NCBI GenBank assembly: GCA_030645735.1
Contig: JAUSNP010000001.1
Span: 7,502-71,501 of the forward strand
Reading direction: 5' to 3'
Source: Candidatus Moraniibacteriota bacterium
Lineage (GTDB): Bacteria > Patescibacteriota > Minisyncoccia > Moranbacterales > UBA2206
Length of the DNA stretch: 64,000 bases
Below, in pieces: positions 1 through 64,000 of this stretch. The notes under the pieces were generated by a model that saw nothing but the letters and a program-made list of their open reading frames with translations, made no database searches and was not told the origin of the DNA. Positions within the stretch are counted from its first letter, which is position 1. Each line of letters opens with the position of its first letter. A program made the position numbers and the translations under genes.

Positions 1-2
1 AA

Positions 3-3000
3 GTTGAGACCCCAATTGTGGAAACTGAAGTGGTTGTCCAAAAAGCAGAGTCTGTTACGGAAGCTCCAATTGTGGAAGAGACCCCTGCTGTAGTCGAAGA
101 TGTGACTGCGTCTATTGAAGAAAATTCAACGAACACTGTTTCAGAAGAGCAACCAGCATCAGTTGTGGAAACAGAAGTAATCGACGATACAGCAACTTCA
201 GAAGTTGCTCCTGTTAGCCCAGTTGTTGTGTCAGAAGCGCCAAAAGAAATTTGGGCAAAAGATGGCGACAAGGCCGTGACCAAAGAAAATGTTGAACTTG
301 GGAAAACATATGTAGCGCCACAAAATAAAGATGTGACCGTGACTTTCACCAAGCTTCCAGAAACTTCTGGCAAACTTTCGATTGAAGAAATAACTTTGAC
401 CAATGAGCAAGTTGCAACTCTTGGCGCACTTTCCAACAAAGCCTATGACATAACTTCAACTATGGAGAATGGAACCTTTGAATATGATTTGACCATGCCA
501 AAAGTTGTAAACAAAGCATCGGGGATTTCATATATTGAAAAATCAGCAGATGAAGTTGATTCAATTAAAAAAGAAGAAATCAAGTCAATTGAAGAAAATG
601 TCACAACGACAAAAGACAATATCAAGGCCGAAGATGTTGATCATTTTACAATTTTTGTTGTAGTTGAATGGAATTTTCCTGATACTCCTGGTGATGCAGT
701 TGCAGATGGAGGAGTTGCGATGAATGCAACCGCGACCGTAACAGTACAAGGAGGATCAACAATAACAGGATATGGAGCAGTTGGTGCAACAACATACTCA
801 GCCAGGGCAAATGACTGGAACAGCGGATCTGGAATAAAATTTTGGAGAATAATGTTTGATTCTACAGGATTTAAAAATTTGAAAATTTCATCAAAACAAA
901 GAAGTTCAGCTACTGGACCAAGAGATTTTAAAATGCAATACAAAATAGGTGCGGGAGGAACATGGACGGATTTCGGTCCAAGCAGTATCACAGTAGCAGA
1001 TAATTTCTCAGGTGGAGCTGTTAGTGATATTTCGCTACCTTCAGATGCAGACAATCAACCTGATGTAAGAGTGAGATGGATCATGACTTCCAATACCGCA
1101 GTTAATGGATCACCGGTGGCAGCTGGAGGTGCTAGTAATGTAGATGACATTATTGTAACTGGAGATGATGATATGACTCCGCCGACTTTGAATCTTCCTG
1201 CAGATATAACAGCTGAAGCAACTAGTTCAAGTGGAGCTACAGTTTCTTTTTCTGCAACTGCTGATGATTTAGCTCCAGCCCATCCGATTGTAACATGCAT
1301 TTCTCCGTCAGGCTCAATATTTTCATTTGGAACAACAGTTGTAAATTGTAGCGCAACTGATGCTACAGGGAATGTTGCGAATGGATCGTTCAATATTACT
1401 ATTCAAGACACAACTGCACCGACTGTTCCGGTAAATGGTGTTCCGAACGCAACTCACATTCCAATGAATAATTTTGATTTTGATTGGGATGATTCATTTG
1501 ATGCATCGACTGTGACATATGAATATCAAGCAACAATGGATCCAACTGAAGTTGGAGGAGTTTTGACAAATGGTCTTTGGAATTCTGGAATTTTGCCAGC
1601 GTCAACAATTCACTCTGCTGGAGCACCTGACGGAACTTGGTATTGGCAAGTTCGTGCGATTGATTCGCTTGGGCAGACAAGTGCCTGGAGTTCAATTTGG
1701 GATGTTACGCTCGATACCCAAGCTCCAGTAATAACTTTGGATGGTGCCAATCCACAAATTATTGAAGGTGGGACAGGTTCAGTATATACAGAGTTGGGAG
1801 CAACCGTTAGTGACAATATTGATTCAGGGCTGACTGCGACAATTGATGCTTCAGCTGTGAACACAATGGCAGTTGGTTCATATCTAGTGACATACAATGT
1901 TTCTGATCAGGCAGGAAATGCTGCCACTCAAGTGACCAGAACAGTGAATGTTGTTGATACCACTGCACCGGTGATTAGTGGAGTGACAAATCAAACTGTT
2001 GAAATGGACAGTGTTTCAGGTGCGATTGTGACCTACGGCATTACTGCTGTGGATGCAATGGACGGACCATTGCCAGTTAATTGTGTGCCAGTTTCAGGTT
2101 CAGTTTTCTCTTATGGAACAAGTTCGGCAATTTGCAGTGCGACTGATGCTGATGGAAACAATGCAACTGCATCATTCAATGTGACAGTCGTGGACACGAC
2201 CGGGCCAATAGATGTTTCAATTGCATATTCTCCGATTGATTTTTCAAACACATCATCAGTGGATGTTACATATTCAATTGGTTCTGATTTTTCTGCTCTT
2301 AATTTGGCAACAGGAAGAATTCAAAAAAGAACTGGAGATGTTTCTGGTTCAGCCTGTGTGAATTGGGGGACTTGGACAAATCTTGTTTATGAAACAGATG
2401 GAAGTTATACAGACAGTTCTATTGCAGATGGAAAATGTTATCGCTATCGCTATGCAATCAAAGATAATGTCGGCAATCAAAGTATTAGCGTGGTGGCAGG
2501 CACAGTGAAAATTGATCAGTCTGCCCCAGTCATTAGTGGCTTTGGTGATATCGTCATTGAAGCAACAAATCCAGCCGGAGATGTGGCAAATTTCAATCCG
2601 ACAGCGGTGGACAATGTAGATGGAAGTGTGTCTGTTGTTTGCGTACCTGTTGCTGGTTCAGTTTTTGCAATCGGAACGACCACCGTGTCTTGCGAAGCTG
2701 AAGATTCTTTAGGCAATAAATCAATCGAAACATTTGTAGTCACAGTGCAAGACACAACGGCACCGACAATTGATAATGTTTCAGATATAATCGAAGAAGC
2801 TACTAGCCCAGCGGGAGCAGCGGCAACATTTGTTGAACCGATGTCTCACGATGCTGTTGATGGTGATTTGATTGCGACTTGCGATGCAGTTTCAGGCGCG
2901 ACATTCGCCTTGGGCGTAACAATTGTTACCTGCACAAAAACAGACTCAGCCGGAAACGTAGCAACTCCAGAAACATTTACCATAACAGTTCAAGATACAA

Positions 3001-5186
3001 CGGCGCCGGTCATCGCGCTCAATGGTGATAATCCGCAAACAGTCGAAAGAAAAGAGGCCTATGTCGAAGCTGGTGCAAATGTGACTGACAATTATGACAC
3101 AGCATTAGTTGTGACAATTGATGCCTCAGCTGTGGATGTGAATGTGGCGGGCACATATTCGGTATATTATGATGTTACTGATACGGCAGGAAATCCAGCT
3201 GTTCAAGTTGTACGAACAGTGAATGTGACTGATACTATTGATCCAGTGGTGACTTTTGATGACGAGACAAATCCGGCAGATGGATTGCTAACATCGAATG
3301 CCAATCAGACATTTGCAATTACCGTGGATGAAGATGTGGCAACTTGCCAATTGAATTTTGGAGCATCAACTGTGACAACAGCCACCTCTCAAATAACCTG
3401 GAATCATAGCTTCCCAGAAGACACCAATGGATCTTGGCATTTTTATTCACCAGCTGGAACAGATTATGCTTTTCCAGATCGATATGCTAACGCTGGTCCA
3501 GGAGGAAATTCATGGGTTGCGCCAGTCGTGTATGATATGAGCTCAGCCTTTGCCGGAGAGCAGATGGGTGGAACCTGGCAACTATTGATGAATGACCATG
3601 TGGGTTGGGATAGTGGCGCGATTACAAATGTAGATTTGATTTTGAATGGTCAGAATTATTCATGGAACGGTTGGGCAGGGATTTGGGATTACAGCACTAC
3701 AACTGTAGACATCCCTGTCGCCGGAGGTAGCGGTGGGCCATCGAGTGGCGTGTATGATATGACAGTTGTTCATGATGGCGATTCTGCCACAGCCTCAGTG
3801 AATCTACCTGCAATTAGTGATGGCGTGTATGAATATACGGTGACTTGCTCTGATTTGAGTGATAATGAGGGGACATCAGAAATTAGAGATATCACAATAG
3901 ACACGACTGCGCCTAGCCTTTCAGCCAAAACAACATTTGAAGGCTGGTATAATACAGACCAAACTTCGGTATTTAATTACATGGACATAAATGGAATCGC
4001 ATCGGGTGATAATCCGGAATGTATTATTTCAACGGAAGGTGTGGGACAAACGTGTTCAGTTGTTCCGAATGTTTGTGATGTTGTCGGAAATTGCAATACT
4101 GACGAGGTGGTTTCAAACGGTGCTGACATTGATAAATCCAATCCGGAAGTAAGTGCCGGGATGGACAAACAAACAAACGCAGAATTTATGCAAGACGCCA
4201 CTGCCTCAGATTCAATAAGCGGAATTGCTACATATGCATGGACACAAGAATCTGGGCCGGGGAGTGTGACATTCGGAGCTTTTGATGCAGAAGATTCTAC
4301 GGTTTCAGCTGATGTTGACGGAACCTATGTTATTAGATTGACGGTGACTGACAATGCTGGCAATTCGTCTTTTGATGAATTCACCTTGATTTGGGACACG
4401 ACAAAGCCGGTCATAACTCGCACAGGGAATGATCCAATTATCATTGAATATGCTGGAACATATACTGAGCAAGGAGCGACTTGGACTGATGTTATCGATG
4501 GCGCTGGAAACGCGACAGTCGGCGGTGACACAGTCGACACGTCAGCTCTAGGCACTTATATTGTAACCTATGATTATACTGATGTAGCTGGCAATTCAGC
4601 TGAGCAGGTTACACGCACAGTCAAGATTGTTGACACAACTGCTCCAGTAGTGACTCTAAATGGTGGTGATGTATCTTTCAGACGCGGACACACTTATCAT
4701 GAACAAGGAGCGACTTGGACAGATAATGTAGATGGCAGTGGTAATGTTGTGACCATAACTGGAACAGTTAATGAAAATAGAAGAGGTACTTATTATCTGA
4801 CCTATTCATATATTGATTCGTCAGGCAATGAGAGCTCAATAGTCAGAAAAATAGTGGTTAAAAAACAAAGCGCCAATGACAACGGTGGCGGTGATGGAGG
4901 AAACAACGCTGATGACACTCAAGGCATAGCTGGTCCATCCATAGGTGGCGGAGCTGGCGCTGATGAAGAAACAACTACTGGCGAAAATGCTGGAGAGGAA
5001 AGCATAGAGAATGCTGGCACTGAAAATGGCGGACAACCGGAAGTCAAGGGTGCGGAAAGCGGGCAGGTTTTGGGTGAAGAAATATCAGCTGAAGAAGATG
5101 GCTTCTGGAATTTCAGTTGGTGGTGGTTGTTAATATTTGTACTGGCTGGGCTTGGACTATATCGCATAACTAGGCGAAAAATATAG
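3..5186 (+). CDS. Giant cell-surface protein, 5'-truncated at window edge; repeated HYR/Ig-like (VxDTTAPxI) modules, DUF5011-like Ig domains, proprotein-convertase P-like domain, Gly/Asp/Glu-rich linker and C-terminal TM anchor (WWWLLIFVLAGLGLYRITRRKI)
   Basis: Uninterrupted 1722-aa ORF running into the window start; about 10 repeats of the DTTAP-x-I motif spaced roughly 80-100 aa apart; hydrophobic C-terminus followed by RRK. Confidence 0.7.
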   Translation, partial: VETPIVETEVVVQKAESVTEAPIVEETPAVVEDVTASIEENSTNTVSEEQPASVVETEVIDDTATSEVAPVSPVVVSEAPKEIWAKDGDKAVTKENVELGKTYVAPQNKDVTVTFTKLPETSGKLSIEEITLTNEQVATLGALSNKAYDITSTMENGTFEYDLTMPKVVNKASGISYIEKSADEVDSIKKEEIKSIEENVTTTKDNIKAEDVDHFTIFVVVEWNFPDTPGDAVADGGVAMNATATVTVQGGSTITGYGAVGATTYSARANDWNSGSGIKFWRIMFDSTGFKNLKISSKQRSSATGPRDFKMQYKIGAGGTWTDFGPSSITVADNFSGGAVSDISLPSDADNQPDVRVRWIMTSNTAVNGSPVAAGGASNVDDIIVTGDDDMTPPTLNLPADITAEATSSSGATVSFSATADDLAPAHPIVTCISPSGSIFSFGTTVVNCSATDATGNVANGSFNITIQDTTAPTVPVNGVPNATHIPMNNFDFDWDDSFDASTVTYEYQATMDPTEVGGVLTNGLWNSGILPASTIHSAGAPDGTWYWQVRAIDSLGQTSAWSSIWDVTLDTQAPVITLDGANPQIIEGGTGSVYTELGATVSDNIDSGLTATIDASAVNTMAVGSYLVTYNVSDQAGNAATQVTRTVNVVDTTAPVISGVTNQTVEMDSVSGAIVTYGITAVDAMDGPLPVNCVPVSGSVFSYGTSSAICSATDADGNNATASFNVTVVDTTGPIDVSIAYSPIDFSNTSSVDVTYSIGSDFSALNLATGRIQKRTGDVSGSACVNWGTWTNLVYETDGSYTDSSIADGKCYRYRYAIKDNVGNQSISVVAGTVKIDQSAPVISGFGDIVIEATNPAGDVANFNPTAVDNVDGSVSVVCVPVAGSVFAIGTTTVSCEAEDSLGNKSIETFVVTVQDTTAPTIDNVSDIIEEATSPAGAAATFVEPMSHDAVDGDLIATCDAVSGATFALGVTIVTCTKTDSAGNVATPETFTITVQDTTAPVIALNGDNPQTVERKEAYVEAGANVTDNYDTALVVTIDASAVDVNVAGTYSVYYDVTDTAGNPAVQVVRTVNVTDTIDPVVTFDDETNPADGLLTSNANQTFAITVDEDVATCQLNFGASTVTTATSQITWNHSFPEDTNGSWHFYSPAGTDYAFPDRYANAGPGGNSWVAPVVYDMSSAFAGEQMGGTWQLLMNDHVGWDSGAITNVDLILNGQNYSWNGWAGIWDYSTTTVDIPVAGGSGGPSSGVYDMTVVHDGDSATASVNLPAISDGVYEYTVTCSDLSDNEGTSEIRDITIDTTAPSLSAKTTFEGWYNTDQTSVFNYMDINGIASGDNPECIISTEGVGQTCSVVPNVCDVVGNCNTDEVVSNGADIDKSNPEVSAGMDKQTNAEFMQDATASDSISGIATYAWTQESGPGSVTFGAFDAEDSTVSADVDGTYVIRLTVTDNAGNSSFDEFTLIWDTTKPVITRTGNDPIIIEYAGTYTEQGATWTDVIDGAGNATVGGDTVDTSALGTYIVTYDYTDVAGNSAEQVTRTVKIVDTTAPVVTLNGGDVSFRRGHTYHEQGATWTDNVDGSGNVVTITGTVNENRRGTYYLTYSYIDSSGNESSIVRKIVVKKQSANDNGGGDGGNNADDTQGIAGPSIGGGAGADEETTTGENAGEESIENAGTENGGQPEVKGAESGQVLGEEISAEEDGFWNFSWWWLLIFVLAGLGLYRITRRKI

Positions 5187-5208
5187 TATAAATAAGCCTC
5201 AGAATAGC

Positions 5209-5238
5209 AAAAACCGGATCTTGATCCGGTTTTTTCTT
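5209..5238 (+). terminator. Rho-independent terminator (ccggatc-ttga-tccgg + TTTTTTC)
   Basis: Perfect 7-bp stem followed by a T-run just after the stop of the giant ORF. Confidence 0.7.
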
Positions 5239-5304
5239 TGGGTCGTTTCGAGGCTGATCATAGCCAAAAAATGACTTTTTGGCTTAAATAGGGCATTTTA
5301 CCAA

Positions 5305-5333
5305 TTGACAGGGTTTTGGGATTTTGCTATGAT
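5305..5333 (+). promoter_or_regulatory. Sigma70-like promoter TTGACA-17-TATGAT
   Basis: Consensus -35 with exact 17-nt spacer, upstream of the ORF at 5391. Confidence 0.5.
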
Positions 5334-5390
5334 GGATAGCGTCGTTCAAAAACCGAACACCAAAATCAAAAAGGGGACTGTAATTCTAAA

Positions 5391-6116
5391 TTGACGACAA
5401 TAAACATTATGGTTGATCCACTGCCGAGTCTCAAGCAATTGAGAGACATCTATGCAAAGATAGATACGGTCAAGAAGAATCACATCAAATTAACTATAAC
5501 TATTCTCATGCTGAGCATGGGGCTATTTTTTTACTTCGTGTCTGACAATCAGGCCTTGGCTCGCAAGAATGAAGAGCCTTTGAAAGTTGCGCCAGAAACC
5601 ATTGATCCATTGTATAAAATTGGCAAAGGCTTGCAAATGGTTGAGTGTGCCAAGAATAGTTCTTGTGCCAAAGAAATTTTGGTTCCAACTCATGTCGAAG
5701 AAGCTGATGATTCAATCTTGGCTGAAACCGTAGGAGACTCTCCAATGGCTGAGATGGTGCCAGCTTTGAAACAACGAAGCAAAGAAGTGTCAGCCTATCT
5801 AGTAGCGATTGCCAAGAAAGAAAGCGACTGGGGCAAGCATTCACCAAAGAAGGGTGGCGAAGACTGTTTCAACTATTGGGGTTATCGTGGCAAAGAAAAC
5901 ACGACCGACTCAGGCTATAGCTGTTTTGATTCGCCGAGCCATGCCGTTGAGGTAGTTGGCAACAGAATTGAGAAACTCATGGATCAGAACATCAAAACAC
6001 CAGCACAAATGGTAGTTTGGAAATGCGGAAGAGATTGTGAAGCCGCTGGCGGACAAGCCGCAGCTAACAAGTGGATTGCTGACGTGGCAAAATATTATAA
6101 TAAGTTAAATTCTTAA
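5391..6116 (+). CDS. Hypothetical membrane-anchored Cys-rich protein
   Basis: ORF with an N-terminal hydrophobic segment; no recognisable family. Confidence 0.35.
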   Translation: MTTINIMVDPLPSLKQLRDIYAKIDTVKKNHIKLTITILMLSMGLFFYFVSDNQALARKNEEPLKVAPETIDPLYKIGKGLQMVECAKNSSCAKEILVPTHVEEADDSILAETVGDSPMAEMVPALKQRSKEVSAYLVAIAKKESDWGKHSPKKGGEDCFNYWGYRGKENTTDSGYSCFDSPSHAVEVVGNRIEKLMDQNIKTPAQMVVWKCGRDCEAAGGQAAANKWIADVAKYYNKLNS

Positions 6117-6126
6117 AAACAAAAAT

Positions 6127-6474
6127 ATGGCTATACAAAATATTAATGGCAAGGAACTAAAAAAGATGTTGGATGTGAATCCAGCTGAATTGGAAATTAT
6201 TGATGTACGTGAGCAGGATGAATATGACTTGATCAAGATCAAAGGTTCGAAGCTGATTCCATTGTCTGAAATTGGACCTAGAATCAACGAAATTGATTGG
6301 AGCAAGAAAGTTGTCTTGGTTTGTCGCAGCGGATCTCGCAGTGGCTACATTGCTCAAATGCTGGCCGCGCATGGCAAAGACACGATCAACCTAGCTGGTG
6401 GCATCTATGAACTGAACTTAGACAAATGTGATTGTCTGGAAAAAGAGCCAGATTGTTGCGGAGGATACTTCTAG
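6127..6474 (+). CDS. Rhodanese-domain protein (active-site CRSGSRS loop) with C-terminal Cys cluster
   Basis: VLVCRSGSRSGYIAQML matches the rhodanese catalytic Cys loop; C-terminal CDC...CC. Confidence 0.75.
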   Translation: MAIQNINGKELKKMLDVNPAELEIIDVREQDEYDLIKIKGSKLIPLSEIGPRINEIDWSKKVVLVCRSGSRSGYIAQMLAAHGKDTINLAGGIYELNLDKCDCLEKEPDCCGGYF

Positions 6475-6510
6475 AGTCGAAAGTCCGTAAAGTTTATAAA
6501 GTCTATAAAG

Positions 6511-6538
6511 AAGCGGTTGAGGCCGCTTTTTTTTGTGG
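6511..6538 (+). terminator. Rho-independent terminator (agcgg-ttgag-gccgc + T8)
   Basis: Hairpin plus an 8-nt T-run after the rhodanese gene. Confidence 0.6.
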
Positions 6539-6583
6539 CTTTTCTAGTGTAAAATAGAGGTATAACTATTTAAATACAAAATT

Positions 6584-6856
6584 GTGAATATTGGTCCATT
6601 TGAGATTATGCTTATAGCTTCAACTATGCTTGAGTTTAATCCTTTATTTCAAGCAATTAAAATTATTAAAACTAAGGAGTCAAAGGATGTTTCTGTTTTG
6701 ACATATGCCGCAATCCTAGTTATTGGGGTTATGTGGCTTGTCTATGGTATAAAAATTGGAAGCCTACCGCTAATCATAGGAAATTCGATAAAATTATTTG
6801 CAAGTTTGTGTGTAGTTATCATTTATTTCTCATATAAAAATAAGAACAATAAATAA
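6584..6856 (+). CDS. SemiSWEET (PQ-loop/MtN3 family) sugar transporter, 3-TM, 90 aa
   Basis: Size, 3 TM segments and alignment to the SemiSWEET pattern: FNPLFQAIKIIKTKESKDVS / MWLVYGIKIGSLPLIIGNSIKLF versus FLPQVLRVVMTKQTRDIS / LWFVYGILRSDLPIILANVVTLF. Confidence 0.65.
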   Translation: MNIGPFEIMLIASTMLEFNPLFQAIKIIKTKESKDVSVLTYAAILVIGVMWLVYGIKIGSLPLIIGNSIKLFASLCVVIIYFSYKNKNNK

Positions 6857-6857
6857 T

Positions 6858-8132
6858 ATGAATAAATTTCCAGACGGGTTTTTGTGGGGAGCGGCGACTT
6901 CCGGGCATCAAGTTGAGGGCAACACCAACAATGATTGGGTTCAGTGGGAGAAGGACAATGCAGAAAGGATTGCTGGAGAAGCTGGCAAGAAGTGGGAGAA
7001 GTGGCAGCAAGAAAAATTTCCAGAAATGTTCACAGTAGAAAATTATATTTCTGGTAACGCTTGCGATCAATACAATCGATATGAGGAAGATTTTGACTTG
7101 GCGAAGGCTGGCGGTCACAATGCTCACCGATTGTCTTTGGAATGGTCAAGAATTGAACCGAAAGAAGGCGAATTTAGCGCAGAGGGAATTGAACATTATC
7201 GAAAAGTTTTGACAGCTTTACGTGAGAGGGGCTTGGAACCATTTGTAACATTGTGGCATTGGACTGATCCAATTTGGGTCGGAGAGATGGGCGCTTGGGG
7301 CAATAAAGAAACAGTTAAATATTTCCATAGATATGCTGAGCGGGTTTTCAATGAATATAAAGATTTAGTAACATTTTGGATGCCACTCAATGAACCAAAT
7401 ACCGAAGTGTCATTAGGTTATATGTTTGGCAATCAACCGCCAGGAATCAAAAGTAAACTTGCGGCCAACACCGCTTTCAAAAATTTGATGCAAGTTCAGA
7501 AAGATATCTATCAGGTTGCCAAGGCAGTCTCACCGGATTTTCAAATTGGCTGTTCGCATTTTATGTTCGATATAAAATCCCACAATCGCCTGCCATGGAA
7601 TGTTTTGGCGACTAAGATTATGGATTATTTCGCCAACTATAGATTTTTCAAAGCTTTCAATGATTCTTGTGATTTTTTTGGTATCCAATATTATCAATCA
7701 TTTCATGTCAATTTCAGAATAGGTGGAAAATTCTTTGGACTTTTTGAAAATAAAGAAGTTTCAGAAAAAAGAAGTGATTTGGGTTGGCAGATTTATCCAG
7801 AAGGAATTTATAATGTTTTGAAAAAGGCCGCTAAAAATGGCAAGCCAATTTATATAACTGAAAACGGACTGGCTGATGCAACTGATACCTATCGAGCAGA
7901 ATTTATCCAGGAGCATTTGAAATATGTGCAAAAAGCAATCGCTGATGGCGTGGATATTCGTGGTTATTTCCATTGGTCACTAATAGACAACTTTGAATTT
8001 GTAGAAATGCGTGGTTTCTGGCCACGCTTTGGCCTAATCGAAATCGACTACAAAACGTTAGAGAGAAAGCCAAGGAAGAGCTTTTATGTTTACAAAGAGA
8101 TAATTGAGAATAATGGGATAAAAGGGGAATAA
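6858..8132 (+). CDS. Glycoside hydrolase family 1 (beta-glucosidase/beta-galactosidase-like)
   Basis: N-terminal FPDGFLWGAATSGHQVEGN; acid/base LNEPN and nucleophile ITENG motifs. Confidence 0.9.
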   Translation: MNKFPDGFLWGAATSGHQVEGNTNNDWVQWEKDNAERIAGEAGKKWEKWQQEKFPEMFTVENYISGNACDQYNRYEEDFDLAKAGGHNAHRLSLEWSRIEPKEGEFSAEGIEHYRKVLTALRERGLEPFVTLWHWTDPIWVGEMGAWGNKETVKYFHRYAERVFNEYKDLVTFWMPLNEPNTEVSLGYMFGNQPPGIKSKLAANTAFKNLMQVQKDIYQVAKAVSPDFQIGCSHFMFDIKSHNRLPWNVLATKIMDYFANYRFFKAFNDSCDFFGIQYYQSFHVNFRIGGKFFGLFENKEVSEKRSDLGWQIYPEGIYNVLKKAAKNGKPIYITENGLADATDTYRAEFIQEHLKYVQKAIADGVDIRGYFHWSLIDNFEFVEMRGFWPRFGLIEIDYKTLERKPRKSFYVYKEIIENNGIKGE

Positions 8133-8240
8133 AGGGAGGAAAGGGCTAATACCTATTTCAATATTCCCTTTGCATCCCGTTACAACTTCCCTTTAATCCC
8201 ATCGAACTCACCCCTTATATATCCCATTTAATTTACAAAA
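8111..8240. repeat. G-rich GGGATAAAAGGGG array followed by an inverted C-rich partner (copy 1 of a dispersed repeat family)
   Basis: gggataaaaggggaataaagggaggaaaggg ... ccctttgcatccc...cttccctttaatccc...ccccttatatatccc; the G-rich arm encodes the last residues of GH1. Confidence 0.6.
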
Positions 8241-8243
8241 ACT

Positions 8244-8981
8244 ATGCTTAAGCCTTCGCGCCAACCCTATGGATTCAAAAATCTGTTGGCTTATAAAAAA
8301 GCCGAGGAGTTGCAAATGGGATGTTCGCTGGTCACGGCGCAGTTTCCGAAATATAAAACTTTGATTGCCCTGGCTGACCAGATGGATCGTTCGGCGCGTT
8401 CGGGCAAACAAAATATTGTTGAGGGTTGGAAAAGAAATTCGACCAAGGAGTATTATGATTTCCTAGGTTTCTCTATCGGTGCCAACACGGAATTGGAAGA
8501 AGATTGCAATGATATTTGGCGCGGAGTTTATCCAGATCTAATAGGGATAACGGGGGTAATGGGAGAAAAGGGAAAAATGGGAGGAGATGAAATGGGGGAA
8601 ATGGGTGAAGGGGGAAAAATAAAAAGGGATGAAATCAGTATAACGAGAGAAAAGGGGAATGGGGTATCCCTTTCAACCCCTTTTGACCCTTTAATCCCTT
8701 TGGATATCGAAAAAATCCCCTTTTATCCCCTTAATAAAAACTTGCCGCCCATTATCCAATTAAAACTGCGTTGCAAGGAGCTCAATTATTTGTTGAATCA
8801 ACTACAAAAATCGTTGGAAGCCAAAATGTTGCAAGAAAAAACTTTGTCGGGCGGTGACATCGCTAGAAATTATTTGCAAGCGATAGATAAAAATAAAAAA
8901 CAAGACGATATTTTTTTAGAACAATATGGATTTGTGCGTCTTGAAAACGGACAAGTTATTGCAAAAAATCAAGATGGATAA
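8244..8981 (+). CDS. Four-helix-bundle protein (23S rRNA-IVS protein family, TIGR02436-like) carrying an in-frame ~70-aa insertion derived from the G-rich/C-rich repeat
   Basis: LAYKKAEEL...ADQMDRSARSGKQNIVEGWKR...FLGFSIGANTELEED matches the family; the middle MGEKGKMGGDEMGEMGEGGK...PFDPLIPLDIEKIPFYPL is encoded by the repeat at 8540-8745. Confidence 0.7.
   Translation: MLKPSRQPYGFKNLLAYKKAEELQMGCSLVTAQFPKYKTLIALADQMDRSARSGKQNIVEGWKRNSTKEYYDFLGFSIGANTELEEDCNDIWRGVYPDLIGITGVMGEKGKMGGDEMGEMGEGGKIKRDEISITREKGNGVSLSTPFDPLIPLDIEKIPFYPLNKNLPPIIQLKLRCKELNYLLNQLQKSLEAKMLQEKTLSGGDIARNYLQAIDKNKKQDDIFLEQYGFVRLENGQVIAKNQDG
8540..8745. repeat. G-rich array plus inverted C-rich array (copy 2 of the GGGATAAAGGG family), in-frame inside the CDS
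   Basis: tagggataacgggggtaatgggagaaaagggaaaaatgggagg...ggggaatggggtatccctttcaaccccttttgaccctttaatccctttgg...tccccttttatcccc. Confidence 0.65.
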
Positions 8982-9534
8982 AAGAAAAATAAACATCAAT
9001 GGTAAAGACATTGAATATGTCTTCAAGCGAACCAAGGGCTCTAAGAGCGTGAAGTTGGCAGTTTATGCTGATGGGCGCTTTGTCGTTTCGGCGCCAAAAT
9101 GGTATCCTATGTATATAGTTAAAAAGTTTATTGAAGAAAAGTCACAGTGGATTTTTGAGCGCGTGAAGGACATTGATTTTGACCTGATTGGTCAGAAACA
9201 AAAAGCAGAAAGCGCGGATTATAAAAAATCAGTGAAGTTGGCGCGAGCCATCATTCATGCGCGATTGGAATTTTTCAACTGTCATTACAATTTTCAGTAT
9301 AATCGTGTGGCGATCAAGAATCAGAAGACCTGTTGGGGGAGTTGTAGCCAGAAAGCCAATTTGAATTTCAACTATAAGATTATCAATTTGCCGGACGAGA
9401 TGCGTGACTATGTGATTGTGCATGAGCTGTGTCATTTGCAAGAATTGAATCACAGTAAAAGATTTTGGAATCTAGTTTCGCAGACCGTGCCGAATTATCG
9501 AACTTTGCGAAGAAAATTAACAGAAATAAAATAA
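8974..9534 (+). CDS. YgjP/DUF45-family metal-dependent hydrolase (HExxH, SprT-like)
   Basis: YVIVHELCHLQELNHSKRFW motif; start chosen at MDKRK to avoid overlap with the upstream gene. Confidence 0.75.
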   Translation: MDKRKININGKDIEYVFKRTKGSKSVKLAVYADGRFVVSAPKWYPMYIVKKFIEEKSQWIFERVKDIDFDLIGQKQKAESADYKKSVKLARAIIHARLEFFNCHYNFQYNRVAIKNQKTCWGSCSQKANLNFNYKIINLPDEMRDYVIVHELCHLQELNHSKRFWNLVSQTVPNYRTLRRKLTEIK

Positions 9535-9540
9535 TAAAAA

Positions 9541-9616
9541 ATTGTCATTCCCGTGGAAACGGGAATCTAGTATCTAAGCTTTGTGACTAGATTCCGGCTC
9601 AAGGCCGGAACGACAT
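9541..9616. mobile_element. MITE-like palindromic element, copy A (TIR tgtcattcccg ... ccggaacgaca)
   Basis: About 75 bp of nested hairpins (cattcccgtggaaacgggaatc) near-identical to the copy at 12478-12560. Confidence 0.55.
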
Positions 9617-9625
9617 AAAACAAAT

Positions 9626-10543
9626 ATGAATTACATTGTTCTCGCCACGGTTGCATATTTTATGGTCGCTTTAGAAGTTATCCTAGATAAATTTTTGCTA
9701 AGCTCTAAGCGAATTTCTCATCCAGCCATCTATGCCTTTTATTCTGGTCTTTTGACCGCTTTTGTATTTTTCATGGTGCCATTTGGTTTTCACACGATGA
9801 CGCCATATTTTGCCATGGTGAGCATCGTGACAGGAATTATTTTTACTTATGGATTCTTGACCTTATTTTTTGCTATCAATAAAAGTGAAGCTAGTCGAGT
9901 GATGCCAGTGGTTGGAGCGGTTGTGCCATTGGTGACATTTGTTCTTTCTGGTAGTTTATTATCTGAATATTTAAATGGAGTGCAATTGGCCGGAGTGTTA
10001 GCTTTGATTGCTGGTGGACTTCTGATTTCTTTTGATTTTCCATTGAAAAACAAGAAGAAATTTTTTCATGGTTTTTATTATTCAATTTTGGCGGGTATTC
10101 TTTTTGCCATCGAAGTCACTTCTTTCAAATATTTGAGTGATAATTATACTTTTGCCAATGTATTTATCTGGACGCGCTGGGGTGTGACCTTGGGAGCGTT
10201 GAGTTTGTTGCTCATTCCTCATTGGAGAAAAGTCATTTTGAATTCTTTCGGTAGTTTCAAAAATACTAAAAAAGAACATCATCAGACTGGAGGACTTTTT
10301 ATTTTGAATAAAGTTTTGGGTGGCGCTGGATCAATTCTAACCAAAAAAGCTATCACTTTGGGTAGCGCGACCGTAGTGAGTGCCTTGGTTTCGACTGAAT
10401 ATGTTTTTATTCTATTGATTGGTTTGGTGATGTCATTCCATTTCCCAAGAATTTTCCAAGAGAAAGAAGATGTTTTAGGCATAACGCAAAAAATAGTTTC
10501 AATTTTGATTATTTCGCTAGGCGTAGTTCTCATATCTCGTTAA
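9626..10543 (+). CDS. Multi-pass (about 10 TM) membrane protein, DMT/EamA-like transporter
   Basis: Hydropathy pattern of two 5-TM halves; weak family assignment. Confidence 0.45.
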   Translation: MNYIVLATVAYFMVALEVILDKFLLSSKRISHPAIYAFYSGLLTAFVFFMVPFGFHTMTPYFAMVSIVTGIIFTYGFLTLFFAINKSEASRVMPVVGAVVPLVTFVLSGSLLSEYLNGVQLAGVLALIAGGLLISFDFPLKNKKKFFHGFYYSILAGILFAIEVTSFKYLSDNYTFANVFIWTRWGVTLGALSLLLIPHWRKVILNSFGSFKNTKKEHHQTGGLFILNKVLGGAGSILTKKAITLGSATVVSALVSTEYVFILLIGLVMSFHFPRIFQEKEDVLGITQKIVSILIISLGVVLISR

Positions 10544-10562
10544 AAATAAAATTCAATATAAA

Positions 10563-11579
10563 ATGGAGATTATAAAAAAAATATTAAAAGTCATCGGAAT
10601 AATCCTGCTGAGTTTGTTTGGATTTATTCTGATAATGTTCGGCTATTTCAATCTACCGGCAGAAAATAATAACGATGGTGCCAAATTGGGCATGACTTTT
10701 TCCAGCACCTATTCATCCAGCATGGGTCTGGATTGGAAAGCTAATTATATCGCGATGTTGGATGATTTGCACATCAAAAAAATTCGCATTCCAGTTTATT
10801 GGGACATGGTAGAAATCAAAAAAGGCGATTATGATTTTTCGGATGTGGATTGGCAATTGAATGAGGCTCGGAAAAGAAACGCTGAAATTATTTTAGCTAT
10901 CGGTCAGAAAACTCCGCGTTGGCCAGAATGCAATGTTCCACAGTGGGTGAAAGAAGATGAGCAAAATAGAAAAGAAAGTCTTTTGGAATATGTGGCTGTT
11001 TCTATGAATCGCTATAAAAATGATCCAGTAGTGAAATATTGGCAAATCGAAAATGAACCATTTTTGCCATTTGGTATTTGTCCCAAACCGGACGCCAGTC
11101 TTTTGGACAGCGAATTGGCAGTGGCGCGCTCAATCGACAATACACGCCAAATCATAGTGACTGACAGTGGCGAATTGAGTTTGTGGGTGCAAGCGGCCAA
11201 GCGCGCCGACATTTTTGGCACCACGATGTATCGAACAATTTATAAAAAAGGCCTTGGCTATGTTGAATATCCAATCGGACCAAGATTTTTTCAATTCAAG
11301 CATGCAATAATCAAGCTGTTTGCGCACCAAAACAACGCCATTGTCATTGAACTGCAAGCCGAGCCATGGATCATGGGTTCTACAATAGATAATACATTGG
11401 AAGAACAATTCAAATCTATGAATCCAGAACAACTAGTGAGCAATGTTGAGTATGCCGAGAAAGTTAATTTCCCGCAGATATATTTATGGGGCGTGGAATG
11501 GTGGTATTGGTTGAAAGAAAAGCAAAATCATCCAGAACTTTGGAATACGGCGCGTGACCTATATCTCAATCGACAATAA
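10563..11579 (+). CDS. Membrane-anchored clan GH-A glycoside hydrolase (GH5/GH113-like)
   Basis: N-terminal TM; WQIENEP acid/base motif and ELQAEPW candidate nucleophile in a (beta/alpha)8-like spacing. Confidence 0.5.
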   Translation: MEIIKKILKVIGIILLSLFGFILIMFGYFNLPAENNNDGAKLGMTFSSTYSSSMGLDWKANYIAMLDDLHIKKIRIPVYWDMVEIKKGDYDFSDVDWQLNEARKRNAEIILAIGQKTPRWPECNVPQWVKEDEQNRKESLLEYVAVSMNRYKNDPVVKYWQIENEPFLPFGICPKPDASLLDSELAVARSIDNTRQIIVTDSGELSLWVQAAKRADIFGTTMYRTIYKKGLGYVEYPIGPRFFQFKHAIIKLFAHQNNAIVIELQAEPWIMGSTIDNTLEEQFKSMNPEQLVSNVEYAEKVNFPQIYLWGVEWWYWLKEKQNHPELWNTARDLYLNRQ

Positions 11580-11801
11580 ACTTCCAAGAATTGAAAATAC
11601 GGCTAAAGACCACCTTTAAGAAGGGCGGTCTTTTGTTGCTGATCTGAATTAAGTTGACTCCTAGGGGCAAATTTGACCTCATAAGCTATCTGAGGGCTCA
11701 GCAACTGCCTTCGTTGGTTTTGGAATAAGTTTTGTTTATGGTACTATTTTGTTAGAGCCTGCTCATAATCTCATGTCTAGATAAATAGTATCTTTTCTTT
11801 T

Positions 11802-12470
11802 ATGTCTCGGGTTATTGTAGATATTGAAACAATTGGCAAGGATTTTGCGAGCTATGACCAAAAAAGTCAGGAGTATCTTTTGAAATATGCGCAGACTGAG
11901 GAGGAGCAGGAGGCAGTCAAAAAAAGTTTGGCCCTGCATGCTCTGACGGGCGAGGTGGTGACTATCGGTATGCTCAATCCTGACACGGGCAAAGGCGTGA
12001 TGCTCTTTCAAAGCAAGGGTGAAGTCATTGAGGATTTTTCCGAAGATGGACTTTTCTATGAAGCTGGCACAGAGAAAGAGTTATTGGAAAAATTTTGGGA
12101 CATGGTGAAGACATACAAGCAAATAATCACTTTCAATGGTCGCAATTTTGACATTCCGTTTTTGATGACACGCAGTGCCATCAATGGCGTGCGAGTGTCG
12201 CGCAACTTCATGGGCTATCGCTACAATCCGAAAGAACATTGTGATTTGATGGAGCAATTGACCTTCTATGGGGCGACTCGCAAATTCAATCTGGATTTTT
12301 ATGCCAAATCCTTCGGCATCAAGAGTTCCAAAGATGAAGGCATCGACGGTTCGATGGTAGGTGAGTTGTATAAACAAAAGAGATATTTGGATGTGGCGCG
12401 CTATTGTCATCGTGATCTTCTGACAACCAAAGGTTTGTATGAATATTGGGATAAATATTTGAGTTTTTAG
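11802..12470 (+). CDS. Predicted 3'-5' exonuclease, RNase H-like fold (COG3298, related to the PolB exonuclease domain)
   Basis: N-terminal VIVDIETIG (Exo I DxE) motif; length about 220 aa. Confidence 0.55.
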   Translation: MSRVIVDIETIGKDFASYDQKSQEYLLKYAQTEEEQEAVKKSLALHALTGEVVTIGMLNPDTGKGVMLFQSKGEVIEDFSEDGLFYEAGTEKELLEKFWDMVKTYKQIITFNGRNFDIPFLMTRSAINGVRVSRNFMGYRYNPKEHCDLMEQLTFYGATRKFNLDFYAKSFGIKSSKDEGIDGSMVGELYKQKRYLDVARYCHRDLLTTKGLYEYWDKYLSF

Positions 12471-12477
12471 AATTAGC

Positions 12478-12560
12478 ATTGTCATTCCCGTGGAAACGGG
12501 AATCCAGTCACACAGCATTAAGTTTCTACACTAGATTCCCGCCTACGCGGGAATGACAAA
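12478..12560. mobile_element. MITE-like palindromic element, copy B (perfect TIR ttgtcattcccg ... cgggaatgacaa)
   Basis: 12-bp terminal inverted repeats plus internal hairpins; its 3' TIR provides the ATG at 12553. Confidence 0.6.
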
Positions 12561-12567
12561 TAAAAAA

Positions 12568-13053
12568 ATGAAAGGCAAAGAATTATATATCATCGCGCAC
12601 AACATTCGCAGTGCTCACAATGTGGGGGCGATTTTTCGTTCCAGCGATGGAGCGGGGGTGGATAAGATTTTTTTGAGTGGTTATTCACAACGACCAGCAT
12701 CAGCTGATAAGCAAGATCTGGTGAAACCAGAAAAGATGTTGGCCAAAACGGCACTGGGCGCTGAGTTGAGTGTGGCTTGGGAAGGCGCTGATGATCTAGT
12801 CAAGCTTATTAATAAACTGAAAAAAGAAGGCGTGCAGATTGTGGCTCTAGAAAAAACTGAAGGCAGTGTAGATATTCGCAAATTCCAGCCAACCTTTCCG
12901 ATGGCCTTGATTTTGGGACACGAAGTGGATGGTGTGAAAGATGAGGTTTTGCAATTGTGCGACGCCGTGATTGAAATCCCGATGCGCGGACAGAAAGAAT
13001 CCCTGAATGTTTCCGTGGCCACAGGCATCGCGATTTATGAATTGCTTGGATAA
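12568..13053 (+). CDS. SpoU/TrmH-family RNA 2'-O-methyltransferase (SPOUT)
   Basis: HNVGAIFRSSDGAG, LILGHEVDGV and IEIPMRGQKESLNVSVATGIAIYEL motifs; an alternative start at 12553 lies inside the MITE. Confidence 0.85.
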   Translation: MKGKELYIIAHNIRSAHNVGAIFRSSDGAGVDKIFLSGYSQRPASADKQDLVKPEKMLAKTALGAELSVAWEGADDLVKLINKLKKEGVQIVALEKTEGSVDIRKFQPTFPMALILGHEVDGVKDEVLQLCDAVIEIPMRGQKESLNVSVATGIAIYELLG

Positions 13054-13068
13054 TGGTATAATAATACT

Positions 13069-13764
13069 ATGAATAATAAAAAGAATAAATTGGCGGTATT
13101 TGATATTGATGGTACGATTTTTCGCAAAAATCTGGCTTTTGAGTTGATCAATGAATTAGCCTGGCGGGGGATTTTCAAAAAAGAAGTGCGGTCAGAACTT
13201 GTACGGCATTATAGTAATTGGCTGGATCACAAAGGTACTTATGAAGATTATCGCAAAGCTCTGGTAGCCTTGTATGCGGACAATATTAAAGGATGCAAAA
13301 GGGAGGATGTTCTGAAAGCTGCTAAGGGTGTTATGCCTTTCTATCAAGATCGAACCTATGTTTTTGCTGAGAATTTGATCAAGAAATTGAAAGCGGAAAA
13401 TTACAATATCATTGCCGTATCTGGTTCACCAAGTGAAATTGTAGAAGAATATAATAAACACTTGAAGTTTGACGCGGTTTTTGGTTCAGTTTATGAAACT
13501 GATGCAGGTGATATTTACACAGGAGGTGCAGTTTTTGAGCCAACCAAAGGTAAGAGTCAGGTAGTCAGACAATATTTAACTGAAAATAATCTAACTCTGG
13601 AAGGCTCTTACGGAATTGGTGATACTGAATCAGACGCTTCAGTTTTGGAAATTGTGGAAAATCCAATTGCCTTCAATCCGAATTCCAATCTAAAGGAAAT
13701 TGCGCAAGCCAAGGGTTGGAAAATCATCGTGGAGAAAAAGGATGTTATTTATGAAATAAAATAA
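13069..13764 (+). CDS. HAD-IB family hydrolase (phosphoserine phosphatase-like)
   Basis: FDIDGTI motif I; GIGDTESD motif IV. Confidence 0.75.
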   Translation: MNNKKNKLAVFDIDGTIFRKNLAFELINELAWRGIFKKEVRSELVRHYSNWLDHKGTYEDYRKALVALYADNIKGCKREDVLKAAKGVMPFYQDRTYVFAENLIKKLKAENYNIIAVSGSPSEIVEEYNKHLKFDAVFGSVYETDAGDIYTGGAVFEPTKGKSQVVRQYLTENNLTLEGSYGIGDTESDASVLEIVENPIAFNPNSNLKEIAQAKGWKIIVEKKDVIYEIK

Positions 13765-13771
13765 AAAATTT

Positions 13772-13960
13772 ATGACACTAATATTATTAATCATTGGTTT
13801 TATATTATTCGGTCTTATCTGGTTGTTTGTGGAACTTGTAACGGCCAAAAGTCTCAACGATTTTTTGGATGAAAAAATCATGCGCAGGATGAAATGGCTG
13901 TGGTTGCCAGTCTATGCGTTGTGGCGGATGTCCAAAGAAGTTATTTTCAATAAAAAATAA
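13772..13960 (+). CDS. Small hydrophobic protein (62 aa)
   Basis: ORF with a single TM; coding status uncertain. Confidence 0.3.
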   Translation: MTLILLIIGFILFGLIWLFVELVTAKSLNDFLDEKIMRRMKWLWLPVYALWRMSKEVIFNKK

Positions 13961-13971
13961 AATATGCAGCA

Positions 13972-14008
13972 TAAAAAAACTCTCAGATTTCTCTGAGAGT
14001 TTTTTTTG
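13972..14008. terminator. Bidirectional rho-independent terminator between convergent genes
   Basis: aaaaaaactctcaga-tttc-tctgagagtttttttt: 9-bp stem with A/T runs on both sides. Confidence 0.8.
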
Positions 14009-14020
14009 TTATCGAAAGAT

Positions 14021-14365
14021 TTACTTGACCTTCTCGATGAATTTTGCAAATACGGCTGGATTCTCCATAGCCATTTGTGACAAAACTTTTCGGTCTACTT
14101 CAATTTTCTTGTCAGACATAGTCTTGATTAGGATACTGTATTTCATACCCAGTTCACGAACTGCAGTATTAAGTCGAGTGATCCACAGTCTGCGCATTGA
14201 GCGTTTCTTGGCTCGTCGGTCACGATAGGCGTAGGCACCAGCCTTGATCAAGGCTTGTTTAGCTGAGCGATAGAGGGAACTTCTTTTCCATCGATATCCA
14301 CTCGCGTCTTCCAAGACATTCTTTCTGCGTTTTGAAGCGGCTACTCCGCGTTTTACTCTTGTCAT
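14021..14365 (-). CDS. rplT: 50S ribosomal protein L20
   Basis: MTRVKRGVAASKRRKNVLE...YRDRR typical of L20. Confidence 0.95.
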   Translation of the reverse strand: MTRVKRGVAASKRRKNVLEDASGYRWKRSSLYRSAKQALIKAGAYAYRDRRAKKRSMRRLWITRLNTAVRELGMKYSILIKTMSDKKIEVDRKVLSQMAMENPAVFAKFIEKVK

Positions 14366-14402
14366 AGTATTAGTATAAAAAAATCATTATTTAACTTGGG
14401 TA

Positions 14403-14612
14403 TTAGCGTTGGGCGCTTTTGCTTGGCAAACCTCGCAACATGTTCGCTTCATCAGCTTTGAAGAGTCGCACATCACCTTGCTTGGCCATTCCTTCTCGTC
14501 CAGTTTCCTTGCGATTGTAATGGTTGTGTCCGGTGATTCGGCGAGTAACTTTTCCACTGCCAGTCACTTTGACTCTTTTCTTCACAGCTTTTCTTGTTTT
14601 TAATTTTGGCAT
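14403..14612 (-). CDS. rpmI: 50S ribosomal protein L35
   Basis: MPKLKTRKAVKKRVKVTGSGKV...; position between infC and rplT. Confidence 0.85.
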   Translation of the reverse strand: MPKLKTRKAVKKRVKVTGSGKVTRRITGHNHYNRKETGREGMAKQGDVRLFKADEANMLRGLPSKSAQR

Positions 14613-14620
14613 ATATTTTA

Positions 14621-14722
14621 TAACTCGTAACTAGTAACTCGTAACTAGTAATTGGAGCGTCATCTTATTAATTGGCTTATTTATAATCTATGCTAGTTAC
14701 TGATTACCAGTTACTAGTTACT
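14621..14722. promoter_or_regulatory. Two inverted arrays of 7-nt repeats (taactMg)x4 forming a ~24-bp stem around a 40-nt loop in the infC-rpmI spacer; candidate L20 autoregulatory or processing structure
   Basis: taactcgtaactagtaactcgtaactagtaa ... ttactgattaccagttactagttac are reverse complements of each other. Confidence 0.45.
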
Positions 14723-14726
14723 TGTT

Positions 14727-15283
14727 TTATACTTCTGGCGTTAGCACTGCATTAAAGCCACTGGGATATCTTTTCACTTCCTGATCAAGCTTATAAGGGA
14801 CAGTGATGATTTTCAAGAAATCTTCAAGGTTCTTTCGGGCTAGATCTTGGTGAGCTTTTTCTCGGCCACGCAAGAAAATTTCAACTTTCACTTTCTGACC
14901 TTTTTTGAGAAATTTTTCAGCCATATCTTTCTTGACTTCCAAATCGTGAGTGTCAGTTCGGAAACCAATACGAATTCCTTTGACATCAATTTTTTTCTGT
15001 TTGGCTTTGTTAACTCGATCAAGTCTGGATTGTTGATATTGATATTTGCCATAGTCCATGATTTTGCAAACCGGCGGCTTGGCCATCGGTGCAATTTCCA
15101 CTAGGTCCAAATCTTGTTCGCGAGCAACTTGCAAGGCATCAAACGGAGTCATGACTCCAAGTTGATTTCCCGCATCGTCGATTACGCGAATTTGTGGAAC
15201 CCTAATGTATTCATTTATTCTGGTAAGCGGACCTTTTTTTACGAACGGCCGCTTGGTTGGTACTCTTCTAATAGTTTTGATAT
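14727..15283 (-). CDS. infC: Translation initiation factor IF-3 with a non-ATG start (probably AUA/AUU)
   Basis: The ATG-ORF begins at MTPFDAL, but the conserved N-domain (RINEYIRVPQIRVIDDAGNQLGV) lies upstream in frame; an in-frame stop sits at 15287-15289. Confidence 0.85.
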
Positions 15284-15296
15284 TAATTATTATTTG

Positions 15297-15708
15297 TGGA
15301 GATGGCGAGAATCGAACTCGCGTCCAAAATCATTCATCTAAAACAATCTACAAGCGTAGTCTATCCGTTTGATTCGATTAAAAAGTGGAGGATAGACAAA
15401 ACCTTTTCAATCTATTGCTAATGTAGTTTTATCGAAGTGACTTAGAAAATATCAGATCGACTATCCTGATGTTTTGACACCGAGATCCATCTATCAGGAG
15501 TTGATGGTTCGATGACTACTGCGATAAGGCCTGTAAGGCGATATTTAGGCAATAGCAACCGCAAAATTTGAAGTAAATGCTTGCGCAAATACTGATTTCG
15601 CTTTTGTTATGAAGTTTGCACTTATAACTTTGATACAAATTTAACGAGTAATTATCATCCTCGGCTTGCATATTTTAAACGTACGACCTGTCGAAACCAA
15701 ACATCCCC
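15297..15708 (-). ncRNA. ssrA: tmRNA (SsrA), about 412 nt
   Basis: 5' end GGGGATGTTTGGTTTCGACAGG (tmRNA consensus GGGGnTG...GGnTTCGAC); 3' tRNA-like end GGACGCGAGTTCGATTCTCGCCATCTCCA; candidate tag reading frame ending ...SNFAVAIA-taa; immediately adjacent to smpB. Confidence 0.85.
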
Positions 15709-15721
15709 AGAGGGGAACAGT

Positions 15722-16168
15722 CTAGTTGTTTTTTAGCTCTCTTTTGATATTTCTCTCGACTTCTCGCTTGCTGATTGTTTCGCGTTTGTCATATTTCTTT
15801 TTTCCTTTACCTACGCCAAATTCCAGCTTCAATAGTCGTTTCTTAGTATACACTCGAATGGGTACCAATGTCAAGCCTTGGATACGCACTTTGCCCGTTA
15901 AATGCTTGATTTCCGATTTGCGTAGCAAAAGCTTCCTTGGCTGGGTCGGATCATAGTTTTTGATCTCGCCTGCTTGTTTGTAGGGAGTGATGTGGGCGTT
16001 GGTTAAATAGAGCTCGCCGCCTGCAACTGTCACAAAGCTTTCTTTGAGACTGATATGGCCCATTTTGACCGATTTGACCTCAGCTCCAGTCAACACCAAG
16101 CCGGCCTCATATTTGTCTGAGATTTCATAATCGAAATTAGCGCGTTTGTTGTAGGCGAGTGTTGTCAT
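15722..16168 (-). CDS. smpB: SsrA-binding protein SmpB
   Basis: ANFDYEISDKYEAGLVLTGAEVKS matches the SmpB N-terminus. Confidence 0.9.
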   Translation of the reverse strand: MTTLAYNKRANFDYEISDKYEAGLVLTGAEVKSVKMGHISLKESFVTVAGGELYLTNAHITPYKQAGEIKNYDPTQPRKLLLRKSEIKHLTGKVRIQGLTLVPIRVYTKKRLLKLEFGVGKGKKKYDKRETISKREVERNIKRELKNN

Positions 16169-16250
16169 ATATACAGCTTATCATTTAATTATAGGTTAAT
16201 ACAAGCGCCAAAGCTTTATTTTTTCAGCGGGATAGGTTAGAATTAGAAGT

Positions 16251-17840
16251 ATGAAAAAACAATTGGCAGAAATCATCAAAAAAGCTGTTTTGGAGCTGTT
16301 CGACCTTGAACAAGCTGATTTTGCTGTGGAATATCCGAAAGACGAGAAATTTGGGGATTATGCGGCCAATGTGGCGATGGTTTTGGCCAAAAAGTTAGGG
16401 AAGAGCCCAATTGAGATTGCTGAGGCAATCAAGTTACAAGTTACAAGTTACAAGTTACAAACTTTTGAAAAGATTGAAGTGGTGGCGCCGGGGTATATCA
16501 ATTTTTATTTGTCAGAAAAATATTTGCAGGATGTTGTGGTTGAGATTCAAGACAAAAAAGAAAAGTTTGGAGAAAGTGAAATTGGTAAAGGCGTGAAAAT
16601 AAACAATGAATTTATTTCAGCCAATCCAACAGGCCCTTTGACGGTGGGGAATGGTCGTGGAGGATTTTGTGGTGATGCAATTTCTCGTGTGCTTCGAAAA
16701 ACTGGATTTGAAGTCGTGAATGAATATTATATAAACGATGCTGGTGGACAAGTCTTGAAATTGGGGCACAGTGTGTTGAAAGATGAAGAAGCTGCCTATA
16801 CTGGAGAATATATTGATGAGCTGAATAAAAAATATGGCGAGCTGACTGATGTAAAAGAAATTGGTCAATTAGCAGCCAAGGAAGTTTTAGAGAATATCAT
16901 CAAAAAAGTAGTTGTAGAAAAAATGCAGATTTCTTTTGATGTTTGGATGAGTGAGAAAAAAATTCAAGATGAAAATTTTGTTGAAAGGTCTATTGAAATT
17001 TTGAAAGAAAAAAAGCTGACCTATGAATCAGAAGGTGCTTTGTGGTTGAAGACGACGAAATTCGGTGATGATAAGGACCGTGTGCTGATAAAGAGTGATG
17101 GGCAGAAATCATATTTTGCTGGTGACTGTGGCTATATGTTAAACAAGATTGAAAGAAATTTCAGTCGCTTGATTATGGGGTTGGGTGCGGATCATCATGG
17201 TTACATTTCCAGATTGCGTGCCGTAGCCAAAGCCTTAGGGTTTGAAGGTGATTTTCGTTTTGTGATTTCACAATTAGTACGCATCATGAAAGATGGCAAA
17301 GAAGCTAGGATGAGTAAACGCGCTGGCAATGTTGTGAATGTTGATGAGCTGATTGATGCAGTTGGATCGGATGTAACTAGATTTTTTTTCTTGATGTATT
17401 CACCCGATACTCATATGAGTTTTGATTTAGGCTTGGCGGAAGAGAAATCACAGAAGAACCCAGTTTTCTATGTGCAATATGCGCATGCTAGGATTTGTAG
17501 TGTTGTGCGCAAAGCGCAAGATTCAATAACCAAGATACAAGATACAAATAATGTTGATTTATCTTTGCTTAAAGATGAAAAAGAATTGAGTTTGATTCGT
17601 GAACTGAATAAGTTTCCAGAATTGGTGGAAGAACTTTCTCAAAGTTATGAGGTTCACAAGCTTCCATATTTTGCTATTAAGTTGGCTGATAAATTTCATT
17701 CTTTCTACAATGCTTGTAAGGTGATTGATGAGGAAAATTTGGAATTGACCAAAGCGCGTTTGAATTTGATAACTGCAGTGAAGATTGTCTTGGCAGAAAC
17801 TTTGGATTTGATTGGGGTGAGTGCGCCGGAAAAGATGTGA
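16251..17840 (+). CDS. argS: Arginine--tRNA ligase
   Basis: HHGYISRLRAVAKALG, RMSKRAGNVVNV (KMSK-type), and the C-terminal DALR anticodon-binding region. Confidence 0.95.
   Translation: MKKQLAEIIKKAVLELFDLEQADFAVEYPKDEKFGDYAANVAMVLAKKLGKSPIEIAEAIKLQVTSYKLQTFEKIEVVAPGYINFYLSEKYLQDVVVEIQDKKEKFGESEIGKGVKINNEFISANPTGPLTVGNGRGGFCGDAISRVLRKTGFEVVNEYYINDAGGQVLKLGHSVLKDEEAAYTGEYIDELNKKYGELTDVKEIGQLAAKEVLENIIKKVVVEKMQISFDVWMSEKKIQDENFVERSIEILKEKKLTYESEGALWLKTTKFGDDKDRVLIKSDGQKSYFAGDCGYMLNKIERNFSRLIMGLGADHHGYISRLRAVAKALGFEGDFRFVISQLVRIMKDGKEARMSKRAGNVVNVDELIDAVGSDVTRFFFLMYSPDTHMSFDLGLAEEKSQKNPVFYVQYAHARICSVVRKAQDSITKIQDTNNVDLSLLKDEKELSLIRELNKFPELVEELSQSYEVHKLPYFAIKLADKFHSFYNACKVIDEENLELTKARLNLITAVKIVLAETLDLIGVSAPEKM
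16439..16469 (+). repeat. 7-nt tandem repeat (agttaca)x4, in-frame in argS
   Basis: caagttacaagttacaagttacaagttacaa encodes KLQVTSYKLQ. Confidence 0.8.
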
Positions 17841-18094
17841 GGATATAAATCACAAATCAATCACTAATTTTTCTCGAATATTCACGAATGTTTATGAGTG
17901 GCTTGATGGGATTTACAAAAACCTTATTATGAGGTAATATTTGGATACAAAAGCTTTGATGGAGCAATCACTCCGGAGCTTTGGAAAGAAAGTCGCAAGA
18001 CCCTAGACTCCAACGGGTATGCCCGTAATAGCTTGAATTAAGAGTCGCAAATCATAGAACGCATAACGTGGAACGCAAAAACGTTTCGCGATCC

Positions 18095-18145
18095 ACGTTT
18101 CACGATACGCGATTGAACTAAGGTGGTACCACGTCGTTGACGTCC
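18095..18145 (+). promoter_or_regulatory. T-box-like sequence (AACTAAGGTGGTACCACG) in the 300-bp leader upstream of the HD-ileS pair
   Basis: Close match to the T-box consensus AAnnAGGGUGGUACCGCG, followed by short hairpins and T-runs; stem I / specifier loop not confidently identified. Confidence 0.35.
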
Positions 18146-18192
18146 TTATGCATTTTTTGCAGAGGGCTTTTTTTATTTTAAAATATAAAGAT

Positions 18193-18774
18193 ATGAAATT
18201 AGATAAAATAATAGAAGAAAAAATAAAAGAAGAGGTTCTTAAAAAACTTCAAAATGGAAAACCGAATTGGGACATTCCCCATACATTGAATGCTGTTGAA
18301 TGGATGCGCTGCTTGATTGAAGGTGAGGGCGGTAATGAAAGAATACTTATTCCTGCTATATATTTTCATGATACTGGATATCCAGAGCTTGATGAAAATT
18401 ATAATTATGACGATCTCATTGAAAGTAAAAAAATGCATGCAATAAAGGGGGCTGAATTTACAAAAAATGTTTTATCTCAAATAAATTATTTTTCTAAAGA
18501 AGAGGTTGAAGAGATTGTATATTTAGTTAAAAAACATGACGAGCATGATAATCTAGAAACGCATAATCGTAGATTGATATTTGAAGCAGATGGATTGTCA
18601 ATGATTGATTGGGAGCATGTGAAGCCAAATTTTGATCAAAAAAACAGGACAGAATTTTTGAATAAATATTTTATTAGTGAAAGAGGTCTTGATAGGTGGC
18701 ATACTATTACAGGAAAAAAATATTTAAAAATTTTATTTAAAAAAGCCAAGGAATATAATATAAATAATCCTTAA
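18193..18774 (+). CDS. HD-domain phosphohydrolase-like protein
   Basis: IYFHDTGY (H...HD motif); start chosen at MKLDKII. Confidence 0.5.
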   Translation: MKLDKIIEEKIKEEVLKKLQNGKPNWDIPHTLNAVEWMRCLIEGEGGNERILIPAIYFHDTGYPELDENYNYDDLIESKKMHAIKGAEFTKNVLSQINYFSKEEVEEIVYLVKKHDEHDNLETHNRRLIFEADGLSMIDWEHVKPNFDQKNRTEFLNKYFISERGLDRWHTITGKKYLKILFKKAKEYNINNP

Positions 18775-18804
18775 CCTATATTTTAAAAAAGTAATAAAAA
18801 TTTT

Positions 18805-21800
18805 ATGTTCAAAAAAGTAGATCCAAAGATGACATTTCCAAAAATGGAAGAAGAAGTTTTGAAGTTTTGGGAAGAGAATCAAGTCTTTGAAAAGTCATTG
18901 GAAAAAAACAAAGACAAGCAAGCTTATGTTTTTTATGATGGACCGCCGTTTGCCACGGGCAATCCGCATTATGGTCACATTGTGGGCAGCGTGATGAAAG
19001 ATGTGGTGCCGAGATATTGGACGATGCGCGGGCGATATGTGGAAAGAAAATGGGGTTGGGATTGCCATGGTTTGCCGATTGAAAACATCGCCGAAAAAGA
19101 ATTGGGCATCAAGCGCAAAAACGAAATTGAAGAAATGGGCGTGGAGAAATTCAATGAGTTTTGTCGTTCCAAAGTTTTGAGCTATGTTTCAGTTTGGGAA
19201 AAAATCATCACCCGTTTGGGTCGTTGGGCCGATATGAAAAACGCCTACAAGACTATGGATTTGCCATACATGGAATCCATTTGGTTTGTCTTCAAAGAAT
19301 TGTGGGACAAAGGCTTGATTTATGAAGGCTATCGCTCGATGCATATTTGTACGCGTTGTGAAACAACTTTGTCACAACAAGAAGTTTCTGAAGGCTATAA
19401 GGACATCAAAGATTTGTCGGCTATCGCGAAATTTGAATTGGTGGACGAACCAGGAGCTTTTGTCTTGGCTTGGACCACCACACCCTGGACATTGCTGGGC
19501 AATGTGGCTTTGGCAGTGGGTGCGGAGATTGATTATGTAAAAATTAGTTACAATGATAAAGCTGGAAATGCACAACAATTTATTTTAGCAAAATCAATTT
19601 ATGAAATTAAAAAAGATGAATTATTCCCATCGGTTAAGGAGTTAAAGGCAGATGAAGTTCCGCCAATGCCACCAAAAATTATAGAAGAATTTAAAGGTAA
19701 TAATCTAGTTGGCAAAAAATATAAACCTCTTTTTGATTATTATGTCGGCAAGGGAATTGAAAATGAGGAAAATGGTTGGCAGATTTATGCGGGTGATTTT
19801 GTGACTACTGAAGATGGAACGGGTGTGGTGCATATTGCGCCAGCGTTTGGTGATGATGACTTCCGATTGTCACAACAATATAATTTGCCATTTGTGCAAC
19901 ATGTGGGGATGGACGGAATTATTAAAAAAGAGGCTGGTGAATTTGCTGGTATTAGCTTGAAGCCGAGAGCTAAAGATAAACCAGAGGAAATTCGAGAGGC
20001 TGATCTGACCATGATAAAAGCAATGGGTGACAAAATATTTCATTCTGAAAAATATTTACATAGTTATCCGCATTGTTGGCGCTGTGACACCCCACTCATT
20101 AACTACGCGACTTCATCATGGTTTGTGAAAGTGACAGGCGTGAAAGAAAGGGCATTGGAGACAGCCAAAGAAATCAATTGGACACCCAATCACATCAAGG
20201 AAGGGCGTTTTGGAAAATGGTTGGAAGGTGCGCGTGACTGGTCAATTTCTCGTCAGAGATTTTGGGCCTCAGTCATGCCGATTTGGAGATGCAAAGAATG
20301 TGGCGAGTTGGAAGTTTTTGGCTCTGTGGCATCTTTGGAAGAGCGAAGTGGCGCAAAGGTGACGGATTTGCATAAGCATGTAGTGGATAACATAACTTTC
20401 AAATGTCAAAAATGTTCTGGCGAAATGCATCGCGTGCCGGATGTGTTGGACACTTGGTTTGATTCCGGTTCGATGCCATACGCTCAGATGCACTATCCAT
20501 TTGAAAACAAAGAAAAATTTGAAGCCAATTTCCCAGCCGAGTTCATTGCGGAAGGGCAAGATCAAACTCGCGCTTGGTTCTATTATTTGCATGTTCTTGG
20601 CACGGCCTTGAAAGATAAGCCAGCTTTCAAGAATGTGATTGTCAATGGTATCGTTTTGGCGGAGGATGGCAAAAAGATGGCTAAGAAATTGCAAAATTAT
20701 CCAGACCCATCTTTGATGTTTGAAAAATACGGTGCTGATTCTATTCGCATGTATTTGATGAGCTCGCCAGTAGTGGCCGCAGAAAATTTGAATTTCAAAG
20801 AAGCGGATGTGGCTGACTTCATGCGTGGAACTTTCCGCATGTTGTGGAATTCATATTCTTTCTTTGTATTGTATGCTGACATCGATAAATGGAAACCATC
20901 AGACCAAATCCCAAATCCCAAATCCCGAATCACAAATTTATTAGACAAATGGATTTTGTCTGAATTGAATATGCTCATCAGAGATTATAACAAGCACATG
21001 GAGGCTTATGAATTGAATTATGCCTCACGCTTGTTTCCAAAATTTATCGACAATCTTTCCAATTGGTATATTCGTCGATCACGCAAAAGATTTTGGAAAT
21101 CGGAAGATGATGGCGACAAAGCTGAGGCCTATCAGACTTTGCATTTTGTGTTGGTTGAATTGGCAAAATTGATGGCACCTTTTGCACCGTTCATGGCAGA
21201 AGAAATTTTCAAGAATCTGACTGGCAAAGAATCAGTACATTTGGAGGATATGCCAATGGCGGATGAGAGTGTGATTAATGTCGACATGAATGGCGATATG
21301 GAATATTTACGTAATACAATTAGCTCTGGGCTAAGAGCTAGGGCTGAGGCAAAAATAAAAGTTCGACAGCCATTGCAAGACGTTGTGATAATTGCTAAAG
21401 AAAGTTTCCCAGAAGAAATGAAGCAAATTATTTGTGATGAGTTGAATGTAAAAAAAGTTTTGGTTGTAAATGATTTCAATAATTTGGCTAGTGAGTATGT
21501 AGTAGGGGAGGAAAGTGGATTGAGGATTGCCTTAAACATTATCATAACCGAAGAACTGAAGCTTGAAGGCCAGGCGCGGGAAATTATCCGTTCAATTCAA
21601 GAGATGCGCAAAGAGGCTGGCTTTGAGGTTGACAATCGTATCAAAGTTGGCTACGATGGTTTGAATAATGTTTTTGAGAAGTTTAGTTCTTTAATCCAGC
21701 GAGAAGTGCTCGCTGTTGACATAGTTGCCGGTGTAATTGAAACTCCTGATCTACAAAAGGAGCTTGCAATTGACGGAAAAACTGCATCAATAAGTATCAA

Positions 21801-21813
21801 AAAGGAGCGCTAA
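18805..21813 (+). CDS. ileS: Isoleucine--tRNA ligase, type 2 (eukaryote/archaea-like)
   Basis: HIGH-type PHYGH; KMAKKLQNYPDP resembles the type-2 KMSKRLKNYPDP; about 1000 aa. Confidence 0.95.
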   Translation: MFKKVDPKMTFPKMEEEVLKFWEENQVFEKSLEKNKDKQAYVFYDGPPFATGNPHYGHIVGSVMKDVVPRYWTMRGRYVERKWGWDCHGLPIENIAEKELGIKRKNEIEEMGVEKFNEFCRSKVLSYVSVWEKIITRLGRWADMKNAYKTMDLPYMESIWFVFKELWDKGLIYEGYRSMHICTRCETTLSQQEVSEGYKDIKDLSAIAKFELVDEPGAFVLAWTTTPWTLLGNVALAVGAEIDYVKISYNDKAGNAQQFILAKSIYEIKKDELFPSVKELKADEVPPMPPKIIEEFKGNNLVGKKYKPLFDYYVGKGIENEENGWQIYAGDFVTTEDGTGVVHIAPAFGDDDFRLSQQYNLPFVQHVGMDGIIKKEAGEFAGISLKPRAKDKPEEIREADLTMIKAMGDKIFHSEKYLHSYPHCWRCDTPLINYATSSWFVKVTGVKERALETAKEINWTPNHIKEGRFGKWLEGARDWSISRQRFWASVMPIWRCKECGELEVFGSVASLEERSGAKVTDLHKHVVDNITFKCQKCSGEMHRVPDVLDTWFDSGSMPYAQMHYPFENKEKFEANFPAEFIAEGQDQTRAWFYYLHVLGTALKDKPAFKNVIVNGIVLAEDGKKMAKKLQNYPDPSLMFEKYGADSIRMYLMSSPVVAAENLNFKEADVADFMRGTFRMLWNSYSFFVLYADIDKWKPSDQIPNPKSRITNLLDKWILSELNMLIRDYNKHMEAYELNYASRLFPKFIDNLSNWYIRRSRKRFWKSEDDGDKAEAYQTLHFVLVELAKLMAPFAPFMAEEIFKNLTGKESVHLEDMPMADESVINVDMNGDMEYLRNTISSGLRARAEAKIKVRQPLQDVVIIAKESFPEEMKQIICDELNVKKVLVVNDFNNLASEYVVGEESGLRIALNIIITEELKLEGQAREIIRSIQEMRKEAGFEVDNRIKVGYDGLNNVFEKFSSLIQREVLAVDIVAGVIETPDLQKELAIDGKTASISIKKER
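20906..20937 (+). repeat. 7-nt tandem repeat (aatccca)x4, in-frame in ileS
   Basis: aaatcccaaatcccaaatcccgaatcacaaat. Confidence 0.75.
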
Positions 21814-21814
21814 A

Positions 21815-21946
21815 TGAATACCGAAGTTGAATCAGCGTTGTCGCAGATCATGCACAATCCCAGCGGATTCGAGTTGGTAGTTATTGGGGTGTTCGCCGTG
21901 ATGATGTTGCGAGTCATTTGCGAGGAATTTTTTTGTCATCGCTAAG
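21815..21946 (+). CDS. Possible small hydrophobic ORF (43 aa) overlapping the ileS stop (taATG)
   Basis: atg at 21815; MNTEVESALSQIMHNPSGFELVVIGVFAVMMLRVICEEFFCHR. Confidence 0.2.
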
Positions 21947-21965
21947 GGGTGGTGAGATTGAGAGG

Positions 21966-22003
21966 GGGTGTTCGCGCTTATAAAGAGCGAATGCCCCTTT
22001 TGA
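21966..22003 (+). terminator. Imperfect GC-rich hairpin followed by TTTT
   Basis: gggggtgttcgcgc...gagcgaatgcccc tttt. Confidence 0.4.
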
Positions 22004-22034
22004 TTTTCCTCTTGATTAGCAATATAATAGGTAA

Positions 22035-22763
22035 ATGGACTACAAATACCAAGGTATAATTTTGAATAAGCGCGAAGTGGGCGAAGTGGATCGGATTTAT
22101 ACGATTTACACTTTTGAAGCTGGAAAAATCCGTGTGTTGGGCAAAGGTGTGCGCAAACCTAATGCCAAATTGGCCGGCAATTTGGAGTCAGTCACGCAGG
22201 CGGAAATTTTTATGTCCAAAAACAAGGGCATGGGCAAAATCACAGGTTCGATTGCAATCAACAATTTCAGCAACATCAAATCCAACCTAGATTTGGTCAA
22301 TCGAGTTTTTTATGTCTTCAAAATTCTAGCCAGAATAATTTCTGAGGAAGAAAAAGATGAAAAAATCTTTTTGCTGTTGGAAAAATATTTGACAACTATG
22401 GATGCAAATGAAGTTGGAGAAGACAAGGCAGATATTTTGACACTGGGATTGTTGTTTCAAATTTTGGCTGAAATGGGCTATCGGCTGGAAATGGAAAAAT
22501 GCGTGCATTGTGAGAAAAAATTGCTGCTAGAGAACAATTATTTCAGCATTTCCCGCGGAGGAGTTTTATGTGCAAATTGCCAAAATGTGGAAAACAAAAA
22601 GATATTGATTAGTAATGAGGCGATCAAATTGATTAGGATATTTTTACAAAATAGATTGGAAAATTTGATCAAACTTAAAGTTCCGCAAGCGGATATAAAC
22701 AGATTGAAAATAATTCTCAATGAATCAATCAATTGGTTCTCTGGTGAGAACTTCCGAATTTGA
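22035..22763 (+). CDS. recO: DNA repair protein RecO
   Basis: N-terminal OB fold (GIILNKREVGEVDRIYTIYT) and C4 zinc finger CVHCEKK...CANC. Confidence 0.8.
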   Translation: MDYKYQGIILNKREVGEVDRIYTIYTFEAGKIRVLGKGVRKPNAKLAGNLESVTQAEIFMSKNKGMGKITGSIAINNFSNIKSNLDLVNRVFYVFKILARIISEEEKDEKIFLLLEKYLTTMDANEVGEDKADILTLGLLFQILAEMGYRLEMEKCVHCEKKLLLENNYFSISRGGVLCANCQNVENKKILISNEAIKLIRIFLQNRLENLIKLKVPQADINRLKIILNESINWFSGENFRI

Positions 22764-22822
22764 TAAAAACCCCAATTTCTGGTATTATTTAGCTATTAAA
22801 TAAAAATAAAAAGCCAAAATCT

Positions 22823-24733
22823 ATGTCTTTGTCCGAAATAAAAAATAGTTTATACGAAAAAGAAGCTCCTAAGGATTTGAGCGCGCATGCTGAAAGTGAA
22901 TTTGATGCGCGCGTTGATTCTGTTGGCGCAGGAAAGGCGGAGATTGTTTCAACGGAAGATGTGTGGGAGAAAAAAGAAGCTGGACTATCTGAGCCGAAGA
23001 AAAAGACTCTGAAAACTGTCGGTATTATTTTGGGCATCATTGTCGGTATTGTGCTTATTCTTGTGGCAGTCTATCAGATTCGCAAATCTTCTTTCAATGA
23101 GAGTCGCGTAACTATTTCGGTTGACGGGCAGAAAGAAGCTAAAAGTGGGAAGCTTTTGACTTATGAAATAACCTACAACAATAATAATTGGGGATCTTTG
23201 AAGGGAGCTGTTTTGCGTATAACACATCCAGAAAGTTTCAAACCAGAAGAGAGTGTGCAATATCGAGAGGAAAGTCCAACTGTCAGCATAGTTAATCTGG
23301 GCGATTTGGCAGGACACGCTACCGGCAAGGTTATGTTTGGCGGTCGAGCTTTCACTCCCAAAGGCACCCTGATGTACATCAAAGCTGATTTAGTGTATAC
23401 CCCGTCTAATTTTAATAGTCAGTTCAGCACTAATGCCCAATTGGGAGTTAATGTGATTTCAACTCCAATGTCTTTGGAAATTATGGCTCCGCAGAATTTG
23501 GCGAGTGGCGATTCTTTGGACTATCAGATAACTTATAAAAATATTGGGGCAGAAGATTTTGAAAACATTCGACTTAAAGTAGATTTTCAGGATGGATTTA
23601 TTTTTTCCAAAGCTGAGCCGACTGCCTCAGAAGGCAACAATATTTGGTATATTGGACATCTTTCGGCTGGAGAAGAAGGCAAAGTTGTTGTAAGTGGAAA
23701 ATTGCAAGGTGAGGAGGGCAATGTTAAAAAAGTGAATGCTTACATTGGGACTATAAATCAAGGGCAGTTCGTGAGTTATAATGAAGAAAATGTGGCTACC
23801 AACATTGTTGCTTCGCCGTTAGTTATAATGCAAGCGGTTAATGGCGCATTTGAATATAACGCTAATGCTGGCGAGGATCTCAACTTTGAAATACAATATA
23901 AAAACAATAGCGATGTTGGCCTGAAGAATGTTATTGTGAAAGAAGTGTTGGACAGTCCAATTTTAGATTATGCGACATTGGATATGACGGGCGGTTCATT
24001 TGATATGGATACAAAAACTATCGAGTGGAAAGCGGTTGATTATCCAGTGCTTGGCAATCTTGCGCCTGGTCAGGGCGGTTCCATTAAATTTTCTATCAAG
24101 GTCAAAAGTGTTATCCCAATGCAAACAGTGAATGACAAAAATTTTGTTATTTCAGGAATAGCCAAAATAGATAGCCCCGACATTGTTACGCCACTTGAAA
24201 TGAATAAAATAATTGCTGGCAATAGAATTGATATAAAATTAAAATCCAAGCTAATATTGGATGTCAAAGGATATTATGCGGATTTGATGGTTCCTAACTC
24301 TGGTCCGGTTCCTCCAACTGTTGGACAAGAGACTAGCTATACAATTCATTTGAAAGCTGGTAATGTTTCTAACGATGTGACTGATGCCAGAATTGAAGTT
24401 ATTTTGCCAGCTGGAGTGACTGTTACGGGCAGGGGCTATCCAGATGATGCTAAGATAGACTTTGATGAAAGATCTAATGTTTTAGTTTGGAATATCGGCA
24501 ACATGCAAGCAGGGGATGGCGTTCTAAATCCAATAAAGGAAATAGCTTTTCAAATAAAAGTTAAACCAGCGCCAAATCAAGTCGGCGAGGTTATGGAGAT
24601 AATTAAAAATGTCAGTTTTTCAGCCAAAGACACTTTCACAAAACAGGATTTGAAGGCGCAAGCCGGAAGCAAAACTACAATGTTGCAAGAAGACCAAACT
24701 ATCAATGCGATTGGCTGGAAGGTGAGCAATTAA
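22823..24733 (+). CDS. Membrane-anchored surface protein with DUF11/CARDB-like repeat domains
   Basis: TM at about aa 65-85; four repeats with the L/IGxLxxGxxGxV...K pattern typical of DUF11. Confidence 0.55.
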   Translation: MSLSEIKNSLYEKEAPKDLSAHAESEFDARVDSVGAGKAEIVSTEDVWEKKEAGLSEPKKKTLKTVGIILGIIVGIVLILVAVYQIRKSSFNESRVTISVDGQKEAKSGKLLTYEITYNNNNWGSLKGAVLRITHPESFKPEESVQYREESPTVSIVNLGDLAGHATGKVMFGGRAFTPKGTLMYIKADLVYTPSNFNSQFSTNAQLGVNVISTPMSLEIMAPQNLASGDSLDYQITYKNIGAEDFENIRLKVDFQDGFIFSKAEPTASEGNNIWYIGHLSAGEEGKVVVSGKLQGEEGNVKKVNAYIGTINQGQFVSYNEENVATNIVASPLVIMQAVNGAFEYNANAGEDLNFEIQYKNNSDVGLKNVIVKEVLDSPILDYATLDMTGGSFDMDTKTIEWKAVDYPVLGNLAPGQGGSIKFSIKVKSVIPMQTVNDKNFVISGIAKIDSPDIVTPLEMNKIIAGNRIDIKLKSKLILDVKGYYADLMVPNSGPVPPTVGQETSYTIHLKAGNVSNDVTDARIEVILPAGVTVTGRGYPDDAKIDFDERSNVLVWNIGNMQAGDGVLNPIKEIAFQIKVKPAPNQVGEVMEIIKNVSFSAKDTFTKQDLKAQAGSKTTMLQEDQTINAIGWKVSN

Positions 24734-24737
24734 ATTT

Positions 24738-25853
24738 ATGGGGAAAACTTTCGAAATATTAGAAAAAAATAATCTTGCCAGAGTTGGAAAGCTCAGGACA
24801 AAAAACGGAGAAATTAATACCCCGTTTTTTATGCCGGATGCGACGCGCGGGTTTGTGAAGTTATTATCTAAAGGGGATTTAGAAAAAATAAATTTGAGTC
24901 CGATGGTGGTCAACACCTATCATCTCTATTTACAGCCAGGGATGGAGCTAATAAAAAAAGGCGGGGGCATTCACAAGTTTATGAATTGGAATGGGCCACT
25001 TCTTTCTGATTCTGGCGGATATCAAATATTTTCCTTGATTCATAAAAATTCTAAACTAGGCAAGATAACAGATGAGAAAGCAGTTTTCAAATCCCCGCTA
25101 GACGGCAGAAAACATGAATTGACCCCAGAAAAATCTATCCAGATTCAGTTTGATTTGGGCGTGGATATGATGGTGGTTTTGGATGATGTGCCGCCAGTTA
25201 CATATTCGGACAGAAAAATGAAAGTGGCCATAGATAGAACTATAGCGTGGGCCAAGCGTTGCAAGATTGAATATGAAAAACAAATCAAAGAAAGAGGAAT
25301 TTCAGAAGATCAGCGCCCATTGCTTTTTGGGGTTATTCAAGGTGGAAAAAACGCAGCTTTGAGAAAATATTGCGCGGAGGAGTTGGTCAAGTTGGATTTT
25401 GATGGCTATGGCTTCGGTGCGCGTCATGTAGACGAGAATGGTGTTTTTATGCAAGAGATGGTGGCGGAAACAGCCAAGATGATTCCGGAGGACAAACTAC
25501 GCTTTGCGCTGGGTGTTGGCACACCGGAAGATATTGTACGATTCGTAGCTTGTGGTTGGGATATGTTTGATTGTGTGATTCCGACGCGTGAAGGTCGGCA
25601 CGGCCGATTGTTTGTTTGGAAAGAGGGAGAATTGAAAGACAAAGATTTTTATACCACCATCAACATCAACAATCATAAATTTAATGACGATTTTTCGCCA
25701 GTAGATGAAACTTGTGATTGCGAACTTTGTCGCAATCATTCACGCGCTTATTTGAAACATCTTTTTGTCAGCAAAGACCCACTGGGCATGCGGTTGGCCG
25801 CAGTGCATAACCTGAAGTTTTATTTGGATTTGATGAAAAAAATACGAGGATAA
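24738..25853 (+). CDS. tgt: Queuine tRNA-ribosyltransferase (tRNA-guanine transglycosylase)
   Basis: TPFFMPDATRG, LSDSGGYQ, zinc site CDCELCRNHSRAYLKHL. Confidence 0.9.
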   Translation: MGKTFEILEKNNLARVGKLRTKNGEINTPFFMPDATRGFVKLLSKGDLEKINLSPMVVNTYHLYLQPGMELIKKGGGIHKFMNWNGPLLSDSGGYQIFSLIHKNSKLGKITDEKAVFKSPLDGRKHELTPEKSIQIQFDLGVDMMVVLDDVPPVTYSDRKMKVAIDRTIAWAKRCKIEYEKQIKERGISEDQRPLLFGVIQGGKNAALRKYCAEELVKLDFDGYGFGARHVDENGVFMQEMVAETAKMIPEDKLRFALGVGTPEDIVRFVACGWDMFDCVIPTREGRHGRLFVWKEGELKDKDFYTTININNHKFNDDFSPVDETCDCELCRNHSRAYLKHLFVSKDPLGMRLAAVHNLKFYLDLMKKIRG

Positions 25854-25857
25854 CTAG

Positions 25858-25886
25858 TTGACCTTAAATATGTTTGCGTGTATACT
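25858..25886 (+). promoter_or_regulatory. Sigma70-like promoter TTGACC-17-TATACT; would give a leaderless or near-leaderless transcript starting at the ATG at 25895
   Basis: Consensus spacing; the -10 sits 8 nt upstream of the MKKIELLAPAGN start. Confidence 0.5.
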
Positions 25887-27166
25887 TTTTTGATATGAAA
25901 AAAATTGAACTTCTCGCTCCGGCGGGGAATTTGGAAAAATTGAAATATGCCATTGCTTATGGCGCGGATGCGGTGTATGCCGGCGTGCCAGATTTTTCGT
26001 TGCGCGTACGGATTAATAATTTTACGCAGGAGTCCTTGAAAGAGGCGGTGGAATATGTGCATCAACATAAAAAGAAAATTTTTGTGACTCTGAATATTTA
26101 TGCGCACAATGTGCACTTAGATGAAATCAAGAGTCATTTGAAGTTTTTGAAAACTTTGGATATTGATGGTGTGATTGTGGCCGACCCGGGAATTATAATG
26201 TTAGTGAAAAAATATTTGCCGAAGGTGGAAATTCATTTGTCCACTCAGGCTAATGCGACCAATATTGAAGCTGTGAAATTCTGGGCTAAAAATGGAGTGA
26301 AAAGAATTGTCTTGGCACGGGAAGTGTCATTGGACGAAATTCGCGAAATCAAAAAAGCTGTGCCAAAAATGGAATTGGAATATTTTATTCATGGCGCAAT
26401 GTGTATGAGCTATTCTGGCCGTTGTATTTTGAGCAAGTGGATGAGCAACCGCAGCGCCAATTTGGGGGATTGCACCCAGCCTTGTCGTTGGAAATACACG
26501 GAAGTCAAAAGTCCAAAGTCCAAAGTCGAAAGCGAGATTCTAGAAAAAACCGTGGTGGATGATATGGGAAGATTTGAAGTGGATTTGGAAGAGGATCGGC
26601 ATGGGACTTATTTTTTCAATAGTCGTGATATGAATTTGTCTGCTCACATTCAAGATTTGATTGATGCTGGCATTGATTCATTGAAAATTGAAGGGCGTGC
26701 CAAGAGTGTCTATTACGTAGCCACTGTGGTGCGCGCCTATCGCAAAATCATTGATGCGCTGAAAAAGAAAAATTTGACGCAAGTCATCAAAGAGCAACAA
26801 AAAGAATTAGACACTTTGGTTAATCGCGGATATTCCAAAGGCTTTTTACTAGGCAATGAACCAGAGCACAACTTTGAGGGCGCACTCAGTGAGACGGACT
26901 ATAAATTCGCAGCGCAGATTGAAGGCAAAAAGAAAATTAATGGCCAAGTCCTCAATGTTGTTTTTATGCATAACGAAATTTTCTTGAAAGACAAAATTGA
27001 AGCCATTAGTCCAAAGGGCAATGAAAAGGTCAAAATCAAAAAAATTTTGAATTACAAACTGGAAAAAGTGACCGAAGCACATGGCGGTCATGACAAGCGT
27101 TTTTTTGTGCAATTCGACAAAATTTTGGCAGGCAAAACTCTCCTACGCAGAAAGTTGACTAAGTAG
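25874..27166 (+). CDS. Peptidase U32 family protein (RlhA/TrhP-like RNA hydroxylation factor); likely true start at 25895
   Basis: U32 signature E..FIHGAMCMSYSGRCILS. Confidence 0.85.
   Translation: MRVYFFDMKKIELLAPAGNLEKLKYAIAYGADAVYAGVPDFSLRVRINNFTQESLKEAVEYVHQHKKKIFVTLNIYAHNVHLDEIKSHLKFLKTLDIDGVIVADPGIIMLVKKYLPKVEIHLSTQANATNIEAVKFWAKNGVKRIVLAREVSLDEIREIKKAVPKMELEYFIHGAMCMSYSGRCILSKWMSNRSANLGDCTQPCRWKYTEVKSPKSKVESEILEKTVVDDMGRFEVDLEEDRHGTYFFNSRDMNLSAHIQDLIDAGIDSLKIEGRAKSVYYVATVVRAYRKIIDALKKKNLTQVIKEQQKELDTLVNRGYSKGFLLGNEPEHNFEGALSETDYKFAAQIEGKKKINGQVLNVVFMHNEIFLKDKIEAISPKGNEKVKIKKILNYKLEKVTEAHGGHDKRFFVQFDKILAGKTLLRRKLTK
26503..26535 (+). repeat. 7-nt tandem repeat (aagtcca)x3-4, in-frame in the U32 peptidase gene
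   Basis: gtcaaaagtccaaagtccaaagtcgaaagcgag. Confidence 0.7.
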
Positions 27167-27514
27167 GATAGTGTTATATAATAGACATACAGTTCAATCA
27201 GCGTTGATGAGAGTTTGGATCCTCTGAGTTGATTGCACTGAAATCAAGGTGTCCTCGCTTAAGCGAGGGAAGTCAGATGGAAACGCGAGAAGAACCTCGT
27301 TCTGACAATTAAAGAAGCTTTTCTTTAATTGTGGGAACGGGGTTTTAATTTTTTTAATTATATAATTCAAAAATAATTTTAATTATCTCGGAATTTAACT
27401 CAAAAGCTGATTTTGTAGCTAAAATTTTTTCTCGCATAATATGCTAATCGAAAAATTTTAGACAAAATTAACTTTTTCAAACAGAAATTCCTCGAAAATT
27501 AAAAATTATTTTTC

Positions 27515-28894
27515 ATGATTATGGCAGAACTAACTCAAATGGAGAAAATAGTTTCGTTTTGCAAGCGACGAGGTTTTATTTTTCCAACTTCAGAAATTTA
27601 TGGTGGACTAGCTAACTCATACAGTTATGGGCCATATGGTGTTGAATTGAAAAACAATATTAAGAAGATGTGGTGGAAGAAGTTTGTGCAGAAAAGGCCG
27701 GATATTGTGGGAATGGATGGTCCAATTTTATTGAACTCAAAATTGTGGGAAGCCTCAGGACACACAGATGGATTTAACGATGCCTTAGTAGATTGTAAAA
27801 AATGTAAAAAAAGATTTAGAGCTGATCATGTTGTGAAAGAATTGACAGGGGAGGATATGGAAGGTGAGTTGGACAAAATGACTAAGGCCTTGCAGTCAGG
27901 GCTAAAGTGTCCTGAATGTGGAAAGTCTGATTGGACGGAAGCGAAGAACATGAGTCAAATGTTCAAAACAGAAATGAATGGCGTGGATGGTCCAATATAT
28001 TTGCGACCAGAAACAGCGGGAGCAATTTTTTCTGATTATAAAAATATTGTTGATTCAATGCGGGTGCGAGTGCCGTTTGGTGTTGCGCAAATCGGCAAAG
28101 CTTTTCGCAATGAAATTGTTGCGCGCAATTTCATTTTCCGCATTCGAGAATTTGAACAAATGGAAATTGAATATTTTATTGAACCAGAGGCAGAATGGGA
28201 GCCGATGTTTGATAAATGGTTAGATGAACAAGAGGAATTTGCGTTAGAACTTGGAGCGAAAAAAGAAAATCTGAGGCGCTATGAGCATCCAAAAGCTAAG
28301 CTTTCCCATTATTCCAGAAAAACAGTCGATACAGAATATAACTTTCCATTTGGATTTGGTGAATTGTTTGGCTTGGCGCATCGAGGTGATTTTGATTTGA
28401 GTCAGCACTCCAAATTTTCTGGCCAAAAGTTAGATTATTTCGATCAGGTAAATAATAAACGCTATATTCCACATGTGTTGGAGCCAACAGTCGGTTTAGA
28501 CAGGTTGATTTTGACTGCAATTTGTGCCGGTTATACAGAAGAAAAATTGGAAGGCGGAGAAGAAGAACGAGTAGTGTTGAAATTTCCTAATGCAGTAGCA
28601 CCGATTAAGGTGGCAGTTTTCCCATTAATGAAGAATAAACCAGAGTTAGTAGCTAAGGCCAAGGAAATTTTCGAAAATTTGAGTGAAAATTATATGTGCG
28701 AATTTGATGACAATGGCAACGTAGGCAAGCGCTATCGTCGCCAAGATGAAATCGGCACACCATTCTGCGTGACAGTTGACTTCGATACATTGGAAGATGA
28801 TGCGGTGACCGTGCGTGATCGTGACACGATGCAACAAGAACGCATTAAAATTTCCGAGTTGGAAAATTATATTGCTAATAAATTAAGCGAATAA
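27515..28894 (+). CDS. glyQS: Glycine--tRNA ligase (class II, alpha2 homodimeric type)
   Basis: GGLANSYSYGPYGVELKNN and class II motifs; 459 aa. Confidence 0.9.
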   Translation: MIMAELTQMEKIVSFCKRRGFIFPTSEIYGGLANSYSYGPYGVELKNNIKKMWWKKFVQKRPDIVGMDGPILLNSKLWEASGHTDGFNDALVDCKKCKKRFRADHVVKELTGEDMEGELDKMTKALQSGLKCPECGKSDWTEAKNMSQMFKTEMNGVDGPIYLRPETAGAIFSDYKNIVDSMRVRVPFGVAQIGKAFRNEIVARNFIFRIREFEQMEIEYFIEPEAEWEPMFDKWLDEQEEFALELGAKKENLRRYEHPKAKLSHYSRKTVDTEYNFPFGFGELFGLAHRGDFDLSQHSKFSGQKLDYFDQVNNKRYIPHVLEPTVGLDRLILTAICAGYTEEKLEGGEEERVVLKFPNAVAPIKVAVFPLMKNKPELVAKAKEIFENLSENYMCEFDDNGNVGKRYRRQDEIGTPFCVTVDFDTLEDDAVTVRDRDTMQQERIKISELENYIANKLSE

Positions 28895-28898
28895 ATTT

Positions 28899-29870
28899 AT
28901 GAATATACAAGAGATATATAAACTAGCCATTGAGTTGGGTATCAGAAATGATTTTCGAGAGAAGTCTCAAATTGAAAAAAGTTTGAAAAGAAAAAAAGAA
29001 AAGTACACCAAACTTTCCAAAGAAGAGAAAGAAATTTTTGATGTTGATGCGTTGACTAACCCATATCCAGACAGTCGCATTCACAATGACACTGGAATCA
29101 AGAACATAAAAAGAGTGCGCGCTGGTATTGATATTGATTCGGGGGAGCTGATGATCGCGCAATATTTGAACAATCACAATCCCAAAGAAAAATCTGATTT
29201 AATTATCGGGCATCATCCAATTGGCAAGAGCCTAGCTGATCTTTCTGATGTGATGCATTTGCAGGCGGATGTTTTGGCGATGTATGGCGTGCCAATCAAT
29301 ATAGCTGAAAGTTTGATGAAAGTTAGGATTAGTGAGGTGAGTCGTGGAGTGAATCCATCCAATCATTTCAAGACTGTGGATGCAGCCAAATCACTAGGCT
29401 TGAGCTTGATGAATGTGCATACTCCAGCGGATAATATGGTGGCAAATTTCGTGGAAGCCAAATTGAAAAAAGATAAACCAGAATATGTGGGAGATATCTT
29501 GAAATCTCTTTTAGAAATTACTGAATATAAAGAAGCGGCGAAGCGCGGATCTGGGCCAGTGTTGTTTGCGGGCTCATCTGACAATCGCGCCGGAAAAATT
29601 GCACTAACAGAGATTACTGGTGGAACTGAGGGCAATTCCAAGATATATGAAAAATTAGCGCATGCCGGTGTGGGAACAGTTATCGGAATGCACATGAGTG
29701 AAGATCACAGAAAAGAGGCAGAAAAAGCGCACATCAATGTGGTTATTGCTGGACACATTTCTTCCGATTCACTTGGAATGAATTTGTTTCTAGATGAGTT
29801 GGAAAAACGTGGCATTGAAATAATTCCTTGCTCAGGTTTAACCCGTGTAAGTAGAAATAAGAAAAAATAA
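28899..29870 (+). CDS. Nif3/YqfO-like dinuclear metal-centre protein (weak)
   Basis: LIIGHHPIGK and C-terminal VVIAGHISSD resemble Nif3 metal ligands. Confidence 0.45.
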   Translation: MNIQEIYKLAIELGIRNDFREKSQIEKSLKRKKEKYTKLSKEEKEIFDVDALTNPYPDSRIHNDTGIKNIKRVRAGIDIDSGELMIAQYLNNHNPKEKSDLIIGHHPIGKSLADLSDVMHLQADVLAMYGVPINIAESLMKVRISEVSRGVNPSNHFKTVDAAKSLGLSLMNVHTPADNMVANFVEAKLKKDKPEYVGDILKSLLEITEYKEAAKRGSGPVLFAGSSDNRAGKIALTEITGGTEGNSKIYEKLAHAGVGTVIGMHMSEDHRKEAEKAHINVVIAGHISSDSLGMNLFLDELEKRGIEIIPCSGLTRVSRNKKK

Positions 29871-29874
29871 CGTT

Positions 29875-31146
29875 ATGAAATACAAGAAGACAACTCTGAA
29901 GAATGGCTTGCGTATTATTACGGCGCCAATGAAGGATACTAACACGGCTACGGTGGTGGTGATGGTGGGAGTGGGCAGCCGCTATGAAACAGAGAAAGAA
30001 GCTGGACTTTCACATTTCATCGAGCATATGTTCTTCAAGGGCACGAAAAAGCGACCCAACACTTTGGCAATTTCTGAAGAATTGGATTCAATTGGCGGAG
30101 AGTTTAATGCTTTTACATCTAAAGATCATACGGGTTATTATGCCAAGACTGATGCCAAACATCTGGAGACTGCATTGGATGTGGTTTCGGATATGTATTT
30201 GAATTCAAAAATTGAGGCAGAAGAAATTGAAAGAGAAAAAGGCACGATTATTCAAGAATTGAATATGTATGAAGACAATCCCATGCGGACTGTGGGAGAT
30301 CTTTTCGAAAACATGCTCTATCCAAAAAGTTTTTTAGGACGAGATATTATTGGATACAAAAAAACTATCAATGCTTTCAAGCGAAAAGATTTTTTGCAGT
30401 ATATGGGACGCTTTTATGTGGCCAATGACACCGTGGTTTGCGTGTCAGGAAAATTTGATGAAAAGAGGATTATGTCACTTGTGAAAAAATATTTTTTAAC
30501 AATGCCGACTGGCAAGAAGCCGCAATTTAAAAATGTTACGGAAGATCAAAAAAAGCCAGAGGTGAAAATAAAATTCAAAAAAACTGACCAATCTCATTTA
30601 ATTTTAGGCAATCGAGCATATCACGAAAACCATAAGGATAGATTTGTGGCGTCGCTACTGTCTATAATTTTAGGTGGCAATATGAGCAGTCGCTTGTTTA
30701 TCGAAGTGCGGGAAAGAAGAGGGTTGGCTTATTACATCAAAACTGGCGGTGATTCATACGAGGATTGTGGATACTTGGCGACTCAAGCGGGCGTGGAACA
30801 TAAAAATTTGGAAGAAGCAGTCAGAGTTATCTTGCAGGAATATAAAAAAATCGCGACGGAAAAGGTCTCTGAGAAAGAATTGCAAAGAGCCAAGAACTAT
30901 ATTAAAGGTAAAAGCGTGATGGGTCTAGAGTCTTCTGACGAAGTGGCCATGTTTTTCATCGATCAAGAAATTAAAAGAAATAAGGTTATGACCATTAAGG
31001 AAATTTTTGCCAAGATTGACAAAGTCACCACGAGTGATATCTTGAGGGTAGCCAAAGATATTTTCCTGGAAAAAAGCCTGAATTTGGCGATTATTGGACC
31101 GCATAAAAACGAGAAGAAAATCAAGAATCTATTGAAGCTGGCATAA
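29875..31146 (+). CDS. M16 family zinc peptidase (pitrilysin/insulinase-like)
   Basis: Inverted zinc motif HFIEHMFFKGT (HxxEH). Confidence 0.85.
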   Translation: MKYKKTTLKNGLRIITAPMKDTNTATVVVMVGVGSRYETEKEAGLSHFIEHMFFKGTKKRPNTLAISEELDSIGGEFNAFTSKDHTGYYAKTDAKHLETALDVVSDMYLNSKIEAEEIEREKGTIIQELNMYEDNPMRTVGDLFENMLYPKSFLGRDIIGYKKTINAFKRKDFLQYMGRFYVANDTVVCVSGKFDEKRIMSLVKKYFLTMPTGKKPQFKNVTEDQKKPEVKIKFKKTDQSHLILGNRAYHENHKDRFVASLLSIILGGNMSSRLFIEVRERRGLAYYIKTGGDSYEDCGYLATQAGVEHKNLEEAVRVILQEYKKIATEKVSEKELQRAKNYIKGKSVMGLESSDEVAMFFIDQEIKRNKVMTIKEIFAKIDKVTTSDILRVAKDIFLEKSLNLAIIGPHKNEKKIKNLLKLA

Positions 31147-31162
31147 TTTTTTTTAAGCCTCA

Positions 31163-32212
31163 TTGCGAGGCAAAGTAAATTCAATGAAAGAAGAAAAGTG
31201 TCAAACAGATATTTTTATGGGTGTGATTTTGCGAACTGCTTTGTTGGGAGCGGGGATTTGGTTTTTGTATATGATTCGTGAAATCGTTCTGTTGGTTTTT
31301 GTGGCGATTCTGATTGTAGCCGCTATCAATCCGTTGGTTGGTTGGATGCAGAAAAAAAAGATTCCACGAACGGCGGGAGTTTTCTTGGTTTATGCGATTG
31401 TGATTTTGATGATTGGGCTTTCCGTCTCGTTTCTCATTCCGCCGCTAGTCAGTCAGTTCAATGATTTTTCTCAAAAGGCTCCGACGATTGTGCAGAAAGC
31501 GCTGGATGTCTTTGGTACAGCGCAGAACTTTTTTCAATCTCACAACATAAATCTAGGCCAACAGGACGTGGATACCAACACAAATAATCAAGTCTCAAGT
31601 TTACCAGGAACAATTTTTTCTGGCACAGTTGGCTTAGTTTCAGGAGCCATTTCGACTTTGATAGTTTTTGTGATGGCTTTCTATATGACAGTCAATGAAA
31701 ATGGAATTAAAAATTTCATAGTTTCTATTACGCCAGAAAAGCATAAAGCATATGCAGCTTCAGCTACGGAAAGAATAGAAGAAAAAATCGGCAAGTGGAC
31801 GCAAGGGCAATTCTTCCTGATGTTTTTTATGTTCATCTTGGATTTTGTGTGGCTGTCGATTTTGGGCGTGCCCTATGCTTTGGCGCTGGCCTTGTTTGCG
31901 GGTCTCATGGAAATCATTCCATATATCGGACCGATTGTTTCTGCCATCCCAGGAATCATCTTGGCGTCAATGATTTCACCATTAACCGGCTTCATTGCGC
32001 TGCTTCTGTATTTCTTGACCCAGCAATTTGAAAGTCATGTTATTGTACCGCAAGTCATGAAAAAAGCTGTTGGACTCAATCCGGTGGCTGTGATCGTGGC
32101 CTTACTCATTGGTTTGAAATTGGGTGGAGTTATGGGCGCCATCTTGGCCATCCCACTAGCCACGGCTATCAGCATCTTCATCACTGATTTCATGAAAAAA
32201 CATGAGATGTAG
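31163..32212 (+). CDS. AI-2E (PerM/UPF0118) family transporter
   Basis: Eight TM segments; C-terminal LNPVAVIVALLIGLKLGGVMGAILAIPL family pattern. Confidence 0.65.
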   Translation: MRGKVNSMKEEKCQTDIFMGVILRTALLGAGIWFLYMIREIVLLVFVAILIVAAINPLVGWMQKKKIPRTAGVFLVYAIVILMIGLSVSFLIPPLVSQFNDFSQKAPTIVQKALDVFGTAQNFFQSHNINLGQQDVDTNTNNQVSSLPGTIFSGTVGLVSGAISTLIVFVMAFYMTVNENGIKNFIVSITPEKHKAYAASATERIEEKIGKWTQGQFFLMFFMFILDFVWLSILGVPYALALALFAGLMEIIPYIGPIVSAIPGIILASMISPLTGFIALLLYFLTQQFESHVIVPQVMKKAVGLNPVAVIVALLIGLKLGGVMGAILAIPLATAISIFITDFMKKHEM

Positions 32213-32292
32213 TTGATGTATGAGTTATTGTTATATTGTTAAAATGCTGATAAACTTGAAGTAATGTTTAGCAATAAGGCAATTTATCAAAT

Positions 32293-32991
32293 ATGACAAT
32301 TAATTCTGGAATATTATACATCGTGGCTACGCCAATTGGAAATCTGGAAGATATCACTTTCCGGGCGGTTCGGGCATTGGGCGAGGTAGATTTGATTGTT
32401 TGTGAGGATACGCGCGTGACCAAGCGACTTTTGGATCATTATGGTGTCGAAACGCAAGCCACTTCTTTCTATCAAAATCTGAAAAAGGGCGGAGCAGTCA
32501 AGCCCGTGCCAAAGTTGGCATTTTTGATCGAAGAGCTGAAAGGTGGCAAAAATTTGGCTTTGGTGACTGATGCGGGGACTCCAGGGATTTCTGATCCGGG
32601 CAATCAATTGGTGGCTGAAGCCGTAGCCAACCAAATTGCCGTCATCCCAATTCCAGGCGTGTCCGCCGTGACGACTTTGGCGAGTGTTTCCGGCATTGAT
32701 CTGACGGAATTTGCTTTCTTGGGATTCCCACCGCACAAAAAAGGCCGTGAAACATTTTTTAAACGAGTGTTGGAATTTTCTTTGCCAGTGATGTTCTATG
32801 AATCGCCACATCGTGTTTTGAAGAATTTGGAATTGTTGCAAAAAATGGAAACAACCAAGCAAGTGATTTTGGGTCGTGAACTGACCAAAATGTTTGAAGA
32901 AATTGTCCGTGGCACAGTTCCGGAAGTGTTGGAATATTTTCAACAAAATCCCAGCAAAGTTAAAGGCGAGTTTGTAATCATTGTATATTAA
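32293..32991 (+). CDS. rsmI: 16S rRNA (cytidine1402-2'-O)-methyltransferase
   Basis: LYIVATPIGNLEDITFRA...LIVCEDTR. Confidence 0.9.
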   Translation: MTINSGILYIVATPIGNLEDITFRAVRALGEVDLIVCEDTRVTKRLLDHYGVETQATSFYQNLKKGGAVKPVPKLAFLIEELKGGKNLALVTDAGTPGISDPGNQLVAEAVANQIAVIPIPGVSAVTTLASVSGIDLTEFAFLGFPPHKKGRETFFKRVLEFSLPVMFYESPHRVLKNLELLQKMETTKQVILGRELTKMFEEIVRGTVPEVLEYFQQNPSKVKGEFVIIVY

Positions 32992-32992
32992 T

Positions 32993-34387
32993 ATGTCAGA
33001 AAAATTTTATATCACAACTCCCATATATTACGTAAATGCGAAACCACATGTTGGTCATGCATATACGACCATTGCGGCCGATGTTTTGGCACGCTTTCAA
33101 AAATTGCAAGGCAAAGAAGTTTTCTTTTTGACTGGCACAGACGAACATGGTTTGAAAATTCAAAAGAAAGCGGATGAGGCCGGCTTGGCACCGCAACAAT
33201 TTGTGGATGGGATTTCTGATGAATTCAAGAAACTCTGGAAGGATTTGAATATTGATTATTCTAATTTTATACGAACTACAGACAAAAAGCATATTGAGGC
33301 CGTGCAGAAAGTTTTGCAAACATTGTATGACAAAGGTGCAATCTACAAGGGTACATATTCTGGGATGTATTGTGTGGGATGTGAGCAATTTAAAAGCGAA
33401 AACGAGCTAGTTGATGGAAAATGTCCAGATCATGGTACTGTGCCAGAAAAAATGGAAGAAGAATGCTATCTTCTAAAAATGACAGATATTCAAGAAAGAT
33501 TGATTGAAAAGATTGAAAAAAATGAATTTGAAATTGCACCAGAAAGATATAAAAATGAAATTCTGTCTTTTTTGAAAAGTCAGAAATTAAACGATATTTC
33601 TATATCCAGAAAGAATGTGGCATGGGGGATTCCATTGCCATTTGATCTAAATCAAACAGCCTATGTTTGGATTGATGCATTTTTGAATTATCTAACTGGC
33701 TTAGGTTGGGATGGCGATGAAAAAAATATTCCCAAGGAGTGGCCAGTGGATGTGCAGTTTATCGGCAAAGATATTTTGCGCGTGCACGCCACTATTTGGC
33801 CGGCAATCTTATTGCATCTGGGGATTGAATTGCCCAAAATGATTTTCACGCACGGACATATTTTGTCAGATGGAAAAAAGATGAGCAAAACCTTGGGCAA
33901 CTCAATTGCTACTTCAGATATGATTGAAAAATTCGGCATAGATGGCACTCGTTACCTTTTGCTTTCAGCCGGACCCTTTGGACAAGATATTGATGTGACA
34001 ATGAAGAGAATGATTGAAAATTATAATGCAGACCTAGCAAATGGTTTAGGTAATTTAGTTTCCAGAATAATTAAGTTAAGTGAGAGTGCCACGAAGCCTG
34101 ACATTATTAGTACAAATAATAATATCATAGAAGGTATGAAATTTGATTTGAAACTTAGCTTTATTTGGTCTGGCATTAGGGCATGCAATAAATATATTGA
34201 TGATAATAAACCCTGGGAGCTAGTAAAAAATAATAAAGAAGAATTTGAAAATGTTATTTTGAAACTAAAAAGAGATCTTAGTATAATTGCAAATGACCTA
34301 ATTCCATTTATGCCTGACACTGCAGAAAAAATAAAAAAAGCTTTGGAAACAAAACAAGTAGAGATTCTTTTTCCAAGAATAAAATAA
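32993..34387 (+). CDS. metG: Methionine--tRNA ligase (short form lacking the C-terminal domain)
   Basis: PIYYVNAKPHVGHAYT (HIGH), KMSKTLGN; zinc knuckle CVGCEQF...CPDHG. Confidence 0.95.
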   Translation: MSEKFYITTPIYYVNAKPHVGHAYTTIAADVLARFQKLQGKEVFFLTGTDEHGLKIQKKADEAGLAPQQFVDGISDEFKKLWKDLNIDYSNFIRTTDKKHIEAVQKVLQTLYDKGAIYKGTYSGMYCVGCEQFKSENELVDGKCPDHGTVPEKMEEECYLLKMTDIQERLIEKIEKNEFEIAPERYKNEILSFLKSQKLNDISISRKNVAWGIPLPFDLNQTAYVWIDAFLNYLTGLGWDGDEKNIPKEWPVDVQFIGKDILRVHATIWPAILLHLGIELPKMIFTHGHILSDGKKMSKTLGNSIATSDMIEKFGIDGTRYLLLSAGPFGQDIDVTMKRMIENYNADLANGLGNLVSRIIKLSESATKPDIISTNNNIIEGMKFDLKLSFIWSGIRACNKYIDDNKPWELVKNNKEEFENVILKLKRDLSIIANDLIPFMPDTAEKIKKALETKQVEILFPRIK

Positions 34388-34406
34388 ATTTGTTTTTAAA
34401 ATAAAA

Positions 34407-35081
34407 ATGAACAAAATAAAATTAGGATTATTGTTTGCGATAATATTAACGCTAGTTTCTTGCGAAACAGTTTTAGCTGAGGATGTGCTCAATCCAAATT
34501 ATGGTACAACAACTTTCTTTTCCGAGAAAAGTGAGAAGCCATCCAGCAATCCTCCTGTGTATGATGTTGGCGCCAAGGCGGGCAAAAAACCTCCCAAAGA
34601 TGATAACAATGATAATGGGGCTGATGACAATAACAATGGCGGATTGTTCAATCGAATAGTCGATAGCGTAGGAGGTTTTTTTGGCGGAGCGACTGACTCA
34701 ATGACTGATCCAACAAAAAATTCATTGTTTGATTTGCAAAAAGATTCTAATCAGAATGATTCTAATTCAGGAAGCGATGGCAGTGATTTTGTTATGGGTG
34801 CCAGAGGAGAGAGCTTGGAAAATTTAGATGAGGAAGTGGCTGCAAAATATAATAGCCGAGTTTCCAGCGGTTTTAGCTTTAGGGACAATGGGTCAAGTTC
34901 GGCGCCCAAAAAAAGCAAGTTGCTTTTTACAAATATTGTGATTCCCATTGATATGACAACTCAGTATGTTCTAGTGGGCTTTGTGTTTTTAATAGCAACC
35001 GGATTAGCAGTTGGATATTATTTATGGAAAAAAGAAGTCGCTAAGGATAAAAAATATTCAGATGATGAAGATTATCAGTAA
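34407..35081 (+). CDS. Secreted/anchored low-complexity (D/N/G-rich) protein with signal peptide and C-terminal TM
   Basis: N-terminal signal-like segment, DDNNDNGADDNNNGG, C-terminal hydrophobic helix. Confidence 0.4.
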   Translation: MNKIKLGLLFAIILTLVSCETVLAEDVLNPNYGTTTFFSEKSEKPSSNPPVYDVGAKAGKKPPKDDNNDNGADDNNNGGLFNRIVDSVGGFFGGATDSMTDPTKNSLFDLQKDSNQNDSNSGSDGSDFVMGARGESLENLDEEVAAKYNSRVSSGFSFRDNGSSSAPKKSKLLFTNIVIPIDMTTQYVLVGFVFLIATGLAVGYYLWKKEVAKDKKYSDDEDYQ

Positions 35082-35092
35082 CAAAAGCCAGT

Positions 35093-35887
35093 ATGATTGA
35101 TAGCCATGCGCACCTAGACGATAGGCAATATGATCAAGATCGCGAAGCAACCATTGCTCGCGCTTTTGCGTCTGGCGTGGAAAAAATAATCAATATCGGC
35201 GCAGATTTAGCAGGAAGTATTGCCTCAGTCGAATTAGCTATACAATATGACAATGTTTTTGCCACAGTGGGACTGCATCCGAATGTTTTTGATGAGTTTG
35301 ATGAATCCCAAGTCCAAGAACTTTGCAATGAAATTCGCAATCTAGCTAGCAATGAAAAAGTAGTGGCCATTGGAGAAATTGGTTTGGATTATTATAGCCA
35401 TGACGAAAACTCGATTACACCAGAACAAAAAGAAAATCAGAAAAAAAGTTTTGTGGCTCAAATTGAAATTGCTCGAGAATTTAATCTACCAGTTGTTATT
35501 CATTGTCGAGACGCCTATGAAGATGTATATGAAATAATTGAAAAATATCCTGAAGTTAGTTTTGTATTTCATTGTTATGGGGGCGGCTTGGAATTTACGC
35601 AAAAACTTTTGAGTATGAATAATGTCTGGTTTTCTTTTACTGGAAACATTACCTATGCCAAATCTGACTTGGAAGTATTTGGCGTGGTAAAAGAAATCCC
35701 ATTGGAGAGGATAATGCTGGAGACAGATTGTCCATATTTGACCCCGGTGCCACATCGCGGGAAACGGAATGAACCGGCTTATGTCACCTATGTCCAGGGT
35801 AAAATCGCTGAAATAAAGCAAATTTCAGCTAATAAAGTGGATGAAGTGACCACAAGAACTGCCAAGAAATTCCTCAGTCTAGCTTAG
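35093..35887 (+). CDS. tatD: TatD-family metal-dependent DNase/hydrolase
   Basis: MIDSHAHLD start motif, conserved His/Glu/Asp. Confidence 0.9.
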   Translation: MIDSHAHLDDRQYDQDREATIARAFASGVEKIINIGADLAGSIASVELAIQYDNVFATVGLHPNVFDEFDESQVQELCNEIRNLASNEKVVAIGEIGLDYYSHDENSITPEQKENQKKSFVAQIEIAREFNLPVVIHCRDAYEDVYEIIEKYPEVSFVFHCYGGGLEFTQKLLSMNNVWFSFTGNITYAKSDLEVFGVVKEIPLERIMLETDCPYLTPVPHRGKRNEPAYVTYVQGKIAEIKQISANKVDEVTTRTAKKFLSLA

Positions 35888-35910
35888 CTGAGCCCAAATT
35901 TTTCGTTGAG

Positions 35911-36249
35911 TTGACTTTTTTACCAATTTGCGAGACAATTAATAACGATGCTGTGACCCTAATTCAAGAACCTTCAAAGATGATTGAGGATAATAAGCAG
36001 GTTAAAAACTATTGGAAAGAAAACGGCTTGAGCCTGTTTTTTAAATTGAGCGGTTGGATTGTCGGACCAATTTTGCTGGCAGTTGTTGTTGGGAAATGGC
36101 TGGACAAGAAATATCAAACTGAGCCATGGCTGTTTCTCTTGTCAGTTGGAGTCGCTTTCGCGATTTCAGTCTATGGCATGATCAAGGATGCTTTGGCAGA
36201 ACTAAAAAGAATTGAAGCAGAAGAAAAAAATAAAAAGTCTAAAGACTAA
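35911..36249 (+). CDS. AtpZ/AtpI-like small membrane protein preceding the atp operon
   Basis: 2-TM protein with GPILLAVVVGKWLDKKYQTEPW resembling PF09527; position upstream of atpB. Confidence 0.5.
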   Translation: MTFLPICETINNDAVTLIQEPSKMIEDNKQVKNYWKENGLSLFFKLSGWIVGPILLAVVVGKWLDKKYQTEPWLFLLSVGVAFAISVYGMIKDALAELKRIEAEEKNKKSKD

Positions 36250-36375
36250 TTGCTAAAGTCTAAAGCAAAACTAAAGTTAAAAGTATAAAGTTAAAAAATA
36301 CTTAAAACTTTAGACTTAAATACTTTTTTTTAGACTTTGAACTTTAGATATTAGACTTATAAACTATAGATCAAA
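36250..36375. repeat. Long A/T-rich imperfect palindrome built of ctaaagt units (taaagtctaaag...ctttagactt)
   Basis: Inverted copies of taaagtc/gactttag flanking a T8 run. Confidence 0.55.
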
Positions 36376-36377
36376 AT

Positions 36378-37226
36378 ATGTCAGCGAATACAGAGCAAAT
36401 AAATAATAGTGCAGAAACTCAAGAAGTCTCTCATGAGGCAACTCTTTTTGCTGAACCGATTTTTCACATCGGCAGTTTCACAGTCACCAACGCTTTGCTC
36501 AATAGTTGGGCAACCGTAATCATCTTAGTGATTTTGTTTGTTGTGATTGGCAAGAAAATCAAGAGTGTGCCAAAGGGTTTGCAAAATATTTTTGAAATTT
36601 TGATGGATGAGGCCTTGAAACTAGCTGACAGCGTAACTGGCAATCGCAAGAAGACTGAAAAATTCTTGCCCATTGCCCTGACGCTGTTTTTGTTTATCTT
36701 GGTGAACAATTGGTTGGGTCTTTTGCCAGGTGTTGGCACCATGGGATTTATTGAGAACGGCGAGCACGGGAAGGTTTTCGTGCCACTTTTCCGTGGAGCC
36801 ACAGCTGATTTGAATATGACTTTAGCCCTATCACTTTTCGCAGTTGTGGCCTCGCATGTGATGGGTGTAATTATGATTGGTGTGACTAGTCATTTGAACA
36901 AGTTTTTGAATGTGAAAGCTTTTCTAGAAATTCCGAAAAAAATCAAGAAAGACATCTCTGTGATTTTGGTCAATCCAATCAAAGCGTTTGTGGGTCTGAT
37001 TGAAATTATTGGAGAGATTGCCAAGGTGGCTTCATTGTCATTTAGGTTGTTCGGCAACATTTTTGCCGGCGAGGTTTTGATGGCTTCAATGATGGCGATT
37101 TTCGCTTTCGTTTTGCCGTTGCCATTTATTTTTATGGAAATTGTAGTGGGTGTTATTCAGGCGTTGATTTTTGCGATGTTGACGATGGTGTTTATGACGA
37201 TAGCGACTACCAACGAAGAGCACTAA
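36378..37226 (+). CDS. atpB: ATP synthase F0 subunit a
   Basis: Conserved Arg in SLSFRLFGNIFAGE. Confidence 0.9.
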   Translation: MSANTEQINNSAETQEVSHEATLFAEPIFHIGSFTVTNALLNSWATVIILVILFVVIGKKIKSVPKGLQNIFEILMDEALKLADSVTGNRKKTEKFLPIALTLFLFILVNNWLGLLPGVGTMGFIENGEHGKVFVPLFRGATADLNMTLALSLFAVVASHVMGVIMIGVTSHLNKFLNVKAFLEIPKKIKKDISVILVNPIKAFVGLIEIIGEIAKVASLSFRLFGNIFAGEVLMASMMAIFAFVLPLPFIFMEIVVGVIQALIFAMLTMVFMTIATTNEEH

Positions 37227-37317
37227 TTTTTTTTGTTAATTAATTTTTTTTTATATTTTATTTATAATCACTAACTATTCTCCCCATAGAGAGAGAAAGG
37301 ATAAATAGTGGTGTTAA

Positions 37318-37545
<228 letters not shown>

Positions 37546-37617
37546 TTTCACAAGACTCTTCAGTAATGGAGAGTCTGAATGAGACTATTTTAAAAAATAA
37601 CCAAACTATATAATATT

Positions 37618-38106
37618 ATGGAAGAATTAGTAAAAACATTTCATATTGAGGCGGGCATGTTGTTGGCTCAATTTATTAATTTCGTGATTGTTTTATTGGT
37701 GTTGTATAAATTTGCCTATGGACCAGTTTTGAAATTGTTAAATGAAAGAACAGCCAAAATTGAAAAAGGCTTGGCGGACGCTGAAGCTTCACACAAAAAA
37801 TTGTCTGAAATTTCTGAAAAGGAAGCCGCAGTTTTGGTGGAAGCGAGAAAACAAGCACAAGAAATCATCAAGAAAGCCGAGGATATGGCAATCACTCAAT
37901 CACAGGTGATTGTGACCACTGCCAAAGAACAAACTGAAAAAATGATGGAAACTGCCAAGAAACAAATTGAACAAGAAAAAGAAAAATTATTGGCAGAAGT
38001 GAAAACAGAGGTGGCAAACCTAGTAGTGATGGCAACAGAAAAAATTATTCATGAAAAATTGGACAGTCATAAAGACCAGGAGTTAATAGGCAGGTCAATT
38101 GTATAA
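37618..38106 (+). CDS. atpF: ATP synthase F0 subunit b
   Basis: N-terminal TM plus long charged coiled coil; gene order. Confidence 0.8.
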   Translation: MEELVKTFHIEAGMLLAQFINFVIVLLVLYKFAYGPVLKLLNERTAKIEKGLADAEASHKKLSEISEKEAAVLVEARKQAQEIIKKAEDMAITQSQVIVTTAKEQTEKMMETAKKQIEQEKEKLLAEVKTEVANLVVMATEKIIHEKLDSHKDQELIGRSIV

Positions 38107-38236
38107 AATCCAAAAATCAAAATCTCAAATTCCAAATAAATTACAATATCAAAAAACTAAAATTCAAAACGATTTTGAATTTTGAAAATTGTAATTTAGA
38201 ATTTATTTGGAGCTTGTAATTTAGAATTTGTAATTT
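38107..38236. repeat. A-rich 7-mer periodic tract (aaaatcc aaaaatc aaaatct...) containing nested palindromes
   Basis: caaattccaaataaattacaa / ttgtaatttagaatttatttgg and aaattcaaaacgattttgaattt. Confidence 0.5.
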
Positions 38237-38638
38237 ATGAAAATAACAGTAACACAATATGCCAAGTCTCTATATGAGGCAATTAAAGATAAGCCACAAA
38301 TAGAGGTTGATTTGGTGGTGACAAATTTCTTGAAACTTTTGCAAAAAAATGGTCAAATGAAATTGGCTAAAAAAGTCAGTGAAAAATTTTCAGCCATTTG
38401 GAACAAGGAGCAGGGAGTTGTGGAAGCAGAAGTGATCACAAGATACAAGATACAAGATACAATGACCAAAGAAATCGAAAAGTTTATCAAAGAAAAATAT
38501 TCAGCTAAGGAAGTGGTGATAAAGAATGTAGTGGATGAAAAGATTCAGGGCGGAGTAATTATAAAAGTCGGAGATGAATTGTTAGACGCTTCAGTAGCGG
38601 GCATGCTAGAAAATCTAAAAAAAGAATTGGCAAAATAA
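38237..38638 (+). CDS. atpH: ATP synthase F1 delta subunit (short, 133 aa)
   Basis: C-terminal [20 protein letters not shown]; gene order. Confidence 0.75.
38439..38463 (+). repeat. 7-nt tandem repeat (agataca)x3, in-frame in atpH
   Basis: caagatacaagatacaagatacaatg. Confidence 0.75.
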
Positions 38639-38667
38639 TTTGTATTAAAATAATTTTAAATAAATTT

Positions 38668-40170
38668 ATGACGAAAGATTACATCATTGATCAACTGAAA
38701 AAACAAATCGAAAATTTTGAAACTTTGACGCAGACTGAAAAAGTCGGAACTGTAGTTGAGGTGGGCGATGGTGTGGCCAAAATCTCTGGCCTGTCAGATG
38801 CCATGGCTTCTGAAATGTTGGAATTTCCAGGCGGCGTGTTTGGAGTGGCCTTGAACTTGGAAGAAGGTGCAGTGGGTGCCATGATTTTAGGTGACTACAC
38901 TGGCATCAAGGAAGGCGACATCGTGAAATCAACTGGCAAAATTTTGTCAGTACCGGTGGGCGATATGATGATTGGGCGAGTAGTGAGTCCGTTGGGCGTG
39001 GCGATTGATGGCAAAGGTGAAATCAAATCCGAAACATATTATCCAGTAGAAAAAATTGCGCCGGGAGTTATTACGCGAAAATCAGTGAGCGTGCCAGTAC
39101 AAACTGGTATCAAAGCCATTGACGCTGTGATCCCAGTTGGACGTGGTCAACGAGAATTGATCATTGGTGACCGACAAACTGGAAAAACTGCCGTGGCCAT
39201 CGATGCTATCATCAATCAAAAAGGACAAGACTTGATTTGTATTTATGTCGCCATTGGACAAAAGGAATCTAAGATTGCAAGAATTGTAGCTGAATTGGAA
39301 AAGCGCGGAGCAATGGAGCACACTATTATGGTGGTGGCCGGAGCTTCAGATCCAGCGGCGTTGTCATTTATTTCTCCATACGCCGGTTGTGCGATGGGTG
39401 AATATTTCTTAGACAAGGGGAAAGACGTTTTGATTATCTATGATGATTTGTCAAAGCATGCTTGGGCATATCGCCAAATTTCTTTGATTTTGCGAAGACC
39501 ACCAGGACGTGAAGCCTATCCTGGAGATATTTTTTATTTGCATTCCCGACTTTTGGAGCGTTCAGCGCGTTTGAACGAAGATTTTGGTGGTGGTTCAATC
39601 ACAGCTTTGCCAATCATTGAAACTCAAGCCGGTGATGTGTCAGCCTACATTCCGACCAATGTGATTTCTATTACTGACGGTCAGATTTATTTGGAAACTG
39701 ATCTTTTCTACAAGGGTATACGACCAGCTTTGAACGTTGGCTTGTCAGTTTCTCGTGTGGGATCAGCCGCGCAAACTAAAGCTATGAAAAAAGTGGCTGG
39801 CAAGTTGCGACTCGATTTGGCGCAGTTCCGTGAATTGGAAGCTTTTGCGCAATTTGGTTCAGACTTGGATGAGAATACCAGAAAGCAAATCGAAAGAGGA
39901 CGACGCACTATTGAAATTTTGAAACAAGACCAATATGAGCCGATGCCAATGCAAAACCAAGTAGCAATTTTGTATGCATTGACCAATGGTTTCTTGGATG
40001 ATGTGGTGGTGGAAAAGGTGAAGGCTTGGGAAAATGATTTCCACAAATATTTGCAATCTAGTGCCAAAGAAACTTTGGAATTGATCGCGAGCAAAAAAGA
40101 ATTGGCAGAAGATGTGGTGGCGAGTTTGGAGAAAGCAATTAAGGAGTTTAAAGAAACTTATCAAAGCTAA
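38668..40170 (+). CDS. atpA: ATP synthase F1 alpha subunit
   Basis: Walker A GDRQTGKT; highly conserved. Confidence 0.97.
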
Positions 40171-40174
40171 AATA

Positions 40175-40323
40175 TGTCATTGCGAGCGTAGTATCGGCGA
40201 CTGAGCCGATACGAAGCGTGGCAATCTCATGCAATAATTCACAGAATTTAATGTAAGGTACAGTGAATTAAAATATGAGATTGCCACGGTCGTTCCGCGG
40301 CGGAACTTCCTCGCAATGACAAA
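40175..40323. mobile_element. ~150-bp nested palindromic MITE-like element filling the atpA-atpG spacer (TIR tgtcattgcgagcg ... ctcgcaatgacaaa)
   Basis: 14-bp terminal inverted repeats plus internal inverted pairs (tatcggcgactgagccgata; gtggcaatctcat/atgagattgccac; gttccgcggcggaac). Confidence 0.6.
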
Positions 40324-40332
40324 GAAAAAAAT

Positions 40333-41286
40333 ATGGCTAGTACACGCGATATTCGTAGACGTATAAAATCAGTAGGGAACACCCAAAAAATCACTCGAGC
40401 AATGGAGATGGTTTCAGCTGCCAAGATGAGAAAATCTGTGGCGAGTGTTTTGGCGGTGCGACCATATGCGCATGCGGCCTGGAGCGTGTTGACCAATCTT
40501 TCACGGGCTTTTGAAAAAAATCATGCTGGTCTTTTGGAAGTGCGTGAGGTGAAAAATGTTTTGGCCATCGCCATAACTTCCAACAAGGGTTTGTGTGGGG
40601 CTTTCAATGCGCAAATTATCAAAAAAATCAAAGACGAAATTGCCAATCCAGAAAGATTGAGCATCAATCGAGTGGGCAAAGAAAAACTTGGCATCAAAAA
40701 CAAGAACATCAAGATTGATTTTATCACCATTGGAAAGAAGGGTGAGGCGGTGGTGCGCAAAGCTGGCAAGGATATTATTGCATCTTTCAATGAGTTGACC
40801 TATTTGCCAAAAATTGACGATGTGCGCGTCGTGGGCAAGGTTGTGACAGAAGATTATCTAGCCAAAAAATATGACAAGGTGGTGGTTTTCTATACTGACT
40901 ATGTTTCGGCTATGAGTCAGCAAACAAAAGTTCGCCAGATTTTGCCAATTTCTAAAATTGATTTGGAGAAACAAATTGCCGAGATGGATGTGTTGGCCAA
41001 AGAATATGGCTTGGATGCGCCAGTGCGAGAATACAAAGTTGAGCCCAATCCTGAGTCAGTGTTGGAATATATTTTGCCTCGCTTGATCGACATGCAAATC
41101 TATCACGCGATTTTGGAATCAAACGCTGCCAAAGAATCAACTCGGATGATGGCCATGAGAAGCGCGACTGATGCAGCTGGAGAAATGAAGGATGACCTGA
41201 CATTTGTATATAATCAGATTCGGCAGATGAAGATTACACAGGAGATTGCAGAGATTTCAGCCGGACGTGCTGCATTGGAAAATTAA
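40333..41286 (+). CDS. atpG: ATP synthase F1 gamma subunit
   Basis: MASTRDIRRRIKSVGNTQKITRAMEMVSAAKMRK. Confidence 0.92.
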   Translation: MASTRDIRRRIKSVGNTQKITRAMEMVSAAKMRKSVASVLAVRPYAHAAWSVLTNLSRAFEKNHAGLLEVREVKNVLAIAITSNKGLCGAFNAQIIKKIKDEIANPERLSINRVGKEKLGIKNKNIKIDFITIGKKGEAVVRKAGKDIIASFNELTYLPKIDDVRVVGKVVTEDYLAKKYDKVVVFYTDYVSAMSQQTKVRQILPISKIDLEKQIAEMDVLAKEYGLDAPVREYKVEPNPESVLEYILPRLIDMQIYHAILESNAAKESTRMMAMRSATDAAGEMKDDLTFVYNQIRQMKITQEIAEISAGRAALEN

Positions 41287-41302
41287 TTTTGTTTATTAGT
41301 AA

Positions 41303-42694
<1,392 letters not shown>

Positions 42695-42782
42695 GCAGCT
42701 GTTGGTAAAATGTCATTGGCTGTAGGAATAGAAATAAGTCATTGGTCTAAAGACTTTTTACTAACGACCAATCCTACTGCTA

Positions 42783-43253
42783 ATGACCAATTACTTACGA
42801 CTTAAAAATATGAATAATTCACAAAAAATAAAATTTAAAATAGTAACTCCCGAGAAGACAGTGTTCGACGAAGAAGTTTTGCAGGCGACTCTGCCGGTGA
42901 CGGACGGGGAGGTTACAATTTTGCCAAATCACAGATCATATATTGCATCACTCAAAGCAGGTGAGGTGTGTTTGAAATTGGAAAAAGGCAATGATGTGTG
43001 TATGGCGATCTCAGGTGGGTTTATTGAATTTAATGATAATGTTTTGGTAGTTTTGGCTGACACAGCTGAACGCGCTGAAGAAATTGATTTGACTCGCGCG
43101 GAAGAAGCGAGAAAGAGAGCGGAGGAATTGAAGAAAGAAAAGATTGAAGATGACAGCGAGTATGCGCGCGTGGCTGCTTCGATTGAGAAAGAAATGGCGC
43201 GTATCCGTGTGGCCAGAAAACATCGCACCCAACATGGTATGCATTTGAATTAG
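42783..43253 (+). CDS. atpC: ATP synthase F1 epsilon subunit
   Basis: KFKIVTPEKTVFDEEV; the start may be the internal M at 42810. Confidence 0.85.
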   Translation: MTNYLRLKNMNNSQKIKFKIVTPEKTVFDEEVLQATLPVTDGEVTILPNHRSYIASLKAGEVCLKLEKGNDVCMAISGGFIEFNDNVLVVLADTAERAEEIDLTRAEEARKRAEELKKEKIEDDSEYARVAASIEKEMARIRVARKHRTQHGMHLN

Positions 43254-43271
43254 GGAGGTAACAATAGAATT

Positions 43272-43296
43272 AAAAAACCATTTATGGTTTTTTAAT
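43272..43296 (+). terminator. Rho-independent terminator of the atp operon
   Basis: aaaaaccat-ttt-atggtttttt. Confidence 0.7.
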
Positions 43297-43337
43297 TTGT
43301 GTAAAAATATTTGTAATAATTTATTTTTTATAAAAAT

Positions 43338-44984
43338 ATGTTTTTGAACAAAACAAAAATGCGGGAGTATTTTAAAAAAGATTTCAGGGCAGATTTAATT
43401 GCGGGAATCGTGGTTGGTTTGGTAGCGTTGCCATTGGCCATTGCTTTTGCCATCGCATCTGGGGTGAGTGCGCAACAGGGACTCTATTCTGCAATCATCG
43501 CTGGCGGAATCATTGCTATTTTTTCTGGTTCCAATTATCAAGTTTCTGGTCCGACAGGCGCTTTTATTGTAGTTTTGTTGGGAATTGTAAATAAGTTTGG
43601 CGTAGACGGGTTGATGATGGCTGGATTTATGGCCGGAGTTATTTTGATTTTGATGGGAGTGTTCAAGTTTGGTTCAATTATCAAATTTATTCCCTATCCA
43701 GTGACAGTTGGCTTTACTTCAGGAATCGCGATGATTATATTTTTTGGACAAATAAAAAACTTTTTAGGTTTGGATTTTGGCGGTAAAATTCCTTTGGATT
43801 TTATTGAAACATTAGAAATGATTTATCATGGTTTGTTGCGGGGGCTAAATAGTTATTCTTTGATCATTGGTTTGGCAACTTTGGCGATTTTTTTTGTTTG
43901 GAAGAAATACAACAAAAAATTTCCACCAGCGCCAGTAGCGCTGGCTGGAGGAATAGTTGTGAGCTTGTTTTTTCTAGATAAACACGTGCCGATTATTGGA
44001 GACATTCCTGCGGGACTGCCATCTTTTCATATGTTGGATTTCAATTTTGCCAATATGAAGCTTTTGTTGCCGGCAGCTTTTACGGTGGCAATTTTGGGTG
44101 CCATTGAATCGTTGTTATCTGCTGTGGTGGCTGACGGTATGACAGGCACAAAACATAATTCTAACAAGGAATTGATTGCGCAGGGGCTTGGAAACATTGT
44201 TGTGCCATTTTTCGGCGGAATTCCAGCAACCGGTGCGATTGCGAGAACTGCAACAAACATCAAAAATGGTGGCAGAACAAGAATGGCAGCTATCATTCAT
44301 GCCGTTGTAATTTTGTTGATTGTTTTGCTTTTTGCTAAGTATGCTAAATTTATTCCTTTGGCTGCCTTAGCGGCGATCTTGATTACAGTAGCGTATAATA
44401 TGAGTGAAATGGATCATTTTAAAAAATTGCTAAAAGCCCCGCGACGAGATGTGGCTGTTTTGCTAAGTACTTTTCTTTTGACAGTCTTTGCTGATTTGAC
44501 AGTGGCAGTTGGCATTGGAGTGGTGATGGCAGCGTTGTTATTCATTAAGCGTGTTAGTGAAATAAAAAACATTGTCAGCAGTTTGGAGGAAAATGTTAAG
44601 GTTGGCAGTGAGGGCAGCAAGCGATTGCATGAAAGCCTTGTTGATTTTCCGCAAATTTCACTGTACGAAATTAATGGACCAATGTTTTTTGGTGCTGCGA
44701 GCGTAATGCAAGAGCGAATTGGCTATGAGCAAGAGGGCGTGTTGATTATTCGCATGAAGCATGTTGGGGCGATTGATGCCACAGCAACACATGCTTTGGA
44801 AATTTTGATCGATGAAGTGCATGCCTCGGGTGGAAAAGTTATTTTGGCCACAGTCCAGAAATATGTGTTGTTGAATTTGAAGAAAACCGGCATAATCGAT
44901 CTTTTGGGCGGAGATGCGTATGTTGCCAAAAGCAGTACTGAAGCAATTGAAATGGCCAAGAAAATAATCGCGGAGAAAAAATAA
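43338..44984 (+). CDS. SulP-family anion transporter with C-terminal STAS domain
   Basis: GLVALPLAIAFAIASGV SulP signature; STAS-like C-terminus. Confidence 0.85.
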   Translation: MFLNKTKMREYFKKDFRADLIAGIVVGLVALPLAIAFAIASGVSAQQGLYSAIIAGGIIAIFSGSNYQVSGPTGAFIVVLLGIVNKFGVDGLMMAGFMAGVILILMGVFKFGSIIKFIPYPVTVGFTSGIAMIIFFGQIKNFLGLDFGGKIPLDFIETLEMIYHGLLRGLNSYSLIIGLATLAIFFVWKKYNKKFPPAPVALAGGIVVSLFFLDKHVPIIGDIPAGLPSFHMLDFNFANMKLLLPAAFTVAILGAIESLLSAVVADGMTGTKHNSNKELIAQGLGNIVVPFFGGIPATGAIARTATNIKNGGRTRMAAIIHAVVILLIVLLFAKYAKFIPLAALAAILITVAYNMSEMDHFKKLLKAPRRDVAVLLSTFLLTVFADLTVAVGIGVVMAALLFIKRVSEIKNIVSSLEENVKVGSEGSKRLHESLVDFPQISLYEINGPMFFGAASVMQERIGYEQEGVLIIRMKHVGAIDATATHALEILIDEVHASGGKVILATVQKYVLLNLKKTGIIDLLGGDAYVAKSSTEAIEMAKKIIAEKK

Positions 44985-45040
44985 AGCCTCCTAGAGACAA
45001 ATACGCGGTTGGTAAGAAAATATACTTTAAAATAAAGGGT

Positions 45041-45110
45041 TAAAGGGGATAAAATGGGAAAAATAAAGGGCGGATTACAAAGATCCGCCCTTTGCTATTC
45101 TCCTTGAAAT
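45041..45110. repeat. Copy 3 of the G-rich GGGATAAAGGG repeat, ending in a GC hairpin (gggcggat...atccgccc ttt)
   Basis: ataaagggttaaaggggataaaatgggaaaaataaagggcggattacaaagatccgccctttg. Confidence 0.6.
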
Positions 45111-45176
45111 AAAGATAGAAATGAGCTAGAATCAAGGAGTAATGTAAAAGTAGGTTTAACTAGGCCTAAAAACACT

Positions 45177-48047
45177 ATGGAAAGCTATAATCCCAAGGAA
45201 ATTGAGGCAAAATGGCAAGAGAAATGGCTTGAACAAGCCTCAGAGAAGATTGATAAGGACGATACTAAGAAGAAATTCTATATTTTAGATATGTTCCCAT
45301 ATCCGTCTGGCACTGGCCTGCATATGGGACACACCGAGAGCTACACGGCGAGCGATGTTTTCTATCGTTTCAAAAAGATGCAAGGTTTCAATGTTTTGCA
45401 TCCACAAGGTTTTGATGCTTTTGGTTTGCCAGCAGAAAATTATGCCATCAAAACTGGCGTGCCACCGATTGAAACGACCAAGAAGAACATGGAGAATTAT
45501 ATTCGCCAAATGCAGTCTTTAGGTTTCAATTATGATTTTTCGGAGCAGGCTATCACGAGTGATCCAGAATATTATAAATGGACGCAATGGATTTTTTCCG
45601 AGTTTTATAAAAATGGTTTAGTCTATAAAAAAACCCAAAAAACAAATTGGTGTGCTTCTTGTCAGACTGTCATTGCCAATGAGCAAGTGGTAGAAAACAA
45701 ATGTGAACGATGTGGCACAGAAATTGAACAAAAAGAAGTGCCGACTTGGTTTTTCAAAATCACAGACTTTGCTGAAGAACTAATTGCTGATTTGGACGAT
45801 GTTGATTGGCCGGAATATACTAAGAAGAATCAGCGAGCGTGGATTGGTAAAAGTGAGGGTGCTGAAATTAAATTCGAAATTCGAAATTCGAAATCCGAAA
45901 CAAATTCAAAATCAGAAAAACAAAATACAAAACAATTTATCGAAGTATTTACTACGAGAGTGGATACGGTTTTTGGCGTGACTTATGTTGTGGTGGCTCC
46001 AGAACATCCATTAATCGCGCAACTTGAATCGCAAATCGCAAATCGCGATGAGATTTTTGCATACATTGAAAAATCAAAAAACAAAACAGAACTAGATCGA
46101 ATGGAAGCCAAGGAAAAAACGGGTGTAGAGCTTGAAGGTATTAAGGCTGTCAATCCATTCAACGGCGAAGAAGTTCCAGTGTTTGTGGCTGATTATGTTC
46201 TTGGAAGCTATGGCACCGGCGCCGTGATGGCTGTGCCAGCACATGATGAAAGGGATTTTGAATTTGCAAAGAAATATAATTTACCGATTAAAAAAGTTAT
46301 TGAACCATGTTTTGACCAACTTGCCGAGCCAGGAAAAATTAAATGGGACGAGGCATTTGTTGAAAGGGATGCAATCTTAGCCATAGTTAAACATTGGGAA
46401 AAAGATGAGTATCTATGCCTTCAGTGGAAAAAGGTTGACTGGAGAACTTTTATTACTGGTGGACCGGAAGGCGGTCAGTCTTTTGAAGAAGCGGCAAGAA
46501 CGGAAATTTTAGAAGAGACTGGTTATAAAAACTTGAAATTAATTAAAGAGCTACCAATGGTGCATAGTCGCTTTTATCATGTACCAAAAAAAGTGAACCG
46601 ATTTGCTCATTTCAATGTTTTCTATTTTGAGCTAAAGGACGGCGATAAAGATAATATTTCAGATAATGAGCAAGAAAACCACGATACTGTTTGGGTAATG
46701 AGTGACAAAATTGAGCAATTTTTAACTGCCGATTCGCATAAATATATTTTTAAAAATTTAAATAACCCAGAAGTCTCTTTTGTAGAAGATGGAGTATTGA
46801 ATAATTCTGGAGAATATAATTTTTTGACTTCCGAACAAGCGCGGGGAAAAATGACAGCTTGGTTGGAAGAAAAAGGTTTGGGCAAAAAAGTTGTGAATTA
46901 TCGTTTGCGTGATTGGTCAATTTCACGGCAGAGGTATTGGGGTTGTCCGATTCCGATTGTGTATTCACCGGAGGGTGAACCGCATTTGGTTCCAGAGCAA
47001 TATTTGCCATGGAAATTGCCGGAGGATGTTGATTTTGTGCCGACCGGAACTTCACCTTTGGCCAAGTCGCAGGAACTCAAAGAAAGAGTGGAAAAAATTT
47101 TTGGAGAATGTTGGACAGCTGAGTATGATACGATGGACACCTTTGTGGATTCGTCGTGGTATTTCTTGCGCTATCCGGATGTGCACAATGACAAAGAATT
47201 TTGTTCACAAACAAGAAAGGCTTGGTTGCCGGTGGATATGTATATCGGCGGTGCAGAACACACCTACATGCATCTTTTGTATGCCAGATTCTTTGTGAAA
47301 GCTTTGCACAAAATTGGACACTTGAGTTTCAATGAGCCATTTTTGAAATTGCGTCACCAAGGCATGGTCTTGGACAAGGCTGGCAACAAGATGTCCAAGT
47401 CCAAAGGCAATGTCATCAATCCGGATGAAATGGTAGAAAAATTTGGCGCGGATTCCGTGCGTATGTATATGATGTTTGTGGCACCGTTGGAAGATGCGGT
47501 TATGTGGAACGAAGAAAATATTGTGGGTGTGCGCAGATTTTTGGAAAGAGTTTGGCGCTTGCAAGAAAAAATTGTAGTTGAAAATATGGTAGTTGATTCG
47601 CTGACACACAAGACTATCAAAAAAGTTGGTGAAGATGTTGAAGTGATGAAATTTAATACAGCTATTTCCCAGATGATGATTTTGGTTAATGCGATGGATA
47701 AAGAAAAACAGATATCAGTTACGAGTTACGAGTTACTAGTTACTATTCTAGCTCCATTTGCTCCGCACATGGCCGAAGAAATTTGGAACAAGCTTGGGCA
47801 CTCAGAAAGTATTTTTTCCTCAGCTTGGCCGGAGTATGATTCCGAATTGATCAAGGATGAAAAAATAAAATTGGTGATTCAGGTGAATGGCAAAGTGCGA
47901 GACACAATTGAAGTTAATGCTGAAATTTCAGAAGATGAGGCAAAAAAAGTTGCACTTGAAAGTGAAAAAATAAAAAATTATATTTCAGGCAAGGAAATCA
48001 GAAAAATAATTTATGTTAAAAACAAACTAGTGAGCATCGTCGTTTAA
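45177..48047 (+). CDS. leuS: Leucine--tRNA ligase with a ~150-aa NUDIX-like domain inserted between the CP1 editing domain and the catalytic core
   Basis: HMGH, KMSKSKGN and editing-domain TTRVDTVFGVTY all present; inserted segment AILAIVKHWEKDEYLCLQWKK...TGGPEGGQSFEEAARTEILEETGY fits a NUDIX fold/box. Confidence 0.95.
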   Translation: MESYNPKEIEAKWQEKWLEQASEKIDKDDTKKKFYILDMFPYPSGTGLHMGHTESYTASDVFYRFKKMQGFNVLHPQGFDAFGLPAENYAIKTGVPPIETTKKNMENYIRQMQSLGFNYDFSEQAITSDPEYYKWTQWIFSEFYKNGLVYKKTQKTNWCASCQTVIANEQVVENKCERCGTEIEQKEVPTWFFKITDFAEELIADLDDVDWPEYTKKNQRAWIGKSEGAEIKFEIRNSKSETNSKSEKQNTKQFIEVFTTRVDTVFGVTYVVVAPEHPLIAQLESQIANRDEIFAYIEKSKNKTELDRMEAKEKTGVELEGIKAVNPFNGEEVPVFVADYVLGSYGTGAVMAVPAHDERDFEFAKKYNLPIKKVIEPCFDQLAEPGKIKWDEAFVERDAILAIVKHWEKDEYLCLQWKKVDWRTFITGGPEGGQSFEEAARTEILEETGYKNLKLIKELPMVHSRFYHVPKKVNRFAHFNVFYFELKDGDKDNISDNEQENHDTVWVMSDKIEQFLTADSHKYIFKNLNNPEVSFVEDGVLNNSGEYNFLTSEQARGKMTAWLEEKGLGKKVVNYRLRDWSISRQRYWGCPIPIVYSPEGEPHLVPEQYLPWKLPEDVDFVPTGTSPLAKSQELKERVEKIFGECWTAEYDTMDTFVDSSWYFLRYPDVHNDKEFCSQTRKAWLPVDMYIGGAEHTYMHLLYARFFVKALHKIGHLSFNEPFLKLRHQGMVLDKAGNKMSKSKGNVINPDEMVEKFGADSVRMYMMFVAPLEDAVMWNEENIVGVRRFLERVWRLQEKIVVENMVVDSLTHKTIKKVGEDVEVMKFNTAISQMMILVNAMDKEKQISVTSYELLVTILAPFAPHMAEEIWNKLGHSESIFSSAWPEYDSELIKDEKIKLVIQVNGKVRDTIEVNAEISEDEAKKVALESEKIKNYISGKEIRKIIYVKNKLVSIVV
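45869..45938 (+). repeat. 7-nt tandem repeat (aaattcg)x4 decaying into aaaNNca heptamers, in-frame in leuS
   Basis: aaattcgaaattcgaaattcgaaatccgaaacaaattcaaaatcagaaaaacaaaatacaaaacaa. Confidence 0.75.
46026..46050 (+). repeat. 7-nt tandem repeat (aatcgca)x3, in-frame in leuS
   Basis: gaatcgcaaatcgcaaatcgcgatg. Confidence 0.7.
47716..47745 (+). repeat. 7-nt tandem repeat (agttacg/agttact)x4 in-frame in leuS; reverse complement of the infC-rpmI spacer array
   Basis: cagttacgagttacgagttactagttact. Confidence 0.8.
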
Positions 48048-48065
48048 TTTCTTAATGACAAAAGT

Positions 48066-48830
48066 ATGCAAGTAGTAATTTTAGCGGCCGGAAGGGGGAG
48101 TCGAATGAAAGATTTGACCAAGGGTGTGCCAAAGCCGATGTTGAAAATCAAAGGCAAGCCGATTTTGGAGCACAAGATCAATATGTTGCCGAGTGAAATA
48201 AAAGAAATCGTCTTCGTGATCGGCTACTATGGCGAGCACATTATGAATTATTTCAAGCACTATTTTGGCGGTCGCAAAATTACCTATGTCTTTCAAACAA
48301 ACTTGAATGGGACAGGTGGCGCGTTATTTCTGGCTAAGAGTGTTTTGAAAGATAAATTCTTGGTTATAAATGGCGATGACCTCTATCACAAAAAAGATAT
48401 TAAAAAATTGCTAAAGCATGATTTGGCTATCTTGGGACGCGAAGTTGATGATACGAGCAAATTTGGCATTATCAAAACCAACGGCAAGGGACATATGGTT
48501 GAGGTTGTGGAGAAGCCAAAAAGATCTAAAGATAAGTTGGCTAATACGGGCGTGTATGTTTTGAACAAGAAGATTTTCGATTATGATTTGGTGCCGATTG
48601 GTGGCGGAGAATTTGGTTTGCCACAAACGATGGCCAAGATGGCCAAAGATCATCCGGTGAAAGTTGAAGCTGCGACCATTTGGCATGCTATTGGTAATCC
48701 AGAAGATTTGGCGGAAGCGGAAAAAATTATTCATAAATTTGAGGATAAACAAAAAAACGAAAAAGTTGAAGAAACCAAGAAAGTCACAAAAACTGCGAAA
48801 AATGTAAAAACTAAAAAACATAAGAAGTAG
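48066..48830 (+). CDS. Sugar-phosphate nucleotidyltransferase (NTP_transferase; GlmU N-terminal-like) with a Lys-rich tail
   Basis: VVILAAGRGSRMKDLTKGVPKPML motif. Confidence 0.8.
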   Translation: MQVVILAAGRGSRMKDLTKGVPKPMLKIKGKPILEHKINMLPSEIKEIVFVIGYYGEHIMNYFKHYFGGRKITYVFQTNLNGTGGALFLAKSVLKDKFLVINGDDLYHKKDIKKLLKHDLAILGREVDDTSKFGIIKTNGKGHMVEVVEKPKRSKDKLANTGVYVLNKKIFDYDLVPIGGGEFGLPQTMAKMAKDHPVKVEAATIWHAIGNPEDLAEAEKIIHKFEDKQKNEKVEETKKVTKTAKNVKTKKHKK

Positions 48831-48840
48831 AAAATATTTT

Positions 48841-49878
48841 ATGAAGAATAAAAATGTTGTTACTATCAGCGGAGGAACAGGGGGATTCACTTTGCTGTCA
48901 GGACTCAAAAAATATCCAATTAATATTTCAGCTATTGTTTCAATGGCGGATGATGGCGGTTCAACGGGAGTTTTACGCGATGAGTTGGGCGTGTTACCAC
49001 CAGGAGATGTTCGGCAATGCCTGTTGTCATTAAGCGATTCAACCGAGACATTGCGAGATTTGTTGAATTATCGTTTTCAAGAGGGCGGACTCAAAGGCCA
49101 TAATTTCGGCAATCTTTTGTTATCAGCATTAGAAAAAATAAATGGCAGTTTTTCTAAGGGAGTTGATGAGGCGGCTAAGATTTTGAATGTGAAAGGCCGA
49201 GTTATTCCAGTTTCCAATGAGGATATGCGGTTGTGCATAAAATTGAAAAATAAGAAAGTTTTAAATGGTGAAAAAAATTTGGATCACAACAAAGAAATTG
49301 ATGCGGTAGGAATCGACCATATTTTTCTGAAAAACAAAGTAGCTGCCAATCCGGAAGCATTGAAAGCGATCAAGCAAGCTGATTATATCGTGATTGGACC
49401 TGGTGATTTGTATGGCTCAGTCCTGCCAAATCTTTTAGTGAATGGAATTGCTGAGGCAATTAAAAAATCTAAAGCCAAGGTGATTTATAATTGCAATTTG
49501 ACCAACAAGAACGGACAAACCAGCGCATTTGATGTTGATGATTATGTAGAAATTATCAATGGCTATATTGGCAAAGATAGAATTAATTTTGTCACCTATA
49601 ATACTGGAAAGCCAGCGGATAAATTGGTGGAGAAATATAGCAAGGAGGAAGGAAAGAATTTTGTTGTGCAATTTGATGTTGATAAAAATAGTAAAAGGAA
49701 ATTCAAGCTCATCAAAAGCGATTTTATCTCCAACCATGAATTGCCAGGCTATCAAAAATCTCGTGTGTCGGTGAGAAGCAAATCATACATCCGTCATGAT
49801 AGTGAAAAGTTGGCCAAGTTGATTATGATGATTTTTGAACTGGGAGAATATGAAAATATAACTAAAGAAATAATTTAA
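48841..49878 (+). CDS. YvcK/CofD-like (UPF0052) gluconeogenesis factor family protein
   Basis: VTISGGTGGFTLLSGLK...MADDGGSTG. Confidence 0.8.
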   Translation: MKNKNVVTISGGTGGFTLLSGLKKYPINISAIVSMADDGGSTGVLRDELGVLPPGDVRQCLLSLSDSTETLRDLLNYRFQEGGLKGHNFGNLLLSALEKINGSFSKGVDEAAKILNVKGRVIPVSNEDMRLCIKLKNKKVLNGEKNLDHNKEIDAVGIDHIFLKNKVAANPEALKAIKQADYIVIGPGDLYGSVLPNLLVNGIAEAIKKSKAKVIYNCNLTNKNGQTSAFDVDDYVEIINGYIGKDRINFVTYNTGKPADKLVEKYSKEEGKNFVVQFDVDKNSKRKFKLIKSDFISNHELPGYQKSRVSVRSKSYIRHDSEKLAKLIMMIFELGEYENITKEII

Positions 49879-49882
49879 TTGA

Positions 49883-50533
49883 ATGAAAGTATTTCTAGAT
49901 TTTGATGATGTTTTGTTTAATACGAAAAAATTTGTAGTTGATTACAAAAAGATCTTCAGATTGCATGGCATAAGTGAAGATGTCTACAAAAAATATTATT
50001 ATGATTATTTGCCAAATAAAAAAAATAGCAAATTAAAAAAATATATATCAGAGCCACATATTGATAAGATAGGCAAAGAGGAGGGAATTGATGTCAGCGC
50101 GCTTAAACAGGACATCGAGGTTTTTTTAGGCACAGCAAGTAAATATGTTTTTTCTGATGTGTATGATTTTCTGGGTTCTTTCAAAAAGAATGACAGCTAT
50201 TTAATATCATACTCAAAAAATAAGTTTTTGGAATCTAAGATAAAAAATTCTGGCGTGGCGAAGTATTTCAAGAAAGTTGTTATGACGGACTCTTTGAAGT
50301 CATTGCCAGTTAGGGATATAATGCGTGAGGATAATATAAAAAAAGATGAGCAGGTGTTTTTTTTGGATGACAGGATAGAGCAGATAGATGATGTAAAAAA
50401 ACATTACAAATGGATAAAAACAGTTTTTATAAATCGTAAAGAAGGCCGCTATCAGAACATCGCCGATGACATGTGTGACTTTGAGTGTAAAAATCTAAAA
50501 CAGGCGAAAAAAATTATCCTAAAAAATTCCTAA
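49883..50533 (+). CDS. HAD-like hydrolase (weak)
   Basis: N-terminal FLDFDDVLF (DxDx[VT]) motif. Confidence 0.4.
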   Translation: MKVFLDFDDVLFNTKKFVVDYKKIFRLHGISEDVYKKYYYDYLPNKKNSKLKKYISEPHIDKIGKEEGIDVSALKQDIEVFLGTASKYVFSDVYDFLGSFKKNDSYLISYSKNKFLESKIKNSGVAKYFKKVVMTDSLKSLPVRDIMREDNIKKDEQVFFLDDRIEQIDDVKKHYKWIKTVFINRKEGRYQNIADDMCDFECKNLKQAKKIILKNS

Positions 50534-50539
50534 AATTCA

Positions 50540-52003
50540 ATGGAAAATAAAAACCAAAATTCGAAGCCTATTGAAGATAAATTTTTTACCCTTTCGGAAT
50601 TTCGCCATGAGGTGGGAATTCCACTAGTTTTGGCTAAGAAGCTGGTTATTTGGGGTGTAGTCGAGGCGGAAAAGGCTGTGGATGGCACTTTGCGGATTGC
50701 GGGCTCGGAGGTGGCTGTGGCGATGGATCTGTTTGAAAAACCTTGGATCAAGGCCTATTATTTCATTCGTGCTTTGGGTCCTGGACTCATCACAGGCGCT
50801 TCAGACGATGATCCATCTGGGATTGGCACATATTCATCAGTTGGCGCGAAATTCGGTTTGGCCATTTTGTGGATGGCAGCTTGGCTTTTGCCGATGATGA
50901 TGGCCATTCAAGAAGTTTGCGCGCGCATTGGAATTGTGACTAACCGCGGACTAGCTGGAGTTTTGCAAAAACACTATAAGAAAAAAATCGTAGGCGTAGC
51001 AGTGGTGCTTTTGATCGTGGCCAACATTGCCAACATTGGAGCGGACCTTGGGGCGATGGCTGCCTCATTGCAAATGTTGATGCCTATCAATTTTTATGTC
51101 GCCGCGATATTTTTTGCAGCACTGACAATTGTTTTGGAAATTTTTGTCGGCTATCATCTGTATGTGAAAGTTTTGAAATGGCTGACGGTTTCAGTGCTGG
51201 CCTATGTGATAACCGGATTTATTATTCAGCCGGAATGGAAAGAAATTTTTGGTTCAGTTTTTGTGCCACAAATATCATTCAGCAAGGAATATCTCTTTGC
51301 GATGATTGCCGTTTTCGGCACCAGTATCACGCCCTATCTTTTTTTCTGGCAGACTTCGGAAGAAGTTGAAGAAAATAAATTGCATAAAAAATTGCACAAA
51401 TTGTTAGGTAAGAAAGAAGACAATCTAAAAGTTAGAATCGGGAGAATGCGCACAGATGTTGGCACGGGAATGATTTTAGCTAACATCGTTTTTTTCTTCA
51501 TTATTTTGACTACTGCCCAAGTGCTTTTCAAGAATGGCATCACTGACATTGGGTCAGCTGAACAAGCAGCGCTGGCCTTGCGACCGCTGGCAGGTGACTA
51601 TGCCTTTTTGCTTTTTGCCTTCGGCATTATCGGTACGGGACTATTAGCAGTGCCAGTTTTGGCTGGATCAGGCGCCTATGCCTTGTCTGAAATTATGAAT
51701 TGGCGCGAAGGTTTGGAAGAAAAATTTTCACGCGCCAAAGGATTCTATTTGGTCATCACTGTTTCAATTTTAGTTGGCTTGGCTTTGAATTTTTTCCATA
51801 TCAACCCTATCACAGCGCTATATTATTCAGCCTTTTTAAATGGTATAATTGCTTTGCCGCTCTTGATTATTATAATGATTGTAGGGGATGACAAGAAAAT
51901 AATGGGGCGAGAAACCAATCCAATGTGGGTGCGCATATTTGGCTGGCTCTCAATTTTGTTTATGGTGGGCGCAGTAATTGCAACAGGAATTTTGTATTTG
52001 TAA
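50540..52003 (+). CDS. NRAMP-related divalent metal transporter with a ~70-aa N-terminal extension
   Basis: GLITGASDDDPSGIGTY and 11 TM segments. Confidence 0.7.
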   Translation: MENKNQNSKPIEDKFFTLSEFRHEVGIPLVLAKKLVIWGVVEAEKAVDGTLRIAGSEVAVAMDLFEKPWIKAYYFIRALGPGLITGASDDDPSGIGTYSSVGAKFGLAILWMAAWLLPMMMAIQEVCARIGIVTNRGLAGVLQKHYKKKIVGVAVVLLIVANIANIGADLGAMAASLQMLMPINFYVAAIFFAALTIVLEIFVGYHLYVKVLKWLTVSVLAYVITGFIIQPEWKEIFGSVFVPQISFSKEYLFAMIAVFGTSITPYLFFWQTSEEVEENKLHKKLHKLLGKKEDNLKVRIGRMRTDVGTGMILANIVFFFIILTTAQVLFKNGITDIGSAEQAALALRPLAGDYAFLLFAFGIIGTGLLAVPVLAGSGAYALSEIMNWREGLEEKFSRAKGFYLVITVSILVGLALNFFHINPITALYYSAFLNGIIALPLLIIIMIVGDDKKIMGRETNPMWVRIFGWLSILFMVGAVIATGILYL

Positions 52004-52065
52004 ACTGTAAAAGATAAGAAGTAAATATTTTTTTATCACTATAATTAATTTTAAAAAATAAATTT

Positions 52066-53895
52066 ATGTGTGGAATTGTTGGATACATTGGGAAACAAAA
52101 GGCCTACCCTGTGCTTATGGACGGTTTGCATCGTTTGGAATATCGTGGCTATGACAGTGCTGGCGTGGCGATTGTGGATGAAAAGAATAATCTTGTCATC
52201 AAGTCAGTCGGTCGCGTGGCCAATTTGGAACAAAAGATTGGAGAGAAGGAAATTTTAGGAACTATTGGAATCGCGCACACGCGTTGGGCGACTCATGGCA
52301 AGCCAAGCGACAGAAATTCTCATCCGCATCAAGATTGCACTGGCAACATCAGCTTGGTGCACAATGGCATCGTGGAAAATTATTTGGATCTTAAGAAAAA
52401 TTTGGAAAAGAAAGGTCACAAATTCAAATCAGAAACTGATAGTGAAGTGATTGCGCATCAGATTGAAGAATTTAATAAAAAACTGGGTTATGAAGAATCA
52501 GTTTTTGAAACTTTGAAAATGATTCACGGAACCTATGGCTTGGCGATTGTAAACAAGCAGGAGCCGGACAAAATCATTGTAGCCAGAAGCGGTAGCCCCT
52601 TGGTGTTGGGAATTGGGGATGGTGAATATATCATTGCTTCAGATGTTTCAGCCATCATTCGACACACTCAGCAAGTTGTTTATCTGGAAGATGGTGAAGT
52701 GGCTATTATTACTAAAGATAATTATGCAGTGAAGACGATTAAAAATAAATCAAAAGATAAGGAAATTACTAATTTGGATTGGTCTTTCGACAAGGCTGAA
52801 AAACAAGGTTATGCCCATTTCATGCTGAAAGAAATTTTTGAACAACCTGCAGCCATCGAAGACGCCATTCGTGGACGACTCATCGTGGAAGAGGGTATGG
52901 CGAGATTGGGCGGTTTGCGAACTGTGGCCAAAGAATTGAAAAAGATTGAAAAAATAATTATTGTTTCTTGCGGAACTTCCTATCATGCCGGACTCATTGG
53001 GGAATATATGTTGGAAGAATATGCGGGCATTCCAGTGGAAGTGGAATATGCTTCGGAATTTCGTTATCGCAAACCCATTATCAATTCCAAAACAGCCGTG
53101 ATTGCGATTTCGCAATCCGGTGAAACGGCTGACACTTTGGCGGCCATTCGTGAAGCCAAAAACAAAGGCGCGCTGACATTGGGTATTGTCAACACTGTTG
53201 GTTCAACTATTGCGCGCGAAACTGATGCAGGCGTGTATAATCACGCGGGTCCAGAGATTGGCGTGGCCTCGACCAAGGCTTTCACTTCGCAATTGAGCAT
53301 TTTTGTTTTATTGACCTTGATGCTGGGTCGGCAAAAAGATATGTCTTTGGTAACTGGGCAACGCATAGCCAGAGAACTTAAAAAAATCCCTAGGCTCATT
53401 GAGGTTATTTTGAAACAAGACAAAGAAATTAAAAGAGTGGCTAAGAAATATGCCAAATATACCGACTTCTTGTATTTAGGGCGAAAATATAATTTCCCAA
53501 TTGCGATTGAGGGTGCTTTGAAAATAAAAGAAATTTCTTATGTGCACGCCGAAGGCTATCCAACAGGTGAAATGAAACACGGTCCAATTGCGCTCATAGA
53601 CAAAGATTTCCCTTCAATTTTCATTGCCACCAAAGACAGTGTCTATGAAAAAACAATTTCTGGTATGCAAGAAATCAAGGCGCGTGGTGGCAAAATCATT
53701 GCCATCGCCACGGAAGGCGACAAGGAAATCGCCAAAATCGCTGATGATGTGATCTATATTCCTAAAACACTGGAGATGTTGACCCCACTCCTATCAGTGG
53801 TGCCATTGCAACTCTTTGCCTATTTTGTCGGGGTCGCTAAAGGCCTCGATGTTGACAAGCCGAGAAATTTAGCCAAATCAGTTACTGTTGAATAG
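52066..53895 (+). CDS. glmS: Glutamine--fructose-6-phosphate aminotransferase
   Basis: MCGIVGYIG N-terminal nucleophile; two SIS domains. Confidence 0.95.
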   Translation: MCGIVGYIGKQKAYPVLMDGLHRLEYRGYDSAGVAIVDEKNNLVIKSVGRVANLEQKIGEKEILGTIGIAHTRWATHGKPSDRNSHPHQDCTGNISLVHNGIVENYLDLKKNLEKKGHKFKSETDSEVIAHQIEEFNKKLGYEESVFETLKMIHGTYGLAIVNKQEPDKIIVARSGSPLVLGIGDGEYIIASDVSAIIRHTQQVVYLEDGEVAIITKDNYAVKTIKNKSKDKEITNLDWSFDKAEKQGYAHFMLKEIFEQPAAIEDAIRGRLIVEEGMARLGGLRTVAKELKKIEKIIIVSCGTSYHAGLIGEYMLEEYAGIPVEVEYASEFRYRKPIINSKTAVIAISQSGETADTLAAIREAKNKGALTLGIVNTVGSTIARETDAGVYNHAGPEIGVASTKAFTSQLSIFVLLTLMLGRQKDMSLVTGQRIARELKKIPRLIEVILKQDKEIKRVAKKYAKYTDFLYLGRKYNFPIAIEGALKIKEISYVHAEGYPTGEMKHGPIALIDKDFPSIFIATKDSVYEKTISGMQEIKARGGKIIAIATEGDKEIAKIADDVIYIPKTLEMLTPLLSVVPLQLFAYFVGVAKGLDVDKPRNLAKSVTVE

Positions 53896-53923
53896 GCGCA
53901 ATACTTTATTTAAGCCAAAAAAA

Positions 53924-53952
53924 GTACCATCCATTGACAAAACTGATTTTTA
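53924..53952 (+). promoter_or_regulatory. Consensus sigma70 promoter TTGACA-17-TATACT
   Basis: Exact -35 hexamer, 17-nt spacer, -10 one mismatch from TATAAT; about 150 nt upstream of the ORF at 54100. Confidence 0.65.
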
Positions 53953-54099
53953 GGTGTATACTATAAAATCAGTTCTTTATATTTAAAGTTGCACTTCAAA
54001 ACGGAATCTGGAATATAGCAGAATGGATTTTTTTCAAGAATTTTTTTTGCGATGGCGAAATAATTTCAAGTAGTCAAAGAACTAGCAAGGGAGAAAGAA

Positions 54100-54582
54100 A
54101 TGAATATTCTTGGCAAGAAAACTCCAGTCAAAAAAACTGCTCCAAAAAATATGTATGAGGCAAGCTTAGAGGTCAAATGTAGTATTTTTGAGCACATTGA
54201 TCAAGATCTCATGTTTGCGCCATTTGACTCGACCGTCAAATTGGTGAGTCAACCTTTGCTTATTGCAGTAACGAATTTGGAGCTTGTTACTGCGATAGAA
54301 AAGTGTCAACTGGCTGGCATTAGCCTAGGGCAGTTGGCATGGTTCCTGTTTATTAGCCAAAGGCGCGAGGAACATTTCATGACGCCTGTAGTTGTAGATA
54401 AGGTCCAAGAAGAAGACGGGGAGCGCTCTTTCGTTGATAAAAACGGAAGGAAGCCTCTACTGCGTATGGTGGACTTTAACTGGTGCTCCAGCTACTGGAG
54501 CTTGAGGGTGACGTCTATTGCTGACCCGTTCAAATACGGTGGGTGTAACAGCCGAGTCATCTCCCAGGAGCCTGTAGCTTGA
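54100..54582 (+). CDS. Hypothetical protein (160 aa), locally higher GC, no recognised domain
   Basis: ORF downstream of a consensus promoter and followed by a strong terminator. Confidence 0.45.
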   Translation: MNILGKKTPVKKTAPKNMYEASLEVKCSIFEHIDQDLMFAPFDSTVKLVSQPLLIAVTNLELVTAIEKCQLAGISLGQLAWFLFISQRREEHFMTPVVVDKVQEEDGERSFVDKNGRKPLLRMVDFNWCSSYWSLRVTSIADPFKYGGCNSRVISQEPVA

Positions 54583-54604
54583 ATTCTAGGCTTTTGGAAG
54601 CTTT

Positions 54605-54652
54605 GGCCCTTTGGAAAATTTCTTCGGAAATATTTCAAAGGGCCATTTTTTA
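54605..54652 (+). terminator. Rho-independent terminator with a nested hairpin
   Basis: ggccctttg...gaaaatttcttcggaaatatttc...caaagggcc + attttttat. Confidence 0.75.
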
Positions 54653-54719
54653 TGCAAAAATTTTGATTTAATTAAGTCTATTTATTAAGATAGTCGATTT
54701 TGTATTTGGGAATGTTGGG

Positions 54720-55616
54720 GTGGGGGAATGGGAGAAAGTTGAGGCGCCTGCGGCAACTGAAAAAATATCAATACTATCCATAGATCCTTCTACAAATGAA
54801 TCGGAAGCTCCTTTGGTGACTATTATTTCCGAGAGAGATGATGATTTCATTTCTTTGACCGATATGGCTAAAAGTAAAAATGCGGAATTTCCAGCAGATG
54901 TGATTAAGAACTGGCTAAAAACTAGATTTACAATAGATTTTATGGGTTTGTGGGAAAAAGTAAACAATGTTAATTTTAAACCCATCGAATTCGATGGGTT
55001 AAGAAAAGGTGCTGGGTTGAATAGTTTCTCTTTGACGCCTAGGCGATGGATAGAAACTGTTGGGGCAGTGGGAATTGTGAACAAGGCTGGTCGTTATGGA
55101 GGGGGCACATTTGCACATAAGGACATTGCTTTTGAATTCGCAATGTGGATTTCGCCCGAATTCAGATTGTATTTAATTAAAGAATTCCAGCGCTTGAAGG
55201 CTGATGAAAATGAAAAGTTGATTTTAGGTTGGGATGCAAGAAGAATGTTGACCAAAATAAATTATAAAATTCATACAGATGCAATAAAAGAGAATATTGT
55301 GGTGCCATCAAAATTATCCAATAAAGAAGCAAATATTGTTTATGCCAATGAAGCTGATGTTTTGAATGTAGCATTGCTTGGGATGACAGCCAAAGAATGG
55401 AAAAGCAAGAATAAAAATAAAGATGGAAATTTAAGAGATTATGCAGATGTGACGCAATTAGTTTGCTTGGCTAATTTAGAGAATCTCAATGCGGAATATA
55501 TCCGAGTCGGGTTGCCACAAAAAGAGCGCCTATTGAAGCTCAACGAAAGCGCAATTTCACAGATGAAGTCCTTAGTAGGGAATGCCAGTATTAAAAAATT
55601 AGAGAATAAAAAGTAA
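54720..55616 (+). CDS. KilA-N domain protein of the widespread KilA-N + C-terminal DUF family (phage/mobile-element associated); GTG start
   Basis: FISLTDMAKSKN...NWLKTRFTIDFMGLWE...GGTFAHKDIAFEFAMWISPEFRLYLIKEFQRLK...YANEADVLNVALLGMTAKEW. Confidence 0.7.
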   Translation: MGEWEKVEAPAATEKISILSIDPSTNESEAPLVTIISERDDDFISLTDMAKSKNAEFPADVIKNWLKTRFTIDFMGLWEKVNNVNFKPIEFDGLRKGAGLNSFSLTPRRWIETVGAVGIVNKAGRYGGGTFAHKDIAFEFAMWISPEFRLYLIKEFQRLKADENEKLILGWDARRMLTKINYKIHTDAIKENIVVPSKLSNKEANIVYANEADVLNVALLGMTAKEWKSKNKNKDGNLRDYADVTQLVCLANLENLNAEYIRVGLPQKERLLKLNESAISQMKSLVGNASIKKLENKK

Positions 55617-55725
55617 AAATCTTGTTTTTTTTGGCGGACTTGCGCCAGAATGACATTTACAGTAAAATTTAGACAAAGCTTGAGTCTAAAAATAATTCGC
55701 CAGTTGGGCGGACAAAAATAAAAAA

Positions 55726-56913
55726 ATGAATAAAACAAAAATTTTGGTGATTGGCGGAGTGGTTTTGCTTTTCACAATTGGAGTTGGATATTTCTTGATG
55801 CAGAATTCAAATAAGGAGAGCACAGTGCCTAGCTCAAATGCAATTGTGGGCGACGCTTCTGCGGTGCCAGGGGCTGGCGCAACTTGCAGCAAGCAATATG
55901 AAAATATTTTAGCGCAATATCAACAAAATTTTGACGAATGTCGCTTGAAAGTTGCCAAAGCTACCGATTGCGCCAAGGATCCAAATGCAATATCCAGCGC
56001 CAAACAAAAGAATATTGTAGTGGTGTTTGATTCTTCGGGTAGTATGAACCAAATAGTGGGTGGCAAGAAAAAAATTGATGTGGCTAAAGAAGCCGTATCT
56101 GGTTTTTTGCGAGATATCGACAAAAATACCAATGTATCAATAGTTTTATATGGGCACAAAGGTGGTAACACGCAAGCAAGCAAGAATGTTTCTTGCGCTG
56201 GCATTGACGAAGTGTATTATATCGGGCCAGTGAATGCTGACATCGCCATTTCTAAATTGGCTGGAGCCAAGCCGACAGGTTGGACGCCAATTGCCGCCTC
56301 TTTGCAAAAAGCGAATGATATTTTGAAAAACTATCCAGCTGACAAAAATGACAACATGGTATTGCTAGTTAGTGATGGGGAAGAAACTTGCGGTGGTGAT
56401 CCAGTGGCTAAGGCCAAAGAACTTTTTGGAACTAGCGCAAAAATTGTGACTAATGTGATTGGCTTTGATGTGACAGGACCAGCGGAGCAAAAATTGCAAG
56501 CCATTGCTAGCACGGGTGGAAAATATTTCTCTGTGCACAATGAAGAAGAATTCAAAGCAGCCTTCAAAGAAAATAAGAACTTCTTGGTGGGATTTGATTG
56601 CTATATGGAACAAAGCGGGGTGTGGTTGGACAATCAGCTGAACACGGAATTTATGCGAAATGATTGTATGAATAAATTGGACATGGAAGAGAAGCATGAG
56701 CTTATTCTCAGCGCTAATCTTTTGAATGATGGTGTGACGGCAGATTGCAAAGAGTTTATTTTGTCGGAATATCAAAAAAGATATGATCAAATCAAAAGTG
56801 AGATAGAGCAAAGATATTCCGCTAACAAGAGCGATACAGAGGCGCAAAAGAAAACCCTAGAAGACACGCGCAACAATCTGGACGCTGGCGAAGGCGCTTT
56901 GATTGCAGAATAA
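55726..56913 (+). CDS. Membrane-anchored von Willebrand factor A domain protein
   Basis: N-terminal TM; VVVFDSSGSM (MIDAS DxSxS) and the VWA fold. Confidence 0.7.
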   Translation: MNKTKILVIGGVVLLFTIGVGYFLMQNSNKESTVPSSNAIVGDASAVPGAGATCSKQYENILAQYQQNFDECRLKVAKATDCAKDPNAISSAKQKNIVVVFDSSGSMNQIVGGKKKIDVAKEAVSGFLRDIDKNTNVSIVLYGHKGGNTQASKNVSCAGIDEVYYIGPVNADIAISKLAGAKPTGWTPIAASLQKANDILKNYPADKNDNMVLLVSDGEETCGGDPVAKAKELFGTSAKIVTNVIGFDVTGPAEQKLQAIASTGGKYFSVHNEEEFKAAFKENKNFLVGFDCYMEQSGVWLDNQLNTEFMRNDCMNKLDMEEKHELILSANLLNDGVTADCKEFILSEYQKRYDQIKSEIEQRYSANKSDTEAQKKTLEDTRNNLDAGEGALIAE

Positions 56914-56958
56914 AAATTAAACAGGCTAATTAATTTTAATTATTTAAATAAAAAAACA

Positions 56959-57345
56959 ATGAAGAAAAAACTATTCTTCCTGATGGTTATTTCAGGAATG
57001 ATCGTCCTACAGGGGTGCTCAGGTCAAACAGGCGTTACAACTAAAGATGGAAGCGTCAATGTTGGAAAAGATGGCAGCGTGGGTGTGCAAACTCCAGCTG
57101 GTAGTGTGAATGTTGGAAAAGATGGCAGTGTAAATGTAAATGACGGCGGAAAGAATGCGGTGAATGTGGGAGCTGACGGAACAGTTGATGTGAAAACACC
57201 AGATGCAACAGTGAAAGCCAATCCAAATGGATCAGCTACTGTTGACACAAAAGATGCAGCTGTGAAAACAGACGCTTCTGGCGCAACAAGTGTGAAAGCT
57301 GGCGGACAAAACATCAAGGTAGATGGCGGAAATGTTAGTTTCTAG
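56959..57345 (+). CDS. Small repetitive lipoprotein (lipobox LQGCSG; (K)DGSVNVG repeats)
   Basis: Signal peptide plus Cys; 5-6 copies of the GSVNVGKDG-type repeat. Confidence 0.5.
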   Translation: MKKKLFFLMVISGMIVLQGCSGQTGVTTKDGSVNVGKDGSVGVQTPAGSVNVGKDGSVNVNDGGKNAVNVGADGTVDVKTPDATVKANPNGSATVDTKDAAVKTDASGATSVKAGGQNIKVDGGNVSF

Positions 57346-57366
57346 TTTGTAAACTTACTTGAATAG

Positions 57367-57407
57367 AAAATCTCCGAAGGCTCAACCTTCGGAGATTTTG
57401 TTTTTTA
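57367..57407 (+). terminator. Strong rho-independent terminator
   Basis: aaaatctccgaagg-ctcaa-ccttcggagatttt + gtttttt. Confidence 0.85.
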
Positions 57408-57413
57408 TTAGCT

Positions 57414-57441
57414 TGCTAAAACAGTGAATTATCAGTATACT
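57414..57441 (+). promoter_or_regulatory. Sigma70-like promoter TTGCTA-16-TATACT
   Basis: Upstream of rlmN. Confidence 0.5.
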
Positions 57442-57448
57442 GACCATT

Positions 57449-58468
57449 ATGAATTTACAAAAACTAGAAGCGGTTTTGCAGGCGCAAAACCAGCCAAAAT
57501 TTAGAATAGCCCAAATCAAAAAAGCCATCTTTCAAGAGGGAATTGCAAGTTTTGCTGAAATTTCGACACTTTCAAAGGATTTGCGAGAAGTGTTGGAAAA
57601 AGAAATGCCAATTTTGTCTTTTGAGGTGCAACAAGTGCTGACTTCCAAGGATGGTCAATCGATGAAAGCGCTGTTGAAATTGCGCGATGGCAATTTGATT
57701 GAGGCGGTTTTGATTGCGCCCAAGCCGGGAATTTGGTCAGCTTGTATTTCATGCCAAGTTGGTTGCGCTATGGGTTGCAAGTTTTGCGCCACTGGCAAGA
57801 TTGGGCTCAAACGAAATCTGACCGCTGAAGAAATCACAGATCAAATTTTATTTTGGATTCAGTATCTAAAAACTACTAACCATAAACTATCAACCATCGT
57901 CTATATGGGTATGGGTGAACCATTTTTAAACTGGGAAGAAGTGCGCCAGAGTCTGCATGACCTGACTGATCCGACTTTATTTGGAATTGGTTCGCGTTCA
58001 ATTTCCGTTTCGACTTCCGGCATTCCAGAAGGCATTGAACAGTTGGCTGAGGAATTTCCGCAGGTCAATTTGGCGTTGTCTTTGCATTTTGGTAGCAATG
58101 AAAAAAGAAGCGCGGCTATGCCAGTCAATCGCAAAAATGATCTAGGCGCTTTGAAGGTGGCGTTGCAAAAATATTTCGAAAAAACCAAGCGAAAAGTCTT
58201 TTTAGAATATGTAATGTTGGCTGGAGTAAATGATGATAGCAAAGATGCGGACAATTTGATTGATTTTGTGCGCTCAATTGGCAAGCTGCAACTTTTGCAT
58301 GTAAATCTTATTCGTTACAATGCAACTGACTCAGAGTTCAAATCTTCTTCCAAGGAGCGTACTGTCATGTTTCGGGATTATCTAGAAAAAAATCGCATTG
58401 AAGTCACCATTCGCAAAAGTCTTGGCGAAGAAATTCAAGGTGCGTGTGGTCAACTGGCTGGAAAATAG
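57449..58468 (+). CDS. rlmN: 23S rRNA (adenine2503-C2)-methyltransferase RlmN (radical SAM)
   Basis: CxxxCxxC (CAMGCKFCATG) plus the conserved N-terminal Cys. Confidence 0.9.
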   Translation: MNLQKLEAVLQAQNQPKFRIAQIKKAIFQEGIASFAEISTLSKDLREVLEKEMPILSFEVQQVLTSKDGQSMKALLKLRDGNLIEAVLIAPKPGIWSACISCQVGCAMGCKFCATGKIGLKRNLTAEEITDQILFWIQYLKTTNHKLSTIVYMGMGEPFLNWEEVRQSLHDLTDPTLFGIGSRSISVSTSGIPEGIEQLAEEFPQVNLALSLHFGSNEKRSAAMPVNRKNDLGALKVALQKYFEKTKRKVFLEYVMLAGVNDDSKDADNLIDFVRSIGKLQLLHVNLIRYNATDSEFKSSSKERTVMFRDYLEKNRIEVTIRKSLGEEIQGACGQLAGK

Positions 58469-58520
58469 ATTTTTGGATTGCAACAATATTGTTTTTTGAA
58501 CAAGGCTGAAGAATTTTTTC

Positions 58521-58549
58521 TTGAGTCTGTTTTATTTTTGTGCTAAAAT
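58521..58549 (+). promoter_or_regulatory. Sigma70-like promoter TTGAGT-17-TAAAAT
   Basis: Followed by RBS AGGAGG at 58606-58611 and the ATG at 58619. Confidence 0.5.
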
Positions 58550-58618
58550 AGAATAATTGTGATAAATAATTAACACAAAAATAAAAACTTTTACATCAGA
58601 TGAATTTTAGGAGGAGTG

Positions 58619-59167
58619 ATGCAAACTAGGCTTTTGGATTTTTTGGATGAGAACAGCAAAAAGTTGCTCGGGATAGCTGAAGAAAAGGCTACGCCTGAAA
58701 GCAAAAGAAAAATTCAGGTGGATGAAAACGATCGGCTGATAATCAAACTGAATAGTGATGAAAATGACAGAACAATTTTTTCAGATGGTTTTATTAGTGT
58801 TTATTCATCGCTTGGCCTAAGCCCGAAGGAGCGGAGGATTATCAATGAGAATCCAGCTGTTGTTAGAGCGGGTTTTCTGGAGATAATTTCCTTCCACTTG
58901 GAAAGAGTCAATATCAGGACTTCAAAGAAGCCGATTGGTTTTGATTTGGCAGTTGTTGATTCAGAAGAAGTGCAAAAAATGTTAAGTGAAATGATAAAAT
59001 TGGGAAAACGCGGGTATCATTTTTTTAGCAGCTTTCTCATTCCGCTGTATTTGCGCATCAAATTGACCACTGATGACAAAAATCGTCTCATTGACGATTT
59101 GGATAACTTGAAGTTGAGTTTTGCAAGTCTTTTGTGTGTATGCGTTGGTCGTAAGACCAAAGGCTGA
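58619..59167 (+). CDS. Hypothetical protein (about 182 aa)
   Basis: ORF with a good RBS; no family recognised. Confidence 0.4.
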   Translation: MQTRLLDFLDENSKKLLGIAEEKATPESKRKIQVDENDRLIIKLNSDENDRTIFSDGFISVYSSLGLSPKERRIINENPAVVRAGFLEIISFHLERVNIRTSKKPIGFDLAVVDSEEVQKMLSEMIKLGKRGYHFFSSFLIPLYLRIKLTTDDKNRLIDDLDNLKLSFASLLCVCVGRKTKG

Positions 59168-59189
59168 TTATTTTATCAACAATCAACGG

Positions 59190-59231
59190 AAAAGGGGCTT
59201 CCAAACTTGGCAGCCCCTTTCAACTTTTTTC
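59190..59231. terminator. Bidirectional terminator between convergent genes
   Basis: aaaaggggct-tccaaacttggc-agcccctttc + aactttttt. Confidence 0.75.
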
Positions 59232-59233
59232 GA

Positions 59234-60913
59234 CTAGATATTTTTAACTAAATAAGTATCCCGCAATTTATAACCAGACTTGCGATAGTATCCGCGCACA
59301 CCAACACCAGAGATGACGGCGATTTTTTTGAGGCCAAATTCTTTTTTAGCGATACGCTCAGCTTCTAGCAAAAGTTTCTTGCCGAGGCCGATGTGTTGGG
59401 GTGAAGTCTTGTTTTGTTTGTCAATCTTGGTTAGTTTGCCATAGGTGTGAACTTCACGAATGATGGCGGAGTTTTTGAGAGCAGGGAACAGTGCGTGCAA
59501 CTTGGACACTGGGTGTCCAATAGGATCTGAAGTGTCTTCAATTATTCTAAGACGCAAAAGCGCAAAAAGTTTTCGCTTATCAGGCCCGCCTCGCTTCGAC
59601 GAGCAATCGTCTTTGCGAGTCGAGGCGGGCGAAACATATTGTAAAAAGATTTCTTTGCCATTTGAGGCAGGATAATCAATGCGATCCAAAATAATATTTT
59701 CGCCAATGATATAATCAGACTTTACTTCACGACAACGAATGCATGGGCAAACTGATTCTTTTTCAATGATTTGGCGCAGATTGGAAATGGTCGGACCAGC
59801 GATGATGGAGGAAGTCGGCACATCGCGCACGAGGCGAGCAATGCGGACATAAGGCGGAATGATTTCCTTTTTGATTTTCAAAACAAACTTGGCAAATTCA
59901 GCATTGCCCAATGGTTTGTATTTTCCACTTTTCCACATTGAATGCAACTTGGTATTTTTGGTCACCACCGTTGGATAGATTTTTAACATATCCGGTTGAA
60001 AATTAGAATCGGAAAAAAGTTTGTGAAACATTTGATAATCTCTTTTCAAATCTGAACCTGGCAAGCCTGGCATGATGTGGTAGTTGATTTTGAAACCAGC
60101 ATCTTTCAAAAGTTTGGTGGCTTCGATGGTTTTGGCTATATCATGTCCGCGACGATTGAGTTTTAAAACATCATCAAAAACACTTTGCACGCCCAGCTCT
60201 ACTCGGGTGCAGCCTAGAGTTCTAAAATTCAAAATTTCTTGCTCATCAATATAATCCGGCCGAGTTTCCAGAGTCAGTCCGATAATGCGACACTTAGCTT
60301 TTTCATTGAATTTTTGTTCCAAGGCCAATTTTTCCAAGGGGGACTTTACGGACTTTGAGACTTTACGGACTTTTGACTTTCTCCCATATTCATTGCACGC
60401 CCGAAAGCATTCTTTAATAAACCTCGTTTGATAGGCTTTCGGCAAATACGAAAATGTTCCACCCATCACAATCAGCTCGATTTTGTCGATTTGGTGGCCA
60501 TTGAGCTCAAGAGCGCGCAGACGGTTCTGGACCTGCTTGTAGGGGTTAAATTTGGCGCTAATAGCTCGCATAACCGCTGGTTCGTTAGAAAGGTAGCTTT
60601 TGGGCATATCCTTCTCAGAGGGGCAATATATACATTTGCCTGGGCAAGGATAGCTCTTGGTCAAGACAGCCACCACCGCCACGCCAGACTCAGTGCGCAC
60701 CCTTTTGCTAAGGAGGATTTTTTCAAAAAATAGGCTTCTTCGGAGTCCTTTTCTGGTAATCATTTTTTCATAATGTTCACGCAAATCAGCATTAGTCGGG
60801 GGTTGGACACCCAGCTGTTTACAGATGTCTTTTTTGAGACGCGAAAAATCTCGCGGATCCGTAACACCTGCTTCCATTGCTAATTTTATGAAATTGTCGT
60901 AAGCTTTTAACAT
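59234..60913 (-). CDS. Elp3-family radical SAM/GNAT protein (tRNA U34 carboxymethyluridine synthase homologue)
   Basis: Radical SAM CPGKCIYCP, Elp3 core IMPGLPG, C-terminal GNAT QHIGLGKKLL; 559 aa. Confidence 0.85.
   Translation of the reverse strand: MLKAYDNFIKLAMEAGVTDPRDFSRLKKDICKQLGVQPPTNADLREHYEKMITRKGLRRSLFFEKILLSKRVRTESGVAVVAVLTKSYPCPGKCIYCPSEKDMPKSYLSNEPAVMRAISAKFNPYKQVQNRLRALELNGHQIDKIELIVMGGTFSYLPKAYQTRFIKECFRACNEYGRKSKVRKVSKSVKSPLEKLALEQKFNEKAKCRIIGLTLETRPDYIDEQEILNFRTLGCTRVELGVQSVFDDVLKLNRRGHDIAKTIEATKLLKDAGFKINYHIMPGLPGSDLKRDYQMFHKLFSDSNFQPDMLKIYPTVVTKNTKLHSMWKSGKYKPLGNAEFAKFVLKIKKEIIPPYVRIARLVRDVPTSSIIAGPTISNLRQIIEKESVCPCIRCREVKSDYIIGENIILDRIDYPASNGKEIFLQYVSPASTRKDDCSSKRGGPDKRKLFALLRLRIIEDTSDPIGHPVSKLHALFPALKNSAIIREVHTYGKLTKIDKQNKTSPQHIGLGKKLLLEAERIAKKEFGLKKIAVISGVGVRGYYRKSGYKLRDTYLVKNI
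59555..59632. repeat. GC-rich composite palindrome inserted in-frame in elp3 (encodes SPASTRKDDCSSKRGGPDKRK)
   Basis: aagcgcaaaaagttttcgctt + gcccgcctcgcttcgacgagcaatcgtctttgcgagtcgaggcgggc; strongly GC-rich compared with its surroundings. Confidence 0.6.
60341..60381. repeat. 9-nt tandem repeat (gactttacg/gactttgag)x4 in-frame in elp3 (encodes VRKVSKSVKSP)
   Basis: ggactttacggactttgagactttacggacttttgactttc. Confidence 0.7.
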
Positions 60914-60914
60914 T

Positions 60915-61613
60915 ATGAAAAATGAAAATATTGATAAAATTTTAAATCAAACTGAAGCTGGCTATGATCAGATGGCGGAGAAGTTTTCGGGCACACGGAA
61001 TTTCTTTTGGCCGGAATTGAGTTTCATCAAAGATGTCGTTTCTGAGGAATCAAAGATCTTGGATTTTGGTTGTGGCAATGGTCGGCTTTTGGAAATTTTG
61101 CAGGAGAAAAATCCGCAATATTTTGGCGTGGACATTTCGCAAAAATTGATTGATTTGGCTAAACAGAAATATCCACAATTTGCGCAGAATTTCTCGAAAA
61201 TATCTGGTCAACCCAGTCTAGCATTTCCGGATGAATTTTTCAATAACATCGTTTCGGTGGCAGTTTTTCATCATTTTCCCGACCAGAAATTTCGCTTGGC
61301 AATGGCCAAGGAATTGTTTCGTGTCACCAAGCCGGGTGGAAAGATTGTTGTGACAGTTTGGAATTTGTGGCAGGAAAAATACAAAAAATATGTCTGGAAA
61401 AATCGAATTCGCAAAGTGTTTTTCTTGAGTCAACTTGATTGGTCAGATTGTGAGATTCCATTCAAAAACAACAAGGGCGAAGTTTTTACAAGATTTCATC
61501 ATGCCTACACTAAAAAAGATTTAGCCAACTTATTTTCGCAAGCTGGATTTGAAATTGAAAAAGTGGAAGTCGTGAATAACAAAAATTTAGTTTTAGTTGG
61601 AAAAAGAATATGA
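60915..61613 (+). CDS. Class I SAM-dependent methyltransferase
   Basis: ILDFGCGNGRLL motif I. Confidence 0.8.
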   Translation: MKNENIDKILNQTEAGYDQMAEKFSGTRNFFWPELSFIKDVVSEESKILDFGCGNGRLLEILQEKNPQYFGVDISQKLIDLAKQKYPQFAQNFSKISGQPSLAFPDEFFNNIVSVAVFHHFPDQKFRLAMAKELFRVTKPGGKIVVTVWNLWQEKYKKYVWKNRIRKVFFLSQLDWSDCEIPFKNNKGEVFTRFHHAYTKKDLANLFSQAGFEIEKVEVVNNKNLVLVGKRI

Positions 61614-62533
61614 CAAAAAAGAAAGCGCGAGCACTAGTGCTTTTTTCCGGCGGGTTGGATTCGACTTTGGCGGTGAAAGTGTTGGAAAAACAAAATATTG
61701 AAGTGGTGGCGCTGTCTTTTGTTAGTTATTTTTTTGATGATACAAAGGCCAAAATTTCGGCTGAGAAAAATAATTTGAATTTGCGTTCAGTCAATTTTGC
61801 TGACATGCATTGTGAGGTGGTGAAAAATCCTAAGCGGGGATATGGCAAAGCGATGAACCCGTGTATTGATTGTCATTTACTCATGATTCGTGAAGCTGGG
61901 AAAATTATGCGTGAGGAAGGTTTTGATTTTGTGGCTACGGGAGAAATTTTGGGTCAACGTCCAATGTCACAAAATTTGAATGCTCTGAACTTGATTGCCA
62001 AAGAATCTGGTTTGGAGGGGCGATTGTTGCGACCATTGTCGGCCAAGCTTTTGGAAGAAACAGAGGTGGAAAAACAGGGGTTGGTGGATCGAGAACAGCT
62101 CTTGGATATTTCTGGGCGCTCACGTCAGCGACAATTTGAGCTGGTGAAAGAATTGAATGTTGAATATTATCCATCGCCTGGGGGCGGTTGCATGTTGACT
62201 GAAATTGAGTTTGGCAAAAAACTGAAAAAACTTTTGCAAACAATTAAAAAGCCGACTGCATCAGATTTTGCCTTGTTGCAAGTCGGGCGAATTTTCTGGG
62301 CGGGTGACACACGCATTCTCGTTGGGCGCAACAGTGAGGAGAATGAAAAATTGAAAAAAATCAAAGAGGAAAACGATGTGTTGGTGGAATTGCAAGATTT
62401 TATGGGGCCAATCACTCTGGTACGGGGGATTGTGACGGATGAAATTTTGGCAGAGGCTAAAAAAATAACGGCCAGTTACTCAAAACATACCAAGGAAATG
62501 GACTATAAAAAATTGAATTTCAAAATCATATAA
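61610..62533 (+). CDS. PP-loop ATP pyrophosphatase (QueC/MnmA/ThiI-like tRNA modification enzyme)
   Basis: LVLFSGGLDST PP-loop; NPCIDCH Cys motif; VATGEILGQ. Confidence 0.5.
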   Translation: MTKKKARALVLFSGGLDSTLAVKVLEKQNIEVVALSFVSYFFDDTKAKISAEKNNLNLRSVNFADMHCEVVKNPKRGYGKAMNPCIDCHLLMIREAGKIMREEGFDFVATGEILGQRPMSQNLNALNLIAKESGLEGRLLRPLSAKLLEETEVEKQGLVDREQLLDISGRSRQRQFELVKELNVEYYPSPGGGCMLTEIEFGKKLKKLLQTIKKPTASDFALLQVGRIFWAGDTRILVGRNSEENEKLKKIKEENDVLVELQDFMGPITLVRGIVTDEILAEAKKITASYSKHTKEMDYKKLNFKII

Positions 62534-62644
62534 ATAGCCAAAAAAGTTATCCACAGGCCACTTGAAAAAAGTGGCCTTTTTGGTTCCAAAAAACCGAAAA
62601 AAATGGTATGATTGAGCCATAGGTAGCATATCTTTCGATGAAGG

Positions 62645-63730
62645 ATGTGCCGTCATTGGGTGGAAATAAAAAATATTAAATTTTATAAAAATATGCAAAA
62701 GATTTTAGAAAAAATTGGAAAGGGGATAAAGGGATTAAAAATGGGAAGAAAGGGTGAGATTGGAAAGGGAATAAAAAAAGTAAAGGGAAAAATAAAAAAG
62801 GATGAAGGGCGATTGATAAATACCTTCCAAGAGCTGAGCTCTTGGAAGGAAAAAATTGGAAATTTTGTGAAAACCTATTTTGCAAAATTTCAAGGATTGA
62901 GTTTGGGGAGGCGGAGAATTGTTTTGGGTGGCGTCGGAATGATGCTGGTGCTGGGTGTGGTTTTTGCGATGAATGTTTCCAACATCCGGGGTGCCAGCTT
63001 TGGCTGGCTGCAGACGGATTGGTCAGGCGGAGCAGACACCAACGCAGTGGCCAACCATACCTCAAATCAAACTGGTTGGACAAAGTTTTTTTCCAAGGAC
63101 GCCAATGTGGACACAACTGCAGGTGAAGTGAAAATGTCAGCTACTTCAGCGTCATTTGTGACAACCACTGATGCGGATTTCAACGCGGGGACAGGAACAA
63201 TGACCTATGTTTCTGGTAATGCCGTGATGGCTAAAAAACCCAACGGCGGATCCTGCACCAGCAATGGAATGTGTATTCAAGGTATCTGCCAATCTAATAT
63301 TTGCATCGGACCATGGATTGTAGGACCGTGTGCCGGTATTGCGGTGTATAAACAAGATGTTGCTGGAACGCTAGCCTGGAAAAATGCTAACACAGACTGT
63401 GTGGGTCCGCAGTGTGCTACTGGACTGGATGCCAGCTATCCAACCAAGTATGTCCTAGTAGCTGATAATGCCGTTGATTTTAGTAATTATCCGGCGCGCA
63501 ATGCTTGTAAAGCACTGGGTGGTCGTTTGCCAACAGTATACGAAGCAAATTGTATCTATACCAATCGGACGCAGTACAGTCTTTACACATCTTTCACTGC
63601 TGATGTTTATTGGACAGCCACGGAGTATATGTCGGCACGCCCCATTCCAATAAATTTCAATAATGGCGATGTTAGTACCTACTATGAAAAGATAGCCCCT
63701 AAATATGTGCGTTGTGTTCAAGGGTTGTAG
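62645..63730 (+). CDS. Hypothetical single-pass membrane protein with a Cys-rich extracytoplasmic domain; true start probably downstream of the G-rich repeat
   Basis: TM IVLGGVGMMLVLGVVFAM; many Cys in the C-terminal half. Confidence 0.4.
   Translation: MCRHWVEIKNIKFYKNMQKILEKIGKGIKGLKMGRKGEIGKGIKKVKGKIKKDEGRLINTFQELSSWKEKIGNFVKTYFAKFQGLSLGRRRIVLGGVGMMLVLGVVFAMNVSNIRGASFGWLQTDWSGGADTNAVANHTSNQTGWTKFFSKDANVDTTAGEVKMSATSASFVTTTDADFNAGTGTMTYVSGNAVMAKKPNGGSCTSNGMCIQGICQSNICIGPWIVGPCAGIAVYKQDVAGTLAWKNANTDCVGPQCATGLDASYPTKYVLVADNAVDFSNYPARNACKALGGRLPTVYEANCIYTNRTQYSLYTSFTADVYWTATEYMSARPIPINFNNGDVSTYYEKIAPKYVRCVQGL
62700..62830. repeat. Copy 4 of the G-rich GGGATAAAGGG repeat (encodes the Gly/Lys-rich N-terminus of the downstream ORF)
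   Basis: ggaaaggggataaagggattaaaaatgggaagaaagggtgagattggaaagggaataaaaaaagtaaagggaaaaataaaaaaggatgaagggcg. Confidence 0.6.
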
Positions 63731-63825
63731 GTTTGCAAAATTGAGAATTTGGATTTTTGGAGATTTGGCAGAATATCATTTTCTGCAATCCTGGCTAGAG
63801 TAAAAAAAATAAAAAATGACTAAGC

Positions 63826-64000
63826 ATAAAATCAAGCGAATAAAATATTTCCAATTTCTCTGCGCATTTCTGCTGGGCGTGGGATTTTTGATTTTTTCTA
63901 CTGCGCAGGCGCAGGCCTATGTCAATGCATCTAGTTGGACCAGCCCAGTGAAATCGTATGTATCCAAAGTGCGATTTGGCACGATTGCCTGGACGGAAAT
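63826..64000 (+). CDS. Secreted protein, 3'-truncated at window end
   Basis: ATG at 63826 followed by a signal-peptide-like FLCAFLLGVGFLIFSTAQAQA. Confidence 0.35.

Follow-up and report, generated by a model that had tools for sequence, protein, structure and literature searches.

The closest described relatives of the repeats analysed here are the CGTC-1 REPs of Di Nocera, De Gregorio & Rocco (2013; PMC3733652), whose members include Neisseria dRS3 and Rickettsia RPE-6 and which occur mostly as head-head (HH) dimers. A CGTC-1 unit has a CGTC tag, with TGTC and CCTC as accepted variants, an 8-bp stem starting with the pairs A-T and T-A, a 4-nt loop and a short unpaired tail of consensus CCA (PMC3733652). 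Closely similar hairpins are the substrate of Ssn, a single-domain GIY-YIG nuclease of ~95 amino acids (cd10448) described from Neisseria and Wolbachia (Chenal et al. 2025, PMC11893778). In that work an arm, once single-stranded, forms a hairpin with 8 stem pairs and a loop of 4-5 nt, preceded by an unpaired YGTC tag on its 5' side and followed by a C-YAG tail on its 3' side. Ssn binds this hairpin, the tag and the C following the stem, and its cut in the ssDNA falls a short distance (a few nt) 5' to the tag, the GTC of the tag being needed for cleavage and the post-stem C for binding (PMC11893778). The role shown in Neisseria is restriction of transforming ssDNA, and movement of the repeats by Ssn was raised by the authors only as a hypothesis (PMC11893778).

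Two ~80-bp palindromes of this kind, copy A (9543-9615) and copy B (12480-12558), were found in the window, by which we mean the whole 64-kb stretch of DNA analysed. Each consists of two hairpin arms of ~30 nt placed in inverted orientation with their tags on the outside and separated by spacers of 21-29 nt. The features are as follows.

9532..9615, unstranded: copy A, the whole 84-nt segment that the closest relative lacks at its empty site (filled/empty alignment with L242).
9543..9570, plus strand: copy A left arm, TGTC, stem ATTCCCGT/ACGGGAAT, loop GGAA, tail C-TAG (nhmmer E=3e-10; DNA hairpin of -7.8 kcal/mol).
9587..9615, minus strand: copy A right arm, TGTC-GTTCCGGC-CTTGA-GCCGGAAT-C-TAG (relaxed pattern; -8.1 kcal/mol; missed by the rigid profile HMM).
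12471..12567, unstranded: copy B, the whole insert of 97 nt from the Exo stop codon to the SpoU start codon (filled/empty comparison; empty sites have 0-1 nt).
12480..12507, plus strand: copy B left arm, TGTC-ATTCCCGT-GGAA-ACGGGAAT-C-CAG (profile E=4.9e-11).
12531..12558, minus strand: copy B right arm, TGTC-ATTCCCGC-GTAG-GCGGGAAT-C-TAG (SRM regular-expression match; profile HMM; fold).
12553..12567, plus strand: upstream ATG and four codons in frame with SpoU, made by the copy B right arm and flank (orthologue starts).

The arms share a common plan, namely a (T)GTC tag, an 8-bp stem ATTCCCGN, a loop of 4-5 nt and then C-YAG. The tag is TGTC in all four arms, the tails read C-CAG or C-TAG, and three arms, all but the right arm of A, have the stem ATTCCCGN/NCGGGAAT with a GGAA or GTAG loop. 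A and B begin with the same 27 nt on the left, ATTGTCATTCCCGTGGAAACGGGAATC. In copy B the terminal inverted repeat (TIR) of 12 bp, TTGTCATTCCCG / CGGGAATGACAA, is perfect and its 30-nt arms are 83% complementary, while the right arm of copy A has diverged (GTCGTTCCGGC CTTGA GCCGGAAT); its hairpin is kept by two double (compensatory) changes in the stem, with the first pair weakened to G.T and a loop of 5 nt. These coordinates and folds agree with the preliminary description, which had reported two copies of a palindromic element in short intergenic gaps with internal hairpins and a TIR that is perfect in B and degenerate in A. Each TIR is, however, a complete hairpin repeat unit, and the element is a dimer of two units rather than one unit with terminal repeats.

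Comparison with the published motifs places these units in a known family. The core ATTCCCG-N6-CGGGAAT occurs three times in the window, where chance predicts 0.14 occurrences. The strict Neisseria NTS consensus CGTCATTCCCGCGMAVGCGGGAATCYRG is matched by none of the four arms, which have T for C at position 1 and differ in the closing pair and the loop; the critical GTC and the post-stem C of that consensus are present in all four. The SRM search pattern HGTCWYN(0-2)YYVSBRHN(0-5)WNVSBRGN(0-2)RNCYNB (PMC11893778) matches one arm of the four (12531-12558, minus strand) against 0.05 matches expected per window, and when aligned by hand each of the two left arms departs from it at a single loop position (G for the required H). 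Searches of the 64-kb window with the SRM regular expression, a relaxed expression and a profile HMM found no arm beyond these four, although very diverged copies could escape, as the profile missed the diverged right arm of A. Rfam at gathering threshold reported only tmRNA in the whole window and nothing at A or B.

The repeat family is itself already described and very widespread, and A and B are otherwise ordinary instances of it. The arm motif GTCATTCCCG-N6-CGGGAATC is present in more than 120 IMG/VR contigs with GC contents of 32-72%. The base preceding GTC in 162 arm flanks from other genomes is mostly C (92) or T (63), and tags-out dimers with spacers of 15-60 nt are the commonest pairing among the loci fetched (44 of 73 pairs at GTDB loci and 46 of 93 at viral loci). 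Within the clade of the host the arms are sparse, with two dimers in the 64-kb window, while 404 kb of sequence from relatives yielded only ~3 loci with arms. In our judgement, the best explanation, and one we hold to be probable, is that A and B are two head-head (tags-out) CGTC-1 REP heterodimers of the dRS3/NTS/SRM family, inserted in Candidatus Moranbacteria (CPR). This sparsity, the single SRM match among four arms and the mismatch of all four to the strict NTS consensus count against it. REP-type repeats, named in the preliminary description as an alternative to mobility, are the correct classification, and being REP-type and being mobile are not mutually exclusive. Such 'MITE-like' palindromes are to be labelled CGTC-REP/SRM dimers in annotation.

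Both elements lie in short gaps between genes of the same strand, A between YgjP and EamA and B between a PolB-exo-like gene (Exo) and SpoU. In close relatives the corresponding empty sites are compact, with a YgjP-EamA gap of 7 nt and an Exo-SpoU gap of 0-1 nt. The site of copy B is empty in L242, L243, L273, L244-246 and L251, and the orthologous site is filled in one relative, L298. The insertion is 84 nt long for A and about 96 nt for B. As filled and empty orthologous sites are both seen in close relatives, the comparison of these sequences indicates that A and B arrived by insertion into formerly compact junctions. Junction A reads ...ATAAAA[ TAATAAAAAAT-TGTC...GACA ]TAAAACAAATATG in the window and ...ATAAAA|TAAAACAAATATG in L242. 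The edges of copy A are ambiguous by 3-4 nt owing to TAA(A) at both of them; with that ambiguity, A has a flank of 11 nt on its left side only, whereas B has 9 nt of AT-rich, non-conserved sequence on each side. The distance from the insertion edge to GTC is 9-10 nt on both sides of B and 0-4 nt on the right of A. Breaks in the Logan assembly of the source sample fall at both copies, in keeping with a repeated sequence.

These terminal inverted repeats, the small size, the intergenic positions, the REPIN-like architecture of two inverted hairpins and the observed insertion polymorphism are all features of a classical non-autonomous transposon (MITE), whose TIRs would be recognised by a transposase of the DDE or the IS200/IS605 Y1 type, or by a RAYT of the kind that acts on GTAG-type REPINs. 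The preliminary description had called the elements MITE-like; the filled and empty sites bear out the insertion into compact junctions, but a private two-copy MITE with a simple TIR does not stand, as the ends are pan-bacterial CGTC-REP units. The target-site duplications (TSDs) that it had proposed to look for are not clearly seen either, for in spite of the TIRs the filled/empty comparison gives no clear duplication at either A or B: there is only the TAA(A) microhomology at A, and an imperfect A-rich repeat (TAAAAAAT / TAAAACAAAT) indistinguishable from low complexity. A screen of 81 non-redundant HH dimers for a TSD or target motif gave only a preference for pyrimidines at -1 to -3. The tag is YGTC and not the GTAG used by RAYTs, and the survey of Di Nocera et al. 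turned up no transposase dedicated to CGTC REPs (PMC3733652). Unbiased clustering of the ORFs within 300 nt of arms at ~240 loci returned GIY-YIG and IS110-like families and no family of Y1 transposases, and the small ORFs tested in the window are ATP-synthase subunits, rhodanese, RecO or unannotated, with no Y1 or other transposase among them; the IS200/IS605-type enzyme that had been suggested as the mobilising agent is hence found in neither set. We regard a classical transposon of this type as very unlikely. The clean filled/empty pairs show a head-head dimer that enters as a single unit, with no clear target-site duplication, and that is kept thereafter.

This conservation is seen on comparing the window with L298. 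Neighbouring synonymous (third-codon) positions have diverged by 0.24-0.32 and the element differs by ~13-14%, and none of 36 positions in stem, tag and tail has changed. The loops, the spacer and nearby synonymous sites have diverged since insertion; the sequences of stem, tag and tail have been kept. Such conservation of the arms, together with the location of both copies between co-directional genes, is also what one would see of a host regulatory RNA hairpin (a terminator, an attenuator or an mRNA 3'-end stabiliser) between the genes of an operon, whose mobility is incidental. The RNA folds of the elements are indeed very stable, at -32 to -45 kcal/mol with z-scores of -5 to -8.7, and Di Nocera et al. 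remark that REPs mostly follow ORFs and might work as RNA (PMC3733652). However, an intrinsic terminator would be followed by a T-run, and the coding strand after A and B is A-rich instead; the sole terminator-like match is on the non-coding (minus) strand, at the left arm of A. The relatives manage without a hairpin, on junctions 0-7 nt long. Conservation is perfect also at the unpaired GTC tag and at the post-stem C, which matter for cleavage and binding by Ssn rather than for an RNA hairpin. Moreover, the exact 24-mer of the arm, loop included, is found in more than 119 GTDB stretches among the matches listed, in unrelated contexts across more than 15 phyla including Nitrospirota, Chloroflexota, Bacteroidota, Cyanobacteria, Acidobacteriota, Planctomycetota, Parcubacteria and Saccharibacteria. 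A primarily regulatory RNA hairpin is thus unlikely.

The insertion of copy B has probably also affected the annotation of the downstream gene. The preliminary description had pointed out that the 3' TIR of B contributes a potential ATG (12553) to SpoU, and this codon, within the right arm of B, is in frame and was chosen by the NCBI annotation (166 aa, MDO8240369.1). An exact look-up of the 166-aa protein gave no match. In all SpoU orthologues at empty sites the protein begins MKGKELYII, from the ATG that corresponds to 12568, a start that is also picked by another gene caller and gives a protein of 161 aa instead of 166. The true start is probably 12568, and the one at 12553 in the NCBI record an artefact that the insertion produced.

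The recurrent neighbour of the arms, both here and in the literature, is a GIY-YIG nuclease of ~100 aa, Ssn. GIY-YIG ORFs (Pfam PF01541) lie within ~80 nt of arms, and are flanked by them in the tags-out arrangement, at L109, L137, L150, L190, L047 and other loci. At L150 the downstream arm of the Ssn gene is identical to the left arm of B and the upstream arm is degenerate, both with tags out, and the protein is annotated in MAGs of Parcubacteria and Ca. Moranbacteria. In the clade of the window, an Ssn-like gene with variant arms adjoins the Exo orthologue of L261. A GIY-YIG profile run against all ORFs of the 64-kb window detected no Ssn gene. At least 8000 homologues were retrieved with the L150 Ssn-like protein as query. 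Ten close homologues at NCBI were checked by cluster look-up and none of them was traced to this MAG: two have accessions (MDD5464427.1 and HAV11423.1/KKT93192.1), both outside its range (MDO82403xx), and eight have none; the exact L150 protein is present in other groundwater samples and absent from SRR13727526. The GIY-YIG genes at the Exo junction in L262 and L289 were considered as Ssn and set aside, being apparently of another subfamily (YhbQ/UPF0213-like) by motif inspection, with no adjoining arms; one of the two has a weak T5orf172 match.

The IS110-like ORFs, the other family found near arms, bring up a further explanation, that the hairpins are mainly landing sites for IS110/Piv-type site-specific recombinases, as dRS3 is for the filamentous prophages of Neisseria. 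At eight of the ten viral loci that have such an ORF (317-341 aa), it lies 137-480 nt from arms, most of these loci carrying Neisseria-like clusters of arms, and Nf phage integration at dRS3 is reported in literature cited by PMC11893778. No IS110-like ORF is present in the window or in the CPR relatives, though, and a role as target leaves the arrival of dimers at two compact junctions unexplained. We consider this explanation highly improbable.

We put forward tentatively the possibility that tags-out SRM dimers are the transposing unit of an Ssn-driven ssDNA mobile-element system active in CPR bacteria. Under the explanation favoured above, the dimer would be a gene-less derivative of an SRM-ssn-SRM unit with the same tags-out geometry, in which the ~300-bp nuclease gene has been replaced by a spacer of 20-30 nt. 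It would spread via ssDNA intermediates with Ssn supplied in trans; by analogy with the REPIN/RAYT pair, Ssn may thus mobilise dimers of the A/B type. At its present sites the dimer might mark DNA for cleavage by Ssn when single-stranded, and in the polycistronic mRNA it may fold into a stable hairpin as well. The published cut, a few nucleotides upstream of the tag, does not obviously match the insertion edges of A and B, a point against this explanation, as is the lack of an Ssn gene in the 64-kb window. If the tentative proposal is true, the two filled/empty pairs are natural footprints, in which the whole dimer was inserted, in B with ~9 nt of variable sequence at either end, and with no TSD; these footprints define what a mobilisation assay must reproduce. 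The perfect conservation of stem, tag and tail after insertion would then imply that the host or the nuclease maintains them.

The Ssn-motif family is hereby extended to the reduced genomes of Candidatus Moranbacteria. With the NTS/SRM hairpins A and B share the core ATTCCCG...CGGGAAT, the GTC tag and the C after the stem. The SRM-ssn-SRM arrangement of Ssn systems is seen in a related CPR MAG (L150) and not in the window of A and B. The REPIN/RAYT systems differ in using a GTAG tag and an HUH/Y1 transposase in place of a YGTC tag and a GIY-YIG nuclease, and strand-transfer activity is only putative for Ssn. They are alike in that a larger hairpin is built from two inverted hairpin repeats, the dimer behaves as the insertion unit, no TSD is seen and copies of the repeat flank the single-copy gene for the enzyme. 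From the CGTC-1 REPs, A and B differ in their host, a CPR lineage (Ca. Moranbacteria) absent from the phyla surveyed in 2013, in being heterodimers whereas homodimers predominate in CGTC-1, in an apparently low copy number over the 64 kb and the relatives as against hundreds of copies in Neisseria, and in one arm with a 5-nt loop and a G.T first pair. With these same REPs they share the TGTC tag, a listed variant, the 8-bp stem starting with AT, the 4-nt loop and short unpaired tail, and the predominance of HH (tags-out) dimers with spacers of 20-100 bp between co-directional ORFs.

Two palindromic elements, copy A and copy B, are present at the places assigned to them in the preliminary description, both in short gaps between plus-strand genes:

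ends at 9534, + strand: YgjP-like metallopeptidase gene, left of copy A
9543-9615: copy A
starts at 9626, + strand: EamA gene, right of copy A
ends at 12470, + strand: PolB-exonuclease-like RNase H-fold gene (Exo), left of copy B
12480-12558: copy B
+ strand: SpoU methyltransferase gene, right of copy B

Alignment of the copies in both orientations reveals a common plan, in which a left arm is followed by a spacer of ~13-21 nt and by a right arm, which repeats the left-arm unit in inverted orientation. The left arm, (T)TGTC-ATTCCCGT-GGAA-ACGGGAAT-C-YAGT, is a stem-loop with a GTC tag before the stem and a C and YAG tail after it, and the two arms form a head-head (HH) dimer with the tags outward. 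In copy B the outermost 12 bp are a perfect inverted repeat and the 30-nt arms are 83% complementary, while in the right arm of copy A (minus strand, GTC-GTTCCGGC-CTTGA-GCCGGAAT-C) two stem pairs are altered on both sides (C-G to G-C and T-A to C-G), so that this arm still folds. Whole copies and single arms fold much better than shuffled sequence, both as RNA and as DNA, and the 20-nt arm core occurs three times in the window against 0.14 occurrences expected by chance. By exact sequence, the window's proteins are those of an NCBI MAG labelled Candidatus Moranbacteria bacterium (MDO8240366-376; contig of 72,849 bp), a lineage of the CPR/Patescibacteria. In the Logan assembly of run SRR13727526, which includes the same DNA, contigs break exactly at both elements (L001 covers 9581-12507 and L122 begins at 12481), as expected of repeats.

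The HH dimers were inserted as units, without a clear target-site duplication. Scanning metagenomes with the Exo protein as query yielded 65 related loci, many of them syntenic. The closest relative, L242 (Exo 98% identical in amino acids; cluster members common with Ca. Moranbacteria GW2011_GWA2_39_41), is empty at junction A (...ATAAAA|TAAAACAAAT|ATG) and at junction B (TAG-G-ATG), and its blastn alignment with the window breaks exactly at 9540/9615 and 12473/12568. Junction B also measures 0-1 nt in L243, L273, L244-246 and L251, and locus L298 has copy B at the orthologous site, together with the same flanks as in the window; by parsimony over the empty and filled junctions, copy B was gained in the lineage of the window and L298. 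The gained segment amounts to 84 nt at junction A (an 11-nt AT-rich flank and the 73-nt dimer, with TAA(A) microhomology at the edges) and to about 96 nt at junction B (the 79-nt dimer between two 9-nt flanks). The filled/empty comparison brought out no convincing target-site duplication, which the preliminary description had proposed to look for, at either junction. The NCBI annotation starts SpoU at an ATG inside copy B (12553; 166 aa, MDO8240369.1), and empty-site orthologues and another gene caller place the start at 12568 (161 aa); the former is probably a mis-annotation due to the insertion.

The stems, tags and tails have been conserved since. Between the window and L298, third-codon differences reach 0.32 in SpoU and 0.24 in the Exo tail, and ~13-14% of copy B positions differ, all of them in the left flank, the spacer, both loops and their closing pairs. 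The 36 nt that make up the four 7-bp stem halves, both GTC tags and both post-stem C's show no change, for which simple arithmetic gives a chance of ~3e-6 at a rate of 0.3 and of ~0.004 at the element's mean rate. Purifying selection would account for this, and so would homogenisation by other copies.

The junctions of copies A and B look like recurrent landing places. In relatives they hold unrelated small palindromes (L246:3297-3344, including GTCGGTCGCGACCGAC; L247:984-1022, including CATTGGATGTCCAATG; L266:5902-6005), and Exo is directly followed in L262 and L289 by a GIY-YIG gene that looks YhbQ/UPF0213-like by motif inspection.

Other repeats and features were also noted in the window. 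A third palindromic element (40175-40321, 147 nt) occupies the gap between the large ORFs 38668-40170 and 40333-41286 in the ATP-synthase gene cluster; it has a perfect 12-bp terminal inverted repeat (TGTCATTGCGAG / CTCGCAATGACA), shares the terminus TGTCATT with copies A and B, and forms nested hairpins (DNA fold -46 kcal/mol, z-score -10.6). Its arms are the long-loop form of a second hairpin type, GTCATTGCGAGCG-(AAG)-CG(A/T)(A/G)GCAATCTC, found in more than 120 IMG/VR stretches; none of the 122 listed loci with this type holds a GIY-YIG ORF. A 37-nt loop insertion (TGTCATTCCCGCGCC...GCGGGAATCCAG) with a nested GGGTG.CACCC hairpin, seen in an arm at L288:2918-2977 and identically at L290:133-192, indicates that loops of the copy A/B arm family can likewise host extra structure. 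Inverted arrays of a 7-nt unit, CGTAACT/AGTAACT, occupy the gap upstream of the IF3 gene (14619-14729; 33-nt arms 82% complementary), with similar arrays at 16432-16459 and 47716-47744 and a comparable TACGAA-type palindrome at the Exo/SpoU junction of L266; these are possibly another intergenic repeat family. The tmRNA gene (15294-15708, minus strand; Rfam RF00023, 164.7 bits) adjoins smpB, and a 1574-aa ORF (462-5186) with diverged internal repeats ~1.3 kb apart (families D1, D7 and D8) probably encodes a repeat-domain surface protein.

The hairpin repeat that forms the arms of copies A and B is pan-bacterial. The pattern GTCATTCCCG-N6-CGGGAATC matches more than 120 IMG/VR stretches, and among the matches listed the contigs range from 32 to 72% GC, the loops seen most often are CGCAGG, CGAAGG and CGAAAG, and the tail is most often CAG or TAG. 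The exact 24-mer with the window's loop (TGGAAA) is present in more than 119 stretches of GTDB, searched with one genome per species; the titles listed include Nitrospirota, Pseudomonadota, Thermodesulfobacteriota, Chloroflexota, Bacteroidota, Cyanobacteria, Acidobacteriota, Planctomycetota, Leptospirales, Atribacterota, Cloacimonadota, Binatia, Parcubacteria, Saccharibacteria and Peribacteria. Many HH dimers in 'Deltaproteobacteria', Thermodesulfobacteriota and Nitrospirota MAGs abut, on one side, a common motif of ~20 nt, GAC(T)TTTTACGA..CCATCA (L127, L152, L156, L190, L202, L209, L210, L212, L226 and L234), which suggests that the dimers either prefer this target or form part of a larger composite repeat.

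When ORFs lying no more than 300 nt from an arm were clustered without bias, a small GIY-YIG family emerged, as did an IS110-like one. The former recalls SsnA, a GIY-YIG protein of ~94 aa (cd10448) that affects transformation in Neisseria and whose genes are flanked by SRMs in many phyla; SRMs generalise the oriented NTS motif, CGTCATTCCCGCGMAVGCGGGAATCYRG, as which about half of the Neisseria dRS3 copies were redefined (Chenal et al. 2025, PMC11893778). SsnA binds the hairpin as ssDNA only and cuts a few nt upstream, cleavage depending most on the three nt before the palindrome (GTC) and binding on the C after it (PMC11893778). Profile searches place Ssn-type ORFs, which match Pfam GIY-YIG, beside arms in L004, L047, L093, L109, L137, L141, L150 and L190. 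The gene stands between two tags-out arms in L109 and L137 (arm, gene, inverted arm), with the downstream arm directly after the stop codon. In L150, the downstream arm is exactly the copy B left arm and the upstream arm a degenerate variant; its protein is recorded under Parcubacteria and Ca. Moranbacteria names and has at least 8000 homologues at E<=1e-10, many CPR entries among them. In L261, which belongs to the same clade as the window, the neighbour of the Exo orthologue is an Ssn-like gene with variant hairpins on its flanks (GTCATTCCGAGCG..., GTCATCTCGAGC...). Identical arms co-occur with Ssn-type genes in related bacteria. The 64-kb window holds no GIY-YIG ORF by profile searches and no IS110-like ORF, and the cognate transposase that the preliminary description proposed to search for was absent from its tested small ORFs. 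IS110-like ORFs (323-341 aa) stand 137-480 nt from arms in viral loci (L003, L018, L020, L024, L068, L076, L080 and L119), mostly with dense, Neisseria-like arm clusters, which fits the integration of filamentous prophages at dRS3 reported in literature cited by Chenal et al. (PMC11893778).

We propose that the source genome encodes an Ssn homologue that would recognise the copy A/B arms, and that HH dimers may spread via Ssn-dependent ssDNA processing. Each arm of such a dimer is on a different strand, so that cuts upstream of both would enclose the unit, and such cleavage would fit the few variable nt co-inserted on each side of copy B. The edge offsets, 9-10 nt at copy B and asymmetric at copy A, differ from the distance of a few nt that was reported for Neisseria SsnA. 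The copies may also have a side effect at the RNA level; the coding strand carries no terminator signature at either.

CGTC-tagged REPs, for which Di Nocera et al. (2013, PMC3733652) found no dedicated transposase, have 8-9-bp stems, nearly always beginning A-T, T-A, as well as loops of 4-5 nt and a short tail; HH dimers, with tags outside, predominate, heterodimers are known, and the CGTC-1 family contains dRS3 (PMC3733652). GTC and the post-stem C are kept in all four window arms; one of the four (copy B, right) matches the published SRM pattern and none the strict NTS consensus. Adjacent arms are most frequently tags-out (44/73 pairs in GTDB loci, 46/93 in viral loci), with spacers of mostly 19-49 nt in GTDB loci, and copies A and B, whose spacers by the same arm definition are 21 and 29 nt, are typical HH dimers. 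The 'MITE-like palindromic element' of the preliminary description, although real and well observed, belongs to a repeat family already described, that of the CGTC-tagged REPs and SRMs, and is not a new MITE; what copies A and B add to this family is a CPR host and clean insertion footprints.

Follow-up and report, generated by a model that had tools for sequence, protein, structure and literature searches.

The 64,000-nt window analysed here, the whole stretch of DNA taken from a Candidatus Moranbacteria MAG of the uncultivated CPR bacteria, raises the question of how tandem arrays of a 7-nt unit, a length that is not a multiple of three, come to lie in frame within housekeeping genes. An initial annotation, made from the sequence alone, had listed eight such arrays as well as inverted arrays of a matching heptamer in intergenic DNA. 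We scanned the window with TRF and with an exact lag-7 scan, assigned the host genes by Pfam, and examined two independent sets of related contigs (set 1, 1.27 Mb; set 2, 1.09 Mb).

Every one of the eight coding arrays was recovered by TRF and/or the lag-7 scan, in genes that Pfam identified as encoding ArgS, IleS, peptidase U32, ATP synthase delta and LeuS (Table 1). The annotated loci were right, with coordinates that deviated by a few bases and, at the first array, by as much as about one unit (7-9 nt). In the window we counted eight perfect runs of period 7 that reach 17 bp or more, where 0.17 were expected (maximum 2 in 100 order-3 Markov simulations), an excess of about 47-fold, and the exact lag scan found none of this length at periods 8-12, which bears out the view that the periodicity is genuinely one of 7 nt. 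As in heptanucleotide long SSRs, the copies lie head to tail, exceed the frequency expected from composition and are over-represented at period 7. All coding arrays of the window are in frame, as annotated, and are translated across all three codon phases (e.g. IKLQVTSYKLQ); the arrays were likewise in frame in every genome examined for ArgS, IleS and LeuS orthologues.

Table 1. Period-7 arrays of the window in genes and in intergenic spacers (coordinates in the window).
Feature	Coordinates	Strand	Array and encoded segment	Basis
argS site 1	16430..16460	+	(CAAGTTA)x4.4, perfect 31 bp, IKLQVTSYKLQ, aa 60-70	TRF, lag-7 scan, translation
argS site 2	17531..17547	+	(CAAGATA)x2.4, aa 427-433, junction of catalytic and DALR domains	lag-7 scan, translation, orthologues
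ileS	20904..20937	+	(CCAAATC)x4.9, encodes DQIPNPKSRITN, aa 700-711, linker preceding the anticodon-binding domain	TRF, translation
U32 peptidase gene	26502..26532	+	(AAGTCCA)x4.4, 31 bp, EVKSPKSKVES, +3 aa vs L009 orthologue	TRF, translation
atpH	38438..38462	+	perfect (ACAAGAT)x3.6, TRYKIQDTM, aa 68-76	lag-7 scan, translation
leuS site A	45870..45932	+	(AAATTCG)x4.4, then degenerate A-rich 7-8-nt units	TRF, translation, orthologues
leuS site B	46027..46046	+	(AATCGCA)x2.9, ESQIANR, segment length conserved	lag-7 scan, translation, orthologues
leuS site C	47717..47743	+	AGTTACG/T x3.9, SVTSYELLVT, anticodon-binding domain	TRF, translation, L118 comparison
infC-rpmI hairpin arm 1	14621..14651	-	TAACTCG/TAACTAG x4.4, 31 bp	TRF, sequence, RNA fold
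infC-rpmI hairpin arm 2, inverted	14693..14726	-	CTAGTTA-type x4.9	TRF, sequence, RNA fold
atpI-like gene/atpB spacer	36234..36371	+	inverted pair, degenerate AAAGTCT / AGACTTT	TRF, sequence, fold z = -3.8
atpF-atpH spacer	38103..38236	+	inverted pair, degenerate AAAATCA / TTTTGAA and TTGTAAT	TRF, sequence, fold z = -3.6

The period-7 arrays are a lineage-wide feature: in the TRF output, set 1 has 319 rows at period 7, 53 at period 6 and 142 at period 8, and set 2 has 331, 60 and 125, respectively. Array length peaks sharply at 30-32 bp (about 4.4 units) in genes and in intergenic DNA, and intergenic arrays, solo and inverted-paired alike, share a mode at four units with a dip at three. The four-unit mode recurs in set 2, and periods 6, 8 and 9 fall monotonically with no peak. 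Among perfect runs the peaks lie at 17 and 31 bp, lengths of the form 7n+3 that fit a 3-nt microhomology at the array borders. The initial annotation had explained the four-unit size as 1+3 units dictated by the reading frame; this explanation is not supported, because intergenic arrays, solo or inverted, show the same mode at 30-32 bp, and frame selection is thus not the sole cause of the size. Three-unit steps should give a second mode at 7.4 units (about 52 bp), which was absent, and none of the ArgS, IleS and LeuS orthologues was exactly 7 aa shorter at an array site, the contracted state of a 1+3 array. The mode at four and dip at three in non-coding DNA also argue against slippage by one unit at a time, which predicts a monotonic fall.

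Selection filters the arrays, as had been proposed. Coding DNA holds 1.4 arrays per 10 kb and intergenic DNA 9.0, and across 81 ArgS genes 24 of 24 perfect runs are confined to three sites. The consensus unit is free of stop codons on the coding strand in 92 of 117 coding arrays, as against 62 of 117 on the antisense strand. With the frame kept and stops depleted in this way, we rejected translational bypass of the kind seen in T4 gene 60 or the mitochondrial byp elements. Phase-variable contingency loci were also rejected, the hosts being ArgS, IleS, LeuS, ATP synthase delta and a U32 peptidase and not surface, restriction-modification or virulence genes.

Orthologue comparison agreed that the arrays occupy variable, lineage-specific segments of housekeeping proteins, and contradicted the further claim that each array adds 7-10 residues. 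The net change in length is 0 to +3 aa for most arrays, and only leuS site A, a 13-aa insertion in the editing domain, is much longer. The AtpH array leaves length unchanged relative to nine orthologues; LeuS sites B and C differ by 0 to +1 aa, ArgS site 1 by +3 aa and site 2 by +1 to +3 aa, and the IleS array by 0 to +5 aa, or about -2 aa relative to cytoplasmic-type IleS structures in the PDB (a search for solved structures of the U32 peptidase returned no match). Judged from these alignments, the arrays appear mostly to overwrite pre-existing variable linkers instead of lengthening the proteins. This counts against slippage, which would lengthen the protein: the net gain at most coding arrays is nil or +1 to +3 aa, not +7. 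Two apparent length variants were set aside: U32 proteins of 423 and 430 aa differ merely in start codon, and an atpH product of about 133 aa, which might have seemed shortened by the upstream arrays, has the normal length in relatives.

The arrays recur at the same few sites of orthologues, with a unit that differs by genome. At ArgS site 1, where arrays with other units occur in five further genomes (L007, L012, L017, L081, L004), position and length are constant across species and the unit is AAGTTAC, AAATTAC, AAATTTC, AAATCTC or AACTTAC, uniform within each array; within the array, only about 4 of 13 residues agree with an ArgS whose overall identity is 89%. Over about 32 nt the arrays at leuS site C of the window and of L118 are 100% identical, although about 5 of 10 flanking codons differ synonymously, and such array identity beside diverged flanking synonymous sites points to homogenisation. 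At leuS site A, arrays in five genomes extend from a conserved flank, AAAATTTCAAATT (peptide IKFQI), with AATTTTC, AATTTCC, AAATTCG and other units, and the array of the window appears to have been seeded from this local sequence. The initial annotation had named, as evidence that would count against it, distant orthologues with the same peptide and no nucleotide repeats. At leuS site B, where an identical 24 nt was found in L083, distant CPR orthologues do have the peptide K-x-Q-I-x-N at conserved length, but several of them are also 7-periodic in nucleotides.

Copy-number change was sought by all-against-all blastn of 163 sequences, in which pairs were either at most about 92% identical or nearly identical. 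Alignments broke within the arrays, such that a clean spectrum of 7-, 14- or 21-nt indel steps was not extractable, and the few 7-nt indels found in a period-7 context are not decisive. No copy-number polymorphism was seen: the sole near-identical pair examined at an array site (L018 and L027) has the same array, and 90%-identity clusters, which had only one or two members, yielded no variants.

We favour, with moderate confidence, an origin in which 7-nt proto-repeats are amplified locally by templated copying and the resulting arrays are filtered by selection. A lineage-wide mutational process, independent of sequence yet specific for length, would act by slippage or realignment that re-copies a local 7-nt proto-repeat flanked by about 3 nt of microhomology, and would produce arrays throughout the genome, preferentially of about 4.4 units (about 31 bp); selection would then determine which survive. 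In genes, the arrays retained would be those that keep the frame, have no stops in three phases and encode mostly hydrophilic peptides from A-rich sequence, confined to a few permissive linkers or loops where they mostly replace variable sequence. Intergenic arrays are about six times denser, and about 40% of them belong to inverted pairs that would give rise to long intercistronic RNA hairpins. An established array may be kept uniform by length-neutral homogenisation, either conversion among neighbouring units or paired gain-and-loss slips, so that the unit would drift as a block between species at a constant site and length. A local origin is supported by the leuS site A arrays that extend from the conserved flank in five genomes, and the slippage or conversion mechanism itself is what we infer from these patterns. 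The preference for 7 nt is accounted for by none of the readings considered here, and it counts against amplification.

A possible, if doubtful, alternative takes the arrays for copies of small elements, dispersed or mobile and about 21-31 bp long, few in unit families and shared by coding and non-coding DNA, which ectopic gene conversion or an integrase put into tolerant sites in the manner of cyanobacterial small dispersed repeats or MITE-like terminal repeats. The constant size of about 31 bp in all contexts fits this, and overwriting without a change in length is expected of conversion. The same heptamer does occur in coding and non-coding DNA of this genome, as annotated: AGTTACN arrays lie at three loci, argS, leuS and both arms of the infC-rpmI hairpin, and leuS (47724-47743) shares the 20-nt AGTTACGAGTTACTAGTTAC exactly with 14627-14646 of the opposite strand, with 0 such matches expected by chance. 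Only one other genome had AGTTACN arrays among the 162 loci (2.3 Mb) fetched. Elsewhere, L023 has a 112-bp element with array arms in two copies whose loops are identical, L071 likewise has two element copies with the same loop, and the imperfect 31-35-nt arm of the L023 element is 100% identical in L012 and L094. The composite (AAATYCG)n-AAACAAATT is common to leuS site A of the window and ArgS site 2 of L007 and L076. The three AGTTACN loci and the exact array of L012, L023 and L094 hint at copying between loci, against local amplification. Unit sharing is 14.9% within genomes and 10.1% between them (permutation p about 0.006), only modestly higher.

Against a fixed mobile sequence stands the extreme diversity of the units, with more than 60 among 117 coding arrays, most of them at a single site, and similar diversity in intergenic DNA. 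The annotated notion of one dispersed repeat family therefore holds only weakly and has its best support in AGTTACN, and part of the apparent unit consensus is simply A-richness combined with the need for no stop in three frames. The leuS site A arrays visibly come from local flank; the argS unit AAGTTAC is one substitution from the AAATTAC and AACTTAC of relatives at that site, and its match to leuS may be coincidence. Neither target-site duplications nor conserved ends were visible at the inverted-array copies examined in L012, L023 and L071.

It is also conceivable, though unlikely, that each array arises in a single event, as a patch of about 31 nt (four units plus 3 nt), and does not grow unit by unit. 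Templated synthesis, such as reiterative copying of a 7-nt template in the course of priming or short-patch repair, would overwrite local sequence and not insert. If this were so, the same mechanism might lie behind the four-unit heptamers of Xanthomonas, Nostoc and CPR bacteria, and would be a major source of new loops in essential enzymes and of intercistronic hairpins in CPR lineages.

A third alternative is that the arrays are kept for a function. The inverted arrays annotated near 14621-14722 proved genuine, with a unit TAACTNG (TAACTCG, TAACTAG and TAACTGG) equivalent to AGTTACN. Both infC and rpmI lie on the minus strand (gene order from the L082 annotation); one arm stops some 8 nt short of the rpmI start codon, the other begins immediately past the infC stop codon, and the predicted RNA fold has -33.1 kcal/mol (z = -5.3). 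Two inverted pairs are additional to those in the initial annotation: one fills the spacer between the atpI-like gene and atpB, with a long hairpin as its predicted fold, and another fills the atpF-atpH spacer, where the predicted long hairpin ends at the atpH start codon. No sequence is common between the three pairs. An inverted partner lies within 200 bp of 39 of 103 intergenic arrays, compared with 4 of 119 coding arrays.

Such arrays could be four-heptamer platforms for a nucleic-acid-binding protein (S1-, Csp- or CsrA-like), or an RNase III or terminator stem, the coding copies being tolerated by-products or regulatory sites within the mRNA. Their placement exactly between cistrons, adjoining stop and start codons, with predicted stems of 25-30 bp is suggestive, and the infC-rpmI spacer bears an array hairpin in at least four genomes even though the units differ. 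A four-unit preference is also seen in the GGGAATC repeats of Xanthomonas and Nostoc (PMC4692102), TAACTNG resembles the TAACTGA of Beggiatoaceae (PMC4679880), and array nucleotides are conserved beyond flanking synonymous sites. We nonetheless regard maintenance for a function as distinctly improbable. The units have no common motif and so do not fit a sequence-specific binder, coding arrays mostly have no inverted partner, an Rfam search matched the hairpins to no family and found only tmRNA, and the array regions evolve fastest within their proteins; nor can function explain how the 7-nt periodicity arose.

That the arrays reflect chance periodicity of codons, or an artefact of assembly or sequencing, is effectively refuted by the statistics, the excess being large, specific to period 7 and shared with intergenic DNA. 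In favour of chance one might cite the constant-length peptide of distant LeuS site B orthologues, since protein sequence could carry part of the periodicity there. An artefact is unlikely because an independent Logan assembly of run SRR13727526 (L082) encodes an identical ArgS, arrays included, and similar arrays are present in many unrelated MAGs, dozens of them from different studies.

An over-representation of 7-nt repeats in prokaryotes was recognised by 2007 and has no accepted mechanism, and the Moranbacteria are a dense comparative data set, with hundreds of arrays per Mb at orthologous sites and with differing units. The question is testable here, since the reading frame, stop codons and protein structure are filters built into the system. 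The arrays may give small CPR genomes a concrete route to rewriting the surface linkers of aminoacyl-tRNA synthetases and ATP synthase, and the same route would build intercistronic RNA hairpins. They are also hazards for assembly, frameshift calling and alignment-based marker-gene phylogeny, and could be useful as strain markers.

Several known repeat systems invite comparison. As described in later papers, the survey of Mrazek, Guo and Shah (2007) found heptanucleotides to be the most abundant class of long SSR in many prokaryotes (PMC4679880), phylogenetically sporadic and attributed to polymerase slippage over a contact length of about 7 nt; in those accounts, repeats within genes mostly had unit lengths divisible by three, and the survey included no CPR genomes (PMC4679880, PMC4692102). 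The Moranbacteria arrays resemble the repeats so described in their tandem 7-nt units, over-represented relative to other unit lengths, and differ in being common inside essential genes. We found no earlier report of such arrays in CPR in the searchable literature. The GGGAATC and GGGGAYT heptamers of Xanthomonas and Nostoc are G-rich and under-represented in coding regions, and their bias towards four units has been ascribed to the G-quadruplex (Rehm et al. 2015, PMC4692102). In contrast, the Moranbacteria units are AT-rich, highly diverse and without G-tracts, so that the G-quadruplex, the one reason proposed for a four-unit preference, is inapplicable here.

Direct repeats of TAACTGA in marine Beggiatoaceae, cyanobacteria and Bacteroidetes come in sets of 2-6 copies. 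They frequently sit a short way before a start codon, are at times translated within ORFs, at the periphery of the protein, and have been proposed as a platform to which a nucleic-acid-binding protein of several domains (S1-, Csp- or CsrA-like) would bind (MacGregor 2015, PMC4679880). That system has one dominant unit in mostly direct arrangement, with stops in all frames of the forward orientation (PMC4679880). The unit of the infC-rpmI hairpin, TAACTNG, is similar, not identical, and the other arrays of the window are unrelated. The Moranbacteria also differ in having many units and frequent in-frame occupancy of conserved enzymes, and the hairpin arms near start codons in the window, at rpmI and atpH, are inverted pairs spanning the whole spacer. 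The STRRs of heterocystous cyanobacteria (Mazel and colleagues, 1990) are reportedly tandem heptanucleotides at many dispersed, mostly intergenic loci, with a few defined unit sequences per genome; here the host is a CPR bacterium and there are no such defined unit families. In Borg elements, tandem repeats create new disordered protein regions, with in-gene unit lengths divisible by three (PMC9879509). The likeness is that fast-evolving, locally arising tandem repeats write new peptide segments into proteins; the Moranbacteria arrays differ in a unit of 7, in being read in three phases in every case and in a small, fixed copy number. They are best read as a CPR variant of the known prokaryotic heptanucleotide repeats.

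Both TRF and an exact lag-7 scan recovered every tandem heptamer array listed for the window in the initial annotation, albeit a few bases off the listed positions, with the first array displaced most, by up to about one unit. Of perfect period-7 runs 17 bp or longer, the window contains eight, whereas order-3 Markov simulations (n = 100) predict 0.17, with a maximum of 2; the same exact scan of the window found zero perfect runs of this length at periods 8-12. The proteins of the window belong to a Candidatus Moranbacteria MAG, in which they lie on a contig of 72.8 kb. By Pfam, the host proteins are ArgS, IleS, a U32 peptidase, ATP synthase delta, and LeuS. As 7 shares no factor with 3, every coding array passes through all three codon phases, resulting in a 7-aa-periodic peptide; an identical ArgS protein is encoded in a separate Logan assembly. 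The window also holds three tandem repeats of other kinds inside ORFs, two G/A-rich (19 and 42 nt) and one of a 24-nt unit in 3.8 copies. Almost all long ORFs are encoded on its plus strand, and a positive GC skew (0.09-0.27) extends over its whole length, so that the window is apparently on one replichore and co-oriented with replication.

Related loci, designated here by L numbers, were fetched in two sets: 80 genome loci around argS (1.27 Mb) and 80 metagenome loci around leuS (1.09 Mb). TRF rows at period 7 numbered 319 in the first set and 331 in the second, versus 53 and 60 at period 6 and 142 and 125 at period 8; this excess in both sets indicates that the arrays are a trait of the lineage and not of particular host genes. 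In the first set, genomes below 42% GC had the most arrays per 10 kb (about 2.8, vs 0.7 for those above 50%); in the second, the figure was about 2.3-2.8 in genomes up to 50% GC, and the fall, to 0.5, came only beyond that.

Array length had a sharp mode at 30-32 bp, or about 4.4 units, while periods 6, 8, and 9 fell monotonically from two copies upward. Frame maintenance by 1 + 3 units, initially advanced to explain this size, is not its sole cause, as the same four-unit mode occurs in intergenic arrays, whether solo or inverted-paired (four copies in 55/126 intergenic and 62/160 coding arrays, and in 135/318 arrays of the second set). Within genes, frame selection may sharpen the length distribution, five-unit arrays being rare in coding sequence (8/160, vs 15/126 in intergenic sequence).

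The net length change of the coding arrays was measured against orthologues or solved structures (table). Each array had been thought to add 7-10 residues; most bring little or no net gain, LeuS site A being the sole clear insertion, and the arrays thus overwrite variable linkers. The ATP synthase delta of the window is short, a condition common to nine relatives and therefore a lineage trait, not damage by upstream arrays.

Coordinates of arrays and other features, with net length changes of coding arrays
Feature	Locus	Position (nt)	Strand	Remarks
ArgS site 1 array	window	16430-16460		0 aa within own clade; +3 aa vs distant relatives
ArgS site 2 array	window	17531-17547		+1 to +3 aa
IleS array	window	20904-20937		0 to +5 aa among Moranbacteria; PDB cytoplasmic-type IleS structures are about 2 aa longer
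U32 peptidase array	window	26502-26532		+3 aa
AtpH array	window	38438-38462		0 aa vs nine orthologues with non-repetitive sequence at that position
LeuS site A array	window	45870-45932		editing domain; +13 aa vs T. thermophilus
LeuS site B array	window	46027-46046		0 aa vs CPR orthologues; +1 aa vs T. thermophilus LeuS
LeuS site C array	window	47717-47743		anticodon-binding domain; 0 to +1 aa
Inverted arrays	window	14621-14726	-	infC-rpmI spacer
tmRNA	window	15294-15708	-	long, about 415 nt; Rfam 164.7 bits; adjoins smpB; predicted tag ANFITKAKSVFAQAFTSNFAVAIA
ATP synthase delta	window	38237-38638		133 aa; OSCP profile matched only at positions 57-172
NUDIX-hydrolase domain of LeuS	window	46404-46751		aa 410-525; Pfam E = 1.5e-10
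Non-heptamer repeats	window	8108-8145, 8552-8635, 57043-57137		inside ORFs
MITE-like element	L023	5693-5806, 6029-6138
MITE-like element	L071	1204-1322, 1528-1680
MITE-like element	L094	430-516, 1751-1856
MITE-like element	L012	4294-4374

Coding arrays recur at fixed places. Among 81 ArgS genes, all 24 perfect period-7 runs lay in just three sites (residues 63-66, 192-196, and 423-431 in window numbering), and arrays of IleS and LeuS site A are likewise confined to recurrent sites. The unit at one site varies between genomes yet is uniform inside each array: ArgS site 1 carries AAGTTAC, AAATTAC, AAATTTC, AAATCTC, or AACTTAC with position and length unchanged, and IleS carries TCCCAAA, CTCCAAA, CTACAAA, GAAAGTC, GCGACAA, and others. 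In an ArgS with 89% overall identity, only about 4 of 13 array residues match. Some arrays, by contrast, are unchanged between loci: L083 has the site B array of leuS without a difference, and L118 matches the site C array over about 32 nt, while roughly half the codons flanking it differ by synonymous changes. Block-wise fast change and block-wise conservation would both be expected from homogenisation among neighbouring units.

Other insertions were observed at these hot spots. Small in-frame inserts occur at ArgS site 1 (L006, L010, L014, L026, L031, L042, L045), ArgS site 2 (L078), and LeuS site A (L083); one kind is a palindromic element translated as CHPELVSGS...LKQVQDD, and others are GC-rich palindromes translated as LPAGRQG or PWPGRQ, one of which lies within a heptamer array in L078. 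The LeuS editing-domain loop, which bears the longest array of the window, accepts very different kinds of insertion across CPR, with whole domains of about 100-230 aa inserted at the equivalent of window aa 232-252 in L108, L109, L112, L122, L123, and L125. The NUDIX domain of the window's LeuS falls in a segment that T. thermophilus LeuS lacks (residues 388-533 of the window protein are unaligned); judging by match lengths, L083 has it and the shorter orthologues L117-L121 do not.

The initial reading of the arrays as one dispersed family holds only weakly, as units are highly diverse. The loose consensus on which that reading drew is partly due to the A-richness (45% A) and stop-freeness of coding arrays (consensus unit stop-free on the coding strand in 92/117 arrays vs 62/117 antisense). 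In each of several genomes, the LeuS site A array extends from the conserved flank AAAATTTCAAATT, which supports local amplification. Some copying between loci may nonetheless have occurred: AGTTACN arrays are common to argS, leuS, and the two arms that form the infC-rpmI hairpin, including an exact match of 20 nt, and beyond the window they appeared in one fetched genome only, at the orthologous leuS site; unit sharing was 14.9% within vs 10.1% between genomes (p about 0.006). In line with such copying, a MITE-like element some 110 bp long (112 bp in L023), with imperfect AATTTTN arrays as arms, is present in duplicate in the rplT-rpmI-infC operon, L023 included, and a 31-35-nt arm is 100% identical in L023, L012, and L094.

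Array density was 6.4 times higher in intergenic than in coding sequence, and an inverted partner lay within 200 bp of 39/103 intergenic vs 4/119 coding arrays. The inverted arrays noted earlier in the infC-rpmI spacer were confirmed, and two more pairs occupy the spacer that separates atpB from an atpI-like gene and the atpF-atpH spacer. All three are predicted to fold into long hairpins (z = -5.3, -3.8, and -3.6, respectively) that matched no Rfam family. The infC-rpmI spacer hairpin is found in the window, L012, L023, and L071 with differing units, and the hairpins may plausibly serve as intercistronic stems in processing, stability, or coupling.

Plain stepwise slippage is disfavoured: the preference for 7 nt, a size quantised at four units whatever the context, and the replacement of sequence with no gain in length all argue against it. 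No copy-number polymorphism at arrays was seen among the related loci compared. The best-supported account combines local re-copying, selection, and length-neutral homogenisation. Proto-repeats of 7 nt would be re-copied locally from a template, selection would retain frame-keeping, stop-free arrays in permissive loops, and established arrays would be homogenised without change in length.

The searchable literature yielded no report of heptamer arrays in CPR/Patescibacteria. The arrays differ from contingency loci and from bypass elements in defining features. In lying near start codons they are somewhat like TAACTGA repeats; unlike these and STRRs, they have no defined unit sequence. The heptamers of Xanthomonas and Nostoc clearly prefer four units, a preference blamed on G-quadruplexes (Rehm et al., PMC4692102); the Moranbacteria arrays share this four-unit bias, although those heptamers are G-rich and the Moranbacteria units are AT-rich and without G-tracts. 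In tandem structure, in excess over expectation, and in the over-representation of period 7, the arrays match the heptanucleotide long SSRs defined by Mrazek 2007 (as summarised in PMC4679880).
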